Shown here: piece by piece, positions 1 through 64,000 of the stretch
Position numbering within the stretch: the stretch's first letter is position 1
How the letters are laid out: the number at the start of each line of letters is the position of its first letter
IMG/VR virus record: IMGVR_UViG_3300037512_000782
Span: 252,732 to 316,731 of that record
From: a virus
Lineage: Duplodnaviria > Heunggongvirae > Uroviricota > Caudoviricetes
Length of the DNA: 64,000 bases
Strand: one strand, 5' to 3'
Notes under the pieces: generated by a model
What the model saw: the letters and a program-made list of their open reading frames with translations, nothing else
Told to the model about the DNA's origin: nothing
Database searches by the model: none
Translations under genes and position numbers: made by a program

Positions 1-10
1 CGCTCATAAA

Positions 11-37
11 AACTGATACTAACCCAGCGGGGCTGCC
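11..37 (+). promoter_or_regulatory. cassette element copy 1
   Basis: AACTGATACTAACCCAGCGGGGCTGCC; stem AACCCAGCG/CGCTGGGTT. Confidence 0.85.
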
Positions 38-83
38 TCGCTGGGTTATTTCTTTTATACAAACCAACAACCAAGGAGTTAAT

Positions 84-323
84 ATGGCACAGATTGACTG
101 GAATCAGAAAGGACAGGACTTCGCGGAAAACTGGGTACGCGGAAGTCAGCTACCGGAATTTCCCGACGATACAGCAAAGGAACAGTTCACCGAAGGCTAC
201 AAGGTCGGCTGGTGGAACCGTGGAAAGAACGACGCGCAAGCTGGCCGGGAACATTTCAAGGATTTTCCGAACCGCACGGCGATGTTCAGCTACCATGACG
301 GCTGGGAAGACAATTTCTGTTGA
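84..323 (+). CDS. hypothetical protein (79 aa)
   Basis: SD AAGGAG after element 1. Confidence 0.75.
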   Translation: MAQIDWNQKGQDFAENWVRGSQLPEFPDDTAKEQFTEGYKVGWWNRGKNDAQAGREHFKDFPNRTAMFSYHDGWEDNFC

Positions 324-381
324 GGTGAGGCGACTGGGAGAGATCCCAGCCGCCTTTTTCTGCTCGCTGTCCGGATCGGAC

Positions 382-408
382 GACTGGCAGAGACCTTTCG
401 GGACTGCC
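382..408 (+). promoter_or_regulatory. cassette element copy 2
   Basis: GACTGGCAGAGACCTTTCGGGACTGCC. Confidence 0.75.
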
Positions 409-452
409 TCGACAAGATATTTTATTTATGTACCTCAACCAAGGAGCTTTAA

Positions 453-851
453 ATGAAGACCTATGATATCCCTACAGAAAAAAACGTCGTCGCTTTTAAG
501 GACTACGACTTCGACAACCCTTGCGTACCGGAAAAGTACGAGGGCGACTATCCTCACCGTAATTTCTTCAACAAGTACTTTATCCCCATTGTACGCAGCG
601 AAGTGAAGAAGCTGGCGAAGAAGCTTGGCGCTACGGTGAAGTTCAGCTACAACAACTTCGAGTGGACGGCCTTCTTCTGCAAGAACGGCAAGTACGTCTA
701 CGTCGATACGAGCGACCACCGCTGGAACAACTGGTACGACAACGTCATGTACCGCGAGGCCAGCAGCGACCACGACTACCACGGTATCACTGGCAACTAC
801 TGGTGCCGCTACGACAAGCTTGAAGAGAACCTGGCTTCGATCCTCGGCTAG
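453..851 (+). CDS. hypothetical protein
   Basis: SD AAGGAG; C-ending codon bias. Confidence 0.8.
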   Translation: MKTYDIPTEKNVVAFKDYDFDNPCVPEKYEGDYPHRNFFNKYFIPIVRSEVKKLAKKLGATVKFSYNNFEWTAFFCKNGKYVYVDTSDHRWNNWYDNVMYREASSDHDYHGITGNYWCRYDKLEENLASILG

Positions 852-876
852 GACTGTTCCAGACCCAGCGGCTGCC
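852..876 (+). promoter_or_regulatory. cassette element copy 3 (2-nt deletion in the G-run)
   Basis: GACTGTTCCAGACCCAGCGGCTGCC; stem ACCCAGCG/CGCTGGGT. Confidence 0.8.
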
Positions 877-924
877 TCGCTGGGTTATTTCTTTTATACA
901 ACCAACATAACCAAGGAGTTAAAA

Positions 925-1737
925 ATGCCTAAGATGAACATGTACACCATCAAGTTCTACCGTTCCACTGGATACAACTACGAAACCGACGGGTTCCACA
1001 ACCTCATGGATCGCGTGTGGGAAGCGTTTGACAAGAAGCGCGACGAACTTGTCCGCAAGTACAACGGTTCCTCGATCATTGACTCTTTCGTCCACAACAG
1101 CCGTTCCGATCACGACGGCGAAGAAGGCTTCTTCCAAGAAACGCTTCGCTGTCCGGAAGCTGACGCGAACGACCTCATTCGCTACTTCGCCAGTCTCGAC
1201 AGCAGTGCCGATGTGACCCACGACAAGAGCGAAGTCGTAGAATACAAGAAGGCCAAGACGCTCACCGAAGCGCAGCTCGTATTCCGTCGCTACAAAGACC
1301 GTCGCGTAAACCATCTCTGTTTCGTCATTCCGTCGGTCAAGTGCTACGAACAGCACTTTGTCAATGGTGAACCGACCGAATATGTGATCTGCAACCGTAG
1401 CGCACCCATCACGAAGGCGACCTTCCTCAAGATTTTTGATGGCGTGTTCGGCAAGTATGACGACTGCCCGTTTGAAGTGGCTGTACGTGACAAAAAATTT
1501 GTTGCAAAGCCTCGCAATGACGCCAAGCTCTCGTGGACTTACCTCACGAACCTTGGCTATAACACGAGCATTGATAATTTGAAGGCGTTGCTCTCCTATG
1601 CTCGCCACGGTGCAAAGAATATCGACTTCTATTTGGGCGATTGGCGCAATGGCGAAAAGCTCTACTTGTCTGACGAAGTCAAGATCGGCATTATCAAGGA
1701 ACAGATTGCCGAAAAGCAAGCGAAGCTCGCCAAGTAG
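925..1737 (+). CDS. hypothetical protein (270 aa)
   Basis: Start moved from 820 to the ATG at 925 after SD. Confidence 0.8.
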   Translation: MPKMNMYTIKFYRSTGYNYETDGFHNLMDRVWEAFDKKRDELVRKYNGSSIIDSFVHNSRSDHDGEEGFFQETLRCPEADANDLIRYFASLDSSADVTHDKSEVVEYKKAKTLTEAQLVFRRYKDRRVNHLCFVIPSVKCYEQHFVNGEPTEYVICNRSAPITKATFLKIFDGVFGKYDDCPFEVAVRDKKFVAKPRNDAKLSWTYLTNLGYNTSIDNLKALLSYARHGAKNIDFYLGDWRNGEKLYLSDEVKIGIIKEQIAEKQAKLAK

Positions 1738-1739
1738 AC

Positions 1740-1766
1740 GACTGGAAGAGACCCAGCGGGACTGCC
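1740..1766 (+). promoter_or_regulatory. cassette element copy 4
   Basis: GACTGGAAGAGACCCAGCGGGACTGCC. Confidence 0.85.
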
Positions 1767-1812
1767 TCGCTGGGTTATTTCCTTTACATAACCAATCAAC
1801 CAAGGAGTTATT

Positions 1813-2384
1813 ATGGGATGGACAAGTTGTTATCGCTGGTATTCGCCTACCGTGCTTCGCAAGGAATATGAACAGGGTATTGCTCGATCCGGCAAGATCA
1901 AGACGTTCGGCTGGTGCGGAAGCTTTCTGAAGTGCTTGCACGTGCCCACGAACCGTCCGTTTGTCGTCGATGTTATGGTGCGCTTCTTCGGCAAGCACGA
2001 AGGGTATGGCTACAAGGACATCGGGGCGCTTCCGGCCCCTATGATACCAACATCGCCGCCGCTCGCTGGCTGCGTCGTGAGCTTGCCAAGCGCAACCTCG
2101 ATCCGGAGTCCTTCGAGCACAACTGGCTGCTGTACTGTACGCGCAAGGCTCGCCACAACAAGATGCTCAAGGAGATCGCTCCAGGAACGGTATTGACTGC
2201 GCTCAGGGACTTCACTATCACTGGCGGCTACAAGTTCAGAGCTGGCGAAGCGATTTCGGTCATCAGCGTACGTCGAGGCCGCATAATCTGTACGCCTCAC
2301 TTAGCGCACTGGCCTACTATGAGCTTGTCGTCGGATATTTTCATTCCGTCGCCCTACAAGGACTATCCGCTGGTGGCCGTGTAG
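1813..2384 (+). pseudogene. frameshifted phage protein gene (or single-base assembly error near 2020-2030)
   Basis: SD-led ORF 1813 reads ...YGYKDIG; continuation ...GPYDTNIAAARWLRREL is in the -1 frame and ends at TAG 2384. Confidence 0.55.
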
Positions 2385-2410
2385 ACTGGAGGCAGCCCAG
2401 CGGGGCTGCC
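2384..2410 (+). promoter_or_regulatory. cassette element copy 5
   Basis: GACTGGAGGCAGCCCAGCGGGGCTGCC; alternative stem GGCAGCCC/GGGCTGCC. Confidence 0.85.
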
Positions 2411-2452
2411 GTCCAGTTTTATTTTATTTATACAATCAACCAAGGAGTTAAC

Positions 2453-2866
2453 ATGAAAACTACTCGTTCTTATGTAGGCGATGTCCTCATGTGTTCTCGT
2501 GCTATCGCCAAGCTGGTTCCTACTGAATGGAACGCATTTGCTGCAGCGGAAAACGACGCCAATCTTGAATATGAGGAAGACTACAAGCGCCTCGTGTCCG
2601 AAGTGAACGGCAAGCAGCTCCCCAGCCGCTGCGCCAACTCCCAACTGGTAAAGGCTGCTCGCGATGTCGTCGCCGCCGTCGCCGCCAAGGGCATATCGCT
2701 GACCGTCGGCTACATCTTCAACGAGGTAGAGGCCAGCGTCGTCTTCGGCTTCAACTACCAAGTCCTCGACTACTCTCTGAAGCAGTCCGAAGTCAAGCTC
2801 TTCGAGTCGCTGGGACTGGACATCGACGCCGTCTACATGGACAGCACGTCCTACCTTCCCAACTAG
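2453..2866 (+). CDS. hypothetical protein
   Basis: SD AAGGAG after element 5. Confidence 0.8.
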   Translation: MKTTRSYVGDVLMCSRAIAKLVPTEWNAFAAAENDANLEYEEDYKRLVSEVNGKQLPSRCANSQLVKAARDVVAAVAAKGISLTVGYIFNEVEASVVFGFNYQVLDYSLKQSEVKLFESLGLDIDAVYMDSTSYLPN

Positions 2867-2873
2867 GTAGCCT

Positions 2874-3053
2874 ATGAACAAGCAAGACGAAATAGAACGC
2901 CAGAAGGTCACTCTTTATACGTGGGTGTCCAAGGCGTTCTACAAGAACCTAAAATCTTTTACAGTCCCAGAGAAGTATTCCGAAGCGGCGAAGGATATTG
3001 CCAGCCAGGGCAACGGTTTTCGATACGACGGAAAGGTTCTCTCGTGGGACTAG
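2874..3053 (+). CDS. hypothetical protein (59 aa, not in ORF track)
   Basis: MNKQDEIERQKVTLYTWVSK...VLSWD*; fills the gap between genes. Confidence 0.55.
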   Translation: MNKQDEIERQKVTLYTWVSKAFYKNLKSFTVPEKYSEAAKDIASQGNGFRYDGKVLSWD

Positions 3054-3061
3054 GAGCTGCT

Positions 3062-3241
3062 ATGTTTAAATTTTTGAAACGGCTGTTCTGCCGTCATCAC
3101 TGGAAACGTAGTGTACAGCGACGGCGCAATTTCAATTATGGATCGACATCGTTTTCGTACTACGACTTCTGTGTGTGCAAGTGTACCAAATGCGGTAAGA
3201 AGAAACTTATGAAACAGTATCACTGGGTCGCAATGAACTGA
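3062..3241 (+). CDS. small Zn-ribbon-like protein
   Basis: LFCRHHW...CKCTKCGK; SD AGGAG. Confidence 0.65.
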   Translation: MFKFLKRLFCRHHWKRSVQRRRNFNYGSTSFSYYDFCVCKCTKCGKKKLMKQYHWVAMN

Positions 3242-3262
3242 CACCGTTCCGGCGGGGCTGCC
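3236..3262 (+). promoter_or_regulatory. cassette element copy 6
   Basis: AACTGACACCGTTCCGGCGGGGCTGCC. Confidence 0.85.
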
Positions 3263-3309
3263 TCGCTGGGTTATTTTCTTTATACAACCAATCAACCAAG
3301 GAGTTAACA

Positions 3310-3906
3310 ATGAAAAGATTGTTCAAGAAGGGCGACAAGGTCAACGTGAGCGGCGACTTGTCCAGTAAGGATTACAACGTGCGCGTTTCTTCTCCGGCTG
3401 TCGTCGATGAAGACCAGAAGACGAGCCGTTCTAACGTGTGGGTGACTATCGCCGAAGTAGACGGCGACCATAACGTGTCGCTCTACATCAAGCCGCGTAT
3501 GCTGTCGCTCGTCAAGGAAGAGCTGCCGCGTATCGAGAGCGACGACACCACTCGTGTCTGGGTCAACGAGGAAGCCGGACTGGTCGTGACGGACTTCTTG
3601 GGTTCTGGTGACAATCTGGACGACGACGACATCAAGCAGGGCTTCCACGCCTACTCGATGAACTCCGTCTACCACTTCGACCAGTTCCCAGAAGAGACGT
3701 TCGACTTCTCCAAGCTCGAAGACGTGAATGACGGCGACCTCGACTATGACGGCGACACTGTGGACTGCTACGACAGCAGCATGACCCTTCTGCACAACAC
3801 CGACGAATACGACAAGAAGGAACACTTCGAAATTATTCTCGGTATGCTCAACGTGACCCAGAAGGACGGCTGGAAACAAGTCGCTGGGCCGTTCTTCAAC
3901 GACTAA
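3310..3906 (+). CDS. hypothetical acidic protein
   Basis: SD after element 6. Confidence 0.8.
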   Translation: MKRLFKKGDKVNVSGDLSSKDYNVRVSSPAVVDEDQKTSRSNVWVTIAEVDGDHNVSLYIKPRMLSLVKEELPRIESDDTTRVWVNEEAGLVVTDFLGSGDNLDDDDIKQGFHAYSMNSVYHFDQFPEETFDFSKLEDVNDGDLDYDGDTVDCYDSSMTLLHNTDEYDKKEHFEIILGMLNVTQKDGWKQVAGPFFND

Positions 3907-3933
3907 GACTGGCGATAATCCGGCGGGGCTGCC
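3907..3933 (+). promoter_or_regulatory. cassette element copy 7
   Basis: GACTGGCGATAATCCGGCGGGGCTGCC; stem AATCCGGCG/CGCCGGATT. Confidence 0.85.
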
Positions 3934-3973
3934 TCGCCGGATTATTTTCTTTATACAACCAAGGAGATCAACC

Positions 3974-4411
3974 ATGCCTACCATGAGAGAATTTATCCAG
4001 TCCAATCCGGTCATCTTCGGCAACAAGCGTTTCACCAAGGCTCTTGACAAAGTATTCGGCGACGACCAGTCCAAGCACACCGTTCAGTTCACTTCAGACG
4101 GCGAGCGCGTCAACATCAATTACGCCTCGAAGGACGAAGGCAATCTCATCTTCCAACTCTGCAAAAACAGGGTTGGCGACGGCGAACCCTTCCCAGAATC
4201 GATCGAGGTGCGCCTCTATTACAAGTACAACGGCAGAGATATCTTCCATGACGGCTTCCAGTGCAAGTTCATACCGTACAACGCTACCCAGCAGACCATG
4301 ACAGCGGTACTGCGGCAGCTGTTCAAGATCCACAGTGAAATGACAAACATTCGGCGAGCCCAAGCACAAATCCATAGCCACTTGTTAAAGCTCCACAAGA
4401 TCATGGACTGA
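3974..4411 (+). CDS. hypothetical protein, paralog of 12289-12720
   Basis: Shared NPVIF/HPVLF and AQAQI/HQAQI motifs. Confidence 0.8.
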   Translation: MPTMREFIQSNPVIFGNKRFTKALDKVFGDDQSKHTVQFTSDGERVNINYASKDEGNLIFQLCKNRVGDGEPFPESIEVRLYYKYNGRDIFHDGFQCKFIPYNATQQTMTAVLRQLFKIHSEMTNIRRAQAQIHSHLLKLHKIMD

Positions 4412-4432
4412 CCCAGATCCGGCGGGGCTGCC
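4406..4432 (+). promoter_or_regulatory. cassette element copy 8
   Basis: GACTGACCCAGATCCGGCGGGGCTGCC; alternative stem GGGGCTGC/GCAGCCCC. Confidence 0.85.
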
Positions 4433-4471
4433 ACGCAGCCCCATTTCTTTTATACAACCAAGGAGTTAAAC

Positions 4472-4987
4472 ATGAGCGTTATCTACAACAACACCAAAAA
4501 TGCAACATTTGAAACCGCGAACGCATTCCTCGAAGCTCGCGCTCGCGAAGCTGGCCTCAAGGATTTCGAGTTCGAAAAGGCGTACACCTATCTGAACACG
4601 GAAGTCATCAGTGAAGGACACACGATCGAGTGCGTGTACTTTGAACACAAGTTGAGCCGCCGCAGTATCGGCGTGACCGTCGAGGACGGCGAGGTCACGA
4701 AGGTACTGGTGTACGACACGAACGGCGACTGTCTGAACGTCAAGCTGAACAGCGCAGCCAAGATTCGCAAGAACCCCAAGGACTTCTTCAAGCAGACCTT
4801 GACGCCCAAGAAATACAGTGCGTCGGCGAGCATTAACTACACTATCGAGGTCGAGTGCGTGGCCTACGACGAGGACGAAGCTCGCGAGAAGCTGAAAGAA
4901 GCTGCTTACAACAACTATCTGACAGCGAAGATCGACGGCGTTGACGCTACAATCGACGACATCAGCGACGACGGCTACGTAAAATAA
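4472..4987 (+). CDS. hypothetical protein
   Basis: SD after element 8. Confidence 0.8.
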   Translation: MSVIYNNTKNATFETANAFLEARAREAGLKDFEFEKAYTYLNTEVISEGHTIECVYFEHKLSRRSIGVTVEDGEVTKVLVYDTNGDCLNVKLNSAAKIRKNPKDFFKQTLTPKKYSASASINYTIEVECVAYDEDEAREKLKEAAYNNYLTAKIDGVDATIDDISDDGYVK

Positions 4988-5014
4988 GACTGGCGATAAC
5001 TCGGCGGGGCTGCC
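4988..5014 (+). promoter_or_regulatory. cassette element copy 9
   Basis: GACTGGCGATAACTCGGCGGGGCTGCC. Confidence 0.85.
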
Positions 5015-5054
5015 TCGCTGGGTTATTTTATTTTCACAACCAAGGAGATCTAAG

Positions 5055-5336
5055 ATGGCTACGAAAAAGCAAACCAAGAAGTCTAAAATGTTTCATTTGA
5101 GCGGCTTTCACAAATTCGAGGACGGCATTGAAATTATTAACGTCGAAACACTGTATACGACTCGCCGCAAGGCCGCCAAGGAAATCGCCGACATAATGAA
5201 CGAAACTATCCAGGAAAGCCGCTCTGACAAGCCGAAGGTAAAGGTCGCCGACTGCATGGACGGCTACAGACTGTCGCCGCATGACAGTTTCGAGGAGATC
5301 GGCATTGATATTGTCGAGTCGCACTTACCAGAATAG
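5055..5336 (+). CDS. hypothetical protein
   Basis: SD after element 9. Confidence 0.75.
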   Translation: MATKKQTKKSKMFHLSGFHKFEDGIEIINVETLYTTRRKAAKEIADIMNETIQESRSDKPKVKVADCMDGYRLSPHDSFEEIGIDIVESHLPE

Positions 5337-5362
5337 ACTGGTGCTGGATCGGCGGGACTGCC
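5336..5362 (+). promoter_or_regulatory. cassette element copy 10
   Basis: GACTGGTGCTGGATCGGCGGGACTGCC; stem GATCGGCG/CGCCGATC. Confidence 0.85.
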
Positions 5363-5410
5363 TCGCCGATCTATTCCCTTTATACAACCAATCAACCAAG
5401 GAGTTCTAAC

Positions 5411-6070
5411 ATGCTTTCAAGAGACCAGCTCATCCGTACTTGCCAAGACAACAACATCACGTGCCTTATGTGCTGCCAAGGCTACGAGGCCACCGAAGAG
5501 GACGTTCTGAACGACAACCCAGAACTTGCGCCGGACAACGACGACGCACAGTATCCCAGCCCAGAAGTCCAAAAGGAACGTGACCTCAAGGAATCGGTCA
5601 TGATCCGTATGCTGCAAGAAAACCTCGACTTCGGCCCTCTGATGGAAACCGACGACGAAACCGACCGTGACGATCATTCAGAACGCATGGGCGCTCGCTG
5701 CGACATCGTGGAAGTAATCGCCGAACGCTGGGTGGCTGGTTCCTACTCGGACAACTACCAGAAGACCGAACTGGAACTGGCTCAGGCCGACTGCAACGTG
5801 CTGGTTTCCAAGTGGTACGGTTCAGAACTACTCGACGAAATCGTCGAAGCTCTCTGGGCTACTGGGGAAACTATCACGAACGAACGTGTCGCCGAATACG
5901 TCGGTAGGACAAAGATTGCAGAATTTTTCACTACGACCTCTGCAAAGAACGCCGACGAATTTGCCGAAGAATGTTCTACTGGCTTCTCTGGCAGCCCTAT
6001 CGACGGCTCGCCGTTCACTCGTGACGCCAGCGACGCCTACGCCCACGAATACTGGGACGCCCACGTCTAA
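5411..6070 (+). CDS. hypothetical acidic protein
   Basis: SD after element 10. Confidence 0.8.
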   Translation: MLSRDQLIRTCQDNNITCLMCCQGYEATEEDVLNDNPELAPDNDDAQYPSPEVQKERDLKESVMIRMLQENLDFGPLMETDDETDRDDHSERMGARCDIVEVIAERWVAGSYSDNYQKTELELAQADCNVLVSKWYGSELLDEIVEALWATGETITNERVAEYVGRTKIAEFFTTTSAKNADEFAEECSTGFSGSPIDGSPFTRDASDAYAHEYWDAHV

Positions 6071-6097
6071 GACTGGAACGGATCCGGCGGGGCTGCC
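6071..6097 (+). promoter_or_regulatory. cassette element copy 11
   Basis: GACTGGAACGGATCCGGCGGGGCTGCC. Confidence 0.85.
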
Positions 6098-6150
6098 TCG
6101 CCGGATTATTCATTCTACACAACCAAACAACAAACAACCAAGGAGTTATT

Positions 6151-7035
6151 ATGAAGGTTATTTCTCTGTTCGACGGCATTTCTTGCGGTCAAGTCGCTCT
6201 CAACCGTGCTGGCATCAAGGTAGACCAGTACGTCGCCTTCGAGATCGAGGCTTCCGCCATCAAGATCACCCAAGCCAACTTCCCTGACACTGTCCAAGGC
6301 GGCGACGTGACCAAGGCCGACTTCACCCAGTACCCAGCCGACCTCATCATCGGCGGCAGCCCTTGCCAGTTCTGGTCTGGCGCTCGCGCTGGCCACGGTC
6401 GCGAAACTACAGCCGACGGTCTGGGCTGGTCGCTCTTCCAGCAGTATGTCCGCGCCAAGAACGAAAGCGGCGCTCGCTGGTTCCTCTACGAGAACAACGC
6501 CTCGATCCACCAGAACATCAAGGACGCCATCAGTGACGCGCTGGGTGTCCAGCCGATCGAGATCAACTCCGCGCTGGTATCCGCCCAGAACCGCCGTCGC
6601 TGCTACTGGACGAACATTCCCAACGTGGCACAGCCAGCCGACCGTGGGATCTTGTTGTCGTCCGTACTGGAACACGGCACTGTTGACCGCGAAAAATCTT
6701 TGTGCTTGACGCGCCGCTATTCCGAAGCCTACGGAACCCAAGCCTATATGTGTCGCCGCTATCTCGGCAAGTCCATGGGTCAGATGGTGTTCGAGGGCGA
6801 CATGGAAGCTCTGAAAAATCTTTTCAAGCGCAACGACCACTTCAGCGACATGGACGGCGAACTCACTGGCTGCCGTATCCGCCAGCTCACGCCGCTGGAA
6901 GCTGAAAGGCTCCAGACACTGCCAGACAACTACACGGCTTCTGAACCGAACCGCAAGAAGCGTCTGGAAGCCATCGGCAACGGCTGGACGGTCGAAGTCA
7001 TCGCCCACTTGCTGTCTGGACTGGCTGAAAAATAA
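6151..7035 (+). CDS. DNA (cytosine-5)-methyltransferase
   Basis: Motif I SLFDGISCG, motif IV GGSPCQ, VI ENN, VIII QNRRR, IX-X LTPLEAERLQ...IGNGW. Confidence 0.92.
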   Translation: MKVISLFDGISCGQVALNRAGIKVDQYVAFEIEASAIKITQANFPDTVQGGDVTKADFTQYPADLIIGGSPCQFWSGARAGHGRETTADGLGWSLFQQYVRAKNESGARWFLYENNASIHQNIKDAISDALGVQPIEINSALVSAQNRRRCYWTNIPNVAQPADRGILLSSVLEHGTVDREKSLCLTRRYSEAYGTQAYMCRRYLGKSMGQMVFEGDMEALKNLFKRNDHFSDMDGELTGCRIRQLTPLEAERLQTLPDNYTASEPNRKKRLEAIGNGWTVEVIAHLLSGLAEK

Positions 7036-7045
7036 ATTTTGAAAT

Positions 7046-7072
7046 GGAGCTGGAGAAATCCAGCTCCGTTTT
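7046..7072 (+). terminator. intrinsic terminator after MTase gene
   Basis: GGAGCTGGA-GAAA-TCCAGCTCC then GTTTT. Confidence 0.75.
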
Positions 7073-7092
7073 CGTCTATCCAGTCCTCTGAC

Positions 7093-7119
7093 AACTGGCA
7101 CACTGGCGGCGGGGCTGCT
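7093..7119 (+). promoter_or_regulatory. cassette element copy 12 (no own stem)
   Basis: AACTGGCACACTGGCGGCGGGGCTGCT. Confidence 0.75.
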
Positions 7120-7162
7120 GGATCGACGTATTCATCAGATACAACCCAAACAAGGAGACATT

Positions 7163-7510
7163 ATGGGACTCGACATTACTCTCAAGACATGCAAGAGCGA
7201 CAAATATTTTCGCAAGGTCAACTTCTTGATTCCGTTCGTGGAATCAAAGATCGGCTGCACGGTGGAGAACTGTGAGACAGTCAAGCTGACCAAGGACAAC
7301 CTCGTGGAACTGGTTGATCGGTGCAAGGAAGTGCTTGCCGATCACTCTAAGGCCGAGAAGCTGCTGCCTACTCGCGACGGGTTCTTCTTCGGCGGCACAG
7401 ACTACGACGAATGGCACTTCGATGATGTCAAGGAAGTACAAGACAAGGTAAGCGACCTTCTGTCAACGATGTCTAATCGGATGAAGGCCAGCTTCCATGC
7501 CTGGTGGTAG
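7163..7510 (+). CDS. conserved phage protein (MGLD...YFRK type)
   Basis: Pattern MGLDI..YFRKVNFL..FFFGGTDYDE; SD. Confidence 0.75.
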   Translation: MGLDITLKTCKSDKYFRKVNFLIPFVESKIGCTVENCETVKLTKDNLVELVDRCKEVLADHSKAEKLLPTRDGFFFGGTDYDEWHFDDVKEVQDKVSDLLSTMSNRMKASFHAWW

Positions 7511-7536
7511 ACTGGTTTCGATCCGGCGGGGCTGCC
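7510..7536 (+). promoter_or_regulatory. cassette element copy 13
   Basis: GACTGGTTTCGATCCGGCGGGGCTGCC. Confidence 0.85.
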
Positions 7537-7583
7537 TCGCTGGATTATTTTATTTCTACAACCCACACAACCAAGGAGATATT

Positions 7584-8018
7584 ATGGGATGCAGAGTTCA
7601 TGTAGTTAAGCGGCAGCCGGAGTACGGAACGTGCGGCTTCAACTGGAAATCCGAGGAGTTCAAGAGCTTCCTCGACGACATGGGATGCGAGACGACTGGC
7701 GAGAGCTACGCCGACGACTTCGAGTGCGACGTAGACTTGTACAAGAAGGCCGTCTGGGCGCTGTCCATCTACGTACACCGCAAGCAGTCTGATGCACGAA
7801 AGAGGAAGCCAGCCCAGAAGAGGCCGAAACGCTACGACAAGTTCCTCTCGTTCCTCGACGAACGTGGACTGACTGTGCGCGACTTCGAGGACGCCGTTTG
7901 CTCTATGGCAGACCTCGACGACAAGGCCAAGGCCGCCAAGGAGAGCCTGGAGACGATGGTCGGTATGCTTGTAGACCGCGACAAGAGCAGCACCTACATC
8001 GGTTTCTCTGCGTACTAG
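7584..8018 (+). CDS. hypothetical protein
   Basis: Start moved to the ATG at 7584 after SD. Confidence 0.75.
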   Translation: MGCRVHVVKRQPEYGTCGFNWKSEEFKSFLDDMGCETTGESYADDFECDVDLYKKAVWALSIYVHRKQSDARKRKPAQKRPKRYDKFLSFLDERGLTVRDFEDAVCSMADLDDKAKAAKESLETMVGMLVDRDKSSTYIGFSAY

Positions 8019-8020
8019 CA

Positions 8021-8047
8021 GACTGGTTTCAATCCAGCGGGGCTGCC
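8021..8047 (+). promoter_or_regulatory. cassette element copy 14
   Basis: GACTGGTTTCAATCCAGCGGGGCTGCC; stem AATCCAGCG/CGCTGGATT. Confidence 0.85.
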
Positions 8048-8087
8048 TCGCTGGATTATTTTATTTATACAACCAAAGGAGCTAACA

Positions 8088-8531
8088 ATGATCGAATACA
8101 AGAGATACAATAACTTAGATGAATTGACCGCTGGTCTGGGAGAATACGTAAATGACTGTCTGACCAACGCGCACGGCATTATCGGCAGCATCGACATCAA
8201 GGCCGAAGATGTGCCGAGTTCGGAAGAATGGGATGCCATCACGACGGACGACGCCAGAAAGGACGCTTGGGATAATGCGGTCGGCTGCTACGGCATTAAA
8301 GCTGTCGGACGTGAGTTCGATTCTGAAGCGTCGATCTTGGTCGGCGCGTACTATGGCACGAGCAACATTCTGACGAGCAAGCAGTTTGACTTTGATACGT
8401 CCGACGAAGATGTCGATGAAATTGTCCAAGGACTACTGGTCAATTTGCTTGCTGGCGGCGATGACCTCAATAGGTCGTACCTTGTCAGAATCACAGAAAC
8501 CGATGAAATGCCGGAGACGATGCTGCTGTAG
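8088..8531 (+). CDS. hypothetical protein
   Basis: SD after element 14. Confidence 0.8.
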   Translation: MIEYKRYNNLDELTAGLGEYVNDCLTNAHGIIGSIDIKAEDVPSSEEWDAITTDDARKDAWDNAVGCYGIKAVGREFDSEASILVGAYYGTSNILTSKQFDFDTSDEDVDEIVQGLLVNLLAGGDDLNRSYLVRITETDEMPETMLL

Positions 8532-8534
8532 CGG

Positions 8535-8561
8535 AACTGGCCTACATCCGGCGGGGCTGCC
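8535..8561 (+). promoter_or_regulatory. cassette element copy 15
   Basis: AACTGGCCTACATCCGGCGGGGCTGCC. Confidence 0.85.
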
Positions 8562-8599
8562 TCGCTGGATTATTCCCTTTATACAACCAAGGAGACATT

Positions 8600-8998
8600 A
8601 TGAAAGTTTACAAGTTAGTCAGAAAACTCAAGAACGGCAGCATCAAGCCGCTGTTCATCGGAAAGAAGCAGCCGTTCGTGATCGGTCAGAAGATGAAGTG
8701 CGAGTTCCTTCCTACCAAGGGGTTCGCTCCCAGATCGGTAGACGACAAGAACTCCGGCGGCTGGCACTGCTGCTTCCGTCCAGTCGCTCCGCACCTCGCC
8801 GAAACACTCAAGACTGGCGAAGAACGAGTCTGGCTCGAATGTGAGGCCGAAGGCACCACCAAGACCTACCACAGAGGCGAACACCAAGGCGGCGACTGGA
8901 TCCTTGCCGAGTACATCACGCCGCTGCGTGAAGTGCCGTGGGATGAAGTCCGCCAGATGCAAGAACAGTACAGCAACCAGCACAACACCGAGGAGTAA
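8600..8998 (+). CDS. hypothetical phage protein
   Basis: SD after element 15; GFAPRS..GWHC..PHL..VWLECE..QGGDW. Confidence 0.8.
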   Translation: MKVYKLVRKLKNGSIKPLFIGKKQPFVIGQKMKCEFLPTKGFAPRSVDDKNSGGWHCCFRPVAPHLAETLKTGEERVWLECEAEGTTKTYHRGEHQGGDWILAEYITPLREVPWDEVRQMQEQYSNQHNTEE

Positions 8999-9000
8999 AT

Positions 9001-9291
9001 ATGAAAAATTGCAAGATGAATACCAAGGTCAACGCCCTTATCAAGAAGGTCGAGGAAGCTCAAGAAAAAACTGTCGCCATTCTCGGCGACCTCAAAAACT
9101 GGAAGTCCTATCCCAATGAGGACGCCAGCAGCGACCGTCTGATCGAAAAGGTGTTCAAGGAAGTCGACGACTTCGTTAACACAGTAAACGGCTTGCAGAA
9201 GATGTCAGAGGCAGCCAGCCAGTTGCACACCCAGCAACTCGACGGCCTTGTAGACGACATTCTGCACAAGCGCGGAATATACAAGGAGTAG
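9001..9291 (+). CDS. hypothetical helical protein
   Basis: SD GAGGAG; coupled to upstream gene. Confidence 0.75.
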   Translation: MKNCKMNTKVNALIKKVEEAQEKTVAILGDLKNWKSYPNEDASSDRLIEKVFKEVDDFVNTVNGLQKMSEAASQLHTQQLDGLVDDILHKRGIYKE

Positions 9292-9317
9292 ACTGGCGGC
9301 AGCCCTGCGGGACTGCC
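9291..9317 (+). promoter_or_regulatory. cassette element copy 16
   Basis: GACTGGCGGCAGCCCTGCGGGACTGCC. Confidence 0.85.
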
Positions 9318-9360
9318 TCATTCTGATATAATTTAGACACAACCAATAAGGAGCTACATT

Positions 9361-10155
9361 ATGGCTAACAAGGAATCCAAAAAGCTTTTCCACGAGGACA
9401 CCAAGACGGTGACGCCGAACGGTATCGAACGCTACAGCTTCGACCGCGAGAAGCACACCTACGGCTTCAGTCTCGCTGGCAACATCAAGGTGGGCAAGAT
9501 CGCCACGTGGTCTACGCTGCTCGGCGACTACACCTACAAGGGTCTCAACGGTCTGCTCGCCGATATCAAGGGCACGTGCAAGAACTGTGCAGCTTGCAAG
9601 AAGAGCTGCTACGTCCGCGCCTCCTACCGCTTCCCTGGCGTCGTCCAGTCCCAGGCGATCAACACTTGGGGCCTCCGCCACGAACTCAAAAAGGTCGAGG
9701 CCGATCTCGCCACCCAGATCGAGAAGCACCACATCAAGATCGCCCGTATCAACCAGAGCGGCGAGCTTGAAAACGAACGCCAGATGGCCATGTGGTGCCG
9801 CCTCGCTATCCGCTTCCCCGATACCAAGTTCTACATCTATACCAAGATGTACGATATCGTCGGAAAATTCTTGGAAAAGGGCGACGTGCCGCCGAACTTC
9901 ACCGTGCTTTTCTCCGTCTGGCACGAGTACGGCGCGGAAGAGTACAAAAAATATTCTCACATGCCCAACGTCAAGGCGTTCGTCTTCGACGACGGCGTGA
10001 ACTGCCACTTGCCGACCAAGTGCTACTGCCCCGCGTACTTGATCCTCGACAAGAGCGGCAAGGCCAAGCTCAACCCCGATCCGAAGTCGCACTGTGAAAA
10101 CTGCCGACTTTGTATCGACAGCAAGGTCAAGGTGATCGCTTGCCACGACCATTAA
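9361..10155 (+). CDS. Gp88-like phage protein with Cys clusters
   Basis: GNIKVG, TCKNCAACKKSCY, RINQSGEL, FYIYTK, CENCRLC resemble the recalled GP88 family. Confidence 0.6.
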   Translation: MANKESKKLFHEDTKTVTPNGIERYSFDREKHTYGFSLAGNIKVGKIATWSTLLGDYTYKGLNGLLADIKGTCKNCAACKKSCYVRASYRFPGVVQSQAINTWGLRHELKKVEADLATQIEKHHIKIARINQSGELENERQMAMWCRLAIRFPDTKFYIYTKMYDIVGKFLEKGDVPPNFTVLFSVWHEYGAEEYKKYSHMPNVKAFVFDDGVNCHLPTKCYCPAYLILDKSGKAKLNPDPKSHCENCRLCIDSKVKVIACHDH

Positions 10156-10178
10156 AATAAATTTTCAACTCCCTGGTT

Positions 10179-10208
10179 CTGGGCGGAAGCAATTCCGCCC
10201 AGTTTTTT
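10179..10208 (+). terminator. intrinsic terminator
   Basis: CTGGGCGGAA-GCAA-TTCCGCCCAG then T6. Confidence 0.85.
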
Positions 10209-10227
10209 ATCGCCTACCCCATAGGGT

Positions 10228-10254
10228 GACTGGCAAAGAATCAGCGGGGCTGCT
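10228..10254 (+). promoter_or_regulatory. cassette element copy 17 (no own stem)
   Basis: GACTGGCAAAGAATCAGCGGGGCTGCT. Confidence 0.8.
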
Positions 10255-10292
10255 CCGAAATATTATTTATTCCATACAACCAAGGAGTAATT

Positions 10293-10736
10293 ATGATTAG
10301 TATTGACGACTTCATCAAGAACCATACCGATATAAGCACCGATGAACGAACGGTGCTGTTTGGCGCACTTAAAGTGAAAGGCATTCTTATGATGCCGAAC
10401 GATTTCACCTACACAATTAGTCCAGACGGTGTGCAGTTCTCCACAGCAAACAAAGTTAAATTTTTCGTCAGCCAGACAAGCATTGCAAAGTTCTTGCGCA
10501 TGCCTTTCTGGGTTATCACCACGACAGCTGGCAAGCCAGTCTATCATATCTACGGAACTCAACTCGCGGCCAACCGAGGACAAATGTTCCTTCAATCCCT
10601 AATGAAAGATCCGACGGCTATTCAACCAGCCAAAAGAATTGTGGGCGAAAAGCTCCTCGAATCGACAGCCGACGGCGAAAGATACTGGCACTACAACTGG
10701 AAGCCGTCCAGCATAGTGAAGAAACTGTCTGACTAG
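10293..10736 (+). CDS. hypothetical protein
   Basis: SD after element 17. Confidence 0.75.
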   Translation: MISIDDFIKNHTDISTDERTVLFGALKVKGILMMPNDFTYTISPDGVQFSTANKVKFFVSQTSIAKFLRMPFWVITTTAGKPVYHIYGTQLAANRGQMFLQSLMKDPTAIQPAKRIVGEKLLESTADGERYWHYNWKPSSIVKKLSD

Positions 10737-10741
10737 ACGGT

Positions 10742-10768
10742 AACTGGCTAGTCCACGGCGGGGCTGCC
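10742..10768 (+). promoter_or_regulatory. cassette element copy 18
   Basis: AACTGGCTAGTCCACGGCGGGGCTGCC. Confidence 0.85.
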
Positions 10769-10808
10769 TCGCCGTCTTATTCATTCTACACAACCAAGGA
10801 GATCAAAA

Positions 10809-11363
10809 ATGAAACAGTTTAGCTTGATTATTTTCCATCAGGACGACAGAACCGCCGAATCCGTCGACATGTATCCAGTCGAGAAGGAAGCCATCAACGA
10901 GCTTCACGCTTGGGCACGTAAGAAGATCGAGGAAGACGAGTACTTCAGAAGCCGTCTGGAAAACGTCTACTTCGACGGCACGATGTTCGAGGGCGATCTG
11001 GACGACACCGAAGCATTGCTGGCTGCCCTCAGAGAGACGACCGACAGCGTGTCCTTTGAAACCACGGGCGGCGACTACATCGACTGCTCCATCTGGCAAC
11101 ACGAATGCAACTTCGTTGCCGTCCACGGCGCACAGTATGACAACCAGAACGGCGATCTCCGTTCCTTTGTCAAGATTTGCGCCACCGTCGGCGAGGCGAT
11201 CCAGTTTGTCATCGACGACTTCAAGAGGCTCGCCGAGGCATACAAGGAACAGTCCGACGGTATCACGTTCCCCACGGCGAAAATGCTGCTCCAGACCAAG
11301 TGCGCGGAGTCGCCGAACACCTGGCCCGTCTGGACGAAGTGGACGATCTCGACGGAACCGTAA
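10809..11363 (+). CDS. hypothetical protein
   Basis: SD after element 18. Confidence 0.8.
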   Translation: MKQFSLIIFHQDDRTAESVDMYPVEKEAINELHAWARKKIEEDEYFRSRLENVYFDGTMFEGDLDDTEALLAALRETTDSVSFETTGGDYIDCSIWQHECNFVAVHGAQYDNQNGDLRSFVKICATVGEAIQFVIDDFKRLAEAYKEQSDGITFPTAKMLLQTKCAESPNTWPVWTKWTISTEP

Positions 11364-11390
11364 GACTGGCCGCCAGCTGGCGGGACTGCC
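11364..11390 (+). promoter_or_regulatory. cassette element copy 19
   Basis: GACTGGCCGCCAGCTGGCGGGACTGCC; stem AGCTGGCG/CGCCAGCT. Confidence 0.85.
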
Positions 11391-11444
11391 TCGCCAGCTT
11401 ATTCATTCTACACAACCAACCAAACCAATCAAGGAGATTTAATC

Positions 11445-11891
11445 ATGGGTTATACAAACTACTGGAAACCGAACAAGGCAAAGATCGACGCTACCGAGAG
11501 CTTCCCCAAGGAAATGCTCGAACAGATGGAAAAGGTCAGAGCCAAGTTCAACGACGGTGTCATGTCCAAGGAGATCCAGTCCGACCTGATCGGATCCGTC
11601 ACGCTCGGCGATACAATCTGCCTCACTGGAACGTGCGAAGGGTTTGAGTTCGATCTGTGCAAGGATTCCAGAACGGGCGACCGTATCGGCGTCGACTCTT
11701 GGAAGTTCTGCAAGACGTGCCGCGAGCCCTACGACATGGCGGTCAAGTGCTTCCTCATGCTCCTCCAGCGCTACGGTTTCATCACCGAATGGAGCCACGA
11801 CGACAACAACCGCTGCGATACCTACAAGGACGCGATCAAGTTCGCCAAGAAGTGCGGCATCGACACTCGCGGTGTCTACGCCAAGCGATAA
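11445..11891 (+). CDS. conserved phage protein (MGYTxYW...FCKT..PYD type)
   Basis: Motif pattern; SD. Confidence 0.8.
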   Translation: MGYTNYWKPNKAKIDATESFPKEMLEQMEKVRAKFNDGVMSKEIQSDLIGSVTLGDTICLTGTCEGFEFDLCKDSRTGDRIGVDSWKFCKTCREPYDMAVKCFLMLLQRYGFITEWSHDDNNRCDTYKDAIKFAKKCGIDTRGVYAKR

Positions 11892-11894
11892 GGA

Positions 11895-12046
11895 TTTGCC
11901 CTACTCCCTGGGGCAGCCGACGGTGGCCTGGGACTAACACACCCAGCCACAACACACACCGCCGCCGTCGGCAAAATATTTTCTACACGCAGCGGGTTGT
12001 GTATCGGCCTCGACGGGTGCTGCGTGTCCTCCTTACCGTCGAGGCC
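11895..12046 (+). ncRNA. Structured non-coding leader upstream of the tRNA-like RNA
   Basis: Stems GCCGACGGTGG/CCGCCGTCGGC (11916-11972) enclosing CTGGG/CCCAG, and perfect GGCCTCGACGG/CCGTCGAGGCC (12006-12046); no ORF with SD. Confidence 0.4.
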
Positions 12047-12050
12047 ACAA

Positions 12051-12171
12051 GGGTCGATAGTATAACGGCAAATCACGCCGGACGGGCAAATCAGACAGTT
12101 GCGGCTCGCGAGGAACGGCTGTCTGGGAACCTGGCTTTCCGGAGATGTTGGTTCGAATCCAGCTCGGCCCA
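12051..12171 (+). tRNA. tRNA-like RNA with a 55-nt structured insertion replacing the anticodon loop; identity unassignable; CCA not encoded
   Basis: Acceptor GGGTCGA/TCGGCCC + A73; D-arm TAGTATAACGGCAAATCAC; anticodon stem CCGGA/TCCGG; T-arm GTTGG-TTCGAAT-CCAGC; 3' end reads ACTA. Confidence 0.65.
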
Positions 12172-12221
12172 CTAAAATTTTAATGCTCCCTGGTTAAACA
12201 GCGCCAGTTGGCCGACGTGCT

Positions 12222-12248
12222 GACTGGCGCTTCTCTCACGGGGCTGCC
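12222..12248 (+). promoter_or_regulatory. cassette element copy 20
   Basis: GACTGGCGCTTCTCTCACGGGGCTGCC. Confidence 0.8.
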
Positions 12249-12288
12249 TCTCTGATCGATTCTATATACACCACCAAGGAGATCTAAC

Positions 12289-12720
12289 ATGTCACGCTTA
12301 AAATTCAAGAAACTTCTGATCGAACATCCGGTTCTATTCCAGTCCAAGACCTTTACCGACGAACTGAAAGACCGTCTCAGCTACTTCGACCAGTTCAGCC
12401 ACCTTCGTTTCGAATACATCGAAACCGATCATGCCGCCGTGCTGAACGCCTTCAACGTGAAGAACACCGTCGGCAACCATTCATGGAACTCGATGCTTCA
12501 GATGGACTTCAAGCCGCAGTCCCAGAACGTCGTCGTCACCATCTTCGCCAAGCAGCTCACCCAGCAGACGACCTTCTCTCTGAAGTACAACCAGAACACG
12601 CTGCAGAAGGCGCTGAAGACCGTCTTCGACATTTGGCACCACGTCGATAGCATCGTCGCTCACCAAGCCCAGATCGAAGAGAACCTTCGAAACATGGGCA
12701 GCATCTTCCTCTACAACTAA
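12289..12720 (+). CDS. hypothetical protein, paralog of 3974-4411
   Basis: SD after element 20. Confidence 0.8.
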   Translation: MSRLKFKKLLIEHPVLFQSKTFTDELKDRLSYFDQFSHLRFEYIETDHAAVLNAFNVKNTVGNHSWNSMLQMDFKPQSQNVVVTIFAKQLTQQTTFSLKYNQNTLQKALKTVFDIWHHVDSIVAHQAQIEENLRNMGSIFLYN

Positions 12721-12732
12721 GGAGATTCTACT

Positions 12733-12924
12733 ATGGCACAGAAATTCAACGTATCCCTCGACGTGACCATCAAGGTCAACACGTCCTACGAAGTCAACGC
12801 CAAGAACGCCGATGCAGCAAAAGAAATTGCACAGGCGGCGGCGATTGCGCGACTCCGCGCAGAACACGCCGATCTGACCAACTCCGCCTACTTGGTGGAG
12901 TCCAGAGTCGTCTCCGTCCAATAA
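12733..12924 (+). CDS. hypothetical protein (63 aa)
   Basis: SD AAGGAG. Confidence 0.75.
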   Translation: MAQKFNVSLDVTIKVNTSYEVNAKNADAAKEIAQAAAIARLRAEHADLTNSAYLVESRVVSVQ

Positions 12925-12948
12925 ACTGCTAACAACAAGGAGCTACCT

Positions 12949-13248
12949 ATGAGATTCGATCCCCTTAACTTCTACGCCTACGAAATGGAACAACAGAAGC
13001 GCAACCAGCAGCGCAACCAGCAGCTTCTCCACAAGCAACTGTTCAACCGCGCATTCCAGCAGCACATTATCGAGAACCAGCACGGCAACATCGTCGTCCT
13101 CGACCACGTCAGAGCAGCGAACCACTTCAACCATCACCCGGACCTGTTCCTCACGATCCCGTTCAACTACGACTACCTCTGCCATGACAAGGAAGCCCTC
13201 GAACGGACGCTGAACGAAGCATGGCGTCAGACGAATACCCCGATTTAA
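12949..13248 (+). CDS. hypothetical Gln/Asn/His-rich protein
   Basis: SD AAGGAG. Confidence 0.7.
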   Translation: MRFDPLNFYAYEMEQQKRNQQRNQQLLHKQLFNRAFQQHIIENQHGNIVVLDHVRAANHFNHHPDLFLTIPFNYDYLCHDKEALERTLNEAWRQTNTPI

Positions 13249-13273
13249 ATTTTTAATGCTCCGTGGTTGGAAA

Positions 13274-13306
13274 GCTCCAGATCCTTCGGGATCTGGGGCA
13301 TTTTTT
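13274..13306 (+). terminator. intrinsic terminator
   Basis: GCTCCAGATCC-TTCG-GGATCTGGGGC then A-T6; cUUCGg tetraloop. Confidence 0.85.
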
Positions 13307-13324
13307 GTGCCGACGTCCCCAACT

Positions 13325-13351
13325 GACTGGCACGGTTCCAACGGGACTGCT
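13325..13351 (+). promoter_or_regulatory. cassette element copy 21 (no own stem)
   Basis: GACTGGCACGGTTCCAACGGGACTGCT. Confidence 0.8.
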
Positions 13352-13362
13352 AAAATTTTTTA

Positions 13363-13391
13363 TTGACAGACCACACGCGGTATATTATATT
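13363..13391 (+). promoter_or_regulatory. sigma70-type promoter
   Basis: TTGACA-N17-TATATT. Confidence 0.75.
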
Positions 13392-13424
13392 TGTACCACA
13401 CACCCACGCAACCAAGGAGACCCT

Positions 13425-13928
13425 ATGAACCGTGAATGCTTCGGCTTAATAACCAAGGAAACCAAGAAGTATCTCAAAGACCCCAACTTCGTCGTGTTCG
13501 GATATGTCCAGTCCAAGCTCGGCCTCGACAAGAACGCCGTGACGGAAGCCCTCAAGGACGCCCAGGGAATGAGCGTCACCAAGGTCGCACTCAACTTCCC
13601 CAAGACCGACCTCGAATACATCGTTATCCACTCGAAGCGCTGCTACGCCATGATCCGTCCGGACAAGGACTACCATAGCGGCAAGCTCTTTGTGACCATC
13701 CAGAACTACGAACCGTACGACGACAACCAGTCCATGCTGCCGTCGCCGCACCAGTACACCATCGAAGCGAAGACTGCGCTCGACTTCTACCACGCATTCG
13801 TCAGAGTCCACAACATCCTCGTGTTCAACGACATCGCCGTCAAGGCCCAAGCCGAACTCGCCGAAACCATCGAACAGGTCACCACCAACTGCACCGATGA
13901 CCCGTTCCTCAAGAAAGGATTTGTCTAA
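13425..13928 (+). CDS. hypothetical protein
   Basis: Start moved to the ATG at 13425 after SD. Confidence 0.8.
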   Translation: MNRECFGLITKETKKYLKDPNFVVFGYVQSKLGLDKNAVTEALKDAQGMSVTKVALNFPKTDLEYIVIHSKRCYAMIRPDKDYHSGKLFVTIQNYEPYDDNQSMLPSPHQYTIEAKTALDFYHAFVRVHNILVFNDIAVKAQAELAETIEQVTTNCTDDPFLKKGFV

Positions 13929-14317
13929 TGGCCGACATCAACATCAAAATCAAGGCTACACTGTGCGAGCCAAACCGTGGAACCTTCGACGAATTTCCGG
14001 AAGGAACCAAGATCCGTACCTTCTATATCCGCAACGAAGAGACCGACACCAATGTCACCGCCACGGTGATCTTCTTGCCGGACGGCAACCGTCTCTTCCG
14101 CTACATCACCGATAAGCTCGGACACCGTCTGATGGCATACACTTCCGCCGAAGTCGCCACTATCCACGCCTTCAACTGCTGGCTCTCCGAACACCAAGGC
14201 AAGCTCTACCCGACTGGCGATCATCCGGCGGGACTGCCTCTCGACCAGATTGAAGGGTACGTCGATCAACCTACAACCCACAACCAAGGAGATAACAATG
14301 CCGAATTGGGTAAATAA
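13928..14317 (+). CDS. hypothetical protein
   Basis: TAATG coupling; reads through element 22. Confidence 0.7.
   Translation: MADINIKIKATLCEPNRGTFDEFPEGTKIRTFYIRNEETDTNVTATVIFLPDGNRLFRYITDKLGHRLMAYTSAEVATIHAFNCWLSEHQGKLYPTGDHPAGLPLDQIEGYVDQPTTHNQGDNNAELGK
14212..14238 (+). promoter_or_regulatory. cassette element copy 22 (inside 3' end of upstream ORF)
   Basis: GACTGGCGATCATCCGGCGGGACTGCC. Confidence 0.8.
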
Positions 14318-15170
14318 TCAGCTCGTAATCAAGGGCGAAAAAGCAACTCTCGAAGAAATTGCCAAGAAGGGCAAGCCAGTCTATACCGTTCCGGCCAATA
14401 TGACCGTGGCCGAATACATCCGCCACGAGTGCGAAAAGGACAACCTCACCGAACACTGCACCAATCTGCTCATCCAACGCTATGAAGGTGTCGAACCGGA
14501 TGCCGAACGCAATATCCCCGTGTTCGATATCTACGGCAATACCGATGCGTTCTCCTTCAACCTCTTTGTCCCCCAGGACAAGGACGACCCCGACTATCAG
14601 AACGGTCTCGAATCGCACTGCACCACCAAGTTCAACTGGTACGACTGGAACCTCCACCACTGGGGAACCAAGTGGGATGCCTCCGACTCCTCCGTCGAAT
14701 GGGAAGGCGATGCTCTCGTCGTCAAGTTCAACACGCCTTGGTCTGTTCCGGTAGAATTTATCGAAGCGTTCTCCAAGCTCTATCCCAAGGTCTCCATCGC
14801 AGTCTACGCCTACGAAGAACAGGGCCAGTACACCCACGGTGTCTATGCCGACGGCGTTGGTGATATGGCTCCCTATGTCTGGTGCAGCGAACAAGTTGAC
14901 CGTGACGAAATCGCCAAGAAGTTCCTCGACGACTTCGCCCAGAAGAACGGTATCGAAAACATCGCCAGTATCATCAACCTCGAAACCTTCAAGGAAAAGG
15001 CGTTCTTCGATGTCCAAGACGAAGAAGACATCAGAAAGTACGCCGAACCGACCGTCGTCATCAACTACTTCGACGACAACAACGAACTCCTCGAACTCCT
15101 CAAGCAGTCCACCGACGAAGGCGACTGGGAGTACGACGAAAAGGAAAATAAGTTCTCCTACAAAAAATAA
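14298..15170 (+). CDS. YubB/DUF1281-like ferredoxin-fold phage protein
   Basis: MPNWVNN..WYDWNLHHWGTKWDA..FNTPWSVP. Confidence 0.75.
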   Translation: MPNWVNNQLVIKGEKATLEEIAKKGKPVYTVPANMTVAEYIRHECEKDNLTEHCTNLLIQRYEGVEPDAERNIPVFDIYGNTDAFSFNLFVPQDKDDPDYQNGLESHCTTKFNWYDWNLHHWGTKWDASDSSVEWEGDALVVKFNTPWSVPVEFIEAFSKLYPKVSIAVYAYEEQGQYTHGVYADGVGDMAPYVWCSEQVDRDEIAKKFLDDFAQKNGIENIASIINLETFKEKAFFDVQDEEDIRKYAEPTVVINYFDDNNELLELLKQSTDEGDWEYDEKENKFSYKK

Positions 15171-15185
15171 TTTTTTCCTTGGTTG

Positions 15186-15218
15186 GCCTACGGTTCCTTC
15201 TCGGAGCCGTAGGCTTTT
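15186..15218 (+). terminator. intrinsic terminator
   Basis: GCCTACGGTTCC-TTCTC-GGAGCCGTAGGC then TTTT. Confidence 0.8.
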
Positions 15219-15245
15219 GTTTCTTTTTCTTTACAAGAGGCTATC

Positions 15246-15473
15246 ATGGCTACCATCGCTGAACAGACTGTCATCGACGAACTCACCAAGCGCAAGATCA
15301 AGTTCGACCCCAAATCCATCAAGGAATCCAGTTCCGGTAGGATCGTCGAACTGCCGAACCCCACAATAAAACTTATCCGCGAAGAAGAAGGATGGACGAT
15401 CTTCGACTGCAAGAAGGGTAAGGTAGGCGGCGGAGACTCCCTCGCCGAATGCATCGAAGCGATCTATCCGTAG
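15246..15473 (+). CDS. hypothetical protein
   Basis: SD GAGG. Confidence 0.7.
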   Translation: MATIAEQTVIDELTKRKIKFDPKSIKESSSGRIVELPNPTIKLIREEEGWTIFDCKKGKVGGGDSLAECIEAIYP

Positions 15474-15482
15474 GAGTCCCAA

Positions 15483-15692
15483 ATGAAAACTTTCAGAGTC
15501 ATCTTGTCCCTCATCGTCCTCGTCGTCATCTTCACCGAGTTCGTCAAGGTGAGCCTTCCCTTCATGGACACACTCGACCGGAGCTGCGCACAAGGTCTCG
15601 CCACCGGAGCCGCTATAATACTGGCCCATATCTTCGGCGCTTCCGTAGTCCTCTATTACGGAATCGCTATAGATATCTTCGACGACGAGTAG
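15483..15692 (+). CDS. small 2-TM membrane protein
   Basis: Two hydrophobic segments; SD AGGAG. Confidence 0.7.
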   Translation: MKTFRVILSLIVLVVIFTEFVKVSLPFMDTLDRSCAQGLATGAAIILAHIFGASVVLYYGIAIDIFDDE

Positions 15693-15718
15693 ACTGGTAG
15701 ATCCATCGCGGGACTGCC
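15692..15718 (+). promoter_or_regulatory. cassette element copy 23
   Basis: GACTGGTAGATCCATCGCGGGACTGCC. Confidence 0.85.
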
Positions 15719-15761
15719 GCCCACAGTTATCAACTGGTACACAACCATAAGGAGATTCACA

Positions 15762-16517
15762 ATGGATATCATCTTCCCTCTTACCTATACCGTCGAATAC
15801 CGTCCGTCGGAGAGACACACCAAGACTCGCCGCCAGCTCAAGACCGAAAACACCGTCATCAATATCGCGACGATCACCCAGGAAGACTTCTTCCCTATCG
15901 CCTACAAGGTCAAGCGCTATACGACCGTGTACCCGAAAGTTCGCGACGGCGAACAGCTCTGGGAACTCGTCCATCACGGCGACCAAGTAAACGGAATCTA
16001 CTTCACCGAAACGATCCGCCGCTACAAGAAGAAGCTCTACAGACCGATCCGCCATACCTACGGTTCCGCCATCGCCCGTTCCTTCCCCAAGCCGGAAGAA
16101 GAACTCGCCAAGCGCCTCGAACAGTACCAGAACTTCTGCCGTCGCTTCTCCGACTGGAACGATCCGGATATTCCGTTCGACCCAGAAAAGTCAATCGTCC
16201 TCTCGGTGAACCTTCCGTACAACCGCGACGACGTCCGCAAGGAAGCAAACAAGTACGTCGTCTTCAAGGGTGTCCTCTGGGAACCAGTCGAGGAACCTCT
16301 CTACACCTATACCACCTTCGGCTGCGGCAACAACCACGGCGGAACCGGATTCTTCATCGAATACGGCAAGCGCTGCAACGCCGACAGAAAGATCTACTGG
16401 AAGGCCAACGAAAGGGAAGCCGCTATCAAGGCAGCCATCAAGGCGGCTCGCGAACGCGGCGACACCGAATACATCAAGGATATCGCCCACGCCAAGGAAA
16501 TGATCACGAAGTTCTAA
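15762..16517 (+). CDS. hypothetical protein
   Basis: SD after element 23. Confidence 0.8.
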   Translation: MDIIFPLTYTVEYRPSERHTKTRRQLKTENTVINIATITQEDFFPIAYKVKRYTTVYPKVRDGEQLWELVHHGDQVNGIYFTETIRRYKKKLYRPIRHTYGSAIARSFPKPEEELAKRLEQYQNFCRRFSDWNDPDIPFDPEKSIVLSVNLPYNRDDVRKEANKYVVFKGVLWEPVEEPLYTYTTFGCGNNHGGTGFFIEYGKRCNADRKIYWKANEREAAIKAAIKAARERGDTEYIKDIAHAKEMITKF

Positions 16518-16519
16518 AA

Positions 16520-16546
16520 AACTGGCAGCCCCTCGGCGGGACTGCC
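16520..16546 (+). promoter_or_regulatory. cassette element copy 24
   Basis: AACTGGCAGCCCCTCGGCGGGACTGCC. Confidence 0.85.
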
Positions 16547-16591
16547 TCTTTCGCCTATGCTTTAGGCACAACTCAACCAAGGAGATTAACC

Positions 16592-17164
16592 ATGTTCGTA
16601 AAATCCACTGCCAAGCTCGTCCCCTGCGTCTCTTTCAGCCACACTGGAGATATCTTTTTCTATGTATACTCCACCACTGACGAGAAGTACGTTGAATTCA
16701 AGGGAGACAAGTACAACAAGAAGGGCGAAATCCTCAGCGTCAACGACTCCCCTGCCATTACGCCACTCTTCCTTACCGACGAAAAAGACGTCCGTAAAGC
16801 AGCGAAGGAACTCCTGAAGCTCCGTCCCGAACCCTTCGGAAGCGAAGTTGCTGCCGTCATGCTCCGCGACGAGGGCAGTACTGGCATCCACTGGTATCGT
16901 ATCTCCAACAAGGGAACGCTCAAGCTCTTCGGCAACGCCGACCCCATCGACATTACCAACATGGAAGACGGCGAAACATACAGCGGCACCAAGACTCAGA
17001 TCTTCTTCTCGCCGATCACCGCCATCAGAACCGTCAGAGACTATCTCGTAGAAGTCTGCAACGGAATCATCGCCGAAGCCGTCGAACGCGAAACCAAGGA
17101 ACAGCAAGAGATCCTTAACGCAAAGTCCTTCATCGACAAGCTCCACAAGGCTCAAGAAATCTAA
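16592..17164 (+). CDS. hypothetical protein
   Basis: SD after element 24. Confidence 0.8.
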   Translation: MFVKSTAKLVPCVSFSHTGDIFFYVYSTTDEKYVEFKGDKYNKKGEILSVNDSPAITPLFLTDEKDVRKAAKELLKLRPEPFGSEVAAVMLRDEGSTGIHWYRISNKGTLKLFGNADPIDITNMEDGETYSGTKTQIFFSPITAIRTVRDYLVEVCNGIIAEAVERETKEQQEILNAKSFIDKLHKAQEI

Positions 17165-17174
17165 GGAGGCCGAC

Positions 17175-17579
17175 ATGTCCAAAAAAGATTCTCAATTCAT
17201 GAACGTCGTCAGAAACTTCGACCAGAAGCTCCTGAAGTACGTCCAGTCCTATCTGCTCCCTGCCTTCAAGGGCATGAAGTTCGGATCCCCTAAGTGCGAC
17301 TACAATATCGACGACGAAGGTACATCCTCCGTCAACGGTATCATCTTCGACCCCGCTGACAACAACACCAATTTCCACTACACCATCGCCGTCTATCAGA
17401 AAGACTACAAAGTCCGTGTCAGCATCACCAAATTCACCCACGGACACCTCTGTAGCGTATCTGACTTCGACCACTGGAATATCAACGAAGCCAATATCTC
17501 CAGCAAGGACATCAAGGACAAGTTCCTGACTCTCACAGACATGGAACAAAAATATTTTGAAAAACATCACGGAGTATAA
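17175..17579 (+). CDS. hypothetical protein
   Basis: SD AAGGAGG. Confidence 0.8.
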   Translation: MSKKDSQFMNVVRNFDQKLLKYVQSYLLPAFKGMKFGSPKCDYNIDDEGTSSVNGIIFDPADNNTNFHYTIAVYQKDYKVRVSITKFTHGHLCSVSDFDHWNINEANISSKDIKDKFLTLTDMEQKYFEKHHGV

Positions 17580-17583
17580 TTTT

Positions 17584-18069
17584 ATGCCTAGACTTACCGA
17601 CTTCATCGACAACCTCGTCGTACCCTGGATCAAGGAATCCCAACAAGAAACTCAGTCCGAAACCCAGACCGACAACCAGTGCCCCTATGGGGAACGGTTT
17701 GGGACGGAACTGAACCTTGCCCTCGGCGACGGCGCAGTACCAGTCAATCCCCATGCCGACACCGATCTCCTCACGGTCACGTTCGAGGCCGACATCAAGG
17801 GATCCATCGATCCGGATCCGGATATCATCATCAACCTCAGACTCCGTGTCGATCTCGACCCCAACAACCCTAACCCGGCCATGACGTGCAGACTCCTCAC
17901 CGACGAGGACACCACTCTGTACGAACTCACCGAAAGTGCTACGGATAACCCAAGAGGTCTCATCTACCAGACGATCTCGGCATACAAGGAGCAGCAGTAC
18001 ATGGACAAGCTGGAGAAAATCAAGGCCCAGGTCGCCGAAAACGAACTCAAACTCAACCGATTGTTTTAA
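17584..18069 (+). CDS. hypothetical protein
   Basis: Start moved to the ATG at 17584 (SD GGAG). Confidence 0.75.
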   Translation: MPRLTDFIDNLVVPWIKESQQETQSETQTDNQCPYGERFGTELNLALGDGAVPVNPHADTDLLTVTFEADIKGSIDPDPDIIINLRLRVDLDPNNPNPAMTCRLLTDEDTTLYELTESATDNPRGLIYQTISAYKEQQYMDKLEKIKAQVAENELKLNRLF

Positions 18070-18094
18070 CAATCTATCAACAATCTATCAACAA
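18069..18094. repeat. 11-bp tandem repeat ACAATCTATCA x2.4
   Basis: acaatctatca acaatctatca acaa. Confidence 0.85.
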
Positions 18095-18125
18095 GCTGTG
18101 AACAGTGCTTCACGGCTTCTTTTTT
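18093..18125 (+). terminator. intrinsic terminator
   Basis: AAGCTGTGAA-CAGTGC-TTCACGGCTT then C and a T-run. Confidence 0.75.
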
Positions 18126-18142
18126 CGCCGTCGGATCGGACA

Positions 18143-18169
18143 GACTGGCATGGACAGCACGGGGCTGAC
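18143..18169 (+). promoter_or_regulatory. cassette element copy 25 (degenerate)
   Basis: GACTGGCATGGACAGCACGGGGCTGAC. Confidence 0.65.
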
Positions 18170-18262
18170 ATGTCCCAAAATGTCCAGACCGTCGCGAACC
18201 CTTAAAAAATATTTTTTACTTACGTGCGCACGTATGGAACCGTGGGCACAAGGAGAACCATC

Positions 18263-18421
18263 ATGCAACATCAATATGAAATCCACGCACTTATCGGTGA
18301 CGACTATCATGACACTCACCACACCGTACGAGGTACGTATCGTGAATGTATGAAGGAACTCAGATCACGAAGGCAACCAGGCCAGAAACTAGACATCTTC
18401 CACAAGGAAATAATCAAGTGA
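18263..18421 (+). CDS. hypothetical protein (52 aa)
   Basis: SD AAGGAG. Confidence 0.6.
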   Translation: MQHQYEIHALIGDDYHDTHHTVRGTYRECMKELRSRRQPGQKLDIFHKEIIK

Positions 18422-18788
18422 CAACTTGTCCGCACACTTCCGCTATGTCGGTTTGTTCGCGAAGCGTTGTCTCCATTTAAAATCTCCACGAGGAGGAAGC
18501 TAACTTTATTAACCTGGGCTAACTTAGTCGCGCCTTACTTATTACCTTATCCGAACCCGTCCGCGCAGTCCGCACAGAGCCGCCGAAGGGCGAACCGAGG
18601 CCCACACGCGAGACCCCCAGGCCGACCGATGTTTCCCTACTTAATTGTAAACATTTAGCTACAAAACGTGCTTTCGAGTTTGACTGACGGACGGGGACTG
18701 CCCAACTCCGTGTACCAGTTCCCAACCCCACGAACGGCATCCCAACAGAATGCACAAGTGGGCATGATGTGAACCCCTGATCTTGAAA

Positions 18789-18814
18789 ACAACTTATCAA
18801 CAATCTATCCACAA
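18789..18814. repeat. Second cluster of the same 11-bp repeat
   Basis: acaacttatca acaatctatcc acaa; CTATCCACA matches the DnaA box TTATCCACA at 8 of 9 positions. Confidence 0.8.
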
Positions 18815-18888
18815 TGAATACCCAGATATCCACACCTTGCCGACGGTTCCCATCCAATGCCCCATAGGGCGCAAGTCGGGAACCTACG

Positions 18889-18915
18889 GACTTGTTGTGC
18901 GACTGCGGGACTGCC
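18889..18915 (+). promoter_or_regulatory. cassette element copy 26
   Basis: GACTTGTTGTGCGACTGCGGGACTGCC. Confidence 0.8.
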
Positions 18916-18961
18916 TCTCTGTATTATGGTACGCGAGGACAACCTACAAGGAGAATGCAAT

Positions 18962-19483
18962 ATGAATGAAACGGAACAAGTAAAGGACATTACACCTACC
19001 GTATGGCGCATACTTGGGTGTGTGCTATTGGGGCTAGTTGCTCTGTTCTGTCTTGGGTGGTTCACTGGCTGTAGCGGTGACAATGGTACGAGCGTACCGA
19101 GTAGGATCTGCTACGACAAGGAGCTTGGGTATTCGGATGTTGCCAACAATGGCGACTACACGGAATATGCTAGTGAGTGGCTGGAAGTTGCTTGTACTGG
19201 CGGATGGATAGGGAACGACTGCGTGTCGTACGACAACCACGCTACCATAGTGAAGCACGTCTGCTTGGAGAACGTGGACGATGATCCGAGTACGGAGCCG
19301 AGGCCGAGGACTAAGGAGAAGGTCTGCGCTGTGTACTACTACTTCAAGTCCCATAGTGACGGAACAATGCAGATATACATAGACGAGGGCGGCAAGGAGA
19401 GTACGGACGATGTAGTCAGCCGATTTACGAATGCGCACATTGATTTGGACATAAATAAGATAGATGAAGTCTGTCACTACTAG
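18962..19483 (+). CDS. putative lipoprotein
   Basis: Hydrophobic N-region then lipobox-like FTG-C; SD. Confidence 0.65.
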   Translation: MNETEQVKDITPTVWRILGCVLLGLVALFCLGWFTGCSGDNGTSVPSRICYDKELGYSDVANNGDYTEYASEWLEVACTGGWIGNDCVSYDNHATIVKHVCLENVDDDPSTEPRPRTKEKVCAVYYYFKSHSDGTMQIYIDEGGKESTDDVVSRFTNAHIDLDINKIDEVCHY

Positions 19484-19509
19484 AATGGTCGTGCGACTGC
19501 GGGACTGCC
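19483..19509 (+). promoter_or_regulatory. cassette element copy 27
   Basis: GAATGGTCGTGCGACTGCGGGACTGCC. Confidence 0.8.
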
Positions 19510-19550
19510 TCTCTGTACTATTGTGTATGAACAAACCAAGGAACACTAAA

Positions 19551-19901
19551 ATGAAGAAACTAATCATCATTATTGCTGCTTGCCTCTCCATTCACGCGAT
19601 GGCAAGCAAATGTACCGTCGAAAGCAACGGTACATCCGCATCCGCACGTTATATTGACATTGTGGATGGTTGCGAATATAGCATGCTGGTATTCAAGGAT
19701 AACAGCAAGCTCAAGGTCAATGGGACATGCCATGACGGGAGTTCTAGCGTATATACGGTCGAAAAGGTCAGCGGCATGTATTACGAAAGCCTTCTCGCAT
19801 GGGATAAATACGGCGTGATGATAACTGAACAGTATTCTACGCCTAAGAAACGCCCTGGCGACGTATGGCATGAACGCATGACCGAATTTTGCAACAACTA
19901 G
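19551..19901 (+). CDS. putative exported protein
   Basis: Signal peptide MKKLIIIIAACLSIHAMA. Confidence 0.7.
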   Translation: MKKLIIIIAACLSIHAMASKCTVESNGTSASARYIDIVDGCEYSMLVFKDNSKLKVNGTCHDGSSSVYTVEKVSGMYYESLLAWDKYGVMITEQYSTPKKRPGDVWHERMTEFCNN

Positions 19902-19910
19902 GAGGCCGAT

Positions 19911-20405
19911 ATGTTGTTTGACTCTTTGTTGAATCGACTTGGGTATCGTAAGGTCGTAAAGTCCCCTACATATTCCGAGTTCGTCAAGAAGAAGGAAGAT
20001 AGGGTAGAATACCTGAAGACCCTTGCCGTACCCTTGATCAAGAAAATCGTCGATGATTTTGTCAATAACGGCGAGTACATCAATTCTATTATCAAGCACA
20101 TTTACCGTCACCGAACAATGCAAGTCGAGTTTGCGTTTCACGACTGGGGCTGTCTTGGCAAGAAAGGTTATGAATATGAGTTTACCGACAGAAGCTTTTC
20201 GGTTAGATTTTCGGTTCATGAACGATATCAGTTGTATGGTTTTGACTATTCTGCCGTGTTTTACGAGGAATTGTCAAAATCGTTGAGTAGGTATGAACTT
20301 ACCGTGAAGCTCAATGAAGAATACGGAGAGCATTATATCGTTCCGTTGAACGAAGATACTGATAAGAGAGCCAAGCTTTGTTTGGACGCTATGGCGGTAA
20401 GCTAA
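19911..20405 (+). CDS. hypothetical protein
   Basis: SD AGGAGG. Confidence 0.75.
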   Translation: MLFDSLLNRLGYRKVVKSPTYSEFVKKKEDRVEYLKTLAVPLIKKIVDDFVNNGEYINSIIKHIYRHRTMQVEFAFHDWGCLGKKGYEYEFTDRSFSVRFSVHERYQLYGFDYSAVFYEELSKSLSRYELTVKLNEEYGEHYIVPLNEDTDKRAKLCLDAMAVS

Positions 20406-20425
20406 ATTTAAGGAAAGGATAACCA

Positions 20426-20875
20426 ATGGGATTACTTACAAGTCTTGCAGCGGCGAAATATTTGTTTAGCGGTAGTGGAAAGGGTGGCGGCGGAGGCCAT
20501 GCCGTGTACGTTCCGCCCTCGCCAGAGGAACTTGCCGCGATGGCGCAAAGAAAGGCCGAATATGCTCAGCGTTGGGCCGACTTCAAGGAACATACTCCGA
20601 TCGGCGTATTCGGCTCCAATTGTGCAGACTTTATCGCATGGGTGACTTTCGGGTCTCCTGGGTGGATTTGGTTTGTGCTTCTTGGGATATTGATTGCGTT
20701 GTTCCTAGTAGGGATGTACTTCGTCAAGGGCGACATGGACGAGGTGACACTAGAGAAAATGTGGTCATTTTGGATATGGTCAGCATTAGGCACGATGACA
20801 TTGGTACTGTTAGCCCTTGACTCCATCGTCATGCTGATACGGTTTGTCGTGTGGCTGTTCTCGCCAGTATTCTGA
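20426..20875 (+). CDS. membrane protein (2-3 TM)
   Basis: Hydrophobic segments; SD AAGGA. Confidence 0.75.
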   Translation: MGLLTSLAAAKYLFSGSGKGGGGGHAVYVPPSPEELAAMAQRKAEYAQRWADFKEHTPIGVFGSNCADFIAWVTFGSPGWIWFVLLGILIALFLVGMYFVKGDMDEVTLEKMWSFWIWSALGTMTLVLLALDSIVMLIRFVVWLFSPVF

Positions 20876-20878
20876 CTA

Positions 20879-20905
20879 GACTGGTCGTGGCGTGGCGGGA
20901 CTGCC
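20879..20905 (+). promoter_or_regulatory. cassette element copy 28
   Basis: GACTGGTCGTGGCGTGGCGGGACTGCC; stem GCGTGGC/GCCACGC. Confidence 0.85.
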
Positions 20906-20945
20906 ACGCTGGTTTATTGGGCGTGTACGAACCAAGGAGAACTAT

Positions 20946-21479
20946 ATGGGAATTGCCGATAAGGATGTCGTGAGGATAGGCGACCAGATGTGGATGAGCC
21001 GTGAGCTGTCCATGACCGCCGATCCGTCGAAGGGCATATACGAGGACAACGGTACTTCGTACTTCACTTGGGAAGCTGCGGTCAATGCCGCTGAATCGGT
21101 TGGCGACGGCTGGAGGCTCCCCACGGTGGCAGACTGGAAGAAGCTGACTGACTTCTGCGGTGGAACTTCGGTGGCTGGACGGAAGGTCAAGTCCGTTTCC
21201 GGATGGGAGAAGGCGTACGAGGGCAAGAACGGAGCCGACGAGGTTGGCTTCTGCGGAAGGCCGCTTGGCTACTATTCTCCTGGTTGCAAGCGAGTGATAT
21301 ACCAAGGGATTTCGGTTGGGTACTGGAGTACGGACTTCGACGACTACGTGAACGAGTACGGAGAGAAGGTACACGAACCCATCTATTGGGCGCTTGAGGC
21401 ACACCACTACGGGTTCGGCGAGGGATCCGTGGACGGTCGCGTGGGTCACTGCGTCCGACTGGTGAAGGACTGTGGGTAA
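20946..21479 (+). CDS. Fibrobacter succinogenes major paralogous (FISUMP) domain protein
   Basis: VRIGDQMWMSRELS, YFTWEAA, GWRLPTVADW, YWST, CVRLVKD. Confidence 0.8.
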   Translation: MGIADKDVVRIGDQMWMSRELSMTADPSKGIYEDNGTSYFTWEAAVNAAESVGDGWRLPTVADWKKLTDFCGGTSVAGRKVKSVSGWEKAYEGKNGADEVGFCGRPLGYYSPGCKRVIYQGISVGYWSTDFDDYVNEYGEKVHEPIYWALEAHHYGFGEGSVDGRVGHCVRLVKDCG

Positions 21480-21503
21480 AAATTTTTTAACATCGAGGGC
21501 ATT

Positions 21504-21941
21504 ATGAAAACGGAACGCAGACAAGCTACCAACTATGTGACGGGCGGCGTCGAGTACACCTTCTTGGTGGACGGTGCGCCCGTACCGAAGGAATTGGACT
21601 TGAAGGACTACTACATCGTCCGTCTTGGGAACTTCACCTACCGCATATTCAAGAAGGTGAAGACGGAAGTGGAGCATGCGGTTCTCGAAAGGTGGAACGC
21701 CAAGGGTCGCGAGTACTTGAACCTCTCTTGGGTTCCGAAGGGCTGGAGTCCGTCCGGAGCTTCGCTGATGGCTATAGCTAAGGGCGGAGAAGACCAGGTG
21801 GTCAGCGGTAGCCAAGCGGAGTGCAAGGCCGAGGACGGACAGATTCTGTACGCCCTTCCTCACGACTTCGACTGCTTGGGAGCCGCCGAGGACAACTTGC
21901 GCTTGATTGACGCCTTGCTGAAGATGCAAGGGAATGGCTAG
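21504..21941 (+). CDS. hypothetical protein
   Basis: SD GAGG. Confidence 0.7.
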   Translation: MKTERRQATNYVTGGVEYTFLVDGAPVPKELDLKDYYIVRLGNFTYRIFKKVKTEVEHAVLERWNAKGREYLNLSWVPKGWSPSGASLMAIAKGGEDQVVSGSQAECKAEDGQILYALPHDFDCLGAAEDNLRLIDALLKMQGNG

Positions 21942-21958
21942 GGCGTGGCGGGACTGCC
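21932..21958 (+). promoter_or_regulatory. cassette element copy 29
   Basis: GAATGGCTAGGGCGTGGCGGGACTGCC. Confidence 0.8.
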
Positions 21959-22001
21959 TCGCCCTTCTATGGGATATGCACAGCCGAAAAGGAGAACCGA
22001 T

Positions 22002-22367
22002 ATGAAGAAGCAACCTACCGAGAAGGAACTGACCGAGACCGCCGTGAAGAAGGGTCTCGCTGTCATCGACACCGCCAAGTACTTCATGGACGAAGTGAAC
22101 CGAGTGATCTCCGCTTGCACGAAGCGCAAGATCGTCGCACGTCGTCTCTACCACATGGGTCTGGGAGCTGGAACATTCCAAGTCCAGTATTCTCTGACCG
22201 AGGACAACGATAACAACGTCGTGGGAGAGGCTTTCGTCCTCGTCGAAGGTAAGACCGTCAAGGTCAGCATCCGCAAGCACAACCAGTTCGGCCATGTGGG
22301 AAGCCCCTACGTGAACCTCTACGGAAAGGCCGTTAAGAGGCAGTTCGAAAGGCTCCGCCTGGTCTAA
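22002..22367 (+). CDS. hypothetical protein
   Basis: Start moved to the ATG at 22002 after SD. Confidence 0.75.
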   Translation: MKKQPTEKELTETAVKKGLAVIDTAKYFMDEVNRVISACTKRKIVARRLYHMGLGAGTFQVQYSLTEDNDNNVVGEAFVLVEGKTVKVSIRKHNQFGHVGSPYVNLYGKAVKRQFERLRLV

Positions 22368-22379
22368 AGGAGAACAATC

Positions 22380-22652
22380 ATGGACGCAAGGCAGTTCGCA
22401 GAGCATATAGCCGAGTGGGGCAAGGGCCGCACCTTCGGAAGCGTGGAACAGATACTTGAAGGAATCGAGGCCGAGGCCAAGAAGGCCGTGTCCGAGGGCT
22501 GCATAGCTCGTTTCGCTTCCGTCAGCGACGCTGGCAAGGGATACTTTTTCGTAGTGGGCGACGGAAGTCCGTTCTGCTACCTTCGAGTGTTCACCACTGG
22601 CAAGAAAAAACTTTCAATCGTGAAGGTTCAGCAGCCCCGTCTGCTGAAATAG
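22380..22652 (+). CDS. hypothetical protein
   Basis: SD AAGGAG. Confidence 0.75.
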   Translation: MDARQFAEHIAEWGKGRTFGSVEQILEGIEAEAKKAVSEGCIARFASVSDAGKGYFFVVGDGSPFCYLRVFTTGKKKLSIVKVQQPRLLK

Positions 22653-22679
22653 GCACAACCTTATCAAGGAGACAGAAAA

Positions 22680-23165
22680 ATGTTAATAACCGAAAGAATC
22701 GCCAAGGCGGCGACAAAGACAATCCTCAAGAACGCCAAGGCAGACCTCGAAGCCACCCAAGGCAAGATGAAGAACGGGTTTGTTTCCGTGGAATCCGCGC
22801 TCGAACAAGTATTGACGGCCTACGACCGAGCCTTCGACAAGGGCTACGTCGTCAAGAAGTATTCGTACAAGGTGACGGTCTACAGCGAGACCCAGGGCTA
22901 CAGCCGTTCCATGAAGTACAAGAAGGCGACGGTGAAGTGTACCGTCCGCATCGAGGGCGGAAAGATCCGCGATATCGCGTTCGAGCGTGACGAACTCTAT
23001 CCTGAGCAGAAGGTATGGAGCAAGGTGGTCACTGACGGCTACGAGACGAGGAAGGACGCGCTGACCAGCTTCCTCCGCACAGACCATCCGTTCCGTACTG
23101 GCGACGAGAACGCCACTTGGGATGCGATGCTCCACAACATGCGCGACTTCGCCGTGTTCGGCTAG
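22680..23165 (+). CDS. hypothetical protein
   Basis: SD AAGGAG. Confidence 0.75.
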   Translation: MLITERIAKAATKTILKNAKADLEATQGKMKNGFVSVESALEQVLTAYDRAFDKGYVVKKYSYKVTVYSETQGYSRSMKYKKATVKCTVRIEGGKIRDIAFERDELYPEQKVWSKVVTDGYETRKDALTSFLRTDHPFRTGDENATWDAMLHNMRDFAVFG

Positions 23166-23191
23166 ACTGCTACATAGGTGGCGGGACTGCC
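23165..23191 (+). promoter_or_regulatory. cassette element copy 30
   Basis: GACTGCTACATAGGTGGCGGGACTGCC. Confidence 0.85.
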
Positions 23192-23246
23192 CCTTGTCCG
23201 TATGGGTAAGGGGCACCTACAACCATTCAACCAAGGAGTCATTACG

Positions 23247-23663
23247 ATGAAGAAGATTGCATTTGCATTTATACTGATTGTGGCGGCATTCTGCCACGCA
23301 GCCCCGTACTTTCTGATTGCGGACACGGCGAACAAGACGAAGCGCACTTGCGTACTTGTCAAGGAACCGTTGGGCACAAGCAAGGCCATGGTGTTCCGTT
23401 GCGTGAACGTTCCGGCGCATGCGGACACCGTACAGATCTCGGTGAACAAGAACTTGACGCACATCGAGGTGGACACTCTGTTTGCGGACGGTTCAAGGAA
23501 CGTGATGGCGTGTCTAGGAGAGCCGCTGTACAACCGAGTCGAGTGCCTATACGCCCGCATTGACGAGGTAGGCATAAAGGTCAGGAACAAGGTAGTGCCG
23601 CAGACTGGCACTATACAGAACATCTACAATGGCGTAAGGGAATACTACAAGCTGAAGAAGTAG
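23247..23663 (+). CDS. putative exported protein
   Basis: Signal peptide MKKIAFAFILIVAAFCHA. Confidence 0.75.
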   Translation: MKKIAFAFILIVAAFCHAAPYFLIADTANKTKRTCVLVKEPLGTSKAMVFRCVNVPAHADTVQISVNKNLTHIEVDTLFADGSRNVMACLGEPLYNRVECLYARIDEVGIKVRNKVVPQTGTIQNIYNGVREYYKLKK

Positions 23664-23667
23664 GAAA

Positions 23668-23694
23668 GACTGCTACGGAAGTGGCGGGACTGCC
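23668..23694 (+). promoter_or_regulatory. cassette element copy 31
   Basis: GACTGCTACGGAAGTGGCGGGACTGCC. Confidence 0.85.
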
Positions 23695-23749
23695 TCTTGT
23701 CCGTATGGATATGGGGCAACCTTCAAACATTCAACCAAGGAGAATCACC

Positions 23750-24250
23750 ATGAGTGACGAAGCATCTGAATTTAAGGCAATCCTGAAGACCAAGCCGAAG
23801 CCGTTCACCGCAAGCCTCAACATGAGGTGGAAGAGTCTCTACAGCCGAGTGAACAACTACATGACCAAGATGGTCGCGCACTACAACGCCCTCGTGGACT
23901 ACCACGCAGCTCTGTGCGACAAGTGGGGCGGCCCCGGCTGCTACTTGACCGAGATCTGCTGCGAGATCGAGCGATCCAGACACGACGCCATCGCGTTCCT
24001 CGAAAGGATTCGCGGTGTCATGGAAGGGCTGACGCTCGTCGGCTACGTCGTGCTGAAGAAGGACGTCAAGGACATGGCGCTGAAAGCTCTGCGTCCGGAA
24101 ATCAAGGGCATCTTCATGTTCTGCAACAGCATGGAAGAGGCCGCAGAAAGGCTCCGTATCTCCAAGGTAGGCGGTGTCGGACTGGCCGAGGACACCAGGA
24201 AATGGGGTTTAACAACTTACAAGGCGGTATTCGGATGGGAAAAGGACTGA
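23750..24250 (+). CDS. hypothetical protein
   Basis: Start moved to the ATG at 23750 after SD. Confidence 0.75.
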   Translation: MSDEASEFKAILKTKPKPFTASLNMRWKSLYSRVNNYMTKMVAHYNALVDYHAALCDKWGGPGCYLTEICCEIERSRHDAIAFLERIRGVMEGLTLVGYVVLKKDVKDMALKALRPEIKGIFMFCNSMEEAAERLRISKVGGVGLAEDTRKWGLTTYKAVFGWEKD

Positions 24251-24624
24251 TTCGCAGACCCCTCGAAAGGTTTGAATTTGAAAATTTTTATGTGATGACA
24301 CGCGCCTTCTACCCTGGCGCGGAGTTCACCGCAGAGACCGAACGCGACGGATTCGGATGGCTTTTCGGCTACGACACAAAGAAGCACGAGTTCGCCATGC
24401 ACTCCGCTTGCGTGATGGTTCAAGGCACGGTTGACGGGCCTATGTACTATGTGGCGGTAAGGCACGGACGGCAGTCTCACTGGCGCAGACTCTGCAAGAG
24501 CCACAGCGCCAAGCGCTTCCTGACGGCCTTGAAGAAGCTGTCGGAGATCGACTGGATATGCACCGAGACGAACAAGTGGGTGGACTATCTGCTGATTCGC
24601 GGGACTGCCACGGCTAGGCATTGA
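24235..24624 (+). CDS. hypothetical protein
   Basis: 3' part of track ORF 23827; overlaps the upstream stop; reads through element 32. Confidence 0.6.
   Translation: MGKGLIRRPLERFEFENFYVMTRAFYPGAEFTAETERDGFGWLFGYDTKKHEFAMHSACVMVQGTVDGPMYYVAVRHGRQSHWRRLCKSHSAKRFLTALKKLSEIDWICTETNKWVDYLLIRGTATARH
24583..24609 (+). promoter_or_regulatory. cassette element copy 32 (inside 3' end of upstream ORF)
   Basis: GACTATCTGCTGATTCGCGGGACTGCC. Confidence 0.75.
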
Positions 24625-24647
24625 TACTGCACACAAAGGAGAATGAA

Positions 24648-24935
24648 ATGGTTGGAACTATTACCGCACTTGTGATAGCGTTCGCCGTCGGACTGACGGC
24701 GGTAGGCGCTGTGGCCTTCTTCATGGCTGAACGCTACGAGGTCGCGTTCGTCTGCAACATCGTCGCTCTGTTCCTCTGGCTCCCGCAGATGGTAATGGAC
24801 GTCGAAGATCCGTGGTTCTTGATGGGCGACCTTCTTCTTGGGTGCTACTGCTTCGTGATTGCAGTATCAAGCGAGGACGAAGCCGTCGAGGACTCTGACT
24901 CAGTAGAACAATTTTTATTTGGCGAGGAAGAATAA
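24648..24935 (+). CDS. small multi-TM protein
   Basis: Three hydrophobic segments; SD. Confidence 0.75.
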   Translation: MVGTITALVIAFAVGLTAVGAVAFFMAERYEVAFVCNIVALFLWLPQMVMDVEDPWFLMGDLLLGCYCFVIAVSSEDEAVEDSDSVEQFLFGEEE

Positions 24936-25502
24936 ATGAATTTTGACCTGATTAACTTTCTGACAATTTTCGCGGCTGTAATGACAGTGGTCGGAACGGT
25001 CGCCGCTTTCTGGCGCAATTCCTTCGAGATCGCGTCGCTGTCGTACGGCATGGCCTTGTTCGTCTTTATGGTCTGGGTTATGCTGGACTTTCTGGCAACA
25101 GACCAAGTTGGTGCGACCACGCTTTCAACTATTTTGGACACCTATTTCATGCTTGTCATGGGCGGTATGTGCTTATTGTGCTACAAGTACGACATGCGGT
25201 GGAAGGAATACTTGGAGCGCAGAAGCGTGTACTATCCGAAAATGCGTATCGAGGATGTCAACGGTCGCCGTGGGACGTTCCTCGTATGGGTGAACCGAAA
25301 GGCCGGAAGAACACCAGAGGAAGTCGAAGAGTTCTTCAAGCCGTGCGGATACGTTGAAGTGACCGTACTCGACCACTACGCCGTGGTAAGGGTCAAGGAC
25401 GCCGAGAACACCCCAGATCGTGAGCTTGACAATGTCAGACAAGAGATAATGCAAATCGCGGATTTTCTCACCAAACCGAGAGACACCGACAAGGAGGTTT
25501 AG
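24936..25502 (+). CDS. membrane protein (3 TM + soluble C-domain)
   Basis: Hydrophobic N-half; coupled to upstream gene. Confidence 0.75.
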   Translation: MNFDLINFLTIFAAVMTVVGTVAAFWRNSFEIASLSYGMALFVFMVWVMLDFLATDQVGATTLSTILDTYFMLVMGGMCLLCYKYDMRWKEYLERRSVYYPKMRIEDVNGRRGTFLVWVNRKAGRTPEEVEEFFKPCGYVEVTVLDHYAVVRVKDAENTPDRELDNVRQEIMQIADFLTKPRDTDKEV

Positions 25503-25503
25503 A

Positions 25504-25776
25504 ATGGCAGAAACAAAAGGAACCGCATATCCCTTGAAGAAGGGGCAATGGGCTGAAATATCCGTCCTTGAGAACAAGCAAGTCAATCTTGGCGGATATA
25601 AGCGACACCCGTTCAGCGCAGAAGTTTCTGGTAGGAGTGTAGGCTCTCTCGTGAAGAGGCTGAAGGACTTGGGAATCGACATCACGGAAGAACAGAAGTG
25701 GGTTGCCACCTTGTACGTTTGCGAGGGCGACGCTCGAAAGGAGATCCTGAGTTTCGTGAACGGACACTGGAACTGA
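25504..25776 (+). CDS. hypothetical protein
   Basis: SD AAGGAGG. Confidence 0.75.
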   Translation: MAETKGTAYPLKKGQWAEISVLENKQVNLGGYKRHPFSAEVSGRSVGSLVKRLKDLGIDITEEQKWVATLYVCEGDARKEILSFVNGHWN

Positions 25777-25797
25777 TAGGGCCGTGGCGGGACTGCC
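25771..25797 (+). promoter_or_regulatory. cassette element copy 33
   Basis: AACTGATAGGGCCGTGGCGGGACTGCC. Confidence 0.85.
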
Positions 25798-25838
25798 ACG
25801 ACCCTTTATTCATTTGGCACAACCAACCGAGGTACAAC

Positions 25839-26171
25839 ATGGAATTTACAGACGAATTACTAAAGAAGCTGGCGTCCGAAGGTATCAACTTCAGCCGAGA
25901 AGACAACGGACACATCTGCTACATGTCCAACTATGAACACGCAAGCGCGGATATCGACCCAGTTGCCGAGAGCTTCAAGGTCGTGAACGAATGCTGCGAC
26001 CAAGACGAGTCCGGCGTCATCTGCGAACGTACGTTCGCCAACCAGTTCGACGGTCGCGTACCGAGCGCCGAGGAAGTCCTGAGGGACATCGCCAAGGCAT
26101 GCGGAGAGATCGACCAAGGACTTGAAAATGCATTCAACACTTTAAGCGGATACGACATCAAGTCGTACTAG
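25839..26171 (+). CDS. hypothetical protein
   Basis: Start moved to the ATG at 25839 (SD GAGGT). Confidence 0.75.
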   Translation: MEFTDELLKKLASEGINFSREDNGHICYMSNYEHASADIDPVAESFKVVNECCDQDESGVICERTFANQFDGRVPSAEEVLRDIAKACGEIDQGLENAFNTLSGYDIKSY

Positions 26172-26180
26172 GAGGCAACC

Positions 26181-26582
26181 ATGGCTCAAATGACCAAAAT
26201 ACTCAACCAGCTCAGCGACTTCAAGTTCCACGACAAGAAGCTCCAGACAGTCCTGGGGGACAGTCTGTTCGACTTCGCCGCTGGCCACCTCGACGATATC
26301 GACACCTTGCGCTTGACCGAACGATCCGTCCGTATTACGCTTACCGATGGGCGTGGGGATTTCTGGCTTACTTGGTTCGATGACAAGTGCATGTCCGGAT
26401 GCGGATGTACGGTCGAAGGCGACCAGTGCTACCTCTACTGGAAGGACGGCGAACCGCTGAAGGCCGTCAAGGAAAGAATCAGCAAGGTATACGACTTGTT
26501 CGTGATGACCCTCAACATCAAGAATACCCAGAGGGAACTCAAGGAGAAGTACGACGCCACCTTGCAAGACGTAATCAGATAA
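26181..26582 (+). CDS. hypothetical protein
   Basis: SD AGGAGG. Confidence 0.75.
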   Translation: MAQMTKILNQLSDFKFHDKKLQTVLGDSLFDFAAGHLDDIDTLRLTERSVRITLTDGRGDFWLTWFDDKCMSGCGCTVEGDQCYLYWKDGEPLKAVKERISKVYDLFVMTLNIKNTQRELKEKYDATLQDVIR

Positions 26583-26610
26583 AAAATAATTTTTATTTCT
26601 CTTGAAAGTA

Positions 26611-26639
26611 TTGACAAAATACTTTTCAAGAGTTATATT
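26611..26639 (+). promoter_or_regulatory. sigma70-type promoter
   Basis: TTGACA-N17-TATATT. Confidence 0.8.
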
Positions 26640-26653
26640 TTAACCAAGGAGAC

Positions 26654-27100
26654 ATGAAAATGACCGATAATTTTGTACAAGCCGAATGCTATCTGGAAAG
26701 CGGAACGTCCATCAAGGGCGATCTCGGCAGACCCTTCAACAAGAAGATGAAGGAAATCATCGACGCGCACAAGGCCGAATTGGAAGCCGCTGGTGTGTGC
26801 GTACAAGACTACGGCACGATACTGGAGTACACCAACAAACCGTCGGGTGGACGAGACTTGACTGGCCGCACTCAGCGTATCGGCTTCGTGGATGCCAAGA
26901 CGAGGTACTGGCTCATCCCTACTTGTCACCTCGAAGGCGGCGACAACACTTATATGAAGTCCATCAACGCGAAGGGAATCGAAGCCATCGACAAGCTGTT
27001 CGAGAACGAATGGTTCAAGGAACATGTCGCGCTGATGAAGTACCTCGGAAGTTCCTTTAAGTATCGTCCGTTGGTCAGTCCGTGCATTTGGTCTTTTTGA
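26654..27100 (+). CDS. hypothetical protein
   Basis: SD after sigma70 promoter. Confidence 0.75.
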   Translation: MKMTDNFVQAECYLESGTSIKGDLGRPFNKKMKEIIDAHKAELEAAGVCVQDYGTILEYTNKPSGGRDLTGRTQRIGFVDAKTRYWLIPTCHLEGGDNTYMKSINAKGIEAIDKLFENEWFKEHVALMKYLGSSFKYRPLVSPCIWSF

Positions 27101-27112
27101 TAAGGAATATCT

Positions 27113-27541
27113 ATGACAATCGCTACCGACGCCCTGATTAAGGGCAACCAGTTAATACACGAATACGTGAACTCTGGAAAGCAAGGGTTCCGTAATGAAA
27201 TCGTGGCCACGGAAATGAAGAAGATTCTGTCCAACTTCCGTGCCGACTGCCATATCACCAAGTCCCTGCTCGTCACCGAGAACGTTGTCCGTATCGACGT
27301 GGCTGACTACGAACACGACGAGAACAAGTATCTGGTCACTTGGCACGGACACCTTGGTCTGTGTTCCGTTAACTTCCGCGTGGGCATTGAACAGTGCAAC
27401 ATCTACTTCCACGACGACGACAGCAAGACCAAGATCCGAACGCTGCTCCGTAGGACTTTCTCAGTGTTCCGCACGTGCCTCGACCACCACAAGGCCGTTA
27501 TGCAGTTGAGCGAACAATATCCAGAGTGCATGGACGAATGA
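27113..27541 (+). CDS. hypothetical protein
   Basis: SD AAGGA. Confidence 0.75.
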   Translation: MTIATDALIKGNQLIHEYVNSGKQGFRNEIVATEMKKILSNFRADCHITKSLLVTENVVRIDVADYEHDENKYLVTWHGHLGLCSVNFRVGIEQCNIYFHDDDSKTKIRTLLRRTFSVFRTCLDHHKAVMQLSEQYPECMDE

Positions 27542-27562
27542 TCCGCCGACGGCGGGACTGCC
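27536..27562 (+). promoter_or_regulatory. cassette element copy 34
   Basis: GAATGATCCGCCGACGGCGGGACTGCC. Confidence 0.85.
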
Positions 27563-27607
27563 CTACAAGACTATCATCCAACCAACTTCAAAAGGAGACA
27601 ATAACCA

Positions 27608-28162
27608 ATGGAAACAAAGAATCTCAAGAAAGTAATCCGCCGCAAGCACCGCTGGGACTTGGCGCTCAACTTCGACCAGATGAGTGAAATCACGTGGGAA
27701 ACGTTGTTCGTCACGGTATCGTTCGCACTTGCCATTACGTCTGGCATCGGCTTGGTAAAGGCGACTAGCGTCAGCGGATTCCTCGTTTCGTACATCGGCA
27801 TTGTCGTGATGCTGGTGGCGTTCTCCATCAACTTCGTACATCTGTTCCGTCACCTCGTACTGATGGTATGTGCGGCATGGCACGTAGCCAAGCAGAACGT
27901 GGAAGAGCAGAAGGACATCGACTTCGGCACGACCACGACATACTACAACCCAGACACCCAGACGGAAATGTCCGAAGAGGACTACATCGACTTGGTGCGA
28001 AAGGAAGTCGCGAAGGAAATGGAAGACCAAGAAAAGAAGAACGGTCAAGCACGAATCGAGGCCGAAATGGCACGAAAGGAATTTGATAGAAAGGCGTGTA
28101 CCGTTCCCCATGGTGACGAATTGACTGCCGATCCGAAAACTGAAGAAAAAGGAGCCAACTGA
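27608..28162 (+). CDS. 2-TM membrane protein with charged C-tail
   Basis: Hydrophobic segments; SD. Confidence 0.75.
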   Translation: METKNLKKVIRRKHRWDLALNFDQMSEITWETLFVTVSFALAITSGIGLVKATSVSGFLVSYIGIVVMLVAFSINFVHLFRHLVLMVCAAWHVAKQNVEEQKDIDFGTTTTYYNPDTQTEMSEEDYIDLVRKEVAKEMEDQEKKNGQARIEAEMARKEFDRKACTVPHGDELTADPKTEEKGAN

Positions 28163-28545
28163 TGGAAAAATTCGTAAACATCTGGATTGTCATATCGGTC
28201 ATTGTCGTCTCCGCTTGTGGCGGTGCCTTGGTTGACAAAATCTACCACGAAACCCAAGAAGAATCTGACCATAAGAAGGTCGAGATTGAACAGAAGGTCT
28301 CCCAAGTATGCTTCGCTAGCTTGGTGGATATGGACAGAACGGTCAGCTACCTCAAGGGCCTGGACACCAACGGAGTCTCTTGCGCAAAGGTCGTGAACCA
28401 CTTGACCGCCAAGTACAACCGCGATCTCCGCGACTGGGAACTGAACAACGAGATAGTACGCCAACGGTACGAAGAACTGAAGAAGGTAGGCCGTAAGTAC
28501 TACGAGCTGACGAAAGATACGTCGGTGATACGGCTCCTCTATTAG
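28162..28545 (+). CDS. single-TM protein
   Basis: N-terminal hydrophobic helix; TGATG coupling. Confidence 0.75.
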   Translation: MEKFVNIWIVISVIVVSACGGALVDKIYHETQEESDHKKVEIEQKVSQVCFASLVDMDRTVSYLKGLDTNGVSCAKVVNHLTAKYNRDLRDWELNNEIVRQRYEELKKVGRKYYELTKDTSVIRLLY

Positions 28546-28548
28546 CCA

Positions 28549-28575
28549 GACTGGGACAGTCCCGGCGGGACTGCC
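28549..28575 (+). promoter_or_regulatory. cassette element copy 35
   Basis: GACTGGGACAGTCCCGGCGGGACTGCC; stem CAGTCCC/GGGACTG. Confidence 0.85.
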
Positions 28576-28614
28576 CCTTCTTACCATTCATAAAGCACAA
28601 CAAGGAGTATATCT

Positions 28615-28959
28615 ATGTCAGAAGCACCGTTTATAATCGTGATTCCGCCTACCGAGTCGCCGATCAAGTACGATGACGGCTTCTCCACCACATTCAAGAG
28701 CGATTTCACCATCGCCGATGCGTTCGGCGAAGACGCCGTGAGGGACACCTACAAACGAGCCTTCAACGAATGGAAGGGCCAGTACCGCTACCTCACCGAC
28801 CTCGTGATTACGCTGAACCACAAGATCTATGAACACCACGAGAAAGGCAACAAGGCGCTTGCTCAGGTCTACGACGAACTATGGAAGGCCGCTGACGCCT
28901 ACGCGCTTGACAACCTCAAGGACGATGAACTGTCCTATTTTCTCGAAACTACCGATTAG
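28615..28959 (+). CDS. hypothetical phage protein
   Basis: SD after element 35; DFTIADAFG..TYKRAFNEWK..LNHKI. Confidence 0.8.
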   Translation: MSEAPFIIVIPPTESPIKYDDGFSTTFKSDFTIADAFGEDAVRDTYKRAFNEWKGQYRYLTDLVITLNHKIYEHHEKGNKALAQVYDELWKAADAYALDNLKDDELSYFLETTD

Positions 28960-28967
28960 GGGGAACT

Positions 28968-29195
28968 ATGGCTGAACCCACAATCGTCATCCATAACGAC
29001 ATAGACCCAGTCTCGCAACTGCATGACCCAAAGGGCAACCTGGTTGGCGAGATAAAGAACGAACTCGCATTCATTGACGTGTGCCGACAGATCGTTGACC
29101 AGCATGCCGATGGCTACTATGTCATGCTGTATGGGCGTAAGTTTGCGCTTAACGAAGCCGACGCAGCCTTCCACCTAAAACTTCTAACGAGGTAG
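28968..29195 (+). CDS. hypothetical protein
   Basis: SD AGGGG. Confidence 0.7.
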   Translation: MAEPTIVIHNDIDPVSQLHDPKGNLVGEIKNELAFIDVCRQIVDQHADGYYVMLYGRKFALNEADAAFHLKLLTR

Positions 29196-29198
29196 ACA

Positions 29199-29450
29199 AT
29201 GAAACGATACCTTATCAACGCGATTCTCAGCGGCATATTATCTGGAATGATGCTAGTTGTGTTCGCCTACTTCTTGAATCAGTACATCTTTCTGTGTACA
29301 GACCTCTTGATGTACACTTCATCGAGCAACCGCGCCTTTATGTTCTTTACATGCGCTATCACGTTCGCCGTATTCTTGTGGAACACGATAAATTGCGTGT
29401 ACAGCACGGTGAAGCTGCTTTCGGTGGTGAATCGGCTTTCGGACAATTAG
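29199..29450 (+). CDS. small 2-TM protein
   Basis: Hydrophobic segments; SD GAGGT. Confidence 0.7.
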   Translation: MKRYLINAILSGILSGMMLVVFAYFLNQYIFLCTDLLMYTSSSNRAFMFFTCAITFAVFLWNTINCVYSTVKLLSVVNRLSDN

Positions 29451-29476
29451 ACTGGCGGCGGTCTCGCGGGACTGCC
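29450..29476 (+). promoter_or_regulatory. cassette element copy 36
   Basis: GACTGGCGGCGGTCTCGCGGGACTGCC. Confidence 0.85.
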
Positions 29477-29518
29477 ACCTTCTTTGATCATTTGTACAAC
29501 CCCAACAAGGAGACTTAT

Positions 29519-30220
29519 ATGAAGAACTTGACCAACACCATCACCGCCACAGAAACCGCATTACTAGTCCGCGTTCGCGACATCTTGCTAGAAAGTCCTT
29601 TGTACAAGGACTACGGCGACAAAGACCGCCTCTCAATGATCCCGGAATCCAAGTGGGTCGATTACCGAAAGGGCATCGTGACGATCCCCTTGGTAGACAA
29701 CTGTTTCCGTACTGGCGGCTACGCAAATATGAAGCAGTTCGCCGTGAAGCGCGTGGAAAACACGGTGAAGGCCATTCTCGAAGAGCATGTGATCAACGTG
29801 AAGTGGATCCGCAGCGACAAGCTGTGCGACAGCGTTGACTTCTGCGTAGAACACTATCATACGCCCAAGACAGTCAACCTTCCCAAGACCTATGGCATCG
29901 GCGCACTGAACGGCTACGACAAGAAGGTCGCCAAGCTTGCAGCCATCATCAAGGAACTGTGGGAGGCTGATAAATCGGAAGGCTCCTATTCCGTGGTGTT
30001 CTACTTGCACGAAGGCGATAATGTCATCAAGACCAGCTCCAAGCTGCTCATCGAAGGGCTTTGGAAATATTCGTACGAAAACACCGAACTTTCCTCGCTC
30101 ATGTCAGCGGCTCTTACGATGATGCAAGTCCGCGATGACCAGAAATTCAACTTCTTTAACCCGGATTCGTTGACCATCGAAGACAAATTCACTAAAGACC
30201 AGTTCAACATCAAGTTCTAA
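29519..30220 (+). CDS. hypothetical protein, tandem paralog of 30288-30971
   Basis: Start moved to the ATG at 29519 after SD; shared motifs. Confidence 0.8.
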   Translation: MKNLTNTITATETALLVRVRDILLESPLYKDYGDKDRLSMIPESKWVDYRKGIVTIPLVDNCFRTGGYANMKQFAVKRVENTVKAILEEHVINVKWIRSDKLCDSVDFCVEHYHTPKTVNLPKTYGIGALNGYDKKVAKLAAIIKELWEADKSEGSYSVVFYLHEGDNVIKTSSKLLIEGLWKYSYENTELSSLMSAALTMMQVRDDQKFNFFNPDSLTIEDKFTKDQFNIKF

Positions 30221-30245
30221 CTGATCCGCCGACGGCGGGACTGCC
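30219..30245 (+). promoter_or_regulatory. cassette element copy 37
   Basis: AACTGATCCGCCGACGGCGGGACTGCC; stem GCCGACGGC/GCCGTCGGC. Confidence 0.85.
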
Positions 30246-30287
30246 GTCGGCCTTTATTACGAAAGCAACCCAACAAGGAGAATCATC

Positions 30288-30971
30288 ATGGCACGATTTA
30301 ACCTCGACACCATCACCTCGCACGAAGACACCTTAATAGACACTATGAAGATCATGGTGTCCACGTCCAAGTTCTACAAGGAACACAGCCAGAAGGACTC
30401 CACCATCAAGGTAGACCGCCGTGCTGGCTCCGTGGAGTTCCGCATCGCGGACACTTCCTTCACCAAGGCCGATGACACGCTGAAGGTCGTTGCAAGGAAG
30501 CAAGCCAACGAGCTGCTTGCCGCCATGGACAAAGTGTTCGCTGAGGAGAAGACTTCGGTCGCGATCTCGTACGACCGCTACAACAACGTCAAGTACAAGT
30601 TCACTACCTATCACACTGCCGTCAAGCAGACCGTTCCGGTTTCTTTCGGCAAGGGTGGCCTGGGTAGCTGGACTGCAAAGGTGGTTCGCTTGGCAGAAGT
30701 CATCAACGAGTTCTACCACTTGAACACTTGCGAATTTCCGTTCTTCGTCCATTTCTTCACGATCGAAAATGGCGTGGCTGAGAAGGCCGCATATCCTCTC
30801 CAGATCCACAAGATCGACACGACCCACTCGAACTACGGCGCAGCCGTGTTCGCCGAAGCCTCCAGGCTTCTCCGCGCTTGCGAGGATGCCAAGGAATACG
30901 AATACTTCGAACCGAACTTCGTCAACATCCTCTGTGAAGACACGAAGGACATCTACCAGTTCAACCTTTAA
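30288..30971 (+). CDS. hypothetical protein, tandem paralog of 29519-30220
   Basis: SD after element 37. Confidence 0.8.
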   Translation: MARFNLDTITSHEDTLIDTMKIMVSTSKFYKEHSQKDSTIKVDRRAGSVEFRIADTSFTKADDTLKVVARKQANELLAAMDKVFAEEKTSVAISYDRYNNVKYKFTTYHTAVKQTVPVSFGKGGLGSWTAKVVRLAEVINEFYHLNTCEFPFFVHFFTIENGVAEKAAYPLQIHKIDTTHSNYGAAVFAEASRLLRACEDAKEYEYFEPNFVNILCEDTKDIYQFNL

Positions 30972-30986
30972 TTCCGAGGAGACCGC

Positions 30987-31244
30987 ATGTCGTATTACCA
31001 GACCACAATATCTTTTGTGAGACCCACGATTTTCAAGCCTACCAAAGACAAAGTACTGGATGATTGCAAACAAGCGTTTGCTGGAAGCTTGTCGGTAAAT
31101 ATTTGCTGTGGCGACTTGGTATGTATCAAAGGTGACGCAAAACTGTCGTTCGGCGGTATGATCCAGTTGCTCAACATCCTTGAAACAAACGGACTCACCG
31201 TTGACGATGTACACCTCTATCTGAACGAGTCACGAGAATATTAA
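30987..31244 (+). CDS. hypothetical protein
   Basis: SD GAGGAG. Confidence 0.7.
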   Translation: MSYYQTTISFVRPTIFKPTKDKVLDDCKQAFAGSLSVNICCGDLVCIKGDAKLSFGGMIQLLNILETNGLTVDDVHLYLNESREY

Positions 31245-31255
31245 AAGGAGTCATT

Positions 31256-31669
31256 ATGACCGAAGTCCAGAAAAAAATTTCTGCTATGTTCAAAAAGACC
31301 AACTTCGCTTGCATCACCGCCTTGAAGTACAGCCGAGTGGTGTTCGATTTCCGAGTCCTGACCAAAAAAGATTTTGATGAAGGCTGGGGAAAGACGCACT
31401 CTTCCGGATGCGTGGGCGGATGGAACGATGTCAAGAAGACTCACCGCTTTGTCGGCGTACTCACCATCAAGTATTGCGGACAGTACTTGCACTATGCGGT
31501 AAGCCACCGCGAACCCGTGTTCGCCGCAGCGCTCGTCCTCAAGAACACGCTTGCCAAGTTCGACGGCAAGAAACCAGATCCGATGCACCGAAAGATCATG
31601 CTCGTACACAAGAAATTTTTCGATGTCGTGTGCGAACCGCCAGCCACCAAGGAGATCCATGATGTTTGA
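31256..31669 (+). CDS. hypothetical protein
   Basis: SD AAGGAG. Confidence 0.75.
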   Translation: MTEVQKKISAMFKKTNFACITALKYSRVVFDFRVLTKKDFDEGWGKTHSSGCVGGWNDVKKTHRFVGVLTIKYCGQYLHYAVSHREPVFAAALVLKNTLAKFDGKKPDPMHRKIMLVHKKFFDVVCEPPATKEIHDV

Positions 31670-32051
31670 TACACACGTTGTCCGTCATACCGCCGTGACC
31701 AATGTCCACGTCACGAACGAGACCAACGATCACATCAAGGTCACGAACGAAGCGCAGCAGCAAGTCATCGAACTCGCGCAAGAAACCCCAAACAGCTTCT
31801 TTGTGCATTGCCATTACGGCGACAATGTATGGAAGGGTCTCTTCTACGAAAGGCCGTTCCTGAACAAGTTCATTTCGACCAGGGCCGCTTGCGACTCCGT
31901 CGAGTTCGGCATGACCCAGATCGCCAGCTATGAACCCAAAGAGAAGGTCGCAAAGCTCCTTGAGAAGCAAGGCGTTGTCATCAAGAAGCTCAAGGTGATG
32001 GACAAGTCGAGGGCGGTCTTCGCCGAAGTGGTCTGGGCTGACCAAGCATAA
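31659..32051 (+). CDS. hypothetical protein
   Basis: Start moved to the ATG at 31659 after SD. Confidence 0.7.
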   Translation: MMFDTHVVRHTAVTNVHVTNETNDHIKVTNEAQQQVIELAQETPNSFFVHCHYGDNVWKGLFYERPFLNKFISTRAACDSVEFGMTQIASYEPKEKVAKLLEKQGVVIKKLKVMDKSRAVFAEVVWADQA

Positions 32052-32062
32052 TACACTAAAGA

Positions 32063-32089
32063 GACTGTTCCGCCGACGGCGGGACTGCC
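32063..32089 (+). promoter_or_regulatory. cassette element copy 38
   Basis: GACTGTTCCGCCGACGGCGGGACTGCC. Confidence 0.85.
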
Positions 32090-32126
32090 TCTTTGCTTTA
32101 TACAAGATTCAACCAGAGGTTAAAAT

Positions 32127-32540
32127 ATGTTGCCACCCAAGACGATACATATCCTTCAGCACATGGACAGTCAGGAACGTGCAGAGGCGTTCCACGAGCT
32201 TCAACGACTCGGAGTGATTGACTACATGGAAATTGCTGAATGCAAGGCCATGCTCCGTGCAGAGTCTGAACCTTCCGAATTTCAGAAAGCGGCAAGCGAA
32301 ATGCTTCAGCGTGAAGTAAGAGAATTCGACGAAAGAACAAGCCGAATCAAGTACAAGAAATGCCCCGAATGTCATGGCGAAGGAAAACGCTACGTCACGA
32401 CATGCATTTCTCTTCGACAAGGGAACTTCCGTCGAAGTGATGGTTCATACCATTTCGACAAGGACGGAACAGAACGAGAAGCCCAATATGAATGGAAGAC
32501 ATGCCCTGACTGCAAGGGAACAGGAAAGGTAAGGGCATAG
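32127..32540 (+). CDS. DnaJ-type Cys zinc-finger protein
   Basis: CPECHGEG ... CPDCKGTG (CxxCxGxG pair). Confidence 0.7.
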   Translation: MLPPKTIHILQHMDSQERAEAFHELQRLGVIDYMEIAECKAMLRAESEPSEFQKAASEMLQREVREFDERTSRIKYKKCPECHGEGKRYVTTCISLRQGNFRRSDGSYHFDKDGTEREAQYEWKTCPDCKGTGKVRA

Positions 32541-32565
32541 TCTGAAATTAAGGTTCTTTAACCCC

Positions 32566-32594
32566 TTGACAAACACTTTGCTAAGAGTTATATT
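32566..32594 (+). promoter_or_regulatory. sigma70-type promoter
   Basis: TTGACA-N17-TATATT. Confidence 0.8.
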
Positions 32595-32615
32595 TTAGTC
32601 AAGGAGATCTAAAAT

Positions 32616-32894
32616 ATGTCTGTAACGCTTTACCACATCTTGCTAGCCGTGTTTTTCATTGGATTTCTCGCCGAATGGTTTAACAACCGCAAGAAACACC
32701 CTTTCATAAGCCTCGCCGTCAACACTATTCTCGTCATCGTGCTGCTTCCGATTCTCTATTACGAGATAGCAAACAACATGATGTGGGATATAATCTTGGA
32801 TTTTCTGATCGGCATATCGATCGGATATAGGGCGGCTGAAGCCGTAGACCACATCAACGACATCGTAGGAGACGAAAATGACGATACACCATAA
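32616..32894 (+). CDS. small multi-TM protein
   Basis: Hydrophobic; SD after sigma70 promoter. Confidence 0.75.
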   Translation: MSVTLYHILLAVFFIGFLAEWFNNRKKHPFISLAVNTILVIVLLPILYYEIANNMMWDIILDFLIGISIGYRAAEAVDHINDIVGDENDDTP

Positions 32895-33261
32895 CGGTTC
32901 CACCGTGAACATTACTTTGCTTGGAGGCCCGACGATTGTCGCCGCTTGGGATGTCCTTGAAGAATCCTACGGCGCTGAACTCGACGTCGAAACCCTCACG
33001 CACATCGTCCGCAAGGTTGAAAACTCGTCTGGCTACTCCTACATGACGGACGCGGAACGCGAAAAGGAGTTCTGGAAGGAACTCACGATGGCAGACCTCG
33101 TAAGGTGCCAAGAACGCTACGCGGAACGCTGCAAGAGTATGGACACCTACGATGCGTACGACGACATGCCGTTCAGCAGCCACGAAGTCGACCCGGAATG
33201 CCAGAAGCTCGAAGCATACATCGCAAAGGTCAAGAAGAAACTGGAGGCTCTTGATGGCTAA
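32878..33261 (+). CDS. hypothetical protein
   Basis: SD AGGAG. Confidence 0.7.
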   Translation: MTIHHNGSTVNITLLGGPTIVAAWDVLEESYGAELDVETLTHIVRKVENSSGYSYMTDAEREKEFWKELTMADLVRCQERYAERCKSMDTYDAYDDMPFSSHEVDPECQKLEAYIAKVKKKLEALDG

Positions 33262-33571
33262 AGAATACAAGAACCTAGCCGAACAGAAGTGGGACGAGTG
33301 GTGCGATAAGAACGGCATCACAAACAAGGAAACCTTGACGAGGGAACAGATCGTTCGCTTCCAAGACAGCGAAGAGTTCGGTGAAATCCTCGCCTCGCTT
33401 ACGCCCGATGCCCAGATAGCCTACTGCGTGTCCGTATGCGCATGGCCTCGGCTCAAGAAACTCTACGAGGAGTTCAAGAAGGAACAAGCATACTATCAGT
33501 ATGCGATGATGCTGGAAGCCTTGTTCGCTCGGTACGAACAATGGAAGGCCAGTCAACCAAAACCCAACTAA
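33254..33571 (+). CDS. hypothetical protein
   Basis: Start moved to the ATG at 33254 (SD GGAGG). Confidence 0.7.
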   Translation: MAKEYKNLAEQKWDEWCDKNGITNKETLTREQIVRFQDSEEFGEILASLTPDAQIAYCVSVCAWPRLKKLYEEFKKEQAYYQYAMMLEALFARYEQWKASQPKPN

Positions 33572-33582
33572 GGAGAATCATC

Positions 33583-33789
33583 ATGGCAACCTATACGAAA
33601 CAAGATGTAAGGAAGATGCTCTATCAAGCCGCCGATCAGATCAAGGAACTCGCAGACGATTACGTACAAGGTCGTCCGGCTGACATGGGCAAGATATCCC
33701 AGATTCACCTCGGCGTCAAGACTGGACTTGCCGTCATCGACGGATCTTGGGCACACGGCCTTGACAGCGAATTTCCGAAGCGCAAATGA
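33583..33789 (+). CDS. hypothetical protein (68 aa)
   Basis: Start moved to the ATG at 33583 after SD. Confidence 0.7.
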   Translation: MATYTKQDVRKMLYQAADQIKELADDYVQGRPADMGKISQIHLGVKTGLAVIDGSWAHGLDSEFPKRK

Positions 33790-33941
33790 GCTACGAAGAG
33801 GTCTACAAGAAAGGGCTGGCTGTCGGCTGGACTGGCTTGACCGTCCAAGAGCATGCCATCCTTCTTTATTACAAGGTCACTGAACGTGTCCTTGAATCCG
33901 AACGCACAACCAAAGGAGAATCCGAATGTTCCTCGAAATAA
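33786..33941 (+). CDS. hypothetical protein (51 aa, not in track)
   Basis: ATGA overlap with the upstream stop; MSYEEVYKKG... Confidence 0.45.
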   Translation: MSYEEVYKKGLAVGWTGLTVQEHAILLYYKVTERVLESERTTKGESECSSK

Positions 33942-34759
33942 TCTTGGCTGGTTTGGTCGCATACAGCGCCCACAACTCGGCACACAATGCCGCCAATAAC
34001 GCCACCGCATCTGTAATCGGCGCAGTCGAAAAGTCTACAAACAAGCTGGAACGCCATTTGTCCGTAGTCGAACTGAAGGTAGACCAGCTCAACATCAAGT
34101 TGGACACCAACCAAGTCCGTCTTATGAGGGCGATGACCTGGCACGACTACATCCAGACGCTCCATGTCAAGGGCGCGAAGTACAAGGGAGATAACTTGTA
34201 TGTGTACAAGGAGAAGCGCACCACTACGACGGCTGACCTCGTGACGAAGGAAGTCAAGGAAGTCAACGGACGCTTTACCCTGCTCAAGAACTTCAACGAC
34301 GATACAGAGAAGCTGTATGCGGAAGATTACCTTGTCTACGAAAAGTTCCCAAATGGCGAGATAAAGGTATATGATGACCAAGGCCGCGTGTATATGCACA
34401 CGAACCTAACGCACGACACCTACACATACTTGCCCAACGGAAAGACCCATTCAATCAAGTGGCACGACGGGGCCGTATGGATATATAAGTATGACAGACA
34501 CGGTCAGCCTATCGAAATCGAATCGTACAATATGCAGCCTACATCAAGGAAGCCAGTCCAGCCATTGGTGGAACTAGCTATCGACAAGTGGCAGAAATGT
34601 GTCCAGAAGAATCCAGTTGGCGCATGCGTGTCGAAGTGTGACGGTTCAATGATGTATAACAGTTGGACGGGCCGGACATATCCGTCACACTGCTTCGACA
34701 AATGCAAAGCAGAACAGCAGTCCATTTGCGGAACCAAGCCAGTCGGCCCACTATCATAA
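33926..34759 (+). CDS. membrane-anchored protein with coiled coil, Tyr-rich beta-hairpin repeats and Cys-rich C-tail
   Basis: N-terminal hydrophobic segment; KVYDDQGR, YTYLPNGK, YKYDRHGQ repeats; six C-terminal Cys. Confidence 0.75.
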   Translation: MFLEIILAGLVAYSAHNSAHNAANNATASVIGAVEKSTNKLERHLSVVELKVDQLNIKLDTNQVRLMRAMTWHDYIQTLHVKGAKYKGDNLYVYKEKRTTTTADLVTKEVKEVNGRFTLLKNFNDDTEKLYAEDYLVYEKFPNGEIKVYDDQGRVYMHTNLTHDTYTYLPNGKTHSIKWHDGAVWIYKYDRHGQPIEIESYNMQPTSRKPVQPLVELAIDKWQKCVQKNPVGACVSKCDGSMMYNSWTGRTYPSHCFDKCKAEQQSICGTKPVGPLS

Positions 34760-34768
34760 GGAGAAACC

Positions 34769-35158
34769 ATGTACGGATACAAGAAAGCGTGGTCTGCCAA
34801 AGGCCCAGCGGTAGTAAAGCTGGAGATCGACCCGACAACCGCCTTCATGGTGGTAGACATCGCGCACGAGCGTATGCGCGTGAACCAGTGCAAGGTGGTC
34901 GATATCCTCAACCTCGATGGGACAAAGGCCAAAGTCGATTTCGCCGCGTCCTACTACGATCCGTCGTTCATCTACTGCGTGGACGGAAAGACGATGACCA
35001 TGGAGAAGTTCGATTTCCGTTCGAGGTCGCAGCATTCAAGGGGCATCCATTGCTACACCTCGTTCGAAAAGGCGGCAAGCTACAATGTGTTCATCCGTAG
35101 GTTCACTTGGCCTCTATGGAAGCTGAAGACGTGGGTGTTCTACGACGTTTGCTACTAG
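34769..35158 (+). CDS. DUF5758-like phage protein
   Basis: VVKLEID..RVNQCKVVDI..SYYDPSFIY..GIHCY pattern recalled from the family. Confidence 0.5.
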   Translation: MYGYKKAWSAKGPAVVKLEIDPTTAFMVVDIAHERMRVNQCKVVDILNLDGTKAKVDFAASYYDPSFIYCVDGKTMTMEKFDFRSRSQHSRGIHCYTSFEKAASYNVFIRRFTWPLWKLKTWVFYDVCY

Positions 35159-35168
35159 AGGTGTCCGA

Positions 35169-35423
35169 ATGATCGATTGTACGCCCATCATCGTTGTCCT
35201 TGACCTACTTGTTTCCGCGCTGATCGCCGGAATGCTGTGGGGATTGAGGAACCCTGGCGACTTCGGCGGTCTGACCGACGAGGAATACGCAAGGGAAGAA
35301 TTTAGGAAGCAGCACCCAGGAAGGGAACTGGCGATCTACTTGACCCTATTCGTGATAGTGTCCGCCATATCACTTCCGATCGTGCTATCGCTGCACTGGC
35401 GAACGATCTGCATCTGTCCGTGA
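35169..35423 (+). CDS. small 2-TM protein
   Basis: Hydrophobic ends; SD GAGGT. Confidence 0.7.
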   Translation: MIDCTPIIVVLDLLVSALIAGMLWGLRNPGDFGGLTDEEYAREEFRKQHPGRELAIYLTLFVIVSAISLPIVLSLHWRTICICP

Positions 35424-35434
35424 TATCGATGCAT

Positions 35435-35461
35435 GACTGATCCAAGGTCTGCGGGACTGCC
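35435..35461 (+). promoter_or_regulatory. cassette element copy 39
   Basis: GACTGATCCAAGGTCTGCGGGACTGCC; stem GGTCTGCGG/CCGCAGACC. Confidence 0.85.
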
Positions 35462-35501
35462 TCCGCAGACCATTTTAACACGCACACACAAGGAGACTAC
35501 T

Positions 35502-36056
35502 ATGAAGAAGCTTTTACTAATCATTCTCGCTTTCGCCATGTCCGCAGTCGCGGTCGTGTTCGACAATACCATCAACCGCAAGGAAATGCGCATCTACATG
35601 CGCTCTGGGAACTGGAACACTGGCGACCGCTATACTACCATGCCAGTCGTCGTGAACGGCAAGGTGACTTGTCCCTATGTCGGCAGCATCTTCGCCGAGC
35701 CGTACAAGGACGGCACATGTCCGGCGGTGAACGTGTACCACTTGGTACGCATAGCCAGATCCAAGAAGGGTCTGGACTGCTATTACGACTACACGATAGG
35801 CAAGGACTTCATGTTCTCCGTCTACAACCAGCAAGGGTGCCCAGACATCCTAGCCGCATACGACGGACTAGAGTTCTTTCGTGGTGTCTACTTTGATTCC
35901 GTTGACAATTTCAAGCTGTACTACCCGGATTCGCTGCTCACGCAGACCTTCGAGGGCAACTTCGATTTGTATCCGAGGGTGAAGGCGCAGATCCGCTACC
36001 GACGGATCAACATGCGCAAGGACAAGAAGAACGAAGTAATCAGGTTCGGAGACTGA
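35502..36056 (+). CDS. putative exported protein
   Basis: Signal peptide MKKLLLIILAFAMSAVA. Confidence 0.75.
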   Translation: MKKLLLIILAFAMSAVAVVFDNTINRKEMRIYMRSGNWNTGDRYTTMPVVVNGKVTCPYVGSIFAEPYKDGTCPAVNVYHLVRIARSKKGLDCYYDYTIGKDFMFSVYNQQGCPDILAAYDGLEFFRGVYFDSVDNFKLYYPDSLLTQTFEGNFDLYPRVKAQIRYRRINMRKDKKNEVIRFGD

Positions 36057-36077
36057 TTCCGCCACGGCGGGACTGCC
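36051..36077 (+). promoter_or_regulatory. cassette element copy 40
   Basis: GACTGATTCCGCCACGGCGGGACTGCC. Confidence 0.85.
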
Positions 36078-36107
36078 TCCTTTTGTTATAAAAATTTACG
36101 CAAGGAC

Positions 36108-36136
36108 TTGACAAAAGTCAAAATAAGAGTTATATT
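36108..36136 (+). promoter_or_regulatory. sigma70-type promoter upstream of FtsK gene
   Basis: TTGACA-N17-TATATT. Confidence 0.8.
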
Positions 36137-36155
36137 ACTAGGCGGAGGTATCACC

Positions 36156-37826
36156 ATGTACAAAGGTTGCTACAATAGCTATAAGTTCGATATGACCGAC
36201 ACTCATGCCATTGCCTACTACGGCATTGACACCAAGGACTTCACGTTTATAAAGAACAGCTATGTGTTCAATCGTCGCACCAACTTGGAAGGTAGCGCCG
36301 ATGCCGATCTGGCTGAACGTGTTGTCGGAGCTATCTCTAGCTTCGGTGTGAATGGTGTCCAAGTGGATAGCATCGAGTGCGGCCCCGTGGTGACTCGCGT
36401 GAACTTGAAGTTGCCGTATGGTGTTCGCATCAAGACGGTTGCAGACTTGTCTAACGACATCGCTATGCAGCTCAATGTCAAGAGCGTGTCCGCTACTCCG
36501 GTGCCCGAAAAGGGTGTCCTCGCCTTGGACATTCCCGCCAAGGAACGCAAGGTCATCCGTTTGGGAAATGTTCACACGGAGAAGTCTAGCACTATGGCTC
36601 TTCCGCTTGAACTCGGCGTGTCTGTCACTGGCGAAGCTCGTGCTATCGACTTGGCGAAGGCTCCGCATCTTCTGATTGCTGGTCAGACTGGCTCTGGCAA
36701 GTCCGTCTGCATCAACTCCATCATCTGCTCGTTGCTCCGTAACGTGCCGCTGAACGACTTCGACTTGATGCTTGTCGATCCGAAGGGTGTCGAATTGAAC
36801 GATTACCGCTTCGTTCCGAACTGCATCAACAAGAAGGTTCTCGTCGAACCGAACGAGTCGCTTGATGGCCTCCGTTGGCTCTGCAAGGAAATGGATCGCC
36901 GCTATGCTATCTTGACGAAGTATGGGCATCGCAACCTTCAGTCCTACAACGATTGGGTGAGCAAGCAGCCTGTCGGTAAGGATTGTGTAGAGAAGATGCG
37001 CTATGTTGTCTGTGTGGTTGACGAGTTTGCCGACTTGATGATGACTGCTGGCACCGAACTCACGGCAATCGTGCAGAGACTGGCTCAGAAGAGCCGTGCG
37101 GTTGGTATTCACTTGATTCTCGCCACGCAGAGACCGTCTGTCAAGGTGGTCACTGGCGATCTCAAGGCAAACTTGCCGTGCCGTATCGCCTTCAAGGTCA
37201 GTTCCACCACCGACTCCGTGACCATCCTCGGTCATGGCGGTGCCGAACGCTTGCTCGGTATGGGCGACATGATTCTCAGCAACAACGATGTTGATGAGCG
37301 CTTGCATGGTGTGTATCTTGATGACCACGACATCTTCTACACCGTCGCGGTTCTCTACAACACGACCGTAAACTCCATCATTCGCGAAGTCGATTTCGTG
37401 AACGGAAAGGCATCTAACTCGTTGGGCGTTCCGTCTTGGCTCTTGGAGACCATGAGCGAATGCGGTCGCCGTCAGCTCGCTAGCGGTTCTCCGTCTTGGC
37501 TTGAAAAGCTCGTAGATATTAACCGCAAGGTTTGGGATCGCTCGGTTGACGAGAACAAGTACACCTTCGCCACGTTCATGTGCCGTATGGCAAAGTATTA
37601 TGGCGAGGTCGAAGCTATCCGTCCGCTTGTCGCTAGCAGCGTGTTCGGAAAGGCCGTGTCGGCTCGTTCTGTTGGCAATGTGTACGGCACTATGCTTGAT
37701 ACCATGCTTCGTCTTCCGACAAAGTATGCACTTGGTCTCGGATACTCCGACCCTGATGTAAAGCAAGCGTTGAGCCGAACTGCAAGTGTCAACGATCAGT
37801 TGGATTACTTGAAGTCCATCGCATAG
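36156..37826 (+). CDS. ftsK: FtsK/SpoIIIE-family DNA translocase motor (alpha/beta domains; no N-terminal TM)
   Basis: GPVVTR, PHLLIAGQTGSGKS (Walker A), VDPK, VVDEFADLM (Walker B), LATQRPS, GAERLLGMGDM; SD GGAGG. Confidence 0.9.
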   Translation: MYKGCYNSYKFDMTDTHAIAYYGIDTKDFTFIKNSYVFNRRTNLEGSADADLAERVVGAISSFGVNGVQVDSIECGPVVTRVNLKLPYGVRIKTVADLSNDIAMQLNVKSVSATPVPEKGVLALDIPAKERKVIRLGNVHTEKSSTMALPLELGVSVTGEARAIDLAKAPHLLIAGQTGSGKSVCINSIICSLLRNVPLNDFDLMLVDPKGVELNDYRFVPNCINKKVLVEPNESLDGLRWLCKEMDRRYAILTKYGHRNLQSYNDWVSKQPVGKDCVEKMRYVVCVVDEFADLMMTAGTELTAIVQRLAQKSRAVGIHLILATQRPSVKVVTGDLKANLPCRIAFKVSSTTDSVTILGHGGAERLLGMGDMILSNNDVDERLHGVYLDDHDIFYTVAVLYNTTVNSIIREVDFVNGKASNSLGVPSWLLETMSECGRRQLASGSPSWLEKLVDINRKVWDRSVDENKYTFATFMCRMAKYYGEVEAIRPLVASSVFGKAVSARSVGNVYGTMLDTMLRLPTKYALGLGYSDPDVKQALSRTASVNDQLDYLKSIA

Positions 37827-37852
37827 ACTAAAATAATGGGTACGGGGCTGCC
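37826..37852 (+). promoter_or_regulatory. cassette element copy 41
   Basis: GACTAAAATAATGGGTACGGGGCTGCC; 13-bp stem with two G-T pairs. Confidence 0.8.
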
Positions 37853-37896
37853 ACGGCTCCGTATCCATTTGTCACAAACTAACCAAAGGAAGCAAT

Positions 37897-38358
37897 ATGA
37901 AAACTGGATTAAAAGACCTCAAGGGCAATGAAATTAACATCGGCGACAAGTTTCGATTCATTTATACGGATCCTATGGGCAAGCCGTTTCCAGAAACTCT
38001 CGATGACGGCTTGTACGAAATCGCCTATGAACATGGCGCTGTCGTAGCCAAGTACATCGACGGCCACGGCGTAGAGACCGAGAACTCTCGCCTTCTCCGT
38101 AATTGGATTGAGACCGAGGAAGGCCGCTACATCAGCAACTACGGCCCTCTTACCGTCTTCAAGAACGATGTCGTGCTTGGCGAAGTCGTCGAAAAGGGTC
38201 CTGGCGAACTCGATGTCGAGAAGCTTCTCATGACGCTCATCGACAACATCGAATATGTCTACGCAAAGACCGACGGCACGTACGGAAACTTGCATCCGAA
38301 CATTTCTGGAAATGTACAGTACATCCGCGACCAGATCCGCAAGCACAAGAAAGATTAA
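37897..38358 (+). CDS. YopX-family phage protein
   Basis: KTGLKDLKGNEINIGD motif; C-terminal EVVG-like VVLGEV. Confidence 0.6.
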   Translation: MKTGLKDLKGNEINIGDKFRFIYTDPMGKPFPETLDDGLYEIAYEHGAVVAKYIDGHGVETENSRLLRNWIETEEGRYISNYGPLTVFKNDVVLGEVVEKGPGELDVEKLLMTLIDNIEYVYAKTDGTYGNLHPNISGNVQYIRDQIRKHKKD

Positions 38359-38376
38359 CTTTTTAGCTACTACCTA

Positions 38377-38405
38377 TTGACAAACCAGTAGGTAGAAGTT
38401 ATATT
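38377..38405 (+). promoter_or_regulatory. sigma70-type promoter
   Basis: TTGACA-N17-TATATT. Confidence 0.8.
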
Positions 38406-38423
38406 TTAACCAGAGGTAGAAAC

Positions 38424-38723
38424 ATGATTAGATACAAGGTCACATCGACCCACATAAACCCGGCCTACAGACCGAAAATAACTTGGGTGAACACCAAGGA
38501 AGAAGCCGAAGCCGTCAAGGCCCACGAGGCTCCGATCGCCGTCAGCGACATTCAAGAATGCGAAATTCCTGATGCCATGTACGAAAAGATCAAGGCTCGT
38601 CTCTCCGAAAGCGAACCGTTCTGCAAGCTGAAAGAATACGAACAGTTTGACGATATCTATATGTGCTATCGTCGTATGCTCTGCGCCCTCGACGATTTCT
38701 ACGATTCTCGCTACGCCTACTAG
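38424..38723 (+). CDS. hypothetical protein
   Basis: SD GAGGT after sigma70 promoter. Confidence 0.75.
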   Translation: MIRYKVTSTHINPAYRPKITWVNTKEEAEAVKAHEAPIAVSDIQECEIPDAMYEKIKARLSESEPFCKLKEYEQFDDIYMCYRRMLCALDDFYDSRYAY

Positions 38724-38731
38724 GAGCCGCC

Positions 38732-38962
38732 ATGAAGACAAAGTATATGATTCGTCGTGAGTTCTACGGAGTCATGCCTAAGTTGGGTGTATTCGACACC
38801 AAGCAGCTTGCCGAACGGCAGATTCAGTTGCTTCCAGAAGTAATGACGGACTACGACCACTTCGCCGTAGAGGAAATACCTTGTCCGGAATGCGAGGAAG
38901 AGTTCACCATCGACTTCCGTCGAGCAAACAAGAAACAAGATGAGGAAAAATCCAATGGTTAA
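38732..38962 (+). CDS. hypothetical protein
   Basis: Start moved to the ATG at 38732 (SD AGGAG). Confidence 0.7.
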   Translation: MKTKYMIRREFYGVMPKLGVFDTKQLAERQIQLLPEVMTDYDHFAVEEIPCPECEEEFTIDFRRANKKQDEEKSNG

Positions 38963-39230
38963 ATTCTACAAAGTCAGTTTGTCGCTCACTGGACTGATGT
39001 GCCTAGCGTCTGGCGTATACACGATATGGCGTTTCGACCAGTGGAATGACGGCGTTCTCCAAGTGATTTTGGGAACTATCTTACTGGTCGGCTACATCCT
39101 CTTGGATGTCTTGTCGAATATGGCGATTGTCACCAAGGTTGAAGTCATCAAGCCGGACGGCGTGAACGTGCAAATCGTCAACAAGAACTGTATCGACGGC
39201 AACGGGACTGCCTCGGACAAAGATAAATAA
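38955..39230 (+). CDS. 2-TM membrane protein
   Basis: Hydrophobic; reads through element 42. Confidence 0.7.
   Translation: MVKFYKVSLSLTGLMCLASGVYTIWRFDQWNDGVLQVILGTILLVGYILLDVLSNMAIVTKVEVIKPDGVNVQIVNKNCIDGNGTASDKDK
39186..39212 (+). promoter_or_regulatory. cassette element copy 42 (inside 3' end of upstream ORF)
   Basis: AACTGTATCGACGGCAACGGGACTGCC. Confidence 0.75.
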
Positions 39231-39265
39231 GGCACACTCAACAAATTAAACAAAAAGGAATTTTT

Positions 39266-39508
39266 ATGCGCTGTGGATTACGAAAAATAGATAAGTCTAT
39301 GCAAGACATCGTCAAGAACGCTGTACGAAGCGGTCGATGGGAACAGAAATGGGGTCGAAAGCACATGAAGCTCGTCATGAAGGATACTCCTTCCAAGTGG
39401 ATTCCCATTGCTGGCTCCTCTCGCGACCAGGCCCACGCAGCCAAGAACTTGACTTCCGAAATCCGCCGTCTCGAAAGAGAAGCTGGCTTCACTGAATTTT
39501 CTGTGTAG
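39266..39508 (+). CDS. small basic protein, possibly HicA-like
   Basis: RW..KWGRKHMKL..IPIAGSSRD..AAKNL pattern. Confidence 0.4.
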   Translation: MRCGLRKIDKSMQDIVKNAVRSGRWEQKWGRKHMKLVMKDTPSKWIPIAGSSRDQAHAAKNLTSEIRRLEREAGFTEFSV

Positions 39509-39517
39509 GGGTCAACA

Positions 39518-39808
39518 ATGACTTTTGACGAATACGAACAAAAACAGCACGAAGTCGACATGTTTAGAATGAATGTCCAGTGCGCAATCTGCGGAGTGCT
39601 TGGCATCAATGCTGGCGACACCGACGGATCCACATTCCACTTCAACCGCGTAAGCGATACCGATATCGAATACCATATCGACTACGTGGATGGCCGTCGC
39701 AAGGCAATCGACCGCAAGATGGACATCAAGCTCGTAGAGCTTGCAATGGAAGGCAACGTGGCCATGGCGCGTGACCAGTACCTTGAACTTTATTGCCGAG
39801 CGAGGTAA
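39518..39808 (+). CDS. hypothetical protein
   Basis: SD AGGGG. Confidence 0.7.
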   Translation: MTFDEYEQKQHEVDMFRMNVQCAICGVLGINAGDTDGSTFHFNRVSDTDIEYHIDYVDGRRKAIDRKMDIKLVELAMEGNVAMARDQYLELYCRAR

Positions 39809-39810
39809 GT

Positions 39811-40041
39811 ATGGCAATCGAAAACATCGAAGACTATTGGCGCGGTGAACCGAACTTCGGACTCCACAGACAAGAATGGGTGATCGAAGTCGACTGCCGA
39901 GGCACCGACATCGAAGACATCATTCCGAGGCAGCGCATCAAGCTGGCGACCACCAATCTCAAACCGCCTAGCGACGACAGATTCATTAGCATGTGCGCTA
40001 TGGGACTGGTGCCGACGGTTGGCGAATTACTCACAAGATAA
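39811..40041 (+). CDS. hypothetical protein
   Basis: Start moved to the ATG at 39811 (SD GAGGT). Confidence 0.65.
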   Translation: MAIENIEDYWRGEPNFGLHRQEWVIEVDCRGTDIEDIIPRQRIKLATTNLKPPSDDRFISMCAMGLVPTVGELLTR

Positions 40042-40061
40042 TCAAAAAAGGAATTACAACC

Positions 40062-40547
40062 ATGTTTACGAAAATCAGCAACTTCATTGAACGCATTTCC
40101 GAATGGTTCTTGTGGAGAAGCATCAAGAAGAAACTGCGCCCATTTGTCAAGGTAAGGAAGGTATTGCAGCCGAACGAAGTTCCGAGCTACATGCATCTCA
40201 TTCTCCGTTCGCTCCAGAATCGCGAGTATTCTGGAATTATCTTGCTGTCCAACAACAAGCGGATCTACAACTACATCCAGAGGACTCTGGGAGATACCAA
40301 TACAGTGTTCTTCCGTGAGCCGTTCACCTTCAATCCGGACAAGCTCTTCGACAAGATCAAGGAGTACGCCACGCCTCTCCATGTCGATTACGCGGTGACT
40401 GGCTACGGGAACGACTCTCCGTTCTACATTCTGGCCGTGCCGAACGACCGCAAGCCGAACGACGGACTGAACTACGATCAGCGGGACTGCCACAAGAAAC
40501 CATTGAATAAGCGCACCAAAAACCACAAAAAACACAACAAGGAGTAA
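40062..40547 (+). CDS. hypothetical protein
   Basis: Start moved to the ATG at 40062; reads through element 43. Confidence 0.7.
   Translation: MFTKISNFIERISEWFLWRSIKKKLRPFVKVRKVLQPNEVPSYMHLILRSLQNREYSGIILLSNNKRIYNYIQRTLGDTNTVFFREPFTFNPDKLFDKIKEYATPLHVDYAVTGYGNDSPFYILAVPNDRKPNDGLNYDQRDCHKKPLNKRTKNHKKHNKE
40465..40491 (+). promoter_or_regulatory. cassette element copy 43 (inside 3' end of upstream ORF)
   Basis: GACTGAACTACGATCAGCGGGACTGCC. Confidence 0.8.
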
Positions 40548-40553
40548 TCAACC

Positions 40554-41081
40554 ATGTTCACAACCCTCAGTATCCTCGTCTACCTCGCAGAAGTTATCGA
40601 ACGTGTCGAAGCCGTCACCTTCGGGCTCGGTCTGTTCTTCGGAATATCCGCCTGTATCTCGCTCATAATAATGGGCTGTTGCGCTGCTGAAAACGAGTTC
40701 GACACTTCGAAGACTGGCGTCAAGAAGTGGTGCAAGTACACCTTTATCAGCGTTATCGTCGCCGTCGTGTTCATCGCCTTGTCCGCTTTAGTTCCGACCA
40801 AGAAGGCCGTATACATGATTGCTGGCATACAAGCCGCCGAATACCTGGTCAACACCGAAACCGCCAAGGACATCGGCAACGAAGGCGTCAAGATCTTCAA
40901 GGACGTTGGAACTATCATCCACAGCTATGCGGTTGATGCGGTTGGCACAGTGAAGGAAAAGGTCACTGACGGAGCCAAGAAGGCGGCTGAAACTACTAGC
41001 AAGGTCGTCGAAGCCGTGAAGGACAGTGCATCTTCTGTGGTGAAGGAGACCGTCAAGGAAACCATAGGCACGGACAAGTGA
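40554..41081 (+). CDS. 2-TM membrane protein with amphipathic repeat tail
   Basis: Hydrophobic segments; VKE..V repeats. Confidence 0.75.
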   Translation: MFTTLSILVYLAEVIERVEAVTFGLGLFFGISACISLIIMGCCAAENEFDTSKTGVKKWCKYTFISVIVAVVFIALSALVPTKKAVYMIAGIQAAEYLVNTETAKDIGNEGVKIFKDVGTIIHSYAVDAVGTVKEKVTDGAKKAAETTSKVVEAVKDSASSVVKETVKETIGTDK

Positions 41082-41082
41082 T

Positions 41083-41778
41083 ATGATTGACACGCAGTTC
41101 GAAGAAAAAATCTCTGTACAGCTTGCTCAGCGCATCGAAGCTCGCATGCCGTTCGCCAAGAAAATCTATGACGCGGTCGGCAGCTTCTATGTGGCTGGCA
41201 ACAGCCTTAACGAGGAAGCGCCGAACGATTTCGACATATACCCCGTATGGAAGAATCAGTTCGACGATGTCCGCAGCAAGATCGGTGAAGACAACGTAGT
41301 GTGCGTGACGAAGAACGCCGTTACTGCGAAGATCGATGGCAGAACCGTCCAGTTCTGCAACTACTTCAAGCCGTCGCTCGAAGAACTTCTGAAGTCATTC
41401 GACTTCGCCCATGTCCAAGTGGGTGCGAGGTTCACCAAGGCGCTCGACGGTTCTCCGATAAGCAACGTGGACTTCACGCCTGACTGGCTCGTCGCCAAGT
41501 CCACCGGGCAGACGTTCTATACCCATTCCGAATATCCGATTTCCTCGCTCGTTCGTATCAACAAGTACATCAAGCGCGGAAACTACGTCGGAAAGTCGTA
41601 TATCAGGGATGTCGTCCGCATCTTGACCGACATCCTCAACCGTGGCATCGAGGACTACGAAGACTTCAAGGATCAGCTCGACGCCATCGACCTCGGCTTG
41701 TTCGGAGAAGACGCCAGTACGGTTCTCGGACTGTTCCACGCATTCCAGAACGTGAAGCCGACTCCGTCGATAGAATGA
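41083..41778 (+). CDS. nucleotidyltransferase-fold protein (PolA/CCA-like head)
   Basis: FYVAGNSL...PNDFDIY; VQFC; LLKSFDF. Confidence 0.6.
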   Translation: MIDTQFEEKISVQLAQRIEARMPFAKKIYDAVGSFYVAGNSLNEEAPNDFDIYPVWKNQFDDVRSKIGEDNVVCVTKNAVTAKIDGRTVQFCNYFKPSLEELLKSFDFAHVQVGARFTKALDGSPISNVDFTPDWLVAKSTGQTFYTHSEYPISSLVRINKYIKRGNYVGKSYIRDVVRILTDILNRGIEDYEDFKDQLDAIDLGLFGEDASTVLGLFHAFQNVKPTPSIE

Positions 41779-41799
41779 TTTGGGTACGGCGGGACTGCT
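41773..41799 (+). promoter_or_regulatory. cassette element copy 44
   Basis: GAATGATTTGGGTACGGCGGGACTGCT; stem CGGCGG/CCGCCG extended imperfectly. Confidence 0.8.
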
Positions 41800-41852
41800 C
41801 CGCCGACCGATCATTTTGGCAACCGACATCAACATCAACAAGGAGAACCATC

Positions 41853-42212
41853 ATGTGCAAGCCTAATGACAACATCGCAGAACGCTATGCAGCGTACCAG
41901 AAACAGCCTGGTTCCATGAAACGTGCGCTCTCCAACTTCAATCGTATTACGGAAGAACGCTTTGCCATGTTCAAGGACGTGGTCAAGGATCACGAGGATA
42001 TCGGCAAGGCGGCCATCGTCATCATGGCGACCAACTACGCATCGTACTTGATGAAGCTGGCAAATGACGAGACCAAGACGCCTGAACGCCGTGTGTACGA
42101 GCTTGCTGGCGCAATCGCTCCCATGTACGAGATGATGTATGATCGTCTGACCAAGGAGACTATCGAGGACATGATCAAGAAAGTTGGAACGGAGGAAAGT
42201 CCTAATGCGTAA
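41853..42212 (+). CDS. hypothetical helical protein
   Basis: Start moved to the ATG at 41853 after SD. Confidence 0.75.
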   Translation: MCKPNDNIAERYAAYQKQPGSMKRALSNFNRITEERFAMFKDVVKDHEDIGKAAIVIMATNYASYLMKLANDETKTPERRVYELAGAIAPMYEMMYDRLTKETIEDMIKKVGTEESPNA

Positions 42213-42534
42213 GTTTCTTCTAGTCCTTCTTCTGCCGACATTGATATTCGCTTCGATGAAGTTGGAGTGCGGTGTATTCGCTGGTGCGTGGGAAAGCGTC
42301 ACCAAGCAGAAGATCGAACCGCCTACCGAATGCTTCGCCGAGACGAAGTCGATGGCGGCGTTCTCCAAGAACCTCGACCGTGCTTGGATCCTCGACTCCG
42401 ACAAGTACATCTTCTGTGAGTTCAGCGCACCCAACATGAACTACTCGTGTATCGTCAACGGTGCGGACACGACAAGTATCGTTCCTAGCTATATTGTCAA
42501 CACGTACTATAACCTTAAAAAATTTTTACATTAG
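42205..42534 (+). CDS. putative exported protein
   Basis: Signal peptide MRKFLLVLLLPTLIFA. Confidence 0.7.
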   Translation: MRKFLLVLLLPTLIFASMKLECGVFAGAWESVTKQKIEPPTECFAETKSMAAFSKNLDRAWILDSDKYIFCEFSAPNMNYSCIVNGADTTSIVPSYIVNTYYNLKKFLH

Positions 42535-42604
42535 GAATTAACTCGACTGTCAAGGTCTTTACTATATTTCATCACATCAACAACCATTAACAAAAGGAAA
42601 CGGA

Positions 42605-43102
42605 ATGAATACCAATACCGCAGAAACTAACACTACTGGAGATCTTTCACGAAAGAACCTCCCCTACACCGCCCAAGAAGACAAGAAGCTTCGCGACGGT
42701 GCAACTACGCTCCCTGGCCGTACGCTGAAGGCCGTGTATCAGCGCCGTCGTCAACTCGGACTCGTGAAGCAAGCCGCGTGGAATGAGGATGAACTCAAAC
42801 TCGCCCGTCAGAACATCGTTCCGGCTGGCCGTACTAAGGCCGCTCTCCGCTGTCTCCGCCACAAGCTCGGCCTCAACAAGAAGACCACCATGACCGCTAG
42901 CGGCCAGATGGAACTGACGCTTGCTCCGGTGTCCGCACACAACAACCAGCACATTTCCGACATCGTCGGCAAGTTCGTGAAGACCGTGAACATTCTCCGC
43001 AAGAGTGGAATGTCCGTCGCCGACATCGCCGACCAGACTGGCAAGACCAAGGAACAGGTGCAGAACGCCATCAATCTGGCCGATTCTCTCCGTTCCAAAT
43101 AA
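42605..43102 (+). CDS. Myb/SANT-like tandem repeats + C-terminal HTH (putative regulator)
   Basis: YTAQEDKKLR..RTLKAVYQRRRQLGL; WNEDELKL..RTKAALRCLRHKLGL; GMSVADIADQTGKTKEQV. Confidence 0.65.
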   Translation: MNTNTAETNTTGDLSRKNLPYTAQEDKKLRDGATTLPGRTLKAVYQRRRQLGLVKQAAWNEDELKLARQNIVPAGRTKAALRCLRHKLGLNKKTTMTASGQMELTLAPVSAHNNQHISDIVGKFVKTVNILRKSGMSVADIADQTGKTKEQVQNAINLADSLRSK

Positions 43103-43116
43103 TTTTTAATTATCGC

Positions 43117-43153
43117 AATGGGAGTCTGGGCGTGTACCGGATTCCCATTTTTT
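43117..43153 (+). terminator. intrinsic terminator
   Basis: AATGGGAGTCTGG/CCGGATTCCCATT then a T-run. Confidence 0.7.
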
Positions 43154-43174
43154 ATAGCACAAAGAGGTGTTTGT

Positions 43175-43771
43175 ATGGAAAAAGTTTTTACCAAGCGCGT
43201 ATACAACAAGTGGACGCCCGAAGAGGACGACATGATCCGCCGTGGCGAGATTCCGCCCAACCATCCGAGCTACGCCAACTGTCTAACTCGCGCACGTAAG
43301 CTGGGCTTCAAGTTCGTCAAGAAGCGCCAAGAAGGAGGCCGCTGGAGCGAACTCCAGGACAACATGGTACGCAAGGGCGTAGTGCCCCCAGAGAAGGGTC
43401 TGGAACGCGCCATACAGCGAGGCAACGAGCTTGGCGTAGACTTCTTGAAGCTGTTCTACGAGAAGATGGACACTAACGGCTTGCAAGGGCTTACGAAGGA
43501 CGAACGCATGCTCATCATGGCCGCGAACGAGAACTCCTTGAAGGAGTTCAAGGTCAAGGACAGCGCCGCCATACACAAAGCCGCGCAGCGAGGAAAGAAA
43601 TACTTCTTGATGCATGCGAAGTCGCTGCTCTCGATTCAGGACATCGCGAACAAGGAGAACTGTTCTCGACAGAATGTCCATCGACTGATCGATGCGTACA
43701 AGATCCAGTATTTCAACGAACACTGTTTCGACCAAGCGGTCAAGGAAGCTGAAGATGAAGGAATTCTTTAA
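43175..43771 (+). CDS. Myb-like repeats + sigma-region-4-like HTH (putative regulator)
   Basis: WTPEEDDMIR..RARKLG; WSELQDNMVR..RGNELG; SIQDIANKENCSRQNVHRLI. Confidence 0.65.
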   Translation: MEKVFTKRVYNKWTPEEDDMIRRGEIPPNHPSYANCLTRARKLGFKFVKKRQEGGRWSELQDNMVRKGVVPPEKGLERAIQRGNELGVDFLKLFYEKMDTNGLQGLTKDERMLIMAANENSLKEFKVKDSAAIHKAAQRGKKYFLMHAKSLLSIQDIANKENCSRQNVHRLIDAYKIQYFNEHCFDQAVKEAEDEGIL

Positions 43772-44060
43772 GGATGTGGGCTGGAGTGCGTTGTGCTTTA
43801 CTGGCGCACTCATCTTGCTGACGGTCGCACTCGTGGTGATTGCCGCCGTCGTGGCTCCGTGCTTCATCGTGCCCGGTCTGCTGGTCGAACACTGGGGCAA
43901 GACGTGGTATACAATGCTTCTTGGGCTGGCGTCCATTATCGTGTACTGGAGCATTGTCGATGTAATCAGTTCCGCCATTTGGCGCAAGATTACTGGCCGT
44001 CCAAAGCTCAAGCGAGGCGAGATCTACATTGAATACGCCGAATCTGGAGAACGCTCGTAA
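43755..44060 (+). CDS. 2-TM membrane protein
   Basis: Start moved to the ATG at 43755; hydrophobic. Confidence 0.7.
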   Translation: MKEFFKDVGWSALCFTGALILLTVALVVIAAVVAPCFIVPGLLVEHWGKTWYTMLLGLASIIVYWSIVDVISSAIWRKITGRPKLKRGEIYIEYAESGERS

Positions 44061-44086
44061 TGAGCATCGATTACTAGAGGTTTAAC

Positions 44087-44428
44087 ATGGCAAAGCAGAA
44101 AGCGTCCATCTTGGACTGGACGGCAAACAAGGAGTCCAAGGAGAAGTACCAGCTCAAGTTCCGTCTGGAGAACTTGCCTGGTGTTGGCACCATCGAAATG
44201 GTTGCTGGCGAATGCGTCGCCGACAGTCCGGTTACGGCTGGCAAGGCGATGGAAGCAAACTTGCAGCGCCGCGTCGGGACTGCCAAGTACAAGTATGTAG
44301 CCGAAGCGAAGATCGTTGACGAGAACGGCAAGGATAGGGCCTTCTTGCAGATCGACAAGAGCTACAACAAACAAACCAATGCCTACGTCACCACGCCCTC
44401 GTGGGGACACTGGCTAAATGTATTCTAA
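44087..44428 (+). CDS. hypothetical protein
   Basis: SD GAGGT. Confidence 0.75.
   Translation: MAKQKASILDWTANKESKEKYQLKFRLENLPGVGTIEMVAGECVADSPVTAGKAMEANLQRRVGTAKYKYVAEAKIVDENGKDRAFLQIDKSYNKQTNAYVTTPSWGHWLNVF
44258..44284 (+). promoter_or_regulatory. cassette element copy 45 (mid-ORF, uncertain)
   Basis: AACTTGCAGCGCCGCGTCGGGACTGCC; correct spacing but lacks the A/C-rich leader. Confidence 0.45.
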
Positions 44429-44882
44429 TATGATGAGTGCGCTAGACATATTTGAAGCATACAAAGGGCGCGACTTTGAATATGAGGTAGGAAAGCCTAG
44501 CATTATTCGAGGTGCCGCCCCTTGCATACGCCTTAGCATCAAAGTTGGTTTCCGTGTAATGAACTTCGTTACACAGACGAAAACACGTTCGATGTCGGCA
44601 ATGGTCGAGCGGTCACATAAGCCGAATGACTTATTTCGGATTGGTACGGATTTATACGTGAACGACTTCGTGTATGCGGAGACGGATCAGTTCAACGGCA
44701 TTACGTTCTCGTGCGTATATTTCCGTAAATGCTTAAACAATCCGGAGTTTCTTGTTAACGAAGTGGTTACTCAGATGAAACTGTTCATCAATAAATTAAC
44801 CAACGAGAAACCAGAGTCGAATGTCGGTCGCACTCTCAAGCATCCATTAGATTCATACTGGCTAAAAGGGTTGCTTGCGTAA
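44418..44882 (+). CDS. hypothetical protein
   Basis: Overlaps upstream stop; more AT-rich codons. Confidence 0.65.
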   Translation: MYSNMMSALDIFEAYKGRDFEYEVGKPSIIRGAAPCIRLSIKVGFRVMNFVTQTKTRSMSAMVERSHKPNDLFRIGTDLYVNDFVYAETDQFNGITFSCVYFRKCLNNPEFLVNEVVTQMKLFINKLTNEKPESNVGRTLKHPLDSYWLKGLLA

Positions 44883-44930
44883 ACATCTATTGAAGCCAGT
44901 ATCAAGGAAATTAAAAGGAATTTATTTGAA

Positions 44931-45689
44931 ATGAAAAACGTTATCTACATCGCCGATATCGACCAAGATATCGACGACCTCCTCACCATCAGATACATGG
45001 CAGAGCGAAGCGTATTCCTCAAGGGAGTCGTTCTCGATCCGATGCCGACAAGCGACGTCGGCAAGGCCCGTGTGAAACTGATCGAGTCTTGGGGAGTCAA
45101 GGTGTTCGACAGCATCCCGGAAGATGCCGAACCGAAAAGTCCGATGGGCGTCGCCGAACCGACGGAAATCGTCTATTGCGGCGGTGCGCTCACCAAGGTC
45201 GCCGAATACGTCAAGGATCACAAGCTCCAGCAGCTCGTGATGAACGGCGGATTCGTCGGCGAACCGATCGTGCCCTCGAACAAGGCGCTTCCGAAATTCC
45301 GTGGGAAGTCCGCCGTCCGTACTTTCAACTTCAACTGCGATGTCGCGGCTGCAGACGCCGTTCTGAAGTCAGACAACATCGAACAGATCATCCTCGTAGG
45401 CAAAAACGTCTGTCACGATGACAGAAACACCTTCGAGGTCATCTGGAAGGACGAGAAGTACCTCACCGAAGGACTTCCGGTCAGACCGGGAAAGAAGCTG
45501 CACGACTTGCTTGCGGTATATGAAGGACTTGTGTTCTACGGACTCAGTGGATACAAGGACAACCATGTGCTCGTGTACAAGGAAGTGTACCCCTTCAACA
45601 ACGGACTGAAGGGCAACATGACCGAGTGGGGCAGCTCACTCGAACCTACTGGCTACAAGAAAGTCCTTGCCGCCGTGGGTTGGGTCTAG
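44931..45689 (+). CDS. inosine/uridine-preferring nucleoside hydrolase-like protein
   Basis: N-terminal DIDQDIDD Ca-binding motif; NFNCDVAAADAVL; HDLLAV. Confidence 0.7.
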   Translation: MKNVIYIADIDQDIDDLLTIRYMAERSVFLKGVVLDPMPTSDVGKARVKLIESWGVKVFDSIPEDAEPKSPMGVAEPTEIVYCGGALTKVAEYVKDHKLQQLVMNGGFVGEPIVPSNKALPKFRGKSAVRTFNFNCDVAAADAVLKSDNIEQIILVGKNVCHDDRNTFEVIWKDEKYLTEGLPVRPGKKLHDLLAVYEGLVFYGLSGYKDNHVLVYKEVYPFNNGLKGNMTEWGSSLEPTGYKKVLAAVGWV

Positions 45690-45710
45690 CATAATTAACT
45701 GGAGAGCATT

Positions 45711-46796
45711 ATGTCTACTGAAAAATCTGAAAATGGTGCTGGCCTCATATCGTTCGACAAATGTATGGACATCTTCAAGAGCGGCGGCGACTGCCAGATG
45801 CTGTTTGATGGGAAATGGATACCTTTCGAGCCAGCTGCAGTAATCCGCAAGTTCCGCCTAGCACCTCAGTTGTCCAAGAAGGACGGCCCCAGAGTTGTAC
45901 GGTATGCGTTGTATCGTCTATCACAGATCATGTGCGAATACTGCCAGAATTTGGCTTTCGGTCTTCCAGAAAAAGGCCCTAAGCCCAACTGGAAGCATAC
46001 CTATCCGGTCAATTGGAAGGAGAACCAGCCGAGGCTATTTGGGCGACTGAAAGACATCTTCAAGACGTATTTCCGTATAGTCTCTGCGCCGTACAAGAAT
46101 GAACATGTCGTCGGGAACGGTGTAGTCGGCGTTCCGCACTACATCATTCAACGTCGGTGCATTGACTCTGATCAGTGGGTTTCTGTATTCGCTGTTCGAT
46201 ACATGACGTACAACGGATACGACAAGTACGAATCTCGTTCGTGCGCATCTTGGGAAGGCGAACATACGACGGACTGGGGAATCGTGCTGATGTCCGACTT
46301 GGCTGGCAAATACATCCAAGAAGACCGATGCAACGGACATATTGACACGTCTCGCTATTTGAGGGCCGAAAGTACAGACCACTTCAATCGAGGTAAGACC
46401 GTTATCGTAAGGCAGCAGCGCATATTCACGCTCGACCCTACGAGTAAGCCCGGTGACGAAGTGCTGCACAACATTGCATTGGTGCTGTCACACTATCTGG
46501 AACAGCTTTCCTCGCTTGACATCCGCTTTCCGAACTTCAAGAGCTTCATCGACAAGCAGCTTGCCGACATGATGGATTCGTCCTATACGATCTACAACGG
46601 CGAAAAATGCACTCACGTCACGATGAAGGAATCTGTATTCGATGCGGTCAAAGAATACATGGAAGCAGTCATTGGTAAACTCAAGCATGGCGATTATTAC
46701 CAAGACTATGTCTTTACCAAGGCGATAATGCTCCGCTACTTCAACGACAAGTACAACGACACGATCGACCGAGTCGATTATAGTTCGTCGTTCTAA
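45711..46796 (+). CDS. hypothetical protein (361 aa)
   Basis: SD GGAG; long ORF. Confidence 0.75.
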   Translation: MSTEKSENGAGLISFDKCMDIFKSGGDCQMLFDGKWIPFEPAAVIRKFRLAPQLSKKDGPRVVRYALYRLSQIMCEYCQNLAFGLPEKGPKPNWKHTYPVNWKENQPRLFGRLKDIFKTYFRIVSAPYKNEHVVGNGVVGVPHYIIQRRCIDSDQWVSVFAVRYMTYNGYDKYESRSCASWEGEHTTDWGIVLMSDLAGKYIQEDRCNGHIDTSRYLRAESTDHFNRGKTVIVRQQRIFTLDPTSKPGDEVLHNIALVLSHYLEQLSSLDIRFPNFKSFIDKQLADMMDSSYTIYNGEKCTHVTMKESVFDAVKEYMEAVIGKLKHGDYYQDYVFTKAIMLRYFNDKYNDTIDRVDYSSSF

Positions 46797-47476
46797 ATCT
46801 TGGATCCGGATCTGGCCAGGAAGTGCATCTCGACCTTCGTCGCGACGTAGTTTCTAAGGCCCCTAGAGCGTATCCAGTAGCCGAAAATATGTTCGGCAAG
46901 GTATCCGTCGATGCGGCGGTTAGAATCGCTCAGACCACGGTATTTGTCGAAAGCAGCCAACTTAGGGAACAGCCATTCGCAATACTCGTCCACCACGGCC
47001 TTCGTGGAGACGAACATGTTGCACTGGACTAGTTCCCTTTCTTGCGTATAGTCGGCGAACCTGTCGCCGAGTCCGTTGAACTTGCTGTTCATTATTTCGA
47101 TGAACGCATTGAATTCGTCGGCTGGGCCAGCCTTCTGGAACCAGTCGTAGCCAGAGCTGAACCCGGTGACCTTGGGATGGTGTCGGAATCGGCAAGTGAT
47201 GATGTCGTTATCCTTGAGGATAGTCTCGACTTCCTCCTTGCTCATTCGCTGCTTGTTCTTCTTCGGCGAGGCGAAGAAGCGTCTGTAGTGTTCCAGACCT
47301 ACATACTTCGATGTGGCGTTCTTCCAGAGGTAGAACAAGCCAGTGAGTTCACAGTACCAAGGGTTCAATAGGTCAATGTTCGCGCCGTCGTGCGGTGCGT
47401 CGACGATAAATTTCTCGCGGATATCGTCGCATTCAAGAAAGAGGTTCTTCGAGGAACCGACAACGTAAATACTCAT
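46793..47476 (-). CDS. DUF4422 (glycosyltransferase-associated) protein
   Basis: NIDLLNPWYCELTGLFYLWKN..YVGLEHYRRFF..CNMFV..GYLAEH. Confidence 0.8.
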   Translation of the reverse strand: MSIYVVGSSKNLFLECDDIREKFIVDAPHDGANIDLLNPWYCELTGLFYLWKNATSKYVGLEHYRRFFASPKKNKQRMSKEEVETILKDNDIITCRFRHHPKVTGFSSGYDWFQKAGPADEFNAFIEIMNSKFNGLGDRFADYTQERELVQCNMFVSTKAVVDEYCEWLFPKLAAFDKYRGLSDSNRRIDGYLAEHIFGYWIRSRGLRNYVATKVEMHFLARSGSKI

Positions 47477-47558
47477 GCGGTATAAATTAGGTTAATTCCA
47501 TTTTGAATACCAGTTTAGCTAACCTATAAACTGCGTATATCGTATAAGGGATTTGACC

Positions 47559-48296
47559 ATGAACCAACTATTCATCGACAAGCTGCACGAGAGCATGAAC
47601 GACAAGAACAAGAACCTCTTGGAAGCAGTTGAACTACTCTACCGCACTTGCGAACAGAAGGCCCAGCTGGAAAGCAAGTTCGGCAAGGCAGCCGCCATTG
47701 GCGGAATTGCCGCCGGATCGTACTTGACTGGCCTTGGAACTGGCGTAGCCAATGCCGACAAGATCAACGGCGCGATCGACGCTGGCAAGCAGACGGTGCA
47801 GCAGATGAAGGATGACGCCAATCAGTACGTCAAGGACGAGAATACCGTGGCGACCGTAAAGAACCGTTCCTACGACGGTCTGGCGCTCAAGAACAAGGGC
47901 TACAAGTTCGTAAGCGCCGATCAGAAGCCGGAACTCTTCAAGAAGACCGACAGCGGCGTACCGTCGTTCAACGGAATCGCCGTGAGCGACCTCGACAAGC
48001 AGCCGTATGTGCAAGCCGGATGGTACGTCTCCCCAGACGGCACGAAGTATTACTCCACCATCACTGGCGACGTGTATAAGATGCCGGACGGCCAGACCTT
48101 CGATAACGCCACATCCGATAACCCAGGCAACCGCGTAGGCCCAGGCGTCCTCATGACTGGCGACGTGACCGACGACGATATCGAGAAGTGCTCACTCTCC
48201 ATGGCTGGCAAGTATGGCCCAGACAAGGATTGCGGCCCCGCTGGCTACGTTCTGCACGACGACAAGTATCTCGACTGGGTTGGTGCCGAAAAGTAA
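47559..48296 (+). CDS. hypothetical protein with LxE/ES N-terminus and Gly-Ala hydrophobic segment
   Basis: KLHES, LLEA, QLES then KAAAIGGIAAG. Confidence 0.75.
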   Translation: MNQLFIDKLHESMNDKNKNLLEAVELLYRTCEQKAQLESKFGKAAAIGGIAAGSYLTGLGTGVANADKINGAIDAGKQTVQQMKDDANQYVKDENTVATVKNRSYDGLALKNKGYKFVSADQKPELFKKTDSGVPSFNGIAVSDLDKQPYVQAGWYVSPDGTKYYSTITGDVYKMPDGQTFDNATSDNPGNRVGPGVLMTGDVTDDDIEKCSLSMAGKYGPDKDCGPAGYVLHDDKYLDWVGAEK

Positions 48297-48316
48297 TTCA
48301 ATCCATCAATAAGAAT

Positions 48317-48344
48317 AGCCACCTAGAAGAACTAGGTGGCTTTC
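48317..48344. terminator. probable bidirectional terminator at convergent junction
   Basis: AGCCACCTAG-AAGAA-CTAGGTGGCT. Confidence 0.75.
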
Positions 48345-48361
48345 TTCGTTTGTGCTATCTC

Positions 48362-48442
48362 CTACACAAACTTGACCAGCAAAACCACGAGGGCGATGAT
48401 GCTGGCCACTATGGCAACATCCGTGTAATCATCGAGCTTCAT
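48362..48442 (-). CDS. 26-aa membrane peptide (not in track)
   Basis: MKLDDYTDVAIVASIIALVVLLVKFV*; overlaps upstream stop. Confidence 0.4.
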   Translation of the reverse strand: MKLDDYTDVAIVASIIALVVLLVKFV

Positions 48443-48923
48443 TGGACGCCTTTATCCTTTGTGCTAGCACGTCGATCATGCGGTTTCTCACGTTCTCCAG
48501 AGCGAACCGAGATACGCTGGTCTCGTACGGAGCAAGAATGCCGTCGATGTCCTTGATACACCGAGCGCGGTCAAGTTCTGGCGAGAAGATTCCGCAGTTG
48601 AACATGTCGATGAGCGACGGGTTCTCCATCGACTTGTACGTAATCTCGCGCTGGTTCTTTAGGATCCAGTCCCAAGCGCCTTGAGGAAGCCAACCGTTGA
48701 CATTGGCTGGGTCGAGTTCGGTAACGAGCATGAGCTGGTGCGACTCGTCGGAATTGCGTACCCACGGCACTAGACGGTCTGTTATTTCCTTTACGCTCAT
48801 GTCGGACACGACGACCCAGTTGCACTCCATGTAGTGCATCCACTTATCGAAGGAATCCTTGATGAACCTTTCCAGTCGGTTGTCTTCCGGCTTGTTAAGC
48901 GAAATAAGATAAAACTTGCTCAT
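48429..48923 (-). CDS. protein with Cas2/VapD-like (SinR-annotated family) N-domain
   Basis: YLISL..WMHYMECNWVVVSD.S..EITDRL..LVTEL..NGWLP..WDWI. Confidence 0.5.
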   Translation of the reverse strand: MSKFYLISLNKPEDNRLERFIKDSFDKWMHYMECNWVVVSDMSVKEITDRLVPWVRNSDESHQLMLVTELDPANVNGWLPQGAWDWILKNQREITYKSMENPSLIDMFNCGIFSPELDRARCIKDIDGILAPYETSVSRFALENVRNRMIDVLAQRIKASNEAR

Positions 48924-48929
48924 ACTCTA

Positions 48930-48958
48930 AATATAGCATAACTATGCGTATGTGTCAA
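48930..48958 (-). promoter_or_regulatory. sigma70-type promoter
   Basis: TTGACA-N17-TATATT on the - strand, just before ATG 48923. Confidence 0.8.
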
Positions 48959-49051
48959 ATGACAGTTCCGCCGGGGCCGTAGAAATTTTGACCAGACCGT
49001 TCCTTTCGGTCTTCTCTCTCGTTGAAGCATAGCCAGCTTCGCTTCATGCGC

Positions 49052-49273
49052 CTAGCCAATTTCCGAATCCACCTTATCATTGTCGATAGTAACCTTCAAG
49101 CTAAAGTTAGAAGATTTCACCTTCGGCACGATCCGTGCATATATGTGTATGCTGCCTCGGTCGAACTCGAAATGGTCGAGAACGACATCGACATCAGATA
49201 CGCCTGGGTTTGCCGCCAGATAAGCGATCTTTGCTCGGCTCAGCTGATCGTCGATATAGTTATTGGATGCCAT
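49052..49273 (-). CDS. hypothetical protein
   Basis: SD GAGGT; follows the phosphoesterase gene. Confidence 0.6.
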   Translation of the reverse strand: MASNNYIDDQLSRAKIAYLAANPGVSDVDVVLDHFEFDRGSIHIYARIVPKVKSSNFSLKVTIDNDKVDSEIG

Positions 49274-49281
49274 ATAACCTC

Positions 49282-50208
49282 TTAAAGCTCGATGATGAAG
49301 TCGTTGTCGCTGCCGTCAACGGAGCCGCGTTCCAGCTTGTCTCCAGTGTAGTCGAGCAGTTCGATGTACCTAGAGCGTTCGCCGGGATAGCCAAGGGGAT
49401 TGCACCAGATGTGGATTCGGTTTCCCTTAGAGTTGACGTATTCGGCCTTCCTACGGCCATGTACGTGACCGCAGAACCAGTAGGAATCGTCCGGCATCTC
49501 TTCGAGATACTTTTCGGCGTCGAAGTAGAAGACGTAGTTCCACGGATCGTTGCGGAAGTCGAACGACACGCCAAGCTGGTACGGCACGAAATGTGTCATG
49601 ATGGCCTTCGGATGCGCTTGGACAATATTCATCATCTTCTTGTCGTAGTGGTTCCAGATGGCGGCTGGTTCTTGGCTGAAATATCTCCAATGATGTCCGT
49701 CGAACCAGTTCCTACGCCAAGCGGTGAACGCATCCAGACCATAAGACGGGGCTTCGCACTTGAAGTCGCACATGCCCATGCATCCGCCGAAGTTTTCGCG
49801 GATATGCATGAGAGGGCCGTCTTCGCCGTCGAGAAGGAATACGTTGTCATAAGAGCGACAGAAGTCCTTCATACGGGCGATCTTCTGTTCAGTCGAAGCG
49901 AACGGAAGATTGGCCTTGGACGGCGTACTGCCGCGCACGACGAGGTCGTGGTTGCCAAGAACCATGACAACTCGTTTGTACTTGTTGCTAAGCCACGGAA
50001 CGATACGGGTGAACGTCAAGTAATCGTTGGAGTAGTCTCCAGCGAGGAATATGCCTTCAGTCTCTGGGATCGCGTAGTACTTCCAGAGATATTCGAGGGT
50101 TTCGATGGTGACGGATTCTTCCGGATCGTCCACACGCGCCCTCACCTTGCCGACGGCGTCTTCAAAGTGAGTGTCGACGTGTATGTCGCTTAACAGCAAG
50201 TATTTCAT
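49282..50208 (-). CDS. calcineurin-like metallophosphoesterase
   Basis: SDIH, AGDYSN, GNHD, THFVP, CGHVH; start moved to 50208. Confidence 0.9.
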   Translation of the reverse strand: MKYLLLSDIHVDTHFEDAVGKVRARVDDPEESVTIETLEYLWKYYAIPETEGIFLAGDYSNDYLTFTRIVPWLSNKYKRVVMVLGNHDLVVRGSTPSKANLPFASTEQKIARMKDFCRSYDNVFLLDGEDGPLMHIRENFGGCMGMCDFKCEAPSYGLDAFTAWRRNWFDGHHWRYFSQEPAAIWNHYDKKMMNIVQAHPKAIMTHFVPYQLGVSFDFRNDPWNYVFYFDAEKYLEEMPDDSYWFCGHVHGRRKAEYVNSKGNRIHIWCNPLGYPGERSRYIELLDYTGDKLERGSVDGSDNDFIIEL

Positions 50209-50666
50209 TGGGTAATTTCCTTGATTATCTTGTTCGTAGCTTCGATTTGTCTGAGCGTGACCTTCTTGAGCGCTTCGGCCACGTAGTTCGCATCGACGAC
50301 CTTGTAGCGGTTGGTGTAGAAGTTTTCTTGGCACTTGTATGTCTTCCACAAGAATCCGCTTGAATCCGTACTAAGAACCTCGGCGCAGCGAGACGGCGTG
50401 ATGTGTACGCAGTCCACATCAGACGACATCGGCGTCACATGTACAACCTTCTCGATTAGCATATAGGACGGGTTGTCATCGTTCTTGTAGTTACGATACA
50501 TTTGTTCGTCCTTTTCTTCGTCAAGATCCCAAGGGATGTTGCTGATTTCCACCCATTTGCCGACAAGGCCGCTATACTTCTGCATGGCGGTTTCTTCCTT
50601 TGCCTTGAAGTAGGCGTCACGCGCATTTTCATAATCGGCTTCCAGTTCTTCAAGTGTCTTGCTCAT
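50205..50666 (-). CDS. hypothetical protein
   Basis: Coupled; SD AAGGA. Confidence 0.75.
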   Translation of the reverse strand: MSKTLEELEADYENARDAYFKAKEETAMQKYSGLVGKWVEISNIPWDLDEEKDEQMYRNYKNDDNPSYMLIEKVVHVTPMSSDVDCVHITPSRCAEVLSTDSSGFLWKTYKCQENFYTNRYKVVDANYVAEALKKVTLRQIEATNKIIKEITQ

Positions 50667-50986
50667 TTTTTATTCCTTTTCCTTAACTCTCTAAGTTCGG
50701 CGGCTTTGGCCTTGATGACATTCCAACGATGATGAGCCGCGTCCAGACCGCCTTCGAAATACTGGTCGATTACTTCTGTCGGTATGTAGCGCATCGTGTA
50801 TTTCGACTCAATTCCGTGCGGCCACAGCTCAAAAAAGATGTATCGGTCGTAGGATGGCATACGCATCTTTACATGGATCTCGTAGTCTTTCGGCTCGATT
50901 CTCAGAATGTCGTATGCCGCCGAGTTCAGCTTATTGCAAAGCTCGTCATGCCGTCGGTTGACGTCGGCTATTTCGTACTCCACCAT
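50663..50986 (-). CDS. hypothetical protein
   Basis: Start moved to MVEYE at 50986. Confidence 0.65.
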   Translation of the reverse strand: MVEYEIADVNRRHDELCNKLNSAAYDILRIEPKDYEIHVKMRMPSYDRYIFFELWPHGIESKYTMRYIPTEVIDQYFEGGLDAAHHRWNVIKAKAAELRELRKRNKK

Positions 50987-51534
50987 GACTTTACTGGCCC
51001 TCCAATCGGTTTGACGCTTACAAGCTTGTCTGCAAGCAGAGTAGGCTCGCATGTACGGATAATCGGTAGGCTGACATCAAACTTACCGATATCCTGATTC
51101 TTGAGTTGTTCTTGGCGTTGCTTGTCACGGCGTTCTTTTTCGGCCAGCCATGCGTCCCAGATTTCCTTGTCGTGGAAGAATACCAGCTTACCGTCAACGA
51201 CCTCGCAGCGTTCGCTATTCGGGTTGATGTCGAATGCATTGAAATACTTTACGAAGACTGGAATGTCGCATTCTTCGGACGCCAAGCCATCCTTGAACAT
51301 GACGATCTGTTCCAGCGTACCCGGCTGAGCCTTCTGGCGAGTAATTGTCTTGCCAGTTCCCAGCGGCATGACGGTTTCCATCTCGTCGCAAGGGATGATC
51401 ATCTTGTAGAAGCCGACGCCGAAGGCGTGGATGTAATTGCATCCAGCCTCGATCAGATTACCGTCGAAGTCGCGGTAATACAGCGGCAAGTCGCCGTGCT
51501 GCTTGTAGATTCGTACAAGTTCACCAAGTTCCAT
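50968..51534 (-). CDS. hypothetical protein
   Basis: SD GGAAGG. Confidence 0.7.
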   Translation of the reverse strand: MELGELVRIYKQHGDLPLYYRDFDGNLIEAGCNYIHAFGVGFYKMIIPCDEMETVMPLGTGKTITRQKAQPGTLEQIVMFKDGLASEECDIPVFVKYFNAFDINPNSERCEVVDGKLVFFHDKEIWDAWLAEKERRDKQRQEQLKNQDIGKFDVSLPIIRTCEPTLLADKLVSVKPIGGPVKSWWSTK

Positions 51535-51536
51535 GA

Positions 51537-51881
51537 CTAGCCTTCCTTCGCTCGCTTGTCGAGATAGTTATGCAACCAGTCGCGCTGTGTTTTCATGCGC
51601 TCCATGGCCTCGTCCTTTTTGCCGTTGTAGTAGTCGTTGATAGCGCTACACGGAATGTGCATCCATTCGTTTGCGCGACCAGTCTTCGTGCGGAACGACA
51701 TGGACATAGTCAAGTCGTCGCCGATGACATCGGTAAAGACGTTGAACTCGAACTTGGCGTCGTCATCGCTGATCTGCAGCAAGTCATTGACCGCAACGAG
51801 AACGATGCTTTCAAGCATGATACGGCGGTCACGGAGTTCCTGGATCTTCAGGTAGAGGTTGAGTGGGTGCGTTTCGGACAT
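51537..51881 (-). CDS. hypothetical protein
   Basis: TAATG coupling. Confidence 0.7.
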   Translation of the reverse strand: MSETHPLNLYLKIQELRDRRIMLESIVLVAVNDLLQISDDDAKFEFNVFTDVIGDDLTMSMSFRTKTGRANEWMHIPCSAINDYYNGKKDEAMERMKTQRDWLHNYLDKRAKEG

Positions 51882-52153
51882 TAGGTATCCTCTTCGTAGG
51901 TCTTGAGGAAGATGTTCGGCTTGCAGAAGTAGAATTCGCCTTCCACGCCACGGATAACGTAATCGCCGACGGTAGCGACGTGCTCGGCCTTCACTTCTTC
52001 GTCGCCGTCTTCGAGTGTTCCGATGATGAGCTTGCCGGACTTCAAGTGGGCATTGTCGCCAGCGAATGCCTTGACGGCGTCAAAGTTGTCACCAGTCCAG
52101 ATAATGGCCATGACGGAAACGGGTTTCTTGCGGAAAGATTTCGGCTGATTCAT
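51881..52153 (-). CDS. conserved phage protein (RKKPV...GDY..GEFY.CKP.IF..TYE family)
   Basis: FRKKPVSVMAIIWTG..VGDYVIRGVEGEFYFCKPNIFLKTYE. Confidence 0.8.
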   Translation of the reverse strand: MNQPKSFRKKPVSVMAIIWTGDNFDAVKAFAGDNAHLKSGKLIIGTLEDGDEEVKAEHVATVGDYVIRGVEGEFYFCKPNIFLKTYEEDT

Positions 52154-52163
52154 GATAGCTCCT

Positions 52164-52514
52164 TTAGGTTAAGTTCCAAATGTTGTCGTTCAAAATTTTC
52201 TGGTCTTCCGGATCCAGCGGCTTGGACTCGGCGATCATTTTTGCGGCCATGTTGGCGGCGGCTTCGGCAAGCTCAGCGTCCGTGACGTGCTGGCGAGGCC
52301 ATTCGCGGATGTGGCCATCCTCGTACTTGGTCTTGTAGATTTCTACGTCCCAAAGACCCTTATCCGTCTTCCAGTAGTGTGCCCAGTTTTCGACATAGTC
52401 CCCGATGTGGAGACTGGGGAATACCTTGGACACCCAATGGATCGGATGGTCGAATTCGTCGAGCTCCGGCTTCATGTTCGGGTCGACTGCTTTAGTTTGT
52501 TTGATATCTGCCAT
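52164..52514 (-). CDS. hypothetical protein
   Basis: SD AGGT. Confidence 0.7.
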   Translation of the reverse strand: MADIKQTKAVDPNMKPELDEFDHPIHWVSKVFPSLHIGDYVENWAHYWKTDKGLWDVEIYKTKYEDGHIREWPRQHVTDAELAEAAANMAAKMIAESKPLDPEDQKILNDNIWNLT

Positions 52515-52516
52515 AA

Positions 52517-53041
52517 TTACCTGTCAACCGCTTGGATTTCGAAATCACCGAATCGTTCTTTCAGATTCTTTTTGGCTTCTTCGGCGGATTCCTTGCTGAC
52601 GTAGACGTATGCTTTGCTGATATCGTCACACAGATACTGGTACGGATGCGTTGACCACCACATGTCCTTGTCAACCTTCTTGAGGACATAGTGAGTACTA
52701 GTCGCCTTGTAGGCTTGTGTGGACACTTCCAAAGTATCCATCTTCTGGGTTACTGGGAATGCCAGTGGTTCGTTACCCAGCGTGTGGTGCTCCACAGTAC
52801 AACCATAGAGGGCCACTACATGCGTTCCGTTACGGAGCCAGTCTTGAGTGTCGCCGATCTTGGGATACTGCGGAAAGTTGTCTTCTGGTAGCTTGACGAT
52901 GTCGTCAGGAAGTTTCTGCGTCGGCGTGACCTTGATGTCGGTGCCAGCTTTCTGCGCATTCGGAATGAGTCCAAGCTGGATAAGCCTAGCGTACTCGTCC
53001 GGAGTACACGTAACAAGTTGTCCGTTAAGCATTATTTCCAT
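52517..53041 (-). CDS. hypothetical protein
   Basis: SD AGGAG. Confidence 0.7.
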   Translation of the reverse strand: MEIMLNGQLVTCTPDEYARLIQLGLIPNAQKAGTDIKVTPTQKLPDDIVKLPEDNFPQYPKIGDTQDWLRNGTHVVALYGCTVEHHTLGNEPLAFPVTQKMDTLEVSTQAYKATSTHYVLKKVDKDMWWSTHPYQYLCDDISKAYVYVSKESAEEAKKNLKERFGDFEIQAVDR

Positions 53042-54131
53042 GGTTATCGTCTCCTACCAATTTATTCAGCACTTCCATTTCGTAGTTGATGTGTCCGGAA
53101 ATGTCCTTGATGCAGTTTCTGATTGCGAATTTAAGCGAATCGAGTTCCGCCTTGGTTCTCTTCAGCTCTTCGCGGAGGATGTCGCGTTCGCCCTTGATTC
53201 CAGCGACCTCGGAGCAATATGCGAGGATTCCACCCAAGTTATTTGCTTTTGCATCGTCATCATCGCACCACTTGTCTTGCGGGACGAGGGTACGGCGATT
53301 GTTTTCGACAGCATAGATGTTGATGTTGAAGAACCAGTGCGTCTTTCCGGTCTCAATCACATAGGCTGGGCCGTCGCCGTTGAGCAGATGCATGGCGAAA
53401 TTACGAGCTTGGTCGAACGTGGTGAACTTGTCCGTTACAAACATGGGAGTAGCTTCGTCATGGAAATTCGAAGGCTTCGGTACGCGAGAATGCTCGACCA
53501 AGAAAGTCATGCTTGAGTTCTTGTATTCGTTCGGCACGACGAACTTCTCTGGCGTTTCGAGCCACGATTCTTTGGGAAGGAACATCGTGTCGTGACATTC
53601 CGGACAACATGTCTGGATGCGGACATCAGTCTTCCAGCAGCCGCAAGTTACCAGCTGCATGGCGTAGCGGCGGTTCTCCTTGACGATACGGTTGGCTTCC
53701 TTCTTCGCTTCGTCGAGCGTCTTGAATTCCATCGACACGTCTCGGATCCATCCGTCAGCGTGAAGCTTGTACCAAACCTTGTACCACTGGCTGGGCTGAT
53801 TTTTTGTATCGAGTTCCTTGATGGTCTCGTCAATGCTCTTGCTCAGTTCGCACCATTCGTCCCAAGGGACTTCCTTCTCGTACTCGCCGACTTCGACGAT
53901 ACGGATGTTCGATGCGATCGTATTCGAGTCGCCAAAATACTTTGCTCGGAAATCCGCACGTCCCAAGTCGTTAGCGAACTTGACGGCGGCGTTGCGAGAA
54001 GTGAATGACTCAGTGTCTTCCAATTCCGCACCACAAGACCATCCCTTTTGCTTGAGAAAGCATACGCGCCACCGCATAGAAGTTGTTTGCATGCCTACTC
54101 GCTGATTATCTCTTTCAGTCTGGTTTGCCAT
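53025..54131 (-). CDS. hypothetical protein with three tandem ~85-aa repeats and C-terminal coiled coil
   Basis: FTSRNAAVKFA / FKTLDEAKKEA / FTTFDQARNFA; VPWDEW / LPKESW / VPQDKW. Confidence 0.75.
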   Translation of the reverse strand: MANQTERDNQRVGMQTTSMRWRVCFLKQKGWSCGAELEDTESFTSRNAAVKFANDLGRADFRAKYFGDSNTIASNIRIVEVGEYEKEVPWDEWCELSKSIDETIKELDTKNQPSQWYKVWYKLHADGWIRDVSMEFKTLDEAKKEANRIVKENRRYAMQLVTCGCWKTDVRIQTCCPECHDTMFLPKESWLETPEKFVVPNEYKNSSMTFLVEHSRVPKPSNFHDEATPMFVTDKFTTFDQARNFAMHLLNGDGPAYVIETGKTHWFFNINIYAVENNRRTLVPQDKWCDDDDAKANNLGGILAYCSEVAGIKGERDILREELKRTKAELDSLKFAIRNCIKDISGHINYEMEVLNKLVGDDNHGNNA

Positions 54132-54421
54132 ATAGTTGAGTCCTTTTGCCAAATAAGTTTCTTGTACTTGCACACTTCAGGAGACAAGTTTTCGCACTTG
54201 TACACTTGTGCTCGTGTCTCGAAAAATGCGCTGGCGGCATCCATCACGCGGGTATCCCAGCTAGAATATAGAGACACTTCCGCAATCACCATGACGGCGA
54301 ACAATATCGACATCCCAGTGCCCAAGTCGGTGTCGCCGACCTCGTATGCTGCAAATGCCGCAGCCATGCCGATAAATGCCCCTATGCCGCAAACAATTAC
54401 CAAGAAATAAGATAAAAACAT
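54095..54421 (-). CDS. 2-TM protein, paralog of 57987-58361
   Basis: Start moved to 54421 (TAATG coupling). Confidence 0.7.
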   Translation of the reverse strand: MFLSYFLVIVCGIGAFIGMAAAFAAYEVGDTDLGTGMSILFAVMVIAEVSLYSSWDTRVMDAASAFFETRAQVYKCENLSPEVCKYKKLIWQKDSTIWQTRLKEIISE

Positions 54422-55032
54422 TACTTGTGCTCCACTGGAGGTTTGAAGTGATAGTCTCGGACACACTTGTAGCCGGGTTCGTCTACGATCTGCAGCAAGT
54501 CCAAGTTAGCAAACTTGAACCCCTTCGAACGAATCACGTCGAACGGAGTTATGTCCATGTTGCCCGTCATGAAGTGGTAAAGGTAACGGATCAGCATGCC
54601 ATGCGAAACGACTACGCAGCGGTGCATGCCGAAGTCAATTTGCAGCTGCCTACCGAATCCGTGCAAGATTTCCATCGCACGGTTGATCATGTCGGTATTG
54701 GTAACATTAACGCAAGAGTTGAACTCCGCTTCGTCGATTTCCCAGAACTTTCGGCTACCCAGTCCGGCGCAGTCGAATTCACGGAACAAGTCGTTTTCGA
54801 TGATCTCCACGTTCTCCACGTCGCCGAATAGCATCTGTGCGGTCTGCCGACACCGCTTTGCTGGAGAACAGAAGATAGGCATGCCGGGATACCTTGGCAC
54901 GAACTTGCCGATACGTTCTTCCCATTCAGCTGGCTTCTCCATGGAGACGATATCGGCATTGTCGTAGCCGTTCACCATGGATCCGGTGAAGTTAGCCGCC
55001 GTGGGCGCATGCCTAATGAAGTAGAATATCAT
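54421..55032 (-). CDS. histidine phosphatase (phosphoglycerate mutase superfamily)
   Basis: FIRHAPTAAN, SPAKRCRQTA, VVVSHGMLIR. Confidence 0.88.
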   Translation of the reverse strand: MIFYFIRHAPTAANFTGSMVNGYDNADIVSMEKPAEWEERIGKFVPRYPGMPIFCSPAKRCRQTAQMLFGDVENVEIIENDLFREFDCAGLGSRKFWEIDEAEFNSCVNVTNTDMINRAMEILHGFGRQLQIDFGMHRCVVVSHGMLIRYLYHFMTGNMDITPFDVIRSKGFKFANLDLLQIVDEPGYKCVRDYHFKPPVEHK

Positions 55033-55541
55033 GCTCCCCAGCCTTCCAGCAGCTTGCCCACGTTCGTCAATGCCTTCTGCTTGATCTCTTCGACCTTGGC
55101 GGAGTCGACGATAGCGCTGATTTCGCTGAAGTCGATGCGGTAGTTTTCTTCGTTCGAGTTGGTAATCTTGACGTTGCCAGTATTGTCCGCGTTGATGTCG
55201 GCCAGACGAGCGTCGTACGTAGTGCAGCTGTAATCGATTTCAAGACGCTTTCCGCACACATACATGAAGTCGTAGCTTACGGACAATACGTCTTCCACCA
55301 GAACGATCGTCGTCTTGTGGAAGTTGTCGAACGAGCTGATACGAGTGTAGTTCTTGCCGTACATGAAGATGTACTTGCCCTTGTACTTGGTGACAAAGTC
55401 GTCGCGCTTGCTTACGGCATGTTCTTGCTTGACCGTCTGCAGACGGCTGTCGGCACACTGGCGGAGTTCGCGCAGTTCGTTTTCGTTGTCACACGCTTCG
55501 ATGGCTTCCTTGACTGCAGCCCAGTTATCTGTATTGGCCAT
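55029..55541 (-). CDS. hypothetical protein
   Basis: SD GAGGT after sigma70 promoter. Confidence 0.75.
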   Translation of the reverse strand: MANTDNWAAVKEAIEACDNENELRELRQCADSRLQTVKQEHAVSKRDDFVTKYKGKYIFMYGKNYTRISSFDNFHKTTIVLVEDVLSVSYDFMYVCGKRLEIDYSCTTYDARLADINADNTGNVKITNSNEENYRIDFSEISAIVDSAKVEEIKQKALTNVGKLLEGWGA

Positions 55542-55567
55542 ATCAAACCTCATTCAAATCAGAGTAG

Positions 55568-55596
55568 AATATAGCAAATTCCTATTCATTTTTCAA
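55568..55596 (-). promoter_or_regulatory. sigma70-type promoter
   Basis: TTGAAA-N17-TATATT on the - strand. Confidence 0.6.
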
Positions 55597-55854
55597 CAGC
55601 TTTCCGCGTTCATACAGTTCTGCAGTACGCATCGCCTCGGCTTCAGTATAGAAGTAGGTGTAGCCGTCGAACGGTTCCTTCAAGCAGAACTGGTTGTCGA
55701 TATGTCTGGCCTCATCGAAGAACGGATTGAACACGTATCGCAAGTGCTCGATGGCGGTAATGCTGCGCCAGAAGAACAAGAACTTGCGGTACTGGGGAAT
55801 GAACCAGACTTCGCCGTTAGGCTGTTTCACTTTCTTTATGCGCCATACCATCAT
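55582..55854 (-). CDS. hypothetical protein
   Basis: ATGA coupling; WFIPQYRKFLFFW. Confidence 0.7.
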   Translation of the reverse strand: MMVWRIKKVKQPNGEVWFIPQYRKFLFFWRSITAIEHLRYVFNPFFDEARHIDNQFCLKEPFDGYTYFYTEAEAMRTAELYERGKLLKNE

Positions 55855-56618
55855 TGCAGCATCGCCCTATACGAATAATAACGTTGCATGACCGTCTCGA
55901 CGTAGGCCACGGTTTCCTTGTGTACATTGTCCTTTTCGAGGTCGCCTTCGATCCACTTCTGGTACTTCATCGCACCGCCGGGGCCACCGTTGTAAGCGGC
56001 AGCTACAAGTACGTTGTTCTGAAACTGCTTGTACAGCTTCGAGAGGTACTGGACGGAAAGCTTTATGTTGTACCGAGGGTCGGTAAGCAAGGTGAGGTCG
56101 AACTTCATTCCGGCATGTCTGGCCATCGCCTCGGCAGTCTTCGGCATCAGCTGTCCAAGTCCGATGGCTCCAGCAGGGGACACCACGTCCTTGTTGAACT
56201 TTGACTCGGACTCTACCATCGCGAGAAGGAAGGCGTACTCGACTGACGAGTTGAACTCGGACTCCTCGTAGAGTATGCTTGCCAGTCTGGCGGCGTACTT
56301 TAGATCGATGTCCCGTCTTGCGTGACGGATGATGTTTGCGCCGATGGCGATCTGCTTGGATCGAGAACGGTTGGTCTCTGTGATTTCGTGGAGAGCAGAC
56401 ACATGGTTGTCCAGACTGTCCAGACGAGACACCATCGAGTCAGTGTAGACCTGGTTCTGCGCCAAGCGGTTCTCGATGGCGTCGAACTTCGTTGACGCTT
56501 CTCCGGCGAAGAAGCACACGAGGCATACGAGTGCCACGAGGATGATGGATTCTAGTGTGATGAAGATGCGCTTGTTGCGGCGTCTCTTGTGGTGTTTGCT
56601 TGTTGGCTTGTTTTTCAT
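55851..56618 (-). CDS. lytic transglycosylase (SLT domain) with N-terminal membrane anchor
   Basis: AMVESESKF, SPAGAIGLGQLMP, AAAYNGGPG, ETVAYV; KHHKRRRNKR + TM. Confidence 0.9.
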   Translation of the reverse strand: MKNKPTSKHHKRRRNKRIFITLESIILVALVCLVCFFAGEASTKFDAIENRLAQNQVYTDSMVSRLDSLDNHVSALHEITETNRSRSKQIAIGANIIRHARRDIDLKYAARLASILYEESEFNSSVEYAFLLAMVESESKFNKDVVSPAGAIGLGQLMPKTAEAMARHAGMKFDLTLLTDPRYNIKLSVQYLSKLYKQFQNNVLVAAAYNGGPGGAMKYQKWIEGDLEKDNVHKETVAYVETVMQRYYSYRAMLQ

Positions 56619-56647
56619 GTTAGATTATTGTGTCCTGGAATATCGTG

Positions 56648-57085
56648 TTACCGATACGGTCGTTGCAGTAACGGTGAGTCTTTGAATATCAAGCGACCGA
56701 TACGGTCGTTGCATTCCTTTCTGACGGCTTCGAAGTCGTCATACATCTTGTCGTCTGGCTCTAGGGTGAATTCGTCGGTCAGTCGGACTTTAACCTTGGC
56801 GTACCAGTCCGGCGCATTAAACAAGTGGACGAGGTGCTTCCTACGAAGTATGCCCATTCGGTTTGCGAAGCTACGTAGGTACTGAAGATTCTTGTAAAGG
56901 TCGAGGTCGCCTCGACCCCAACGTTCGCCGTAATCTTCGGCGTCTTTTTGGGCAAGCCTACGGCGTTCCGCCAGAGTGTCCTCGCTGATGATGCCGCTGT
57001 TCTGCATGGCCTGGGCATGCCATTCAGCGACTTGCAGCAGCTCGTGCTCGGTCATCTGGTCAAAGGATTTCTGGGTTTCTGCCAT
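56648..57085 (-). CDS. hypothetical protein
   Basis: SD GAGGA. Confidence 0.7.
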   Translation of the reverse strand: MAETQKSFDQMTEHELLQVAEWHAQAMQNSGIISEDTLAERRRLAQKDAEDYGERWGRGDLDLYKNLQYLRSFANRMGILRRKHLVHLFNAPDWYAKVKVRLTDEFTLEPDDKMYDDFEAVRKECNDRIGRLIFKDSPLLQRPYR

Positions 57086-57086
57086 A

Positions 57087-57365
57087 CTATTCCTCTACGC
57101 AGCTGATGCCTACCGGATACGGATAGCTGTCCATGTTGTGCGACTTACTGGACGAGTTAAACGGATTTTGGTAGTCCGTGCGGTTATCGATCTTGCATTT
57201 CAGCTTTTTCTGCTTCACTTGCTGTTCGATGCAGAAAGCTCGGTAGACGCCGTTCTTTTTCGCTTGTTCGGCGACCGTTTCGCACTGCTGAATCGTTTTA
57301 AATGTCAGATTGGTGTCGATACCGCCATGATACATTATCATGATAAGAACGAATACAATGCTCAT
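57087..57365 (-). CDS. small exported/membrane protein
   Basis: Hydrophobic N-terminus; Cys pair. Confidence 0.65.
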   Translation of the reverse strand: MSIVFVLIMIMYHGGIDTNLTFKTIQQCETVAEQAKKNGVYRAFCIEQQVKQKKLKCKIDNRTDYQNPFNSSSKSHNMDSYPYPVGISCVEE

Positions 57366-57366
57366 A

Positions 57367-57990
57367 TTATACCTTCCTTACTTGTTCAAGTTCTTTTCGC
57401 CATTCGATAACCTTCTGCTCGGACGCCTCGTCCATGCGAAGGCCGAAGATGGACATCAGCGTGTTCGCCGTATCGACGGCTGCAAGCGTCTTCTGCAGCT
57501 CGGCTTGGCGAGCTTGTGCATCCTTGATCCGTTTCTCGATCGCCGCCACATGCTTCTTGAAGATGCTGTACTTGAGGTCGATTAGTTCGAGAAGGTGGTC
57601 GTAGGAATACACTGTCAGCTTCTTGGGAACCGTACGGACGTATTCGCAAGTCATGTAGGATCCGCAGCCGACGGACAGTCTGAACCGCAAGTAGCCTTCG
57701 CAATAGAACGCCTCGACGGCAAAATCATCCACGGTCTCAAAATATCCCATCGAAGGGTTCGGCTCGTCGGTGAACGACTTGTCGTCCAAGATCATGAGAT
57801 AGAATATATCCATGAGCTTCCGTTCTTCTTCGGAATAGTCCGTATCGAGATGGTGGTGCTTCTTGCTGCGCTTCGCTTTGACTGCCGCATCTACCAGTTG
57901 CTTGTATCGGTTCTGGCTAGGCTGGTCGCATACGGCCCACTGCTGAATGATCTCGAACTTTTCGATGGTGCGCTTGTCTAGGTAATTCAT
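57367..57990 (-). CDS. hypothetical protein with coiled coil
   Basis: ATGA coupling. Confidence 0.75.
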   Translation of the reverse strand: MNYLDKRTIEKFEIIQQWAVCDQPSQNRYKQLVDAAVKAKRSKKHHHLDTDYSEEERKLMDIFYLMILDDKSFTDEPNPSMGYFETVDDFAVEAFYCEGYLRFRLSVGCGSYMTCEYVRTVPKKLTVYSYDHLLELIDLKYSIFKKHVAAIEKRIKDAQARQAELQKTLAAVDTANTLMSIFGLRMDEASEQKVIEWRKELEQVRKV

Positions 57991-58361
57991 TTGTGACCTT
58001 CGTATTTGAGTAATTCGTGCTTGAGGGAATCCGTGTGGAACTTCTTGTAAGCGTCGTTCGGCACGATGTACCTGACGGAATCCCTATACCAGTCGAGTCG
58101 CTTGCTCATGCACTTGTCGGACGAGTCGTAGCAGTCCGGCTTGTGTTCCATGACGTATTTCGCCGCGACATCCATGTCGTACAGCGAGTACAAGTCGTGA
58201 ATGAAGAAGCCAAGCGGAATGCACATAATGAGTGACAGAAACAGCACTACCTCGCCGCCGAACGGAACTCGTCTGGACATCCACACGCAGTAGAGGATGC
58301 CCAGAACGAACACGATAATGCCAGCGACAAGGCGTACCTTGAAAGCAAATACAATGTCCAT
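57987..58361 (-). CDS. 2-TM protein, paralog of 54095-54421
   Basis: Start moved to 58361 (TAATG coupling). Confidence 0.7.
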   Translation of the reverse strand: MDIVFAFKVRLVAGIIVFVLGILYCVWMSRRVPFGGEVVLFLSLIMCIPLGFFIHDLYSLYDMDVAAKYVMEHKPDCYDSSDKCMSKRLDWYRDSVRYIVPNDAYKKFHTDSLKHELLKYEGHK

Positions 58362-58618
58362 TATTGCGGCTTCTTGAGGTGATAAAGTTTGAAGGCGGCC
58401 TCGATGATGCAAGGAATGTCCATTTCCTTGACGAAGTACGTGTGGTTGAAGTCCCAGATGTCGTCGATGTCGCCGAGTGCGAGGTTGTTATCCTTGACGA
58501 TCTTGTCGATGAAGGACTTGTCCGTGGACTGGGCGATGACGGTTTCGTTCCAGTGGTCTGGGTCGCCCTTCCCAGAGAACTGCATTTCGCGATGCATGAG
58601 GATGTATAACTTATTCAT
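58361..58618 (-). CDS. hypothetical protein
   Basis: Follows sigma70 promoter. Confidence 0.7.
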   Translation of the reverse strand: MNKLYILMHREMQFSGKGDPDHWNETVIAQSTDKSFIDKIVKDNNLALGDIDDIWDFNHTYFVKEMDIPCIIEAAFKLYHLKKPQ

Positions 58619-58625
58619 GCCCTAA

Positions 58626-58654
58626 AATATATCAAAAAACACCAGTCTTGTCAA
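58626..58654 (-). promoter_or_regulatory. sigma70-type promoter
   Basis: TTGACA-N17-TATATT on the - strand, just before ATG 58618. Confidence 0.8.
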
Positions 58655-58684
58655 CTGGTATTTAACTAAAAATGTAATTTTTAT

Positions 58685-59284
58685 TTAAAAATCTAATTTA
58701 CGGTCGTTCCATGGTGGACATTCATACTGCGGATAGAGCGACTTCGAGTAGATGTAGATGGGGCCTCCAGACAGAACACAGTCTGGCGTAGGGCCGTTGT
58801 ATTTCTCCTCGGTGAACCCGTTGAACTTGTAGAACTCGCGAGCCGGAATGTTGTTCTCGTTCGTGTAGAGGCGAGCGTACTTGAAGCCGCGCTCTCGGCA
58901 CTCTTCGCAGAAGCTGTTGAGCATCCTCGTAGCGACGCGCTCTCGTCTGTATGACGGCATGACTCCGATCCATCCAAGCCAAGCGCTTTCCGGATCGATG
59001 GCTTCCGTATAAATTCCGGACATGCCGATAAATTCGCCTTCTGGGTTGTCGAACGTAGAGAGCTTCCACAGATAGTAATTCCATAGGTCGTTGGGGTCGT
59101 GGTCGTCGGAGCAAGACTCGCTGAAGCAGCTCTTCAGTACGCCGTCTTCCTCGTCGTACATGTGTTCTTCGGGGAAGATGATGGCGAACATTTCGTGCGC
59201 CTTATCGACAAGATCTTTCGTAACAAGGTGTTTGGTGAGCATATAGTCAGCCTCGCATTTGTGTGTAAGATCGTGAGAGGTCAT
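58685..59284 (-). CDS. GNAT acetyltransferase
   Basis: LGWIGVMPSYRRERVATRML; NIPAREFYKFNGF. Confidence 0.85.
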   Translation of the reverse strand: MTSHDLTHKCEADYMLTKHLVTKDLVDKAHEMFAIIFPEEHMYDEEDGVLKSCFSESCSDDHDPNDLWNYYLWKLSTFDNPEGEFIGMSGIYTEAIDPESAWLGWIGVMPSYRRERVATRMLNSFCEECRERGFKYARLYTNENNIPAREFYKFNGFTEEKYNGPTPDCVLSGGPIYIYSKSLYPQYECPPWNDRKLDF

Positions 59285-59622
59285 GAGTGGTGTACCGTGT
59301 AGTAGTGCTTTCCGTCCACGGTGAAGTGGTTCCATCCTACGCAATAGTTCTCGGCGTTCTGCATCAGCTGGCAGGTTGGATCGTCGTAGTCGTACGTGTT
59401 ATACGTCTTGTAATACTTGCCGTCTTCGGCTGGCTCGTCCCAAGAGTCGATCTCGTACTTCTCCTTCTCCTCGGTGACTTCCTTGTGGAGCTGTTGCGAA
59501 CAACAGAATCCGTAATCCCAGTCGTCGAGGTTAGCGCCGTGCTCCCACAGCTCTTTTCTGGACAGCCCGGTGAGCTGTTCCAAGTCCTCGACGGTGTTAA
59601 AGAAAGTAAGGTCTCGTATCAT
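59281..59622 (-). CDS. hypothetical protein
   Basis: SD GGAG; coupled. Confidence 0.7.
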   Translation of the reverse strand: MIRDLTFFNTVEDLEQLTGLSRKELWEHGANLDDWDYGFCCSQQLHKEVTEEKEKYEIDSWDEPAEDGKYYKTYNTYDYDDPTCQLMQNAENYCVGWNHFTVDGKHYYTVHHS

Positions 59623-60004
59623 GGCGTCTCCAGATGTAGGAGTTCTCTCCGTTAGGCTCGAAACCTTGCTTCTCGTAGAATATCTTGCTTTCCGGCAAGC
59701 TGTTCAAGGTTATGAATTTATAACCCTTCTTGAGTTCGTTCATGGCGTTGGTGCCGAAGTCGAGAAGGTGGCAGTCCGAAGTGACCTCGAACGAGAACAC
59801 CCTGATAGAATTCTCCGCGTCCTCTTGGTAGATGGCGACGGACATGAGCTTTCCGTAGCGCACTTGGAGCATCACGAGCACGTCGCTGCCGTCAAGGTTC
59901 TCGTAGTCGTTCTTGTCGCACATGGCATGCGTCAACGGAAAGTTGACGAGGGAAAGCTTGTCTGTAAAAGCCTTGCGGTAAATCGTAACTAGGAACTGTG
60001 TCAC
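59597..60004 (-). CDS. GNAT-like protein
   Basis: GTNAM..ITLNSLPESKIFYEKQGF. Confidence 0.55.
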   Translation of the reverse strand: MTQFLVTIYRKAFTDKLSLVNFPLTHAMCDKNDYENLDGSDVLVMLQVRYGKLMSVAIYQEDAENSIRVFSFEVTSDCHLLDFGTNAMNELKKGYKFITLNSLPESKIFYEKQGFEPNGENSYIWRRHDTRPYFL

Positions 60005-60438
60005 GAGTTCTCCTTGATCAGCTTCTGTTTCAGCTGCTCCATTTCGTTGTCCATCCGTTCGAGCATGGCCTTCAGGTGGCCGACCTGTTCCTTGCAGAAT
60101 GACAGCTCGTTCTGGTAATGTTCCTTCTTCTTTGGGTCTGTAGCCTTTTCGACCTTCTTCTCAAGCCGCTTGATTTGCTTCTCGTATGCGGGGATACAGT
60201 CGTCGAAGTCGTGGTGCCAGTGGGTTCCCTTGCACCAGAACTCGGATACGTTCTTGCCCTCGGAATGGAAGGCGATGCCGGGAGACTGCCATAGGTAGGG
60301 GAACAAGTCCTCGACTGAACGGATAGGGACTTCCTTTCCGTCTTCGATAACCTTGTCCTTCTCGGTATCGAACTCGTCTAGTAAGGTGCCCATGCTGCAC
60401 CTACCGAGGTCTCTGTACGATTTAAGCGTGAACTTCAT
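60001..60438 (-). CDS. hypothetical protein with coiled coil
   Basis: SD GAGG. Confidence 0.7.
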   Translation of the reverse strand: MKFTLKSYRDLGRCSMGTLLDEFDTEKDKVIEDGKEVPIRSVEDLFPYLWQSPGIAFHSEGKNVSEFWCKGTHWHHDFDDCIPAYEKQIKRLEKKVEKATDPKKKEHYQNELSFCKEQVGHLKAMLERMDNEMEQLKQKLIKENS

Positions 60439-60445
60439 TTCCGCC

Positions 60446-60622
60446 TCATAGGTTGTCCAACTTGTCGCAGAGCCAGTCGCATAGGATAGCGCCTAGCAAG
60501 ACGCACCCAGGTATGCCGATCAAGTATTCCGGATCGGAGTAGGTGAACAGTGCATAAGCGCTGAACCCAAAGAAGCCGATTAAAAGGGCGGCCAAAACAA
60601 AAAATGCAACTCGATTGGACAT
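60446..60622 (-). CDS. 58-aa 2-TM protein (not in track)
   Basis: MSNRVAFFVLAALLIGFFG...DKLDNL*; SD AAGGA. Confidence 0.6.
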   Translation of the reverse strand: MSNRVAFFVLAALLIGFFGFSAYALFTYSDPEYLIGIPGCVLLGAILCDWLCDKLDNL

Positions 60623-60667
60623 AGTTGTTCCTTCTGAGTTGCAAATTAGTTTATTTCTCGATTTGTG

Positions 60668-61000
60668 TCAAGCTTGCAGATGCTGGTTGATCAGCGAGAC
60701 ATATTCAGGCATGTCGTGCGACATTCCGACCAGTCGGTCAATTTCCTTGCCATCACGGAACAAGAGCATCGCCGGAACCGTCATGACATCGTAATTGGTG
60801 CAGAGGTCGCCGCCGTAAGCGGAATCCACATCGATGCTCATGAAGTTGACTCGGCCAGAGTACTTTTCCGACACGTCTTCCCACAGGGGCATCATGAGAC
60901 AGCTCTTGCGAGACCACTTGGCACCGATGACTACGACGACCAACCGATCGGTGTCAAGCGACTTCTCGAAGGCAGTTCTGTCTAGCGGTGTCGTAAGCAT
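60668..61000 (-). CDS. thioredoxin-fold protein with SxxS in place of CxxC
   Basis: GAKWSRKSCLMMP aligns to WCGPCKMIAP; SIDVD; cis-Pro TVP; GKEIDRLVG. Confidence 0.8.
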   Translation of the reverse strand: MLTTPLDRTAFEKSLDTDRLVVVVIGAKWSRKSCLMMPLWEDVSEKYSGRVNFMSIDVDSAYGGDLCTNYDVMTVPAMLLFRDGKEIDRLVGMSHDMPEYVSLINQHLQA

Positions 61001-61002
61001 GC

Positions 61003-61362
61003 CTACTCCTTGAAAAGCGAGAGGAAGTCGATGACTTCACGCGCTTCGGCGGTCTCTTTCAAGAAGACCGTTTCCAGCTCGAACTCGTGGTAGTCCTTCG
61101 CCAGATACTTCGTGAACACGAAGCCGTGTTCGAGGAGGAATATGGCGTCCTCCTTGGAGTACCAGTGGAGAAGGTCTTCCACGTTCGAGCAAGAGGAGAA
61201 CCAGTTCTTGCCGTCGATGTGGTAACGCGGGTCGTACCCCATCGGCAAGTCCTTCGCCTCGCCCTTACAGTCCTTGCAGCCCCAGACATACTCGTTCTTC
61301 GAGTTGTACCAGAGGCCGTTGTTCTCGTCAACCGCTTCAAGTCGGTAAAGCCACTTGGACAT
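61003..61362 (-). CDS. hypothetical phage protein
   Basis: LYRLE..NGLWY..LPM..WFSSC; SD AAGGGAG. Confidence 0.75.
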   Translation of the reverse strand: MSKWLYRLEAVDENNGLWYNSKNEYVWGCKDCKGEAKDLPMGYDPRYHIDGKNWFSSCSNVEDLLHWYSKEDAIFLLEHGFVFTKYLAKDYHEFELETVFLKETAEAREVIDFLSLFKE

Positions 61363-61371
61363 AGTCTCTCC

Positions 61372-62574
61372 TTATACCGTGAGGTACATCGGTGCCGCCT
61401 TGATCGGCTTCGGACGGATGCTGATTTCCGACACGCTCTTGATATCCTTCATGTGGATGTAGTTGATCGTGTCGCCCTTCTTGGTCGGATGCGGAATGCT
61501 TTCGTCCAAGTAGATGTAGTCAAGGCTTTCGTCCACGTTCAAGCGCACGATGCCAGTCTCGTCCATCGTCATCTTGATGGCAGAGAGATAGACGGTGATA
61601 TCGTTGCCGAGGAAGCCCTTGGTGGACGGCTTGACCTTGGAAGTCGATCCCATGTACTTCAAGCTGCGCATGTCGATGCCGACGGTTTCTCTTGTCTGGA
61701 GAGAGTCGATGCTCATGCTGAGCGTACCGGAGTATTCGTATCCGTTGATATTCACGTTGCACTGCAGAGCAGATACGCCGATACGGTCGAGGTTCAAGTC
61801 ACGCAAGGTCTCGTTGATGTCGATACCAGCGTTGAGTTCAGCCGCGATGGCGGAAAGGCCGTCGTAGTTGATCGGGTAGTTCTGCATGATCTGCACGGCG
61901 TACTTGATGGACTTCTGGTCGACACCCTTGGTCTCGTTCGTCAAGTACTCGATCATCTCCACGTCGGACAGCGGCTTGAACTCGAAGTGGTAGTAGAAGC
62001 GGCCAGGACGGTTGATCATGAACTGGGAAATCTTGTGTCGGTAGTTGACGGAAGCGATGAACATGCGCTTCTGGCTGGAGCCGAGGCCGTCGAGCATCGA
62101 GAGGAAGGTGCCTTGGTCTTCGCTCTTGTCGTCGGTGTCGAAGTTCTTTTCGAACTCGTCCATCACCACGAGCACGGGCTGCGTGATGCTGTTGATGAGT
62201 CCGACATAGGCTTCGAGAGCCTTCGTACGGCTGAGGACGATCACCGGAATGTCGCGCTTGAGCGCTTCGTTCATGGCGATACGGATGAACAAGGTCTTGC
62301 CCATGCCGCGTTCACCGGACAAGAGGACGCCAGTGTTGCGCGGACGGCGGTCGTATGCGGCGAAGCACTTGGCCACTTGGGACGGAACCTTGCCGTAGAC
62401 CTTCTTGGGAATGGAGAGATCGATGTTGTCGACGATTTCGAGCTTGGGGCCAGACATGGGCGGCATGACGATCTGATAGACATGGGGTTCGAGAACGCTC
62501 GTAACTTCTCGGAGGCTGCCGATCGGCGTGTAGGTCGATCCGGACTTAACGTAATTCATAGAGATATTTTCCAT
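61372..62574 (-). CDS. AAA+ ATPase
   Basis: Walker A GERGMGKT; Walker B VVMDEFEK; sensor ASVN; NRPGRF arginine finger. Confidence 0.88.
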   Translation of the reverse strand: MENISMNYVKSGSTYTPIGSLREVTSVLEPHVYQIVMPPMSGPKLEIVDNIDLSIPKKVYGKVPSQVAKCFAAYDRRPRNTGVLLSGERGMGKTLFIRIAMNEALKRDIPVIVLSRTKALEAYVGLINSITQPVLVVMDEFEKNFDTDDKSEDQGTFLSMLDGLGSSQKRMFIASVNYRHKISQFMINRPGRFYYHFEFKPLSDVEMIEYLTNETKGVDQKSIKYAVQIMQNYPINYDGLSAIAAELNAGIDINETLRDLNLDRIGVSALQCNVNINGYEYSGTLSMSIDSLQTRETVGIDMRSLKYMGSTSKVKPSTKGFLGNDITVYLSAIKMTMDETGIVRLNVDESLDYIYLDESIPHPTKKGDTINYIHMKDIKSVSEISIRPKPIKAAPMYLTV

Positions 62575-62643
62575 GTCCGCAAATATAGTAAAACCGACCA
62601 GCCTTGGCTAGTCGGTGTGTGGTATAATTATGTAAAATTTACT

Positions 62644-63777
62644 TTACTTTTCCACGTTCATTTCCATGACGGTGAACGCGATGAAGTAGAGCACCGCAAG
62701 AACGATGTACAGAGAGTTGCCAGTAAACGTATTGGCGAGAAGTGGGCCGACTATTCCGCCGATGCTCCATCCAGTCAAGGTGATAGAGTGTACACGCGAC
62801 GCATTGCTCATTCCGAAGCGCTTAGCCAGCAAGCTAGGCAACACGCTGAAGTTTCCGCCGTAGGCGGCCTCGCACAGAAGTATGCCGATTACGGACAACA
62901 TAGGACTTCCGGTAATGCAGAACACAGCGCCCAAGATACCGAAGCTACATACAAAGTGGTACGCGGCCTTTCTTCCTATTTTGTCCGAAATGGACGAGAA
63001 TCCTAGACGTCCGCCAGCGTTGGACAAGGCAGTCCCGGACAGCACCATCGCGATGGCCGAGATACCGAGCGCGGTAAGCAGTCCCTTCTCTTGTGAGATA
63101 ATAGCGAGTCCGCAAGAGATATTGGTCATGAACATGAACCATATCGACCACCATTCCTTGTTCTTCAAGATGTACGAATAACGGAAGCCGTTGTCGTACG
63201 TCGTTTCGGACAAAGGATAAGGGTACTTGCGCAGAAGCAACGAAGACACCAGCATCACGACGGCGTAGATGCCGCCCATGATGAAGAACATGTTGGACAA
63301 GCTAACATTGGCAAGCAGCCATTCAATGACTGGCGACGCGATGAACTTCGCAAGGCCGAAACCAGTGATCGCAAGTCCGGACGCGAGTCCCTTGTGGTCG
63401 CTGAAGAACGCCATCAGAGTCTTTACTGGCGTGACGTAGCCGATTCCGGTTCCAGCGCCGATTACCGCAGTCGAGATATAGAAGGCCGGAACTGAACCGA
63501 CGGCGACCGCAGTTCCCAGCATCATGAAGCCAGTGATGAAGACAACCGTCGAGAGCCATGCGCCCATGCGCGGATTCTTCTCGATGACTTGTCCAAATGC
63601 TGCGGCGCACATGCCGAGGAAGAAGATGATGAGCATGAAGCCGATATCCGTCTGGAACCTCGTCAGTGCGAAGGCTTCCATCAAGTTAGCGGCAAACTGT
63701 GACCAGCAGTAGACCGAACCGATGCACGTGGTCAAGGCGACACCGGGAATAGCGCAATTAAGCCATTTGTTGGGCAT
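62644..63777 (-). CDS. MFS transporter, oxalate/formate antiporter (OFA)-like
   Basis: About 12 TM; GSVYCWS, GIGYVTPV..FFSDHKGLASGLAITGFG, NAGGRLGFSSISDKIGR, YGGNFSVLP. Confidence 0.88.
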   Translation of the reverse strand: MPNKWLNCAIPGVALTTCIGSVYCWSQFAANLMEAFALTRFQTDIGFMLIIFFLGMCAAAFGQVIEKNPRMGAWLSTVVFITGFMMLGTAVAVGSVPAFYISTAVIGAGTGIGYVTPVKTLMAFFSDHKGLASGLAITGFGLAKFIASPVIEWLLANVSLSNMFFIMGGIYAVVMLVSSLLLRKYPYPLSETTYDNGFRYSYILKNKEWWSIWFMFMTNISCGLAIISQEKGLLTALGISAIAMVLSGTALSNAGGRLGFSSISDKIGRKAAYHFVCSFGILGAVFCITGSPMLSVIGILLCEAAYGGNFSVLPSLLAKRFGMSNASRVHSITLTGWSIGGIVGPLLANTFTGNSLYIVLAVLYFIAFTVMEMNVEK

Positions 63778-63809
63778 ATCTGTCCTTTTGGAGTTGCCAG
63801 CAGTTTATC

Positions 63810-64000
63810 CTAGAACTTCAGTCGGACGAACAAGTTGAAGAGCTGGTCGGACTTCCTCTTGAGCTGCGTCTCTTGCTTCTTATTGACCGCTTGGAGTTCC
63901 TTGACTGCAGTAATGAGCTGATCCTTCGTCATGTCTTGAAGGTCTTCGTTCGTAAGGTCAGCAGCTTGCTTGGCGAGACGGCTTCCGAGCCAGTCGCCCA
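63810..64000 (-). CDS. 3' fragment of a coiled-coil protein gene (truncated by window edge)
   Basis: ...MTKDQLITAVKELQAVNKKQETQLKRK...VRLKF*. Confidence 0.6.
   Translation of the reverse strand, partial: GDWLGSRLAKQAADLTNEDLQDMTKDQLITAVKELQAVNKKQETQLKRKSDQLFNLFVRLKF

Follow-up and report, generated by a model that had tools for sequence, protein, structure and literature searches.

The question raised by this locus is what function is served by a short element that recurs, in one orientation, between the small genes of a phage. The element had been described as a 27-bp pattern present in about 45 copies, only on the + strand. This pattern has 39 exact matches in the window (the whole 64,000-nucleotide stretch analysed), all on the + strand, and none in 100 dinucleotide shuffles. 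The 9-mer core CGGG[AG]CTGC occurs at 43 + strand sites between positions 28 and 44275 which, with an extra degenerate copy at 851-905 (3-nt deletion in the core), makes the estimate of about 45 a fair one. The conserved stretch is longer than first thought, about 56 bp (−17 to +38 relative to the core). A scan of the 348-kb genome with a 56-column weight matrix (cut-off ≥15 bits) produced 73 matches on the + strand and none on the − strand or in a shuffled genome, all 73 being confined to one 65-kb block (genome 232-297 kb). The bare core has three matches on the − strand of the window, all without the flanks.

The blocks of the element follow one another at fixed spacing in the order GACTGG, CGGCGGGRCTGCC, TAT and a pyrimidine-purine step within TATACAACC, with an A/C-rich leader, AAGGAG and ATG on the 3′ side. 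The three-block geometry is fixed: from −17 to +22, all 71 genome copies are free of indels. An A at +20 and a T at +21 are present in 71/71 copies, a pyrimidine at +30 in 62/71 and a purine at +31 in 67/71; among 155 non-identical copies from relatives the corresponding counts are 154 (A20), 155 (T21), 150 (Y30) and 150 (R31). The two GACTG-containing blocks are 20 bp apart. The predicted Shine-Dalgarno sequence and start codon downstream are borne out, the next start codon so preceded lying 47-88 nt past the core in 70/71 copies, and the stop codon of the upstream ORF lies no more than 30 nt before the core in 49/71. Neighbouring copies resemble each other more than distant copies, similarity falling with distance (Spearman −0.40; lowest of 500 permutations −0.11).

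Table. Element copies and host-type promoters of the cassette array (window coordinates unless marked).
Feature	Position	Strand	Remark
Cassette array, window part	11-44313	+	
Whole cassette array	genome 232,231-297,053		starts ~20.5 kb before window
Element, core 28	11-66	+	G-type, symmetric terminator hairpin
Element, core 399	382-437	+	
Degenerate copy	851-905	+	core minus 3 nt; hairpin, T-run, leader retained
Element, core 1757	1740-1795	+	symmetric terminator hairpin
Element, core 2401	2384-2439	+	core is hairpin 3′ arm
Element, core 3253	3236-3291	+	symmetric terminator hairpin
Element, core 3924	3907-3962	+	15-bp symmetric terminator hairpin
Element, core 4423	4406-4461	+	core is hairpin 5′ arm
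Element, core 5005	4988-5043	+	symmetric terminator hairpin
Element, core 5353	5336-5391	+	symmetric terminator hairpin; several different genes downstream in relatives
Element, core 6088	6071-6126	+	precedes C5 DNA methylase gene
Element, core 7110	7093-7148	+	joined to next cassette's gene in relative L091
Element, core 7527	7510-7565	+	symmetric terminator hairpin
Element, core 8038	8021-8076	+	symmetric terminator hairpin
Element, core 8552	8535-8590	+	symmetric terminator hairpin
Element, core 9308	9291-9346	+	precedes GP88-family gene
Element, core 10245	10228-10283	+	
Element, core 10759	10742-10797	+	symmetric terminator hairpin
Element, core 11381	11364-11419	+	symmetric terminator hairpin
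Element, core 12239	12222-12277	+	
Element, core 13342	13325-13380	+	tandem host-type promoter after it, 13363-13391
Element, core 14229	14212-14267	+	
Element, core 15709	15692-15747	+	
Element, core 16537	16520-16575	+	core is hairpin 3′ arm
Element, core 18906	18889-18944	+	
Element, core 19500	19483-19538	+	
Element, core 20896	20879-20934	+	precedes Fib_succ_major-domain gene
Element, core 21949	21932-21987	+	
Element, core 23182	23165-23220	+	
Element, core 23685	23668-23723	+	
Element, core 24600	24583-24638	+	degenerate upstream block
Element, core 25788	25771-25826	+	
Host-type promoter TTGACA-N17-TATATT in element's slot	26611-26639	+	−35 hexamer in hairpin apex (classic PeSL flavour)
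Element, core 27553	27536-27591	+	
Element, core 28566	28549-28604	+	core is hairpin 3′ arm
Element, core 29467	29450-29505	+	
Element, core 30236	30219-30274	+	hairpin, core at apex
Element, core 32080	32063-32118	+	
Host-type promoter TTGACA-N17-TATATT	32566-32594	+	
Element, core 35452	35435-35490	+	
Element, core 36068	36051-36106	+	tandem host-type promoter 36108-36136; precedes FtsK/SpoIIIE-like gene
Element, core 37843	37826-37881	+	
Host-type promoter	38377-38405	+	−35 hexamer in hairpin apex
Element, core 39203	39186-39241	+	
Element, core 40482	40465-40520	+	
Element, core 41790	41773-41828	+	
Doubtful copy, core 44275	44258-44313	+	within ORF 44087-44428; no leader/SD; lowest matrix score

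The phage is a giant rumen phage, a T4-related jumbo myovirus, with a match to the T4-type Gp23 capsid family (E = 3.5 × 10−64) and with tail sheath, baseplate wedge and PolB. The host is probably Fibrobacter, and the same element occurs in relatives from rumen metagenomes and Fibrobacter genome bins. The cassette region encodes 91 small proteins (median 137 aa) with a single paralogue pair; Pfam gave no match for 13 of the 20 largest, and PHROG none for nine of ten small ones. It is an ORFan hyperplastic region in a T4-like myovirus, as is the setting of promoter-early stem-loops (PeSLs). Two σ70-family factors are encoded, each with regions 2 and 4, and no phage RNA polymerase domains were found in the genome. 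Searches for tyrosine and serine recombinases (PF00589 and PF00239) gave no match in the 91%-complete genome, with positive controls. The phage has no homologue of MotA or AsiA, on which T4 middle promoters depend (PF09158 gave only an 11.9-bit noise match and PF09010 none).

The proposal that each gene carries its own expression unit applies to about half of the genes, 42 of the 86 + strand genes up to 44.4 kb having their own copy; the rest form tight operons behind a copy-bearing gene. The median gap to the preceding gene is 72 nt with a copy versus 11 nt without. Three genes with a long gap and no copy have a perfect host-type promoter (TTGACA-N17-TATATT) instead, and the window's part of the block contains only five host-type promoters. 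In the host-type promoters of the block the −35 hexamer occupies a hairpin apex, as the core does in the element, and in two hybrid copies TTGACA adjoins the core, TATATT coincides with the element's TATT and the leader keeps its register. The element takes the promoter slot of each transcription unit. It does not itself match the host σ70 consensus of an early promoter: TTGACA-N16-18-TATAAT is not scored in any of the 43 copies, save beside a separate host-type promoter. Three promoter-like classes are present in the genome: the host type, TGATAAACT and the 56-bp element.

About half of the copies have a GC-rich hairpin around the core followed by a T-run, which, placed after a stop codon, has the form of an intrinsic terminator. 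Between 1 and 20 kb, 42 terminator-like sites are found versus 22.4 ± 5.0 expected. Element copies make up 16 of the 18 strongest. Folding at −15 kcal/mol or below is predicted for 34/71 genome copies and, over all copies, for 93/226 versus 8/226 after shuffling. The form of the hairpin varies, with the core as apex, 5′ arm or 3′ arm; at least four solutions are seen across copies, and many copies have no hairpin. Since the core takes such varied positions, sequence and structure are under separate selection. The hairpin should stop transcription of the preceding gene, so that each unit would be insulated, and genes directly downstream of strong terminators would require a promoter of their own.

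Taken together, the element is probably a phage-specific promoter, often also a terminator, and a substrate for recombination in a jumbo myovirus of the T4 superfamily. Its geometry is most likely that of a non-σ70 promoter, which host RNA polymerase, redirected by the phage, would use over its 56 bp. The −10 region would contain TAT at −12 to −10, with the invariant A at −11, and the first transcribed base would be a purine, 31 nt downstream of the first base of the core and within the pyrimidine-purine step of TATACAACC. The invariant 13-bp core CGGCGGGRCTGCC would cover −34 to −22, with the core in the narrower sense at −31 to −22; the second GACTG block, which lies another 20 bp upstream, would occupy −48 to −43, and the T-run of the terminator would double as the AT-rich −10 region. 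Sequence features of the σ70 type are the −10-like sequence with A at −11 and the candidate purine start 6-8 nt after it, and the phage has two sigma genes. Conservation does not extend to the T at −7 of the usual −10 hexamer, and the core lies 4 bp nearer the −10 region than a canonical −35, so that an ordinary sigma region 4 would not necessarily recognise it. The element would most likely be read by one of the two phage σ70-family factors or by a MotA-like phage activator. As the sigma genes themselves are preceded by host-type promoters, the element probably marks a middle or delayed-early class. Some RNA-library contigs run through the element; being assembled contigs, they cannot show RNA ends.

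The same blocks could be read in another register, with GACTGG as −35 and (G)RCTGCC as −10, 15-16 bp apart. Transcription would then begin some 16-20 nt from the first base of the core, the invariant A of TAT being one candidate, and the transcript would include TAT and ACAACC. This register is unlikely. The 20-bp distance between the two GACTG blocks fits −35/−10 spacing, T-A-T is itself a Y-R-Y start context, and the putative late motif AACTGATAAACTGC also has ACTGC, which a phage sigma might read as −10-like. However, the −10 region would then be GC-rich (CGGGRCTGCC) and hard to melt, the AT-rich stretch being +19 to +31, and the conserved Y30-R31 step is at the right distance from TAT. In the hybrid copies and the hairpin-capped host-type promoters, moreover, a genuine −35 hexamer sits at or beside the core and a genuine −10 over TAT(T).

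A role other than that of a promoter seems improbable. Long RNAs would arise from the few host-type promoters, and the element would be an RNA-level signal: a terminator or attenuator with a site for an RNA-binding protein, endoribonuclease or antiterminator, plus a translation leader. The scarcity of host-type promoters in the window's part of the block, the strand-specific and often hairpin-forming element in the transcribed strand, and the RNA-library contigs that cross it are consistent with such a signal. The conservation of sequence but not of hairpin form speaks against a structured RNA site, and a search of Rfam with the element gave no match. The upstream GACTG overlaps stop codons yet keeps a fixed 20-bp distance to the core, as a geometry of the DNA would. 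Moreover, strong intrinsic terminators at about half of the copies would silence everything downstream, and host-type promoters stand in for the element in the same slot.

The element would also have a part in cassette shuffling, and here the relatives are informative. Cassette order is mosaic among them, and the ends of homology blocks fall within −25 to +70 of a core in 45% of cases versus 11% expected, as foreseen for a repeat that seeds gene gain and loss, although the element fills the intergenic space, so that these breakpoints are at gene boundaries too and the comparison alone does not separate recombination inside the element from recombination between genes. A DNA contig and RNA-library contigs lack exactly one cassette, the joint, as seen in relative L091, falling in the leader. 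In one RNA-library contig the end of cassette 4472-4987 is rejoined to its own start (5027 to 4449) at an ambiguous joint; the short-read and k = 31 joints could partly be assembly paths through a repeat. As read from these alignments, cassettes have been gained, lost and moved with breaks at the element. The copies are the only sequence common to unrelated cassettes and so offer substrates for homologous recombination, which would delete, insert and move cassettes.

It is very improbable that the invariant core is the site of a dedicated phage protein combining a cassette promoter switch with hairpin-based excision and insertion of cassettes; for a jumbo phage, this would be integron-like gene capture independent of the recombinase families. 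A milder version has a single sequence carry three signals, for sigma recognition, termination and the seeding of recombination, and would define a sigma cascade not described for T4-type phages. A site-specific recombination site, folded like attC and serving a dedicated recombinase in the capture and excision of cassettes, is scarcely credible: the conserved core inside variable inverted repeats, once per cassette and in a single orientation, the cassette-precise gains and losses and the rejoined contig would fit it, but no tyrosine or serine recombinase domain was found in the genome, the hairpin geometry is variable and absent from many copies, the L091 joint is in the leader and not at a fixed core point, the −10-like TAT and start-site context are conserved although needless for recombination, and the cassettes are not promoterless.

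If the promoter reading is correct, the 73 near-identical promoters provide a ready regulon for assigning one of the two phage sigmas or finding a new activator, and annotation gains a marker for the limits of transcription units, one that assigns about 125 genes to a single temporal class. A limited literature search found no phage transcription data for Fibrobacter. The nested design, with the terminator stem on the promoter recognition sequence and a U-tract doubling as −10 region, would be a compact insulator that could serve synthetic biology.

Among known systems, integron arrays (IntI, attI and attC) share co-oriented one-gene cassettes of varying content separated by a repeated element with inverted repeats. 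The integron half of the original prediction fails, since no recombinase gene, and no IntI-type tyrosine recombinase by the array, was found in the genome; in addition, the copies have no attC fold in common, their breakpoints do not coincide at a single fixed point, and each unit has its own −10-like sequence, start context and often terminator signal, in contrast to promoterless cassettes served by one common Pc.

Phage sigma factors such as SPO1 gp28 and phiEco32 gp36 direct the host core polymerase to regulons in which, as proposed here, many near-identical non-host promoters form one temporal class; in the present phage the sigma-element link is one that we infer. To our knowledge, a nested terminator and cassette shuffling have not been described for such regulons. 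T4 middle promoters combine a MotA box at −30 with a σ70 −10 element, sigma being appropriated by MotA and AsiA. The similarities are a conserved 9-10-bp box, centred near −27 to −30, that replaces the −35, a −10-like element and, presumably, a phage-specific temporal class in a T4-type phage. The sequences are unrelated, however, the −10 of the element is reduced to TAT, an extra block lies at −48 to −43, and two full σ70-family genes are present in place of MotA/AsiA homologues.

The closest architecture is that of the PeSLs of T4-type phages (Arbiol et al., 2010, PMC2839356; Comeau et al., 2014, PMC4122927), in which a consensus host σ70 early promoter with an AT-rich upstream region has a hairpin beside it. 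Promoter, terminator and mini-circle activity have been shown experimentally for PeSLs (PMC2839356; PMC4122927); those of the present element would be predictions from its sequence. Like PeSLs, the copies would be small units of promoter plus terminator hairpin, set between the ORFans of a hyperplastic region, and the phage again has a T4-type capsid gene. Each unit ends in a Shine-Dalgarno sequence and start codon, and in both systems related phages differ by indels, replacements and moves whose breaks fall at the units, with no dedicated recombinase. The PeSL half of the original prediction is thus upheld by the promoter slot of each unit, the terminator hairpins of about half of the copies and the breaks in relatives. 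The view that the array matches neither known system is right for the sequence and wrong for the architecture, given the Gp23 capsid and three to five neighbouring cassettes with a σ70 consensus promoter, some with a hairpin. The element differs from PeSLs in lacking TTGACA/TATAAT, in adding a second upstream block to an invariant 13-bp core not shared with them, in a hairpin nested in the promoter with the core as apex or arm, and in its 73 copies in one 65-kb block of a genome that also retains separate host-type promoters. With its T4-type capsid gene, the system is therefore PeSL-like with what is probably a new promoter class, and it extends the PeSL principle, that regulatory cassettes are recombination seeds in accessory regions, to a non-host promoter class, a distant T4-type jumbo phage and the Fibrobacter host lineage.

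The repeated pattern of the original prediction was borne out: RAMTG-N12-CGGGRCTGCY matches exactly at 39 window sites, every one on the + strand, compared with none in 100 dinucleotide shuffles. The 9-mer core is present at 43 + strand sites in the window (the first at 28 and the last at 44275), and the 10-mer core occurs 72 times in the forward and twice in the reverse orientation in the entire viral contig (the genome). This contig is 348,092 bp long and estimated to be 91% complete, and the window covers its bases 252,732–316,731. A genome scan with a 56-column weight matrix trained on element copies (cut-off 15 bits or more) gave 73 matches, all of them on the + strand; the − strand and a shuffled genome gave no match. 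All 73 are confined to 232–297 kb of the genome; the array begins about 20 kb upstream of the window, inside which it extends to about 44.3 kb. Chance is excluded as the source of this recurrence.

Copies aligned on the first C of the core (position 0, the window position of which names each copy) show a conserved stretch from −17 to +38, the parts of which are listed in the table. The stretch from −17 to +22 is free of indels in all copies, and the two GACTG motifs are spaced by 20 bp, about two helical turns. In most copies the upstream ORF ends with a stop codon that touches or overlaps GACTG, and 49 of the 71 copies have this stop codon 30 nt or less upstream of the core. Downstream of the element come an A/C-rich leader, AAGGAG and a start codon, the latter at +47 to +88 in 70 of the 71 copies. 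A degenerate copy at 851–905 (+ strand), the core of which is short of 3 nt, retains the hairpin, T-run, leader and SD sequence and precedes the gene at 925–1737.

Features of the element, the cassette block and the genome (window positions unless marked otherwise; parts of the element are numbered from the first C of the core)
Feature	Position	Strand	Remark
GACTGG block	−17 to −12		A, T and G nearly invariant
CGG	−3 to −1
CGGGRCTGCC core	0 to 9
T-A-T-T	19 to 22		A20 and T21 in 71/71 copies
T.TATACAACCAA	~26 to 38		pyrimidine at 30 in 62/71; purine at 31 in 67/71
Symmetric hairpin, core at apex	e.g. copies 28, 3924, 5005, 8038		loop CUG or ACUGC
Hairpin with core as 5' arm	copy 4423
Hairpin with core as 3' arm	copies 2401, 16537, 28566
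Perfect host-type promoter	13363-13391	+	in tandem after element copy
Perfect host-type promoter	26611-26639	+	−35 hexamer at apex of strong hairpin
Perfect host-type promoter	32566-32594	+
Perfect host-type promoter	36108-36136	+	in tandem after element copy
Perfect host-type promoter	38377-38405	+	−35 hexamer at apex of strong hairpin
Hybrid copies	genome 244450 and 247949 (window −8281 and −4782)		TTGACA abuts core; TATATT over the element's TATT
C5 cytosine DNA methylase gene	6151-7035	+	one of few cassette genes with a family
GP88-family gene	9361-10155	+	one of few cassette genes with a family
FtsK/SpoIIIE-like ATPase gene	36156-37826	+	one of few cassette genes with a family
Nucleoside-hydrolase-like gene	44931-45689	+	weak match
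Phage sigma gene	genome 198197-198937	+
Phage sigma gene	genome 15500-14688	−
Element arrays of relatives on MAG-binned contigs	L288, L293, L255, L216, L308, L223, L323, L282, L291, L303; L212, L292, L299, L306

Up to 44.4 kb, 86 + strand genes were counted, 42 of which have a copy 40–100 nt before the start. The median gap to the previous gene is 72 nt with a copy versus 11 nt without one, and genes lacking a copy mostly lie 30 nt or less from the previous gene (32/41) and are therefore operon-internal. The proposal that each gene carries its own expression unit thus holds for transcription units, which have one element each, but not for individual genes. The cassette genes are small, mutually unrelated and mostly without a family. 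An Rfam tRNA match at 12051–12171 (+ strand; 40.7 bits) covers the whole model (1–71) stretched over 121 nt, and thus corresponds to a tRNA-like gene carrying a ~50-nt insert; ARAGORN reported no tRNA in the window. Elsewhere, the phage encodes a T4-type Gp23 capsid protein, a tail sheath, a baseplate wedge protein, PolB and NrdD. Its terminase large-subunit ORF (genome 8629–11619, + strand, 996 amino acids) may be interrupted by an insertion or intein, since terminase matches are limited to the first ~210 residues and a helicase-like stretch lies mid-protein.

In many copies a GC-rich stem is followed by a T-run, with a folding solution that differs between copies; beyond 17 kb, many copies have other hairpin solutions or none. 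An independent consensus scan of 1–20 kb found 42 terminator-like sites where 22.4 ± 5.0 were expected; + strand copies of the element account for 16 of the 18 strongest sites. Folding at −15 kcal/mol or lower is predicted for 34 of the 71 genome copies and, with relatives included, for 93 of 226 copies versus 8 of 226 shuffled sequences. Covariation of the symmetric stem over all copies is only modest (pairs −4/16 to −6/18 are paired at 0.47–0.53 versus 0.39–0.41 when shuffled) because the hairpin solutions differ among copies. This combination of varied solutions and strong folding argues that the element sequence is conserved for its own sake and that a terminator has repeatedly been added to it.

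The element is probably a phage-specific promoter with a terminator nested inside it that also serves as a recombination seed. A promoter for the next gene is called for by the strong terminators that directly precede it, and the element is the sole conserved candidate. In the favoured register, T19-A20-T21 would occupy −12 to −10, placing the invariant A at −11, the base that is flipped out by all sigma70-family factors. The conserved Y30-R31 would then fall at −1/+1, the core would span −34 to −22, with −48 to −43 taken up by the upstream GACTG block. The segment between TAT and Y30-R31 is AT-rich and in terminator copies is the T-run itself.

About 40 promoters in the genome form a distinct, host-type class (TTGACA-N17-TATATT, frequently with TG). 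Five lie in the window part of the block, three of them in long element-free gaps. Three host-type promoters of the block carry the −35 hexamer at the apex of a strong hairpin, the same nested design as the element, and the core is therefore equated with the −35 region. Two hybrid copies retain the downstream TATACAA in the same register, and the second of them (genome 247949) has a core mutated to CGGGATTGCC; the element scaffold can thus accommodate a host promoter instead. These hybrids and hairpin-apex promoters also bear on an alternative register, in which GACTGG would be the −35 element and RCTGCC the −10 element, with a start near +16 to +20. Its spacing also fits, but the would-be −10 is GC-rich and both sets of promoters equate the core with the −35 region, making this register unlikely. 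Reading CTGGCA...CTGC as a sigma54 promoter was rejected on its GG-to-GC distance of 20 (sigma54 needs 12), as was an ECF-type reading with GGGAC as GGAAC, since its spacing from the candidate −10 is 11 or 20 bp and ECF factors need 16–17.

If the element is a promoter, the phage itself offers candidate factors: two sigma70-family genes, each with regions 2 and 4, one of them directly preceded by a TTGGAA-N17-TATATT promoter. Two phage sigma factors would tidily match two non-host promoter classes, the element and a further promoter-like motif, (A)ACTGATAAACT(G), which is the third class in the genome beside the host-type promoters. About 35 copies of this motif lie 25–35 nt before start codons at genome 8–200 kb, on both strands and at structural and replication genes, back-to-back pairs included; one is inside the window (~63809, − strand). 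This motif, which we take to resemble the T4 late promoter TATAAATA, has ACTG(C) in common with the element core. Searches of the genome for beta and beta-prime RNA polymerase domain families found none, a result that very divergent phiKZ-type subunits could escape, while the T7-type polymerase family gave no match in the genome but none in any control genome either, so that this search is uninformative. No MotA or AsiA homologues were found in the genome, and no Rfam family matches the element.

An IMG/VR scan with the element pattern returned nine single, chance-like matches and no relative. Protein anchors in IMG/VR gave no match for the GP88-family gene and only distant, unrelated phages for the FtsK-like gene, and 40 kb of the window had no megablast match among GenBank phages. 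Scanning metagenome contigs with the same pattern identified many rumen contigs with 2 to 16 copies each, always in a single strand orientation, and among species-representative genomes element arrays occur on contigs assigned by binning to seven MAGs, six of Fibrobacter and one of Prevotella. The arrays in the six Fibrobacter MAGs, together with a Fib_succ_major-domain protein encoded at 20946–21479, point to Fibrobacter as the phage host. Positions conserved in the genome copies are also conserved in 155 non-identical copies from 29 relative loci; since a locus was retrieved only if it contained the core and one or more full copies, only the remaining copies are independent evidence.

Alignment of the relatives to the genome (blastn) gives a mosaic of 65–94% identical cassettes in roughly the same order, with many cassettes unmatched, single-cassette absences and some moves. 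One relative (L100) has the homologue of gene 5411–6070 immediately before that of 4472–4987, and another (L091) has the homologue of 5055–5336 between those of 8088–8531 and 8600–8998. Breakpoints concentrate at the element: 45% of 145 internal homology-block ends fall in the interval −25 to +70 around a core, versus 11% of random positions, a comparison in which 'at the element' and 'between genes' coincide because the element occupies the intergenic space. Maxima lie at −21 to −16 for the 5' ends of homology blocks and at +27 to +45 for their 3' ends. L091 lacks cassette 7163–7510; its element matches copy 7110 through +43 and past that point runs into the gene that follows copy 7527 in the window. 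The copies form three regional subtypes, and similarity is greater between neighbouring copies than between distant copies (Spearman −0.40 versus a minimum of −0.11 in 500 permutations), as would be expected from local recombination or conversion.

Contigs from four bovine metatranscriptome runs are 90–99% identical over most genes of 1–20 kb; being assemblies, they show no starts, ends or strand, some run across the element, and those that stop at it may do so because the assembly graph breaks at a repeat. Adapter-flanked contig ends at 5452, 5950 and 6174 are all inside genes. The k = 31 joints may include paths through the repeat. These contigs were used only for joints confirmed by a DNA contig, such as that from 7139 to 7557, found in two runs and identical to the L091 joint. 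One RNA-library contig links 5027 back to 4449, the end of cassette 4472–4987 onto its own start, which could reflect a circle, a relative that has the cassette in tandem or a k-mer graph loop.

Of the two parallels originally drawn, the integron-like one is unsupported: no tyrosine or serine recombinase was found in the genome and the copies have no conserved attC-like fold. The likeness to the promoter-early stem-loops (PeSLs) of T4-type phages is supported. PeSLs are composites of sigma70 early promoters and stem-loop terminators in hyperplastic regions, for which promoter and terminator activity, indel breakpoints at the elements and mini-circles have been shown (PMC2839356; PMC4122927). 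The element, as a putative promoter-terminator composite, shares their architecture and evolutionary behaviour, given the T4-type Gp23 capsid gene and the small, unrelated, mostly family-less cassette genes. It differs from PeSLs in that its putative promoter class is not that of the host, yet host-type promoters coexist with it; in its invariant 13-bp core and second block; in a terminator nested inside the promoter; and in scale, with 73 copies in one block.

Follow-up and report, generated by a model that had tools for sequence, protein, structure and literature searches.

Results

A gap-free four-box signal precedes the small genes of a long array

In a 348-kb phage genome from a rumen-type metagenome, the same gap-free four-box signal precedes approximately 70 small genes, and this element is probably a phage-specific promoter for the host multisubunit RNA polymerase, built as a composite intergenic cassette that often also serves as the terminator of the upstream gene. 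When copies were picked by the core alone, 71 full elements were found genome-wide, all of them on the plus strand (71/71) and without any indel. The array spans from genome position 232,250 to position 41,824 of the window, the 64,000-nt stretch that was analysed; its beginning corresponds to window position -20,481, approximately 20.5 kb before the window. The original prediction had placed the array at 11-39235; the array itself was recovered, and both limits had to be moved outward. The parts of the array that concern the window are as follows:

11..41824, plus strand: window part of the cassette array, with 42 full copies and one degenerate copy
852..900, plus strand: degenerate copy, whose G run is 2 nt short and whose box 1 lies 2 nt nearer the core, with the spacing 3' of the core unchanged
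41773..41824, plus strand: last clear cassette copy, at the array end

The core CGGGRCTGC was matched 46 times in the window, compared to 0.9 expected, and the complete four-box pattern gave 29 exact matches, all on the plus strand, compared to 0.00 expected. The core at 44,277 has no Shine-Dalgarno sequence and lies inside a coding sequence, so it is doubtful as a cassette. With the gene starts called by Shine-Dalgarno anchoring, the array copies were always intergenic and always co-oriented with the genes. The first copy of the array is located in a divergent intergenic region and has no co-directional gene just upstream.

The boxes keep exact distances

Positions in the element were numbered by an index (idx) that assigns 0 to the first G of GGRCTGC. 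The four boxes are GACTGgc (from idx -19), CGGCGGGRCTGCCtC (-5 to 9), TATT (17-20), and TAYRYAA (26-32), and a representative copy is organized as follows:

3907..3913, plus strand: box 1, GACTGGC; idx -19..-13, approximately -48..-42 from the predicted start
3921..3935, plus strand: box 2 (core), CGGCGGGRCTGCCtC; idx -5..9, approximately -34..-20
3943..3946, plus strand: box 3, TATT; idx 17..20, proposed -12..-9 of a -10-like element
3952..3958, plus strand: box 4, TAYRYAA; idx 26..32, holding the YAC of the original prediction, with the purine at 3955 (idx 29) as the predicted start
3959..3976, plus strand: A/C-rich leader, AAGGAG Shine-Dalgarno sequence (3961-3966) and ATG (3974), at a distance to box 4 that differs among copies

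A(-18) and T(-16) of box 1 and the CGGG-CTGC of the core were invariant in 71/71 copies. The strongest downstream signal was box 3, in which A18 and T19 were present in 71/71 copies and a TAT displaced by one position to either side never occurred. The nAT box (idx 17-19) had not been mentioned in the original prediction. In box 4, idx 28 was a pyrimidine in 62/71 copies and idx 29 a purine in 67/71. The invariant boxes are set at indel-free distances of 20, 16, and 12 nt, and the sequence between them varies. Relatives from rumen metagenomes carry the element with its spacing kept, bringing the total to 292 distinct copies; this larger set was pulled by a pattern already demanding the spacing, so the 71 copies selected by the core alone are the unbiased set. 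With the relatives added, box 3 had its A in 291/292 and its T in 292/292 copies, and the pyrimidine-purine (Y-R) step was present in 271/292.

The tripartite geometry proposed earlier was thus confirmed in a stronger form than stated. RACTG precedes the RCTG of the core by exactly 20 bp, with no indel in any of the 71 copies. All 13 listed TATAC or TACAC sites begin exactly 18 nt past the core CGGGRCTGCC, 12 of them after a full core and the one at 895 after the degenerate AGCGGCTGCC, from which 2 nt are absent; the nine listed NNYAC examples were likewise correct (9/9). Among the 43 plus-strand cores in the window, this offset carried TAYAC in 12, nnYAC in 26, and Y-R in 34, whereas the nnYAC background rate of 2.9% would predict approximately 1.2.

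The YAC of box 4 is the predicted start rather than a -10 box

The YAC had been suggested to mark either the start site or the -10 region. If TAYAC were the -10 box, transcription must begin in or after the conserved Shine-Dalgarno sequence, which follows TAYACA by 3-7 nt (idx 34-38) in 31/71 copies. Therefore, the -10 assignment was rejected, and the start must precede idx 34. Shine-Dalgarno onset was found anywhere from idx 27 to 70 across the copies, and this varying distance indicates that box 4 is part of the upstream module. Upstream stop codons were clustered at idx -28..-10, and the Shine-Dalgarno sequence and ATG lie downstream of the boxes.

If TAT is taken as the -12/-10 element, the YAC would supply the pyrimidine (-1) and purine (+1) of a start 6 nt past the TATTnn hexamer, which we infer to be the purine at idx 29. 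The 6-nt spacing from TAT to the Y-R step matches that of the TTGACA-17-TATATT-N6/7-ATG promoters in the same genome. T-12, A-11, and T-10 are near-invariant; -7 is T in 30/71 copies and A in 26/71. Since T at -7 is normally critical for housekeeping sigma factors, the poor conservation of this position counts against the promoter reading. So does the invariant core, which at 8-10 bp from TAT is too close for a canonical region-4/-35 contact.

Hairpins around the core are optional

In the representative copy, the terminator scan returned a hairpin that overlaps two of the boxes:

3914..3946, plus strand: optional GC-rich hairpin and T-rich tail, overlapping boxes 2 and 3; predicted intrinsic terminator of the upstream gene

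A hairpin with a T tail, strictly defined, was present in 29/71 copies. The core was found at the hairpin apex in 24 copies, in the 5' arm in 10, and in the 3' arm in 4, and it was unpaired in the 33/71 copies that had no hairpin. The outer stem exhibited compensatory changes, with 16 double-change cells, a number reached by 0/500 shuffles. Copies without a hairpin can carry a separate terminator just upstream. Since the core stays constant whether the hairpin takes any of three registers or is missing, the hairpins appear to be optional terminators around a constant DNA core. A search of Rfam returned no RNA family matching the element.

The cassette differs from the promoter classes seen elsewhere in the genome

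No TTGACA-type -35 box was found in the cassettes; the -35 position reads cCGGCG, and a TG extension is lacking. A sigma-70 consensus scan gave 13 sites compared to 11.7 expected and left the cassettes unflagged, its sole strong site being a separate tandem promoter. Perfect TTGACA-17-TATATT promoters are present in the same genome, two of them in tandem with a cassette:

13363..13391, plus strand: host-type promoter TTGACA-17-TATATT, immediately after the cassette at 13,344
36108..36136, plus strand: host-type promoter TTGACA-17-TATATT, between the cassette at 36,070 and an FtsK-like gene

The tandem arrangement before the FtsK-like gene was also found in two more distant lineages, X and Y, and such pairs imply that the two signals are not redundant. 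The early (TTGACA-17-TATATT), replication (TTGnAATTCAAA-N11-TAnnnT), and late-like (AACTGATAAACT) classes of this genome are all without the GC-rich core and, like the cassette, have TA at -12/-11 and a start comparably far from the -10 element. The proposal that the element belongs to a promoter class of its own, unlike the host type, was therefore supported by the rigid spacing with variable filler, the co-oriented intergenic placement, the divergent first copy, and the absence of TTGACA.

Candidate specificity factors

An RNA polymerase, an activator of the MotA kind, or a sigma factor of the phage had been suggested to recognize the element. Only the sigma genes were found, but neither could be linked to the cassettes. 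The multisubunit RNA polymerase profiles PF00562 and PF00623 gave no match in the genome, with positive controls run, and PF00940 gave none in a search without a positive control. A promoter for a single-subunit (T7-like) or phage multisubunit RNA polymerase was rejected on these grounds; very divergent phage RNA polymerases may still be encoded. For MotA/AsiA, PF09158 gave a noise match only (E = 0.06, with an internal stop), and PF09114 and PF09010 gave none in the genome.

The two sigma genes encode sigma-A (genome 14.7-15.5 kb, minus strand), with a non-canonical SKExIRR helix in region 4.2, and sigma-B (198.2-198.9 kb). Their recognition helices are invariant across lineages whose cores differ, so neither sigma obviously tracks the core. 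Region 4 of sigma-B was rejected as the core reader, since its invariant helix SHERVRQ is nearly the canonical TRERIRQ. A tblastn search of phages with both sigma factors found no relative of known promoter specificity, and sigma-B as bait in viral contigs returned nothing. Candidate DNA-binding factors lie near the distal end of the array:

42605..43771, plus strand: two adjacent, weakly paralogous helix-turn-helix proteins

Orthologues of this pair occupy the same place in lineages X and Y. The pair is Myb-like, and a link to the RACTG box would be no more than a resemblance of this box to the Myb site YAACNG.

Related phages differ in the core and share homology blocks that end at the cassettes

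In lineages X and Y, the offsets of nAT and Y-R are unchanged (Y-R in 15/17 and 11/14 copies, respectively), but the 3' half of the core differs. After a constant GCGGGGC, the core continues by lineage as CTGCC, CTGGCC, or CCRACC. The ACTG/GCTG pair had been regarded as two half-sites of one protein; in two lineages the core loses this motif (GCGGGGCCRACC) while the upstream RACTG stays. The two boxes therefore do not co-vary, which weakens the half-site idea.

Between relatives, 132/215 homology-block ends fell at cassettes (-60..+80), compared to 15% at random. No GenBank phage matched the first 12 kb at near identity, an exact-pattern scan of IMG/VR found one locus, a chance match, and the FtsK-like protein as bait returned unrelated small phages only (<=41% identity). 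The core string was met in the literature only in primers and unrelated text.

Discussion

Proposed mechanism and alternatives

Read from the sequence, the promoter activity, the exact start, and the assignment of proteins to boxes would be as follows. TATT would act as a partial -10 element (-12..-9), and the YAC would provide the start site, pyrimidine -1 and purine +1. The GC-rich core (-34..-20) would stand in for the absent -35 box and be read by a phage-encoded specificity factor, either a T4 MotA-like activator or an unusual sigma region 4, with GACTGgc (-48..-42) as an additional upstream contact. In approximately 40% of copies, the upstream gene would end at a terminator made of the GC hairpin around the core and, after it, the T-rich -10/discriminator stretch. 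The conserved 50-60 bp may also form the joints at which related phages swap single genes.

There is a slim chance that a phage sigma factor reads only two boxes, CTGCC(T) as -35 and TAYACA as -10, with a 17-bp spacer and a start approximately 7 nt further on. In every copy, idx 3-8 and idx 26-31 are separated by exactly 17 bp, and the genome has two phage sigma genes, including sigma-A with its SKExIRR helix. However, this start would lie within or beyond AAGGAG in 31 copies, the hexamer has A at its second position in only 68% of copies and ends in A, not T, the box reads TATGTA in the 232-240 kb copies, and the ~100% conserved AT at idx 18-19 is left unexplained. An ordinary host sigma-A promoter needing no phage factor is very improbable: TAT is the first half of the host-type -10 box TATATT, but cCGGCG occupies the -35 position, the TG extension and a conserved -7 are missing, the consensus scan did not match at the cassettes, and the tandem host-type promoters would be redundant.

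Stable hairpins with a U-rich tail and compensatory changes are found in many copies, and the element lies in transcribed intergenic space; both would suit a signal acting only in the RNA of one long transcript, whether as a terminator/attenuator, as a site of RNase processing or RNA stability, or as the target of a regulator that binds RNA. T4 RegB offers a precedent for early-message processing. Such a promoter-free signal is nevertheless improbable, since 33/71 copies have no clean hairpin and the others present the core at the apex, 5' arm, or 3' arm, leaving no common RNA structure. Single-stranded boxes that never vary and keep distances of 20, 16, and 12 nt without an indel would usually point to a protein on duplex DNA, real terminators in 29 copies would leave the downstream genes promoterless, and no Rfam family matched. 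A promoter is preferred to an RNA element because the first copy is divergent, without a co-directional upstream gene, and because the core is invariant even where hairpins shift in register or are missing. It is still less probable that the element is primarily an integron-attC-like or other site-specific recombination target moving gene cassettes. The co-oriented single-gene cassettes and the homology blocks of relatives that end at the element would fit, but no tyrosine recombinase was found in the genome (no PF00589 match), nearly half of the copies lack a hairpin and none shows an imperfect palindrome with R/L boxes, on which integron attC was rejected, and the -10-like box with a Y-R step at promoter spacing would be unexplained. 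Moreover, homologous recombination between 50-60-bp repeats is enough for mosaicism, as proposed for the promoter-early stem-loops (PeSLs) (PMC2839356).

Comparison with known systems

The preferred promoter-terminator cassette is, by its likeness to PeSLs, most likely a variant of PeSL gene cassettes, described in the T4-type phages RB49 and phi1 (Arbiol et al. 2010, PMC2839356). PeSLs and the cassette alike join a promoter (predicted for the cassette) to a G/C-rich stem-loop whose register relative to it varies, both form dense arrays before small unknown genes, and in both cases the differences between relatives involve entire cassettes, with exchange points located at the element. The composite unit of upstream stop, predicted promoter, stem-loop, Shine-Dalgarno sequence, and start codon was found here as well. 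For PeSLs, the description also includes promoter and terminator activities that were measured, and the formation of mini-circles. PeSL promoters follow the E. coli sigma-70 consensus (-35 TTGACA / -10 TATAAT) with an AT-rich upstream region (PMC2839356), whereas the cassette has no -35 box, an invariant GC-rich core, an indel-free GACTG box, and a -10 match limited to TATT.

T4 middle promoters, which depend on sigma appropriation by AsiA/MotA, join an excellent sigma-70 -10 box, TAtaaT, to a MotA box, (a/t)(a/t)(a/t)TGCTTtA, 12 +/- 1 bp upstream (Hinton 2010, PMC2988021). The likeness lies in a -10-like element with a phage-specific box in the -30 region replacing the -35 box at a fixed distance, and in a large set of pre-late genes. 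In contrast, the cassette has CGGGRCTGCC instead of TGCTT, a spacing of 8-10 bp with zero tolerance instead of 12 +/- 1, an extra upstream box, a poor -7, and no MotA/AsiA homologues; a MotA/AsiA middle promoter was rejected for its core and for these missing homologues. In lambda CII-dependent promoters, TTGC-N6-TTGC direct repeats straddle a poor -35. The cassette likewise has short direct repeats, as a possible activator site, over the -35/spacer region and no good -35, but their period is 20 bp rather than 10, and since the related lineages show no co-variation between the two boxes, one protein with two sites is improbable. A sigma-54 promoter, which needs GG at -24 and GC at -12, 10 bp apart, was rejected because the GG and GC of the core are 5 bp apart at approximately -29/-23; the T4 late promoter (TATAAATA) was also rejected as the identity of the element.

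Significance

If the cassettes are promoters, approximately 70 genes, about a fifth of the 348-kb genome by length, would form one regulon under a phage factor. Tentatively, and with somewhat less than even confidence, the rigid four-box architecture may have no described counterpart and may characterize a widespread group of uncultured rumen jumbo phages, in which the lineage-diverged -30 box would imply a co-evolving specificity factor redirecting the host RNA polymerase. This factor might be a sigma whose region 4 has a new geometry, or a protein that appropriates sigma without being homologous to the known factors. The PeSL principle of a promoter-terminator joint with single-gene shuffling would no longer be confined to T4-like coliphages and their sigma-70-type promoters, but would also apply to uncultured phages with another class of promoter. 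The box geometry yields a precise and testable prediction of the start site and contact points, and the lineage-specific core variants constitute a natural swap experiment for finding the factor and could give orthogonal promoter/factor pairs.

A four-box element with rigid spacing

The window (genome 252,732-316,731; G+C, 50%) contains 46 matches to the core CGGGRCTGC where 0.9 would be expected, and across the genome (virus record length, 348,092 bp) the core was found 72 times on the + strand and 3 times on the - strand. Full elements accounted for 71 of these matches (genome 232,250-297,008), and the remaining four, in which the flanking boxes were missing, were rejected as chance. When the 71 copies, chosen by the core alone, were aligned on it without gaps, four boxes emerged, and no indels between the boxes were observed in the 71 copies. 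Positions (idx) are counted from the first G of GGRCTGC, idx 0.

Boxes of the element in the 71 aligned copies
idx -19 to -13, + strand: box 1, GACTGgc; A and T in 71/71
idx -5 to 9, + strand: box 2 (core), CGGCGGGRCTGCCtC
idx 17 to 20, + strand: box 3 (nAT box), TATT; A18 and T19 in 71/71
idx 26 to 32, + strand: box 4, TAYRYAA; Y28 in 62/71, R29 in 67/71

The exact four-box pattern occurred 29 times in the window, on the + strand only (0.00 expected). In a degenerate copy at 852-900, the G run was 2 nt shorter and the downstream spacing was intact. The original prediction had placed a YAC motif, which lies inside box 4, at a fixed distance from the core, and every coordinate it listed was verified. 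The nAT box, which it did not mention, was the strongest downstream signal.

Three sub-families were distinguished by position: box 4 is TATGTAAAC at genome 232-240 kb; between 240 and 265 kb the copies carry TATACAACC, with G at idx 2, and their terminators are built in; those at 265-297 kb have nGCACAAC and A at idx 2, and the terminator is mostly absent. This position dependence suggests local homogenisation or duplication.

Conservation in relatives

A near-identity search with the first 12 kb of the window found no near relative among GenBank phages, and in IMG/VR the exact pattern was absent except at one locus, a chance match. The pattern recurred in many rumen-metagenome contigs, where a single locus contained as many as 11 copies. 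The retrieval pattern for these loci demanded the spacing at least twice, and 204 of the 249 cores there carried the full pattern. Among 292 pooled distinct copies, A18 was present in 291 and T19 in all 292, RACTG lay at the canonical offset in 248 and almost never at neighbouring offsets, and a pyrimidine-purine (Y-R) step occupied idx 28/29 in 271.

Two more distant lineages, X and Y, came to light through contigs carrying homologues, at 55-61% identity, of a helix-turn-helix protein whose gene lies at the distal array end. They had the same architecture with different cores, GCGGGGCTGGCCCC in X and GCGGGGCCRACC in Y. The nAT was kept at idx 17-19, the Y-R step at idx 28/29 was present in 15/17 copies of X and 11/14 of Y, and the upstream box, GA(A/C)TG or RACTG, lay 1 bp farther out. 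Therefore, the geometry appears to predate the present core sequence, and the 3' half of the core appears to be the lineage-specific specificity determinant. Lineage Y retains RACTG beside a core without ACTG/GCTG; the upstream box thus fails to co-vary with the core, which speaks against the earlier proposal that one protein binds two equivalent half-sites. On the lineage X contig L178 (7811-15113), Cas7fv-like and Cas3-like (HD plus helicase) genes lie within the cassette array.

Position of the putative start site

The Shine-Dalgarno sequence AAGGAG started anywhere from idx 27 to 70, behind A/C-rich filler of varying length. Since its distance to box 4 varies, box 4 should belong to the upstream module and not to the ribosome site. 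The YAC had been proposed as either the start site or the -10 region. If TAYACA were the -10 hexamer, the start would fall at about idx 38, within or past the Shine-Dalgarno sequence in 31 copies (Shine-Dalgarno at idx 34-38), which is implausible for such a conserved ribosome site. If TATTnn (idx 17-22) were instead the -10-like hexamer, +1 would fall at idx 29, the A of the YAC, after a pyrimidine. Bacterial RNA polymerase usually prefers to start at a purine preceded by a pyrimidine, and the host-type promoters of this genome have an equal -10-to-start distance (TTGACA-17-TATATT, then 6-7 nt to a leaderless ATG). Box 4 reads TATGTAA, not TATACAA, over the first 8 kb of the array; the Y-R step is retained and the C is lost. 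The start-site part of the proposal is thus favoured by the Y-R step at +1 and the 6-nt frame from TATTnn, and the -10 part conflicts with the Shine-Dalgarno sequence.

With +1 at idx 29, the core would span -34 to -20 and GACTG -48 to -44. The sequence at the -35 position is cCGGCG, -7 is not conserved, and the element has no TG extension. A sigma-70 consensus scan flagged none of the cassettes; the same scan detected a perfect TTGACA-17-TATATT at 13,363.

Probable duplex-DNA signal and optional terminator

When every copy was folded, strong GC hairpins were obtained in several registers, with the core as the apex (loop CUG or GACUG), as the entire 5' arm (GGGGCTGC-CAC-GCAGCCCC) or as the 3' arm (GGCAGCCC-AGCG-GGGCTGCC). 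Under a strict test, 29/71 copies had a hairpin ending at idx 14-19 with a T-rich tail, and 33/71 had no clean hairpin. The terminator-like copies were nearly all proximal, up to window 11,383, and the distal copies mostly lacked a terminator. In the outer stem of 15 apex-type copies, 16 double-change cells were counted, a value reached in 0/500 shuffles, and slid controls scored much lower. These compensatory changes indicate that the hairpin is a selected structure where present. The core sequence stays constant while its pairing partner varies, and independent terminators at 10,179 and 13,274 lie just upstream of hairpin-less copies, which suggests that termination by the hairpin is optional and is built around a duplex-DNA signal that stays constant. 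Moreover, the first array copy sits in a divergent intergenic region of ~370 bp, the upstream genes being on the opposite strand with their own TTGACA-17-TAATAT promoter, so that neither a terminator nor a processing site would find a target there. No Rfam family matched the element.

The most plausible reading of the element is a putative phage-specific promoter with rigid four-box geometry, which in many copies would be joined to the preceding gene's terminator. The original prediction is thus supported as to a phage-specific promoter of fixed geometry and the YAC as predicted start site, but not as to the YAC as -10 box.

Candidate reading factors

A search for phage sigma, RNA polymerase or activator genes had been suggested, and two sigma genes were recovered. 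No match was obtained with the Pfam models of RNA polymerase beta and beta' (positive controls worked) or, in a search run without a positive control, with that of T7-type RNA polymerase; MotA and AsiA were absent from the genome by profile search.

Candidate genes
genome 14.7-15.5 kb: sigma-A gene, sigma-70 family
genome 198.2-198.9 kb: sigma-B gene, sigma-70 family
window 42605-43771, + strand: pair of neighbouring helix-turn-helix proteins, weak paralogues of each other, conserved where the array ends in 3/3 lineages

The region 4.2 helix of sigma-B, SHERVRQ, shows no change in homologues as distant as 53% identity and almost equals the canonical TRERIRQ of E. coli. A near-canonical, invariant helix argues for a TTG-type -35 box over a GC-rich, lineage-variable core. 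Sigma-A has a non-canonical helix, SKExIRR, invariant save one variable residue, and is a candidate reader. Only 8-10 bp separate the TAT from the invariant core, too few for a standard region-4 contact (16-18-bp spacer), and the core spans a full helical turn, beyond the usual reach of one helix-turn-helix. Direct recognition by sigma is therefore no more likely than an activator or a remodelled sigma, for which sigma appropriation in T4 offers an analogue. The helix-turn-helix pair are further candidates. Their W/Y-x-x-E-D repeats recall Myb/SANT, the C-terminal helix-turn-helix is sigma-r4/ParB-like, and the genes have their own non-cassette signals with a terminator between the two.

Gene shuffling at the element

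The relatives have individual genes in common at 65-93% identity in shuffled order. Internal ends of homology blocks fell within -60 to +80 of a cassette in 132/215 cases, compared with 15% at random, and the element probably doubles as a joint for gene shuffling. No tyrosine recombinase was found in the genome by profile search. Exchange between relatives at the element has likewise been described for PeSLs (promoter-early stem-loops) of the T4-type phages RB49/phi1. The element would work like a PeSL and share the promoter logic of T4 middle promoters, but it does not pass the sequence and factor tests that define either class.

Other promoters and genes of the array

At least three other promoter classes were found in the genome.

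Other promoter classes
TTGACA-17-TATATT: often leaderless
TTGnAATTCAAA-N11-TAnnnT: extended -35 box, precedes replication genes and sigma-A
AACTGATAAACT: late-like, precedes structural genes

A cassette is followed in tandem by a host-type promoter at 13,363 and 36,108, and such a tandem precedes the FtsK-like gene in 3/3 lineages, suggesting that the two signals act at different times or via different factors. TTGACA-17-TATATT lies 6-7 nt from the ATG at window 48923, 58618 and 62574 (- strand gene starts) and at other genome sites, which implies leaderless messages. Shine-Dalgarno starts on the + strand are concentrated in the array (118/178 at 230-300 kb). The eight TTGnAATTCAAA-N11-TAnnnT promoters lie at genome 15,556, 41,370, 51,764, 62,179, 66,335, 88,690, 88,903 and 158,001, one of them ahead of the sigma-A gene. 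AACTGATAAACT (TGA + TAAACT; extended -10, no -35 box) has ~30 copies on both strands, at genome 74,565-178,700 and scattered, mostly behind terminators and ahead of large structural genes, and is probably a late promoter class.

Genes behind cassettes include a DNA methyltransferase (window 6151-7035, +; PHROG 116, E = 1e-44), GP88 (PF17338; 9361-10155, +) and an FtsK/SpoIIIE-like translocase (36157-37826, +). BLAST matches of the relatives indicate a diverged second methyltransferase copy at genome ~182.8-183.6 kb. ARAGORN found no tRNA anywhere in the window; the Rfam tRNA model matched window 12051-12171 (+; 40.7 bits, 121 nt), within the array and directly ahead of the cassette at 12,241.

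Follow-up and report, generated by a model that had tools for sequence, protein, structure and literature searches.

In a giant uncultured phage (record of 348,092 bp), a three-box element is repeated 74 times between small genes, and each copy is probably, to judge from its sequence, a composite stop-start signal in which the boxes would be read as a promoter and the free bases would encode a terminator hairpin. Forty-four copies lie inside the window, the stretch of 64,000 nucleotides analyzed here, to which the positions below refer. In the model that we favor, the three rigidly spaced boxes would be read as double-stranded DNA, most likely by the RNA polymerase of the host, with a phage factor (either of two sigma factors, or an activator) redirecting it. 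The free bases between and beside the boxes would encode an RNA hairpin that, with the following T-run, would terminate the transcript of the upstream gene. Several hairpin registers would work because the GC-rich core can occupy the loop, the 3′ arm or the 5′ arm. Recombination and mutation would shift junctions between registers, and selection would retain the boxes and some terminator.

The element has a fixed layout of GACTG, 12 bases, C-GGGRCTGCC, 9 bases and TAT. Numbered relative to the first core G, Box A (GACTG) occupies −18 to −14, Box B (C-GGGRCTGCC) −1 to +8 and Box C (TAT(T)) +18 to +21. Conservation across the 74 copies defined a representative element on the + strand at 3907–3946, with Box A GACTG at 3907–3911, Box B C-GGGGCTGCC at 3924–3933 and Box C TATT at 3943–3946. 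The conserved unit of about 40 bp extends beyond the core recognized in the original prediction. Several box positions were invariant in 74/74 copies with rigid spacing, and the A at +19, which lies within the T-run, was invariant as well. The boxes are direct repeats, not inverted repeats. A degenerate copy at 862–886 (+), of which the ortholog in the relative L050 is intact, has a Box B shorter by two G and retains its hairpin and T-run. A third GACTG in the nine-base spacer of hairpin-less copies was found in 9–13 of 398, no more often than control words. A scan of IMG/VR with the exact three-box pattern gave zero matches; scanning of metagenome contigs recovered 324 further, independent copies from relatives. 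An FtsK-like protein of the array was considered as a marker of the phage group and rejected, as its 47 relative loci were without the core. The core motif was not found as a phage signal in the literature searched.

A position weight matrix (PWM) scan of the whole record placed 74/74 copies on the + strand within 232–297 kb, a single 65-kb block, and zero copies were detected in shuffled sequence. The core GGGRCTGCC had 42 exact matches in the window against 0.5 expected, and 40/42 were on the + strand. The part of the array in the window (11–44297, +) contains the 44 elements, each ahead of a small + strand gene, and successive copies are separated by a median of 746 bp. A start codon was located 46–102 nt downstream of the core in 73/74 copies, with a Shine-Dalgarno (SD) sequence present, and the stop codon of the upstream gene fell inside or adjoined Box A in 48/70. 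Each element lies in the approximately 70 bp between the stop codon of one gene and the ribosome site of the next.

Around the core, the variable bases fold into hairpins that differ from copy to copy. Mean folding energy was −15.1 kcal/mol for the 74 elements; column shuffles, which ignore relatedness among the copies, averaged −10.75 ± 0.26 kcal/mol (z about −16). Since the copies share descent, the p-values of this analysis overstate their independence. Chimeric controls folded more weakly than the real elements, at −11.7 kcal/mol, and within-arm shuffles were also beaten, as expected from the original prediction that folding would exceed shuffled controls. A hairpin of at least 7 bp belonged to the element itself in 40/74 copies, and 27/74 were weak or hairpin-less. 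Four hairpin types had been proposed around the same core, and all the cited hairpins were present. Type I occurred 23 times in this genome versus 8.0 in shuffles and type III 8 times versus 1.4, values reached in 0/300 shuffles in both cases; type IV was marginal (4 versus 0.8, reached in 2/300), and the enrichment of type II was marginal. In the 324 copies of relatives, the registers of type I (register 10, z 14.8), type II (register −3, z 11.8) and type III (register 18, z 4.7) were enriched, and no significant enrichment was detected for that of type IV.

All hairpins described here are on the + strand. The type I hairpins predicted at 21, 3917, 5347, 11375 and 35446 correspond to a hairpin at 20–48 (register i+j=10), followed by a T-run; one of 15 pairs and −24.2 kcal/mol at 3914–3946; one with a different stem sequence, GATCGGCG/CGCCGATC, at 5345–5373; one with AGCTGGCG/CGCCAGCT at 11375–11399; and a type I-like hairpin with GGTCTGCGG/CCGCAGACC at 35446–35471. 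Type I had been described as displaying the core in the loop with covarying flanks. Double-sided changes in its stems numbered 109 versus 31 in shuffles; the outer core bases, however, pair as RNA and leave a loop of 3 or 5 nt, so that the loop holds only part of the core. Among internal stem mismatches of type I, G-U exceeded A-C (27 versus 9), a sense-strand bias that was absent from a first count in which stem ends were included. No G-U bias was observed in the internal mismatches of type II.

In type II, the core pairs with an upstream complement. The five hairpins predicted at 2384, 9291, 16520, 28549 and 29450 were recovered at 2384–2418 (−28.6 kcal/mol, followed by a T-run), 9290–9324 (bulged, with the pairing kept by orthologs in relatives), 16524–16546 (one mismatch), 28548–28581 and 29449–29483 (with G-U pairs, followed by a T-rich nine-base spacer). 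In type III, the core pairs downstream, as in GGGGCTGC/GCAGCCCC at 4424–4442, and the one core base that varies is correctly matched by its partner in 17/17 copies. The second hairpin assigned to this type, at 37836 with 13 bp and two G-T pairs, is also present; at 37839–37865 it has 12 pairs, three of them G-U, and a register of its own (16). The type IV hairpins predicted at 20879, 25771 and 30219 were found at 20888–20911, with the GGGACT loop, 25778–25805 and 30228–30251, but the relatives did not support them as a class. Many stems are common to paralogous copies, and some arms are chimeric, as at 3254 and 5006.

A generic intrinsic-terminator scan flagged the element hairpins, in which a GC-rich hairpin is directly followed by a U-run on the transcribed strand. 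Like bacterial intrinsic terminators, they have GC-rich stems of 7–15 bp, loops of 3–6 nt and a T-run 0–2 nt past the stem; unlike ordinary ones, they are embedded in an invariant motif and an invariant A interrupts the T-run. The number of T in +9 to +17 was 4.5 in type II, 2.4 in hairpin-less copies and 2.25 in type I (p 2e-8), and types I and III were enriched in T immediately past their own stem ends. The T-run position thus tracked the 3′ end of the stem, a shift shown for types I–III but not for type IV (n=6).

Separate terminators showed a distribution complementary to that of the hairpins. In this genome, two copies had both their own hairpin and a separate upstream terminator, 38 had only their own hairpin, 12 only an upstream terminator and 22 neither (p 0.002). 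The corresponding numbers in relatives were 18, 113, 92 and 89 (Fisher p 4e-12). About 29% of junctions were without either. The separate terminators of hairpin-less copies tend to lie at a fixed distance upstream. Strong terminators had been predicted ahead of four stemless copies. Three were confirmed, at 10179–10202 (intrinsic-terminator-like, upstream of the copy at 10246), 13274–13299 (copy at 13343) and 18093–18118 (copy at 18161); ahead of the fourth copy, at 7093, only a weak 5-bp hairpin was detected. A separate 6-bp terminator-like hairpin was also located at 334–349, upstream of the hairpin-less copy at 400. The shift of the T-run, the separate upstream terminators of hairpin-less copies and the G-U bias of type I make the reading of the hairpin and T-run as a terminator of the upstream transcript well supported at the level of sequence.

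Comparison with relatives showed that junctions with the same downstream gene switch hairpin type, from I to III, I to II, IV to II and none to I. The junction that is type III at 4424–4442 is type I in L100 and L119, and that of type IV at 30228–30251 is type II in L129. Many relatives share just the downstream gene with a given junction. Both flanks were shared by 51 pairs and one flank only by 167 and 174, counts that may include, in the upstream flank, sequence of an extended element. If crossovers fell within the core, type II hairpins should follow the gene upstream and type III hairpins the gene downstream, but this was not supported: type III was concordant in 7/10 pairs sharing the upstream gene versus 2/10 sharing the downstream gene, and type II pairs were too few. 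The turnover of registers at junctions with the same downstream gene, together with the invariance of the boxes in hairpin-less copies, bears out the proposal of separate selection on sequence and on structure.

The original prediction superimposed a promoter on this terminator. We infer that the boxes are a promoter from their constant orientation, their constant distance to the SD sequence and ATG, the hairpin-less first copy heading the block, and the invariant A inside the T-run, which would be needless for a terminator. The first copy opens the + strand block, the genes upstream of it all being on the minus strand, and no sigma70-like + strand promoter was found there. The gap between Box B and Box C is 9 bp, an equivalent of the conserved T at −7 is absent, and no known −35/−10 geometry was matched. 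The phage encodes two sigma factors with regions 2 and 4, whose genes lie at 14,688–15,506 (minus strand) and 198,197–198,937 (plus strand) of the whole record. No match to a phage-encoded RNA polymerase was obtained in the genome, the search for a T7-family polymerase having been run without a positive control. We tentatively consider, at somewhat less than even likelihood, that the three boxes are a promoter for a phage-encoded specificity factor (one of the two sigma factors, or an activator) common to a widespread clade of uncultured large phages.

Alternatively, the hairpins would terminate transcription but the boxes would bind another phage DNA-binding protein (a repressor, insulator or nucleoid protein), and the genes would be read through from sparser sigma70-type promoters. 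Perfect TTGACA-N17-TATATT promoters do occur inside the array at 13363, 26611, 32566, 36108 and 38377, and the geometry of the boxes matches no known sigma. Terminators at most junctions, however, would starve the downstream genes without re-initiation; the first + strand gene has the boxes only; and the distance to the SD sequence and ATG is constant. We regard this alternative as unlikely. A little less probable still is that the element acts only as RNA, serving within a long polycistronic transcript as a site of processing, stability or antitermination or as half of a ribozyme site, by which the transcript would be cut or protected. The sense-strand bias and the G-U pairs would suit such a role, but the core falls in a different part of the hairpin (loop, 5′ arm or 3′ arm) from copy to copy, so that no single RNA shape presents it. 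In addition, about one quarter of the copies are hairpin-less and yet keep all boxes, and the T-run tracks the stem end, as termination predicts. No Rfam family, ribozymes included, matched the element at any E value up to 10, which also counts against an RNA-only element.

The hairpin could instead form in DNA as part of recognition. Promoters of the phage N4 virion RNA polymerase carry conserved sequence on a short hairpin that immediately precedes the start site, and the hairpin is required. Type I likewise displays conserved sequence on a variable stem, and same-orientation cassettes of small genes with reshuffled neighbors recall integron attC sites. An N4-type promoter would have a hairpin at every copy and in a fixed structural position, whereas here 27/74 copies are weak or hairpin-less with their boxes kept, and the register and the position of the core vary by copy. 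The excess of G-U over A-C in type I argues against pairing in DNA. As to attC, the boxes are direct repeats, many copies are hairpin-less, and a search of the genome for tyrosine recombinase/integrase (PF00589) gave zero matches; a T7-family polymerase was not found either, in the search mentioned above. A DNA hairpin is thus very improbable. It is just as improbable that the hairpins are functionless by-products of duplication and recombination between cassettes, for although stems are often common to paralogous copies and arms are chimeric at such sites as 3254 and 5006, the T-run moves together with the stem end, separate terminators are distributed complementarily, compensatory changes are seen, and the enrichment over column shuffles was repeated in the independent set of 324 copies.

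The stop-start concept is already known from work of 2010 on the promoter-early stem-loops (PeSLs) of the T4-like phages phi1/RB49 (Arbiol et al. 2010, PMC2839356; Comeau et al. 2014, PMC4122927); the present element is a variant and leaves the concept unchanged. PeSLs likewise precede many small ORFan genes, in repeated copies within a hyperplastic region, with the stem-loop acting as terminator or attenuator, and their cassettes are likewise tied to gene shuffling, the present cassettes marking places where related phages have gained, lost or replaced genes. The PeSL order of upstream stop, promoter, stem-loop, SD and start codon is found here with a putative promoter. PeSLs form five subclasses by the position of the stem-loop around a constant promoter and have G-T pairs in their stems (PMC2839356); in the 324 copies of relatives, the stem-loop also varies in position around the boxes (registers 10, −3 and 18). 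The PeSL promoter, however, is a sigma70 early promoter close to consensus (TTGACA-N17-TATAAT or a near match), and the present element is a rigid three-box motif of about 40 bp. In contrast to PeSLs, the conserved GC-rich core is itself taken into the hairpin, as its loop or as either of its arms, and the T-run relocates with the register. Promoter and terminator activities of PeSLs were demonstrated with lacZ fusions (Arbiol et al. 2010, PMC2839356; Comeau et al. 2014, PMC4122927), whereas the function of the present element is read from sequence statistics.

The PmSLs of Vibrio phage nt-1 and T4 middle promoters share with the element a phage-specific upstream box in place of the −35 and a downstream box starting with TA, and in nt-1 a stem-loop (PMC4122927, PMC2988021). 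In T4 middle promoters, the MotA box TGCTT lies 12 ± 1 bp upstream of the sigma70 −10 (PMC2988021). Here TGCTT is absent, the gap is 9 bp, and a search of the genome for the MotA activation domain (PF09114) gave zero matches. The element differs further in its extra Box A 20 bp upstream and in a Box C without the final T of the −10 hexamer.

Hundreds of natural copies of the element display two overlapping signals in about 45 bp, one a DNA sequence and the other an RNA shape. The putative contact bases are fixed, and the free bases are rewritten to any register that still gives a hairpin and a T-run. If the promoter reading is true, the natural register variants would be ready-made separation-of-function alleles, in which a terminator is written through a promoter with the contact bases untouched. 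The element would be a natural collection from which design rules for compact terminator-promoter insulators could be drawn, and its copies may be useful for finding the factor behind a putative non-sigma70 promoter in widespread large uncultured phages.

An iterated PWM scan (threshold, 12 bits) detected 74 copies of the three-box element in the whole 348,092-bp record, which is estimated to be 91% complete. All of them lie on the + strand between genome positions 232,249 and 297,007, and the same scan found none on the minus strand of the record; five shuffled genomes yielded a single borderline match of 12.4 bits. The window covers positions 252,732-316,731 of this record. The core GGGRCTGCC alone occurs 42 times in the window (0.5 expected), 40 of these on the + strand, and 44 of the 74 copies are located at window positions 29 to 44276. 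When the first G of the core is taken as origin, the element comprises Box A (GACTG, -18 to -14; A-17 and T-15 in 74/74 copies), Box B (C-GGGRCTGCC, -1 to +8), and Box C (TAT(T), +18 to +21; A19 and T20 in 74/74 copies), and the spacing among the boxes is rigid. Box C is followed by a T-rich stretch, a weaker tAcAAC block, AAGGAG, and a start codon, which, with its SD sequence, is found 46–102 nt from the core start in 73/74 copies (median, 52). In 48 of 70 copies the upstream gene ends in or beside Box A, its stop codon appearing as TAG-ACTG, T-AA-CTG, or GAC-TGA. The median inter-copy distance of 746 bp corresponds to about one small gene per element.

The array does not consist of ORFans alone: a C-5 cytosine DNA methylase (window 6151-7035, +) and an FtsK/SpoIIIE-family ATPase (36108-37826, +) each follow their own element. 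Window 12051-12171 (+), within the array, matched the full tRNA model of Rfam over 121 nt with 40.7 bits (gathering score, 29), and ARAGORN detected no tRNA there; the region could be tRNA-like, or a tRNA interrupted by a long insertion. Past the array, from about 47000 to 64000 of the window, the coding strand turns to minus and the element is gone. Among the genes of this part are those for a calcineurin-like phosphoesterase (49282-50349), an AAA ATPase (61372-62574), and an SLT-domain transglycosylase (55851-56618). It also encodes an MFS transporter (62644-63777), an unusual gene for a phage.

RNA folding of positions -19 to +21 recovered every hairpin cited in the original prediction. The mean energy of the 74 copies was -15.1 kcal/mol, as compared with -10.75 ± 0.26 for column shuffles, -10.76 ± 0.26 for within-arm shuffles, and -11.7 for left/right chimeras, indicating that the pairing belongs to the individual copies and does not follow from the consensus. 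When metagenomes were scanned once for the three-box pattern, 80 loci on many contigs gave 359 further unique copies, never on both strands within one locus. The register tests used the 324 of these that scored 26 bits or more. Conservation of the boxes in these relatives is partly circular since the exact pattern was used to fetch them; tests of the stems are not, because stems were absent from the search pattern and the masked PWM. For each register i+j, copies with at least 7 contiguous pairs were counted against column shuffles, which overstate independence because the copies are related via descent and recombination. Type I (register 10) was found in 23 copies of this genome versus 8.0 (0/300 shuffles) and in 94 versus 25.6 in the relatives (z 14.8). 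Type II (register -3; -4 to -2 in this genome) gave 7 versus 1.6 and 24 versus 3.4 (z 11.8), and type III (register 18) gave 8 versus 1.4 (0/300 shuffles) and 13 versus 4.6 (z 4.7). As judged from these enrichments, types I, II, and III are genuine classes among the four hairpin types proposed. Type IV (register 5) gave 4 versus 0.8 (2/300 shuffles) in this genome but 4 versus 3.0 (z 0.7) in the relatives; its hairpins are strong one by one (-18 to -20 kcal/mol), and it is not established as a class.

Type I had been described as having the core in the loop. The hairpin exists, but the outer core bases are also paired: the core GGG pairs with CTC, including one G-U, and the loop is CUG or ACUGC. 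In a set of 102 type I copies, a dedicated pair counter recorded two-sided changes in 109 cells, as compared with 31 ± 5 for shuffles, and the covariation score reached 0.358 where slid registers gave at most 0.161. This set was pre-selected for pairing, and the weight lies on the unselected tests. In type III, R at +3, the sole variable core base, pairs perfectly with +15 in 17/17 copies (10 A-T, 7 G-C, zero wobble).

Junctions with a common downstream gene differ in hairpin solution between phages. The copy at window 4424 is type III, whereas its counterparts in two relatives' loci (L100 and L119) are type I; the segment from Box A to the 5' arm is identical and the upstream genes are different. 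A type I copy at genome 247,428 has a type III counterpart in L097, with both flanks common and only two or three bases different. Likewise, window 30237 is type IV versus type II in L129, genome 251,979 is type I versus type II in three relatives, and one copy without a hairpin has a type I counterpart in L052. At genome 246,173, the difference from L097 is a compensatory A-T to G-C change. One further, degenerate copy (window 862-886, +) is a natural allele with a changed core and a preserved stem: it has lost two G of Box B but retains an intact type I hairpin and T-run. Its ortholog in the relative L050 is an intact element.

Three tests on the sequences strongly suggest that the hairpins terminate transcription, in agreement with the original prediction. 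First, the T-run moves with the stem. Type II stems end at +8 to +11, and positions +9 to +17 contain 4.5 T versus 2.4 in hairpin-less and 2.25 in type I copies (p 2e-8). Type I and III stems end at +15 to +19, and the next 8 nt hold 5.2–5.3 T as compared with 4.0–4.2 at matching positions where no hairpin is formed (p 2e-14 and 1e-4, respectively). The shift was not seen for type IV (n=6). Second, own hairpins and separate upstream terminators are distributed complementarily: both, own only, upstream only, and neither were found in 2/38/12/22 copies of this genome (Fisher p 0.002) and 18/113/92/89 in the relatives (p 4e-12). Third, the sense strand folds more stably than the antisense, the difference being 1.83 kcal/mol where the consensus would predict 1.08 ± 0.12. 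Among internal mismatches, G-U outnumbers A-C in type I stems (27 versus 9, p 0.004), with no such bias in type II (9 versus 10).

Separate terminators in the window are located at 334-349, 10179-10202, 13274-13299, and 18093-18118 (all +). Strong ones had been expected before four stemless copies; the last three bear this out, whereas the copy at 7093 is preceded only by a weak 5-bp stem. These terminators end at a nearly fixed -41 to -46 from the core in this genome and the relatives, which suggests a longer conserved cassette variant consisting of a terminator, a linker of ~25 nt, and the boxes.

We infer from sequence that the three boxes act as a promoter. Copies that form no hairpin contain them just as regularly, most stems do not extend over Box A, and the invariant A19, which a terminator would not need, breaks the T-run. 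The boxes match no known -35/-10 spacing. The phage encodes two sigma-70-family proteins, each with regions 2 and 4; neither a multisubunit or T7-type RNA polymerase nor a MotA domain was detected in its genome. A purine at +30 (70/74 copies) is one candidate for the transcription start, and A19 is another. As the strongest alternative, the boxes may bind another DNA-binding protein, the genes being transcribed by read-through from a few sigma70-type promoters. Such promoters do exist: TTGACA-N17-TATATT occurs with identical consensus at five window sites (13363-13391, 26611-26639, 32566-32594, 36108-36136, and 38377-38405, all +). The whole genome has 11 of them in the + and 6 in the minus orientation, and those at 13363 and 36108 lie directly 3' of a three-box element as tandem signals. 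The density of terminators argues against read-through, as does the context of the first copy (genome 232,249), which heads the + strand block after 5.7 kb of minus-strand ORFs only. This copy lacks a hairpin and is poor in its T-run, and no sigma70-like + strand promoter was found in the 474-bp region scanned there (231,857-232,330).

A role only as RNA, such as a processing site or ribozyme half-site, is disfavoured, given that the core changes its place in the structure from copy to copy and that Rfam gave no family on the element, even with E values as high as 10. Several observations also speak against a DNA hairpin, as in an N4-like promoter or attC-like site: some copies have no hairpin, G-U mismatches are in excess, the boxes are direct and not inverted, and no integrase was found in the genome. 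That the hairpins are neutral by-products is highly improbable, since the T-run follows the stem end and own hairpins and separate terminators are complementary.

The central idea of the original prediction, a single promoter sequence combined with differently placed hairpins, is already published, because Arbiol et al. 2010 (PMC2839356) defined subclasses of the promoter-early stem-loops (PeSLs) of T4-like phages by stem-loop placement. PeSLs consist of an upstream stop codon, a strong sigma70-like promoter, a stem-loop terminator, an SD sequence, and a start codon, and are repeated before ORFans in hyperplastic regions; the five subclasses differ in stem-loop position relative to the -35 and -10 boxes (upstream, overlapping, between, or downstream), and G-T pairs are marked in the published stems (PMC2839356). 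Comeau et al. 2014 added PmSLs on the Mot-box middle promoter (PMC4122927). Since the three-box element does not have a sigma70 early promoter, we do not count it as a PeSL member. Unlike in PeSLs, a non-sigma70 motif of three boxes forms the constant part here, the loop or either arm is made from the conserved core itself, the T-run demonstrably moves with the register, and the element is widespread in uncultured relatives.
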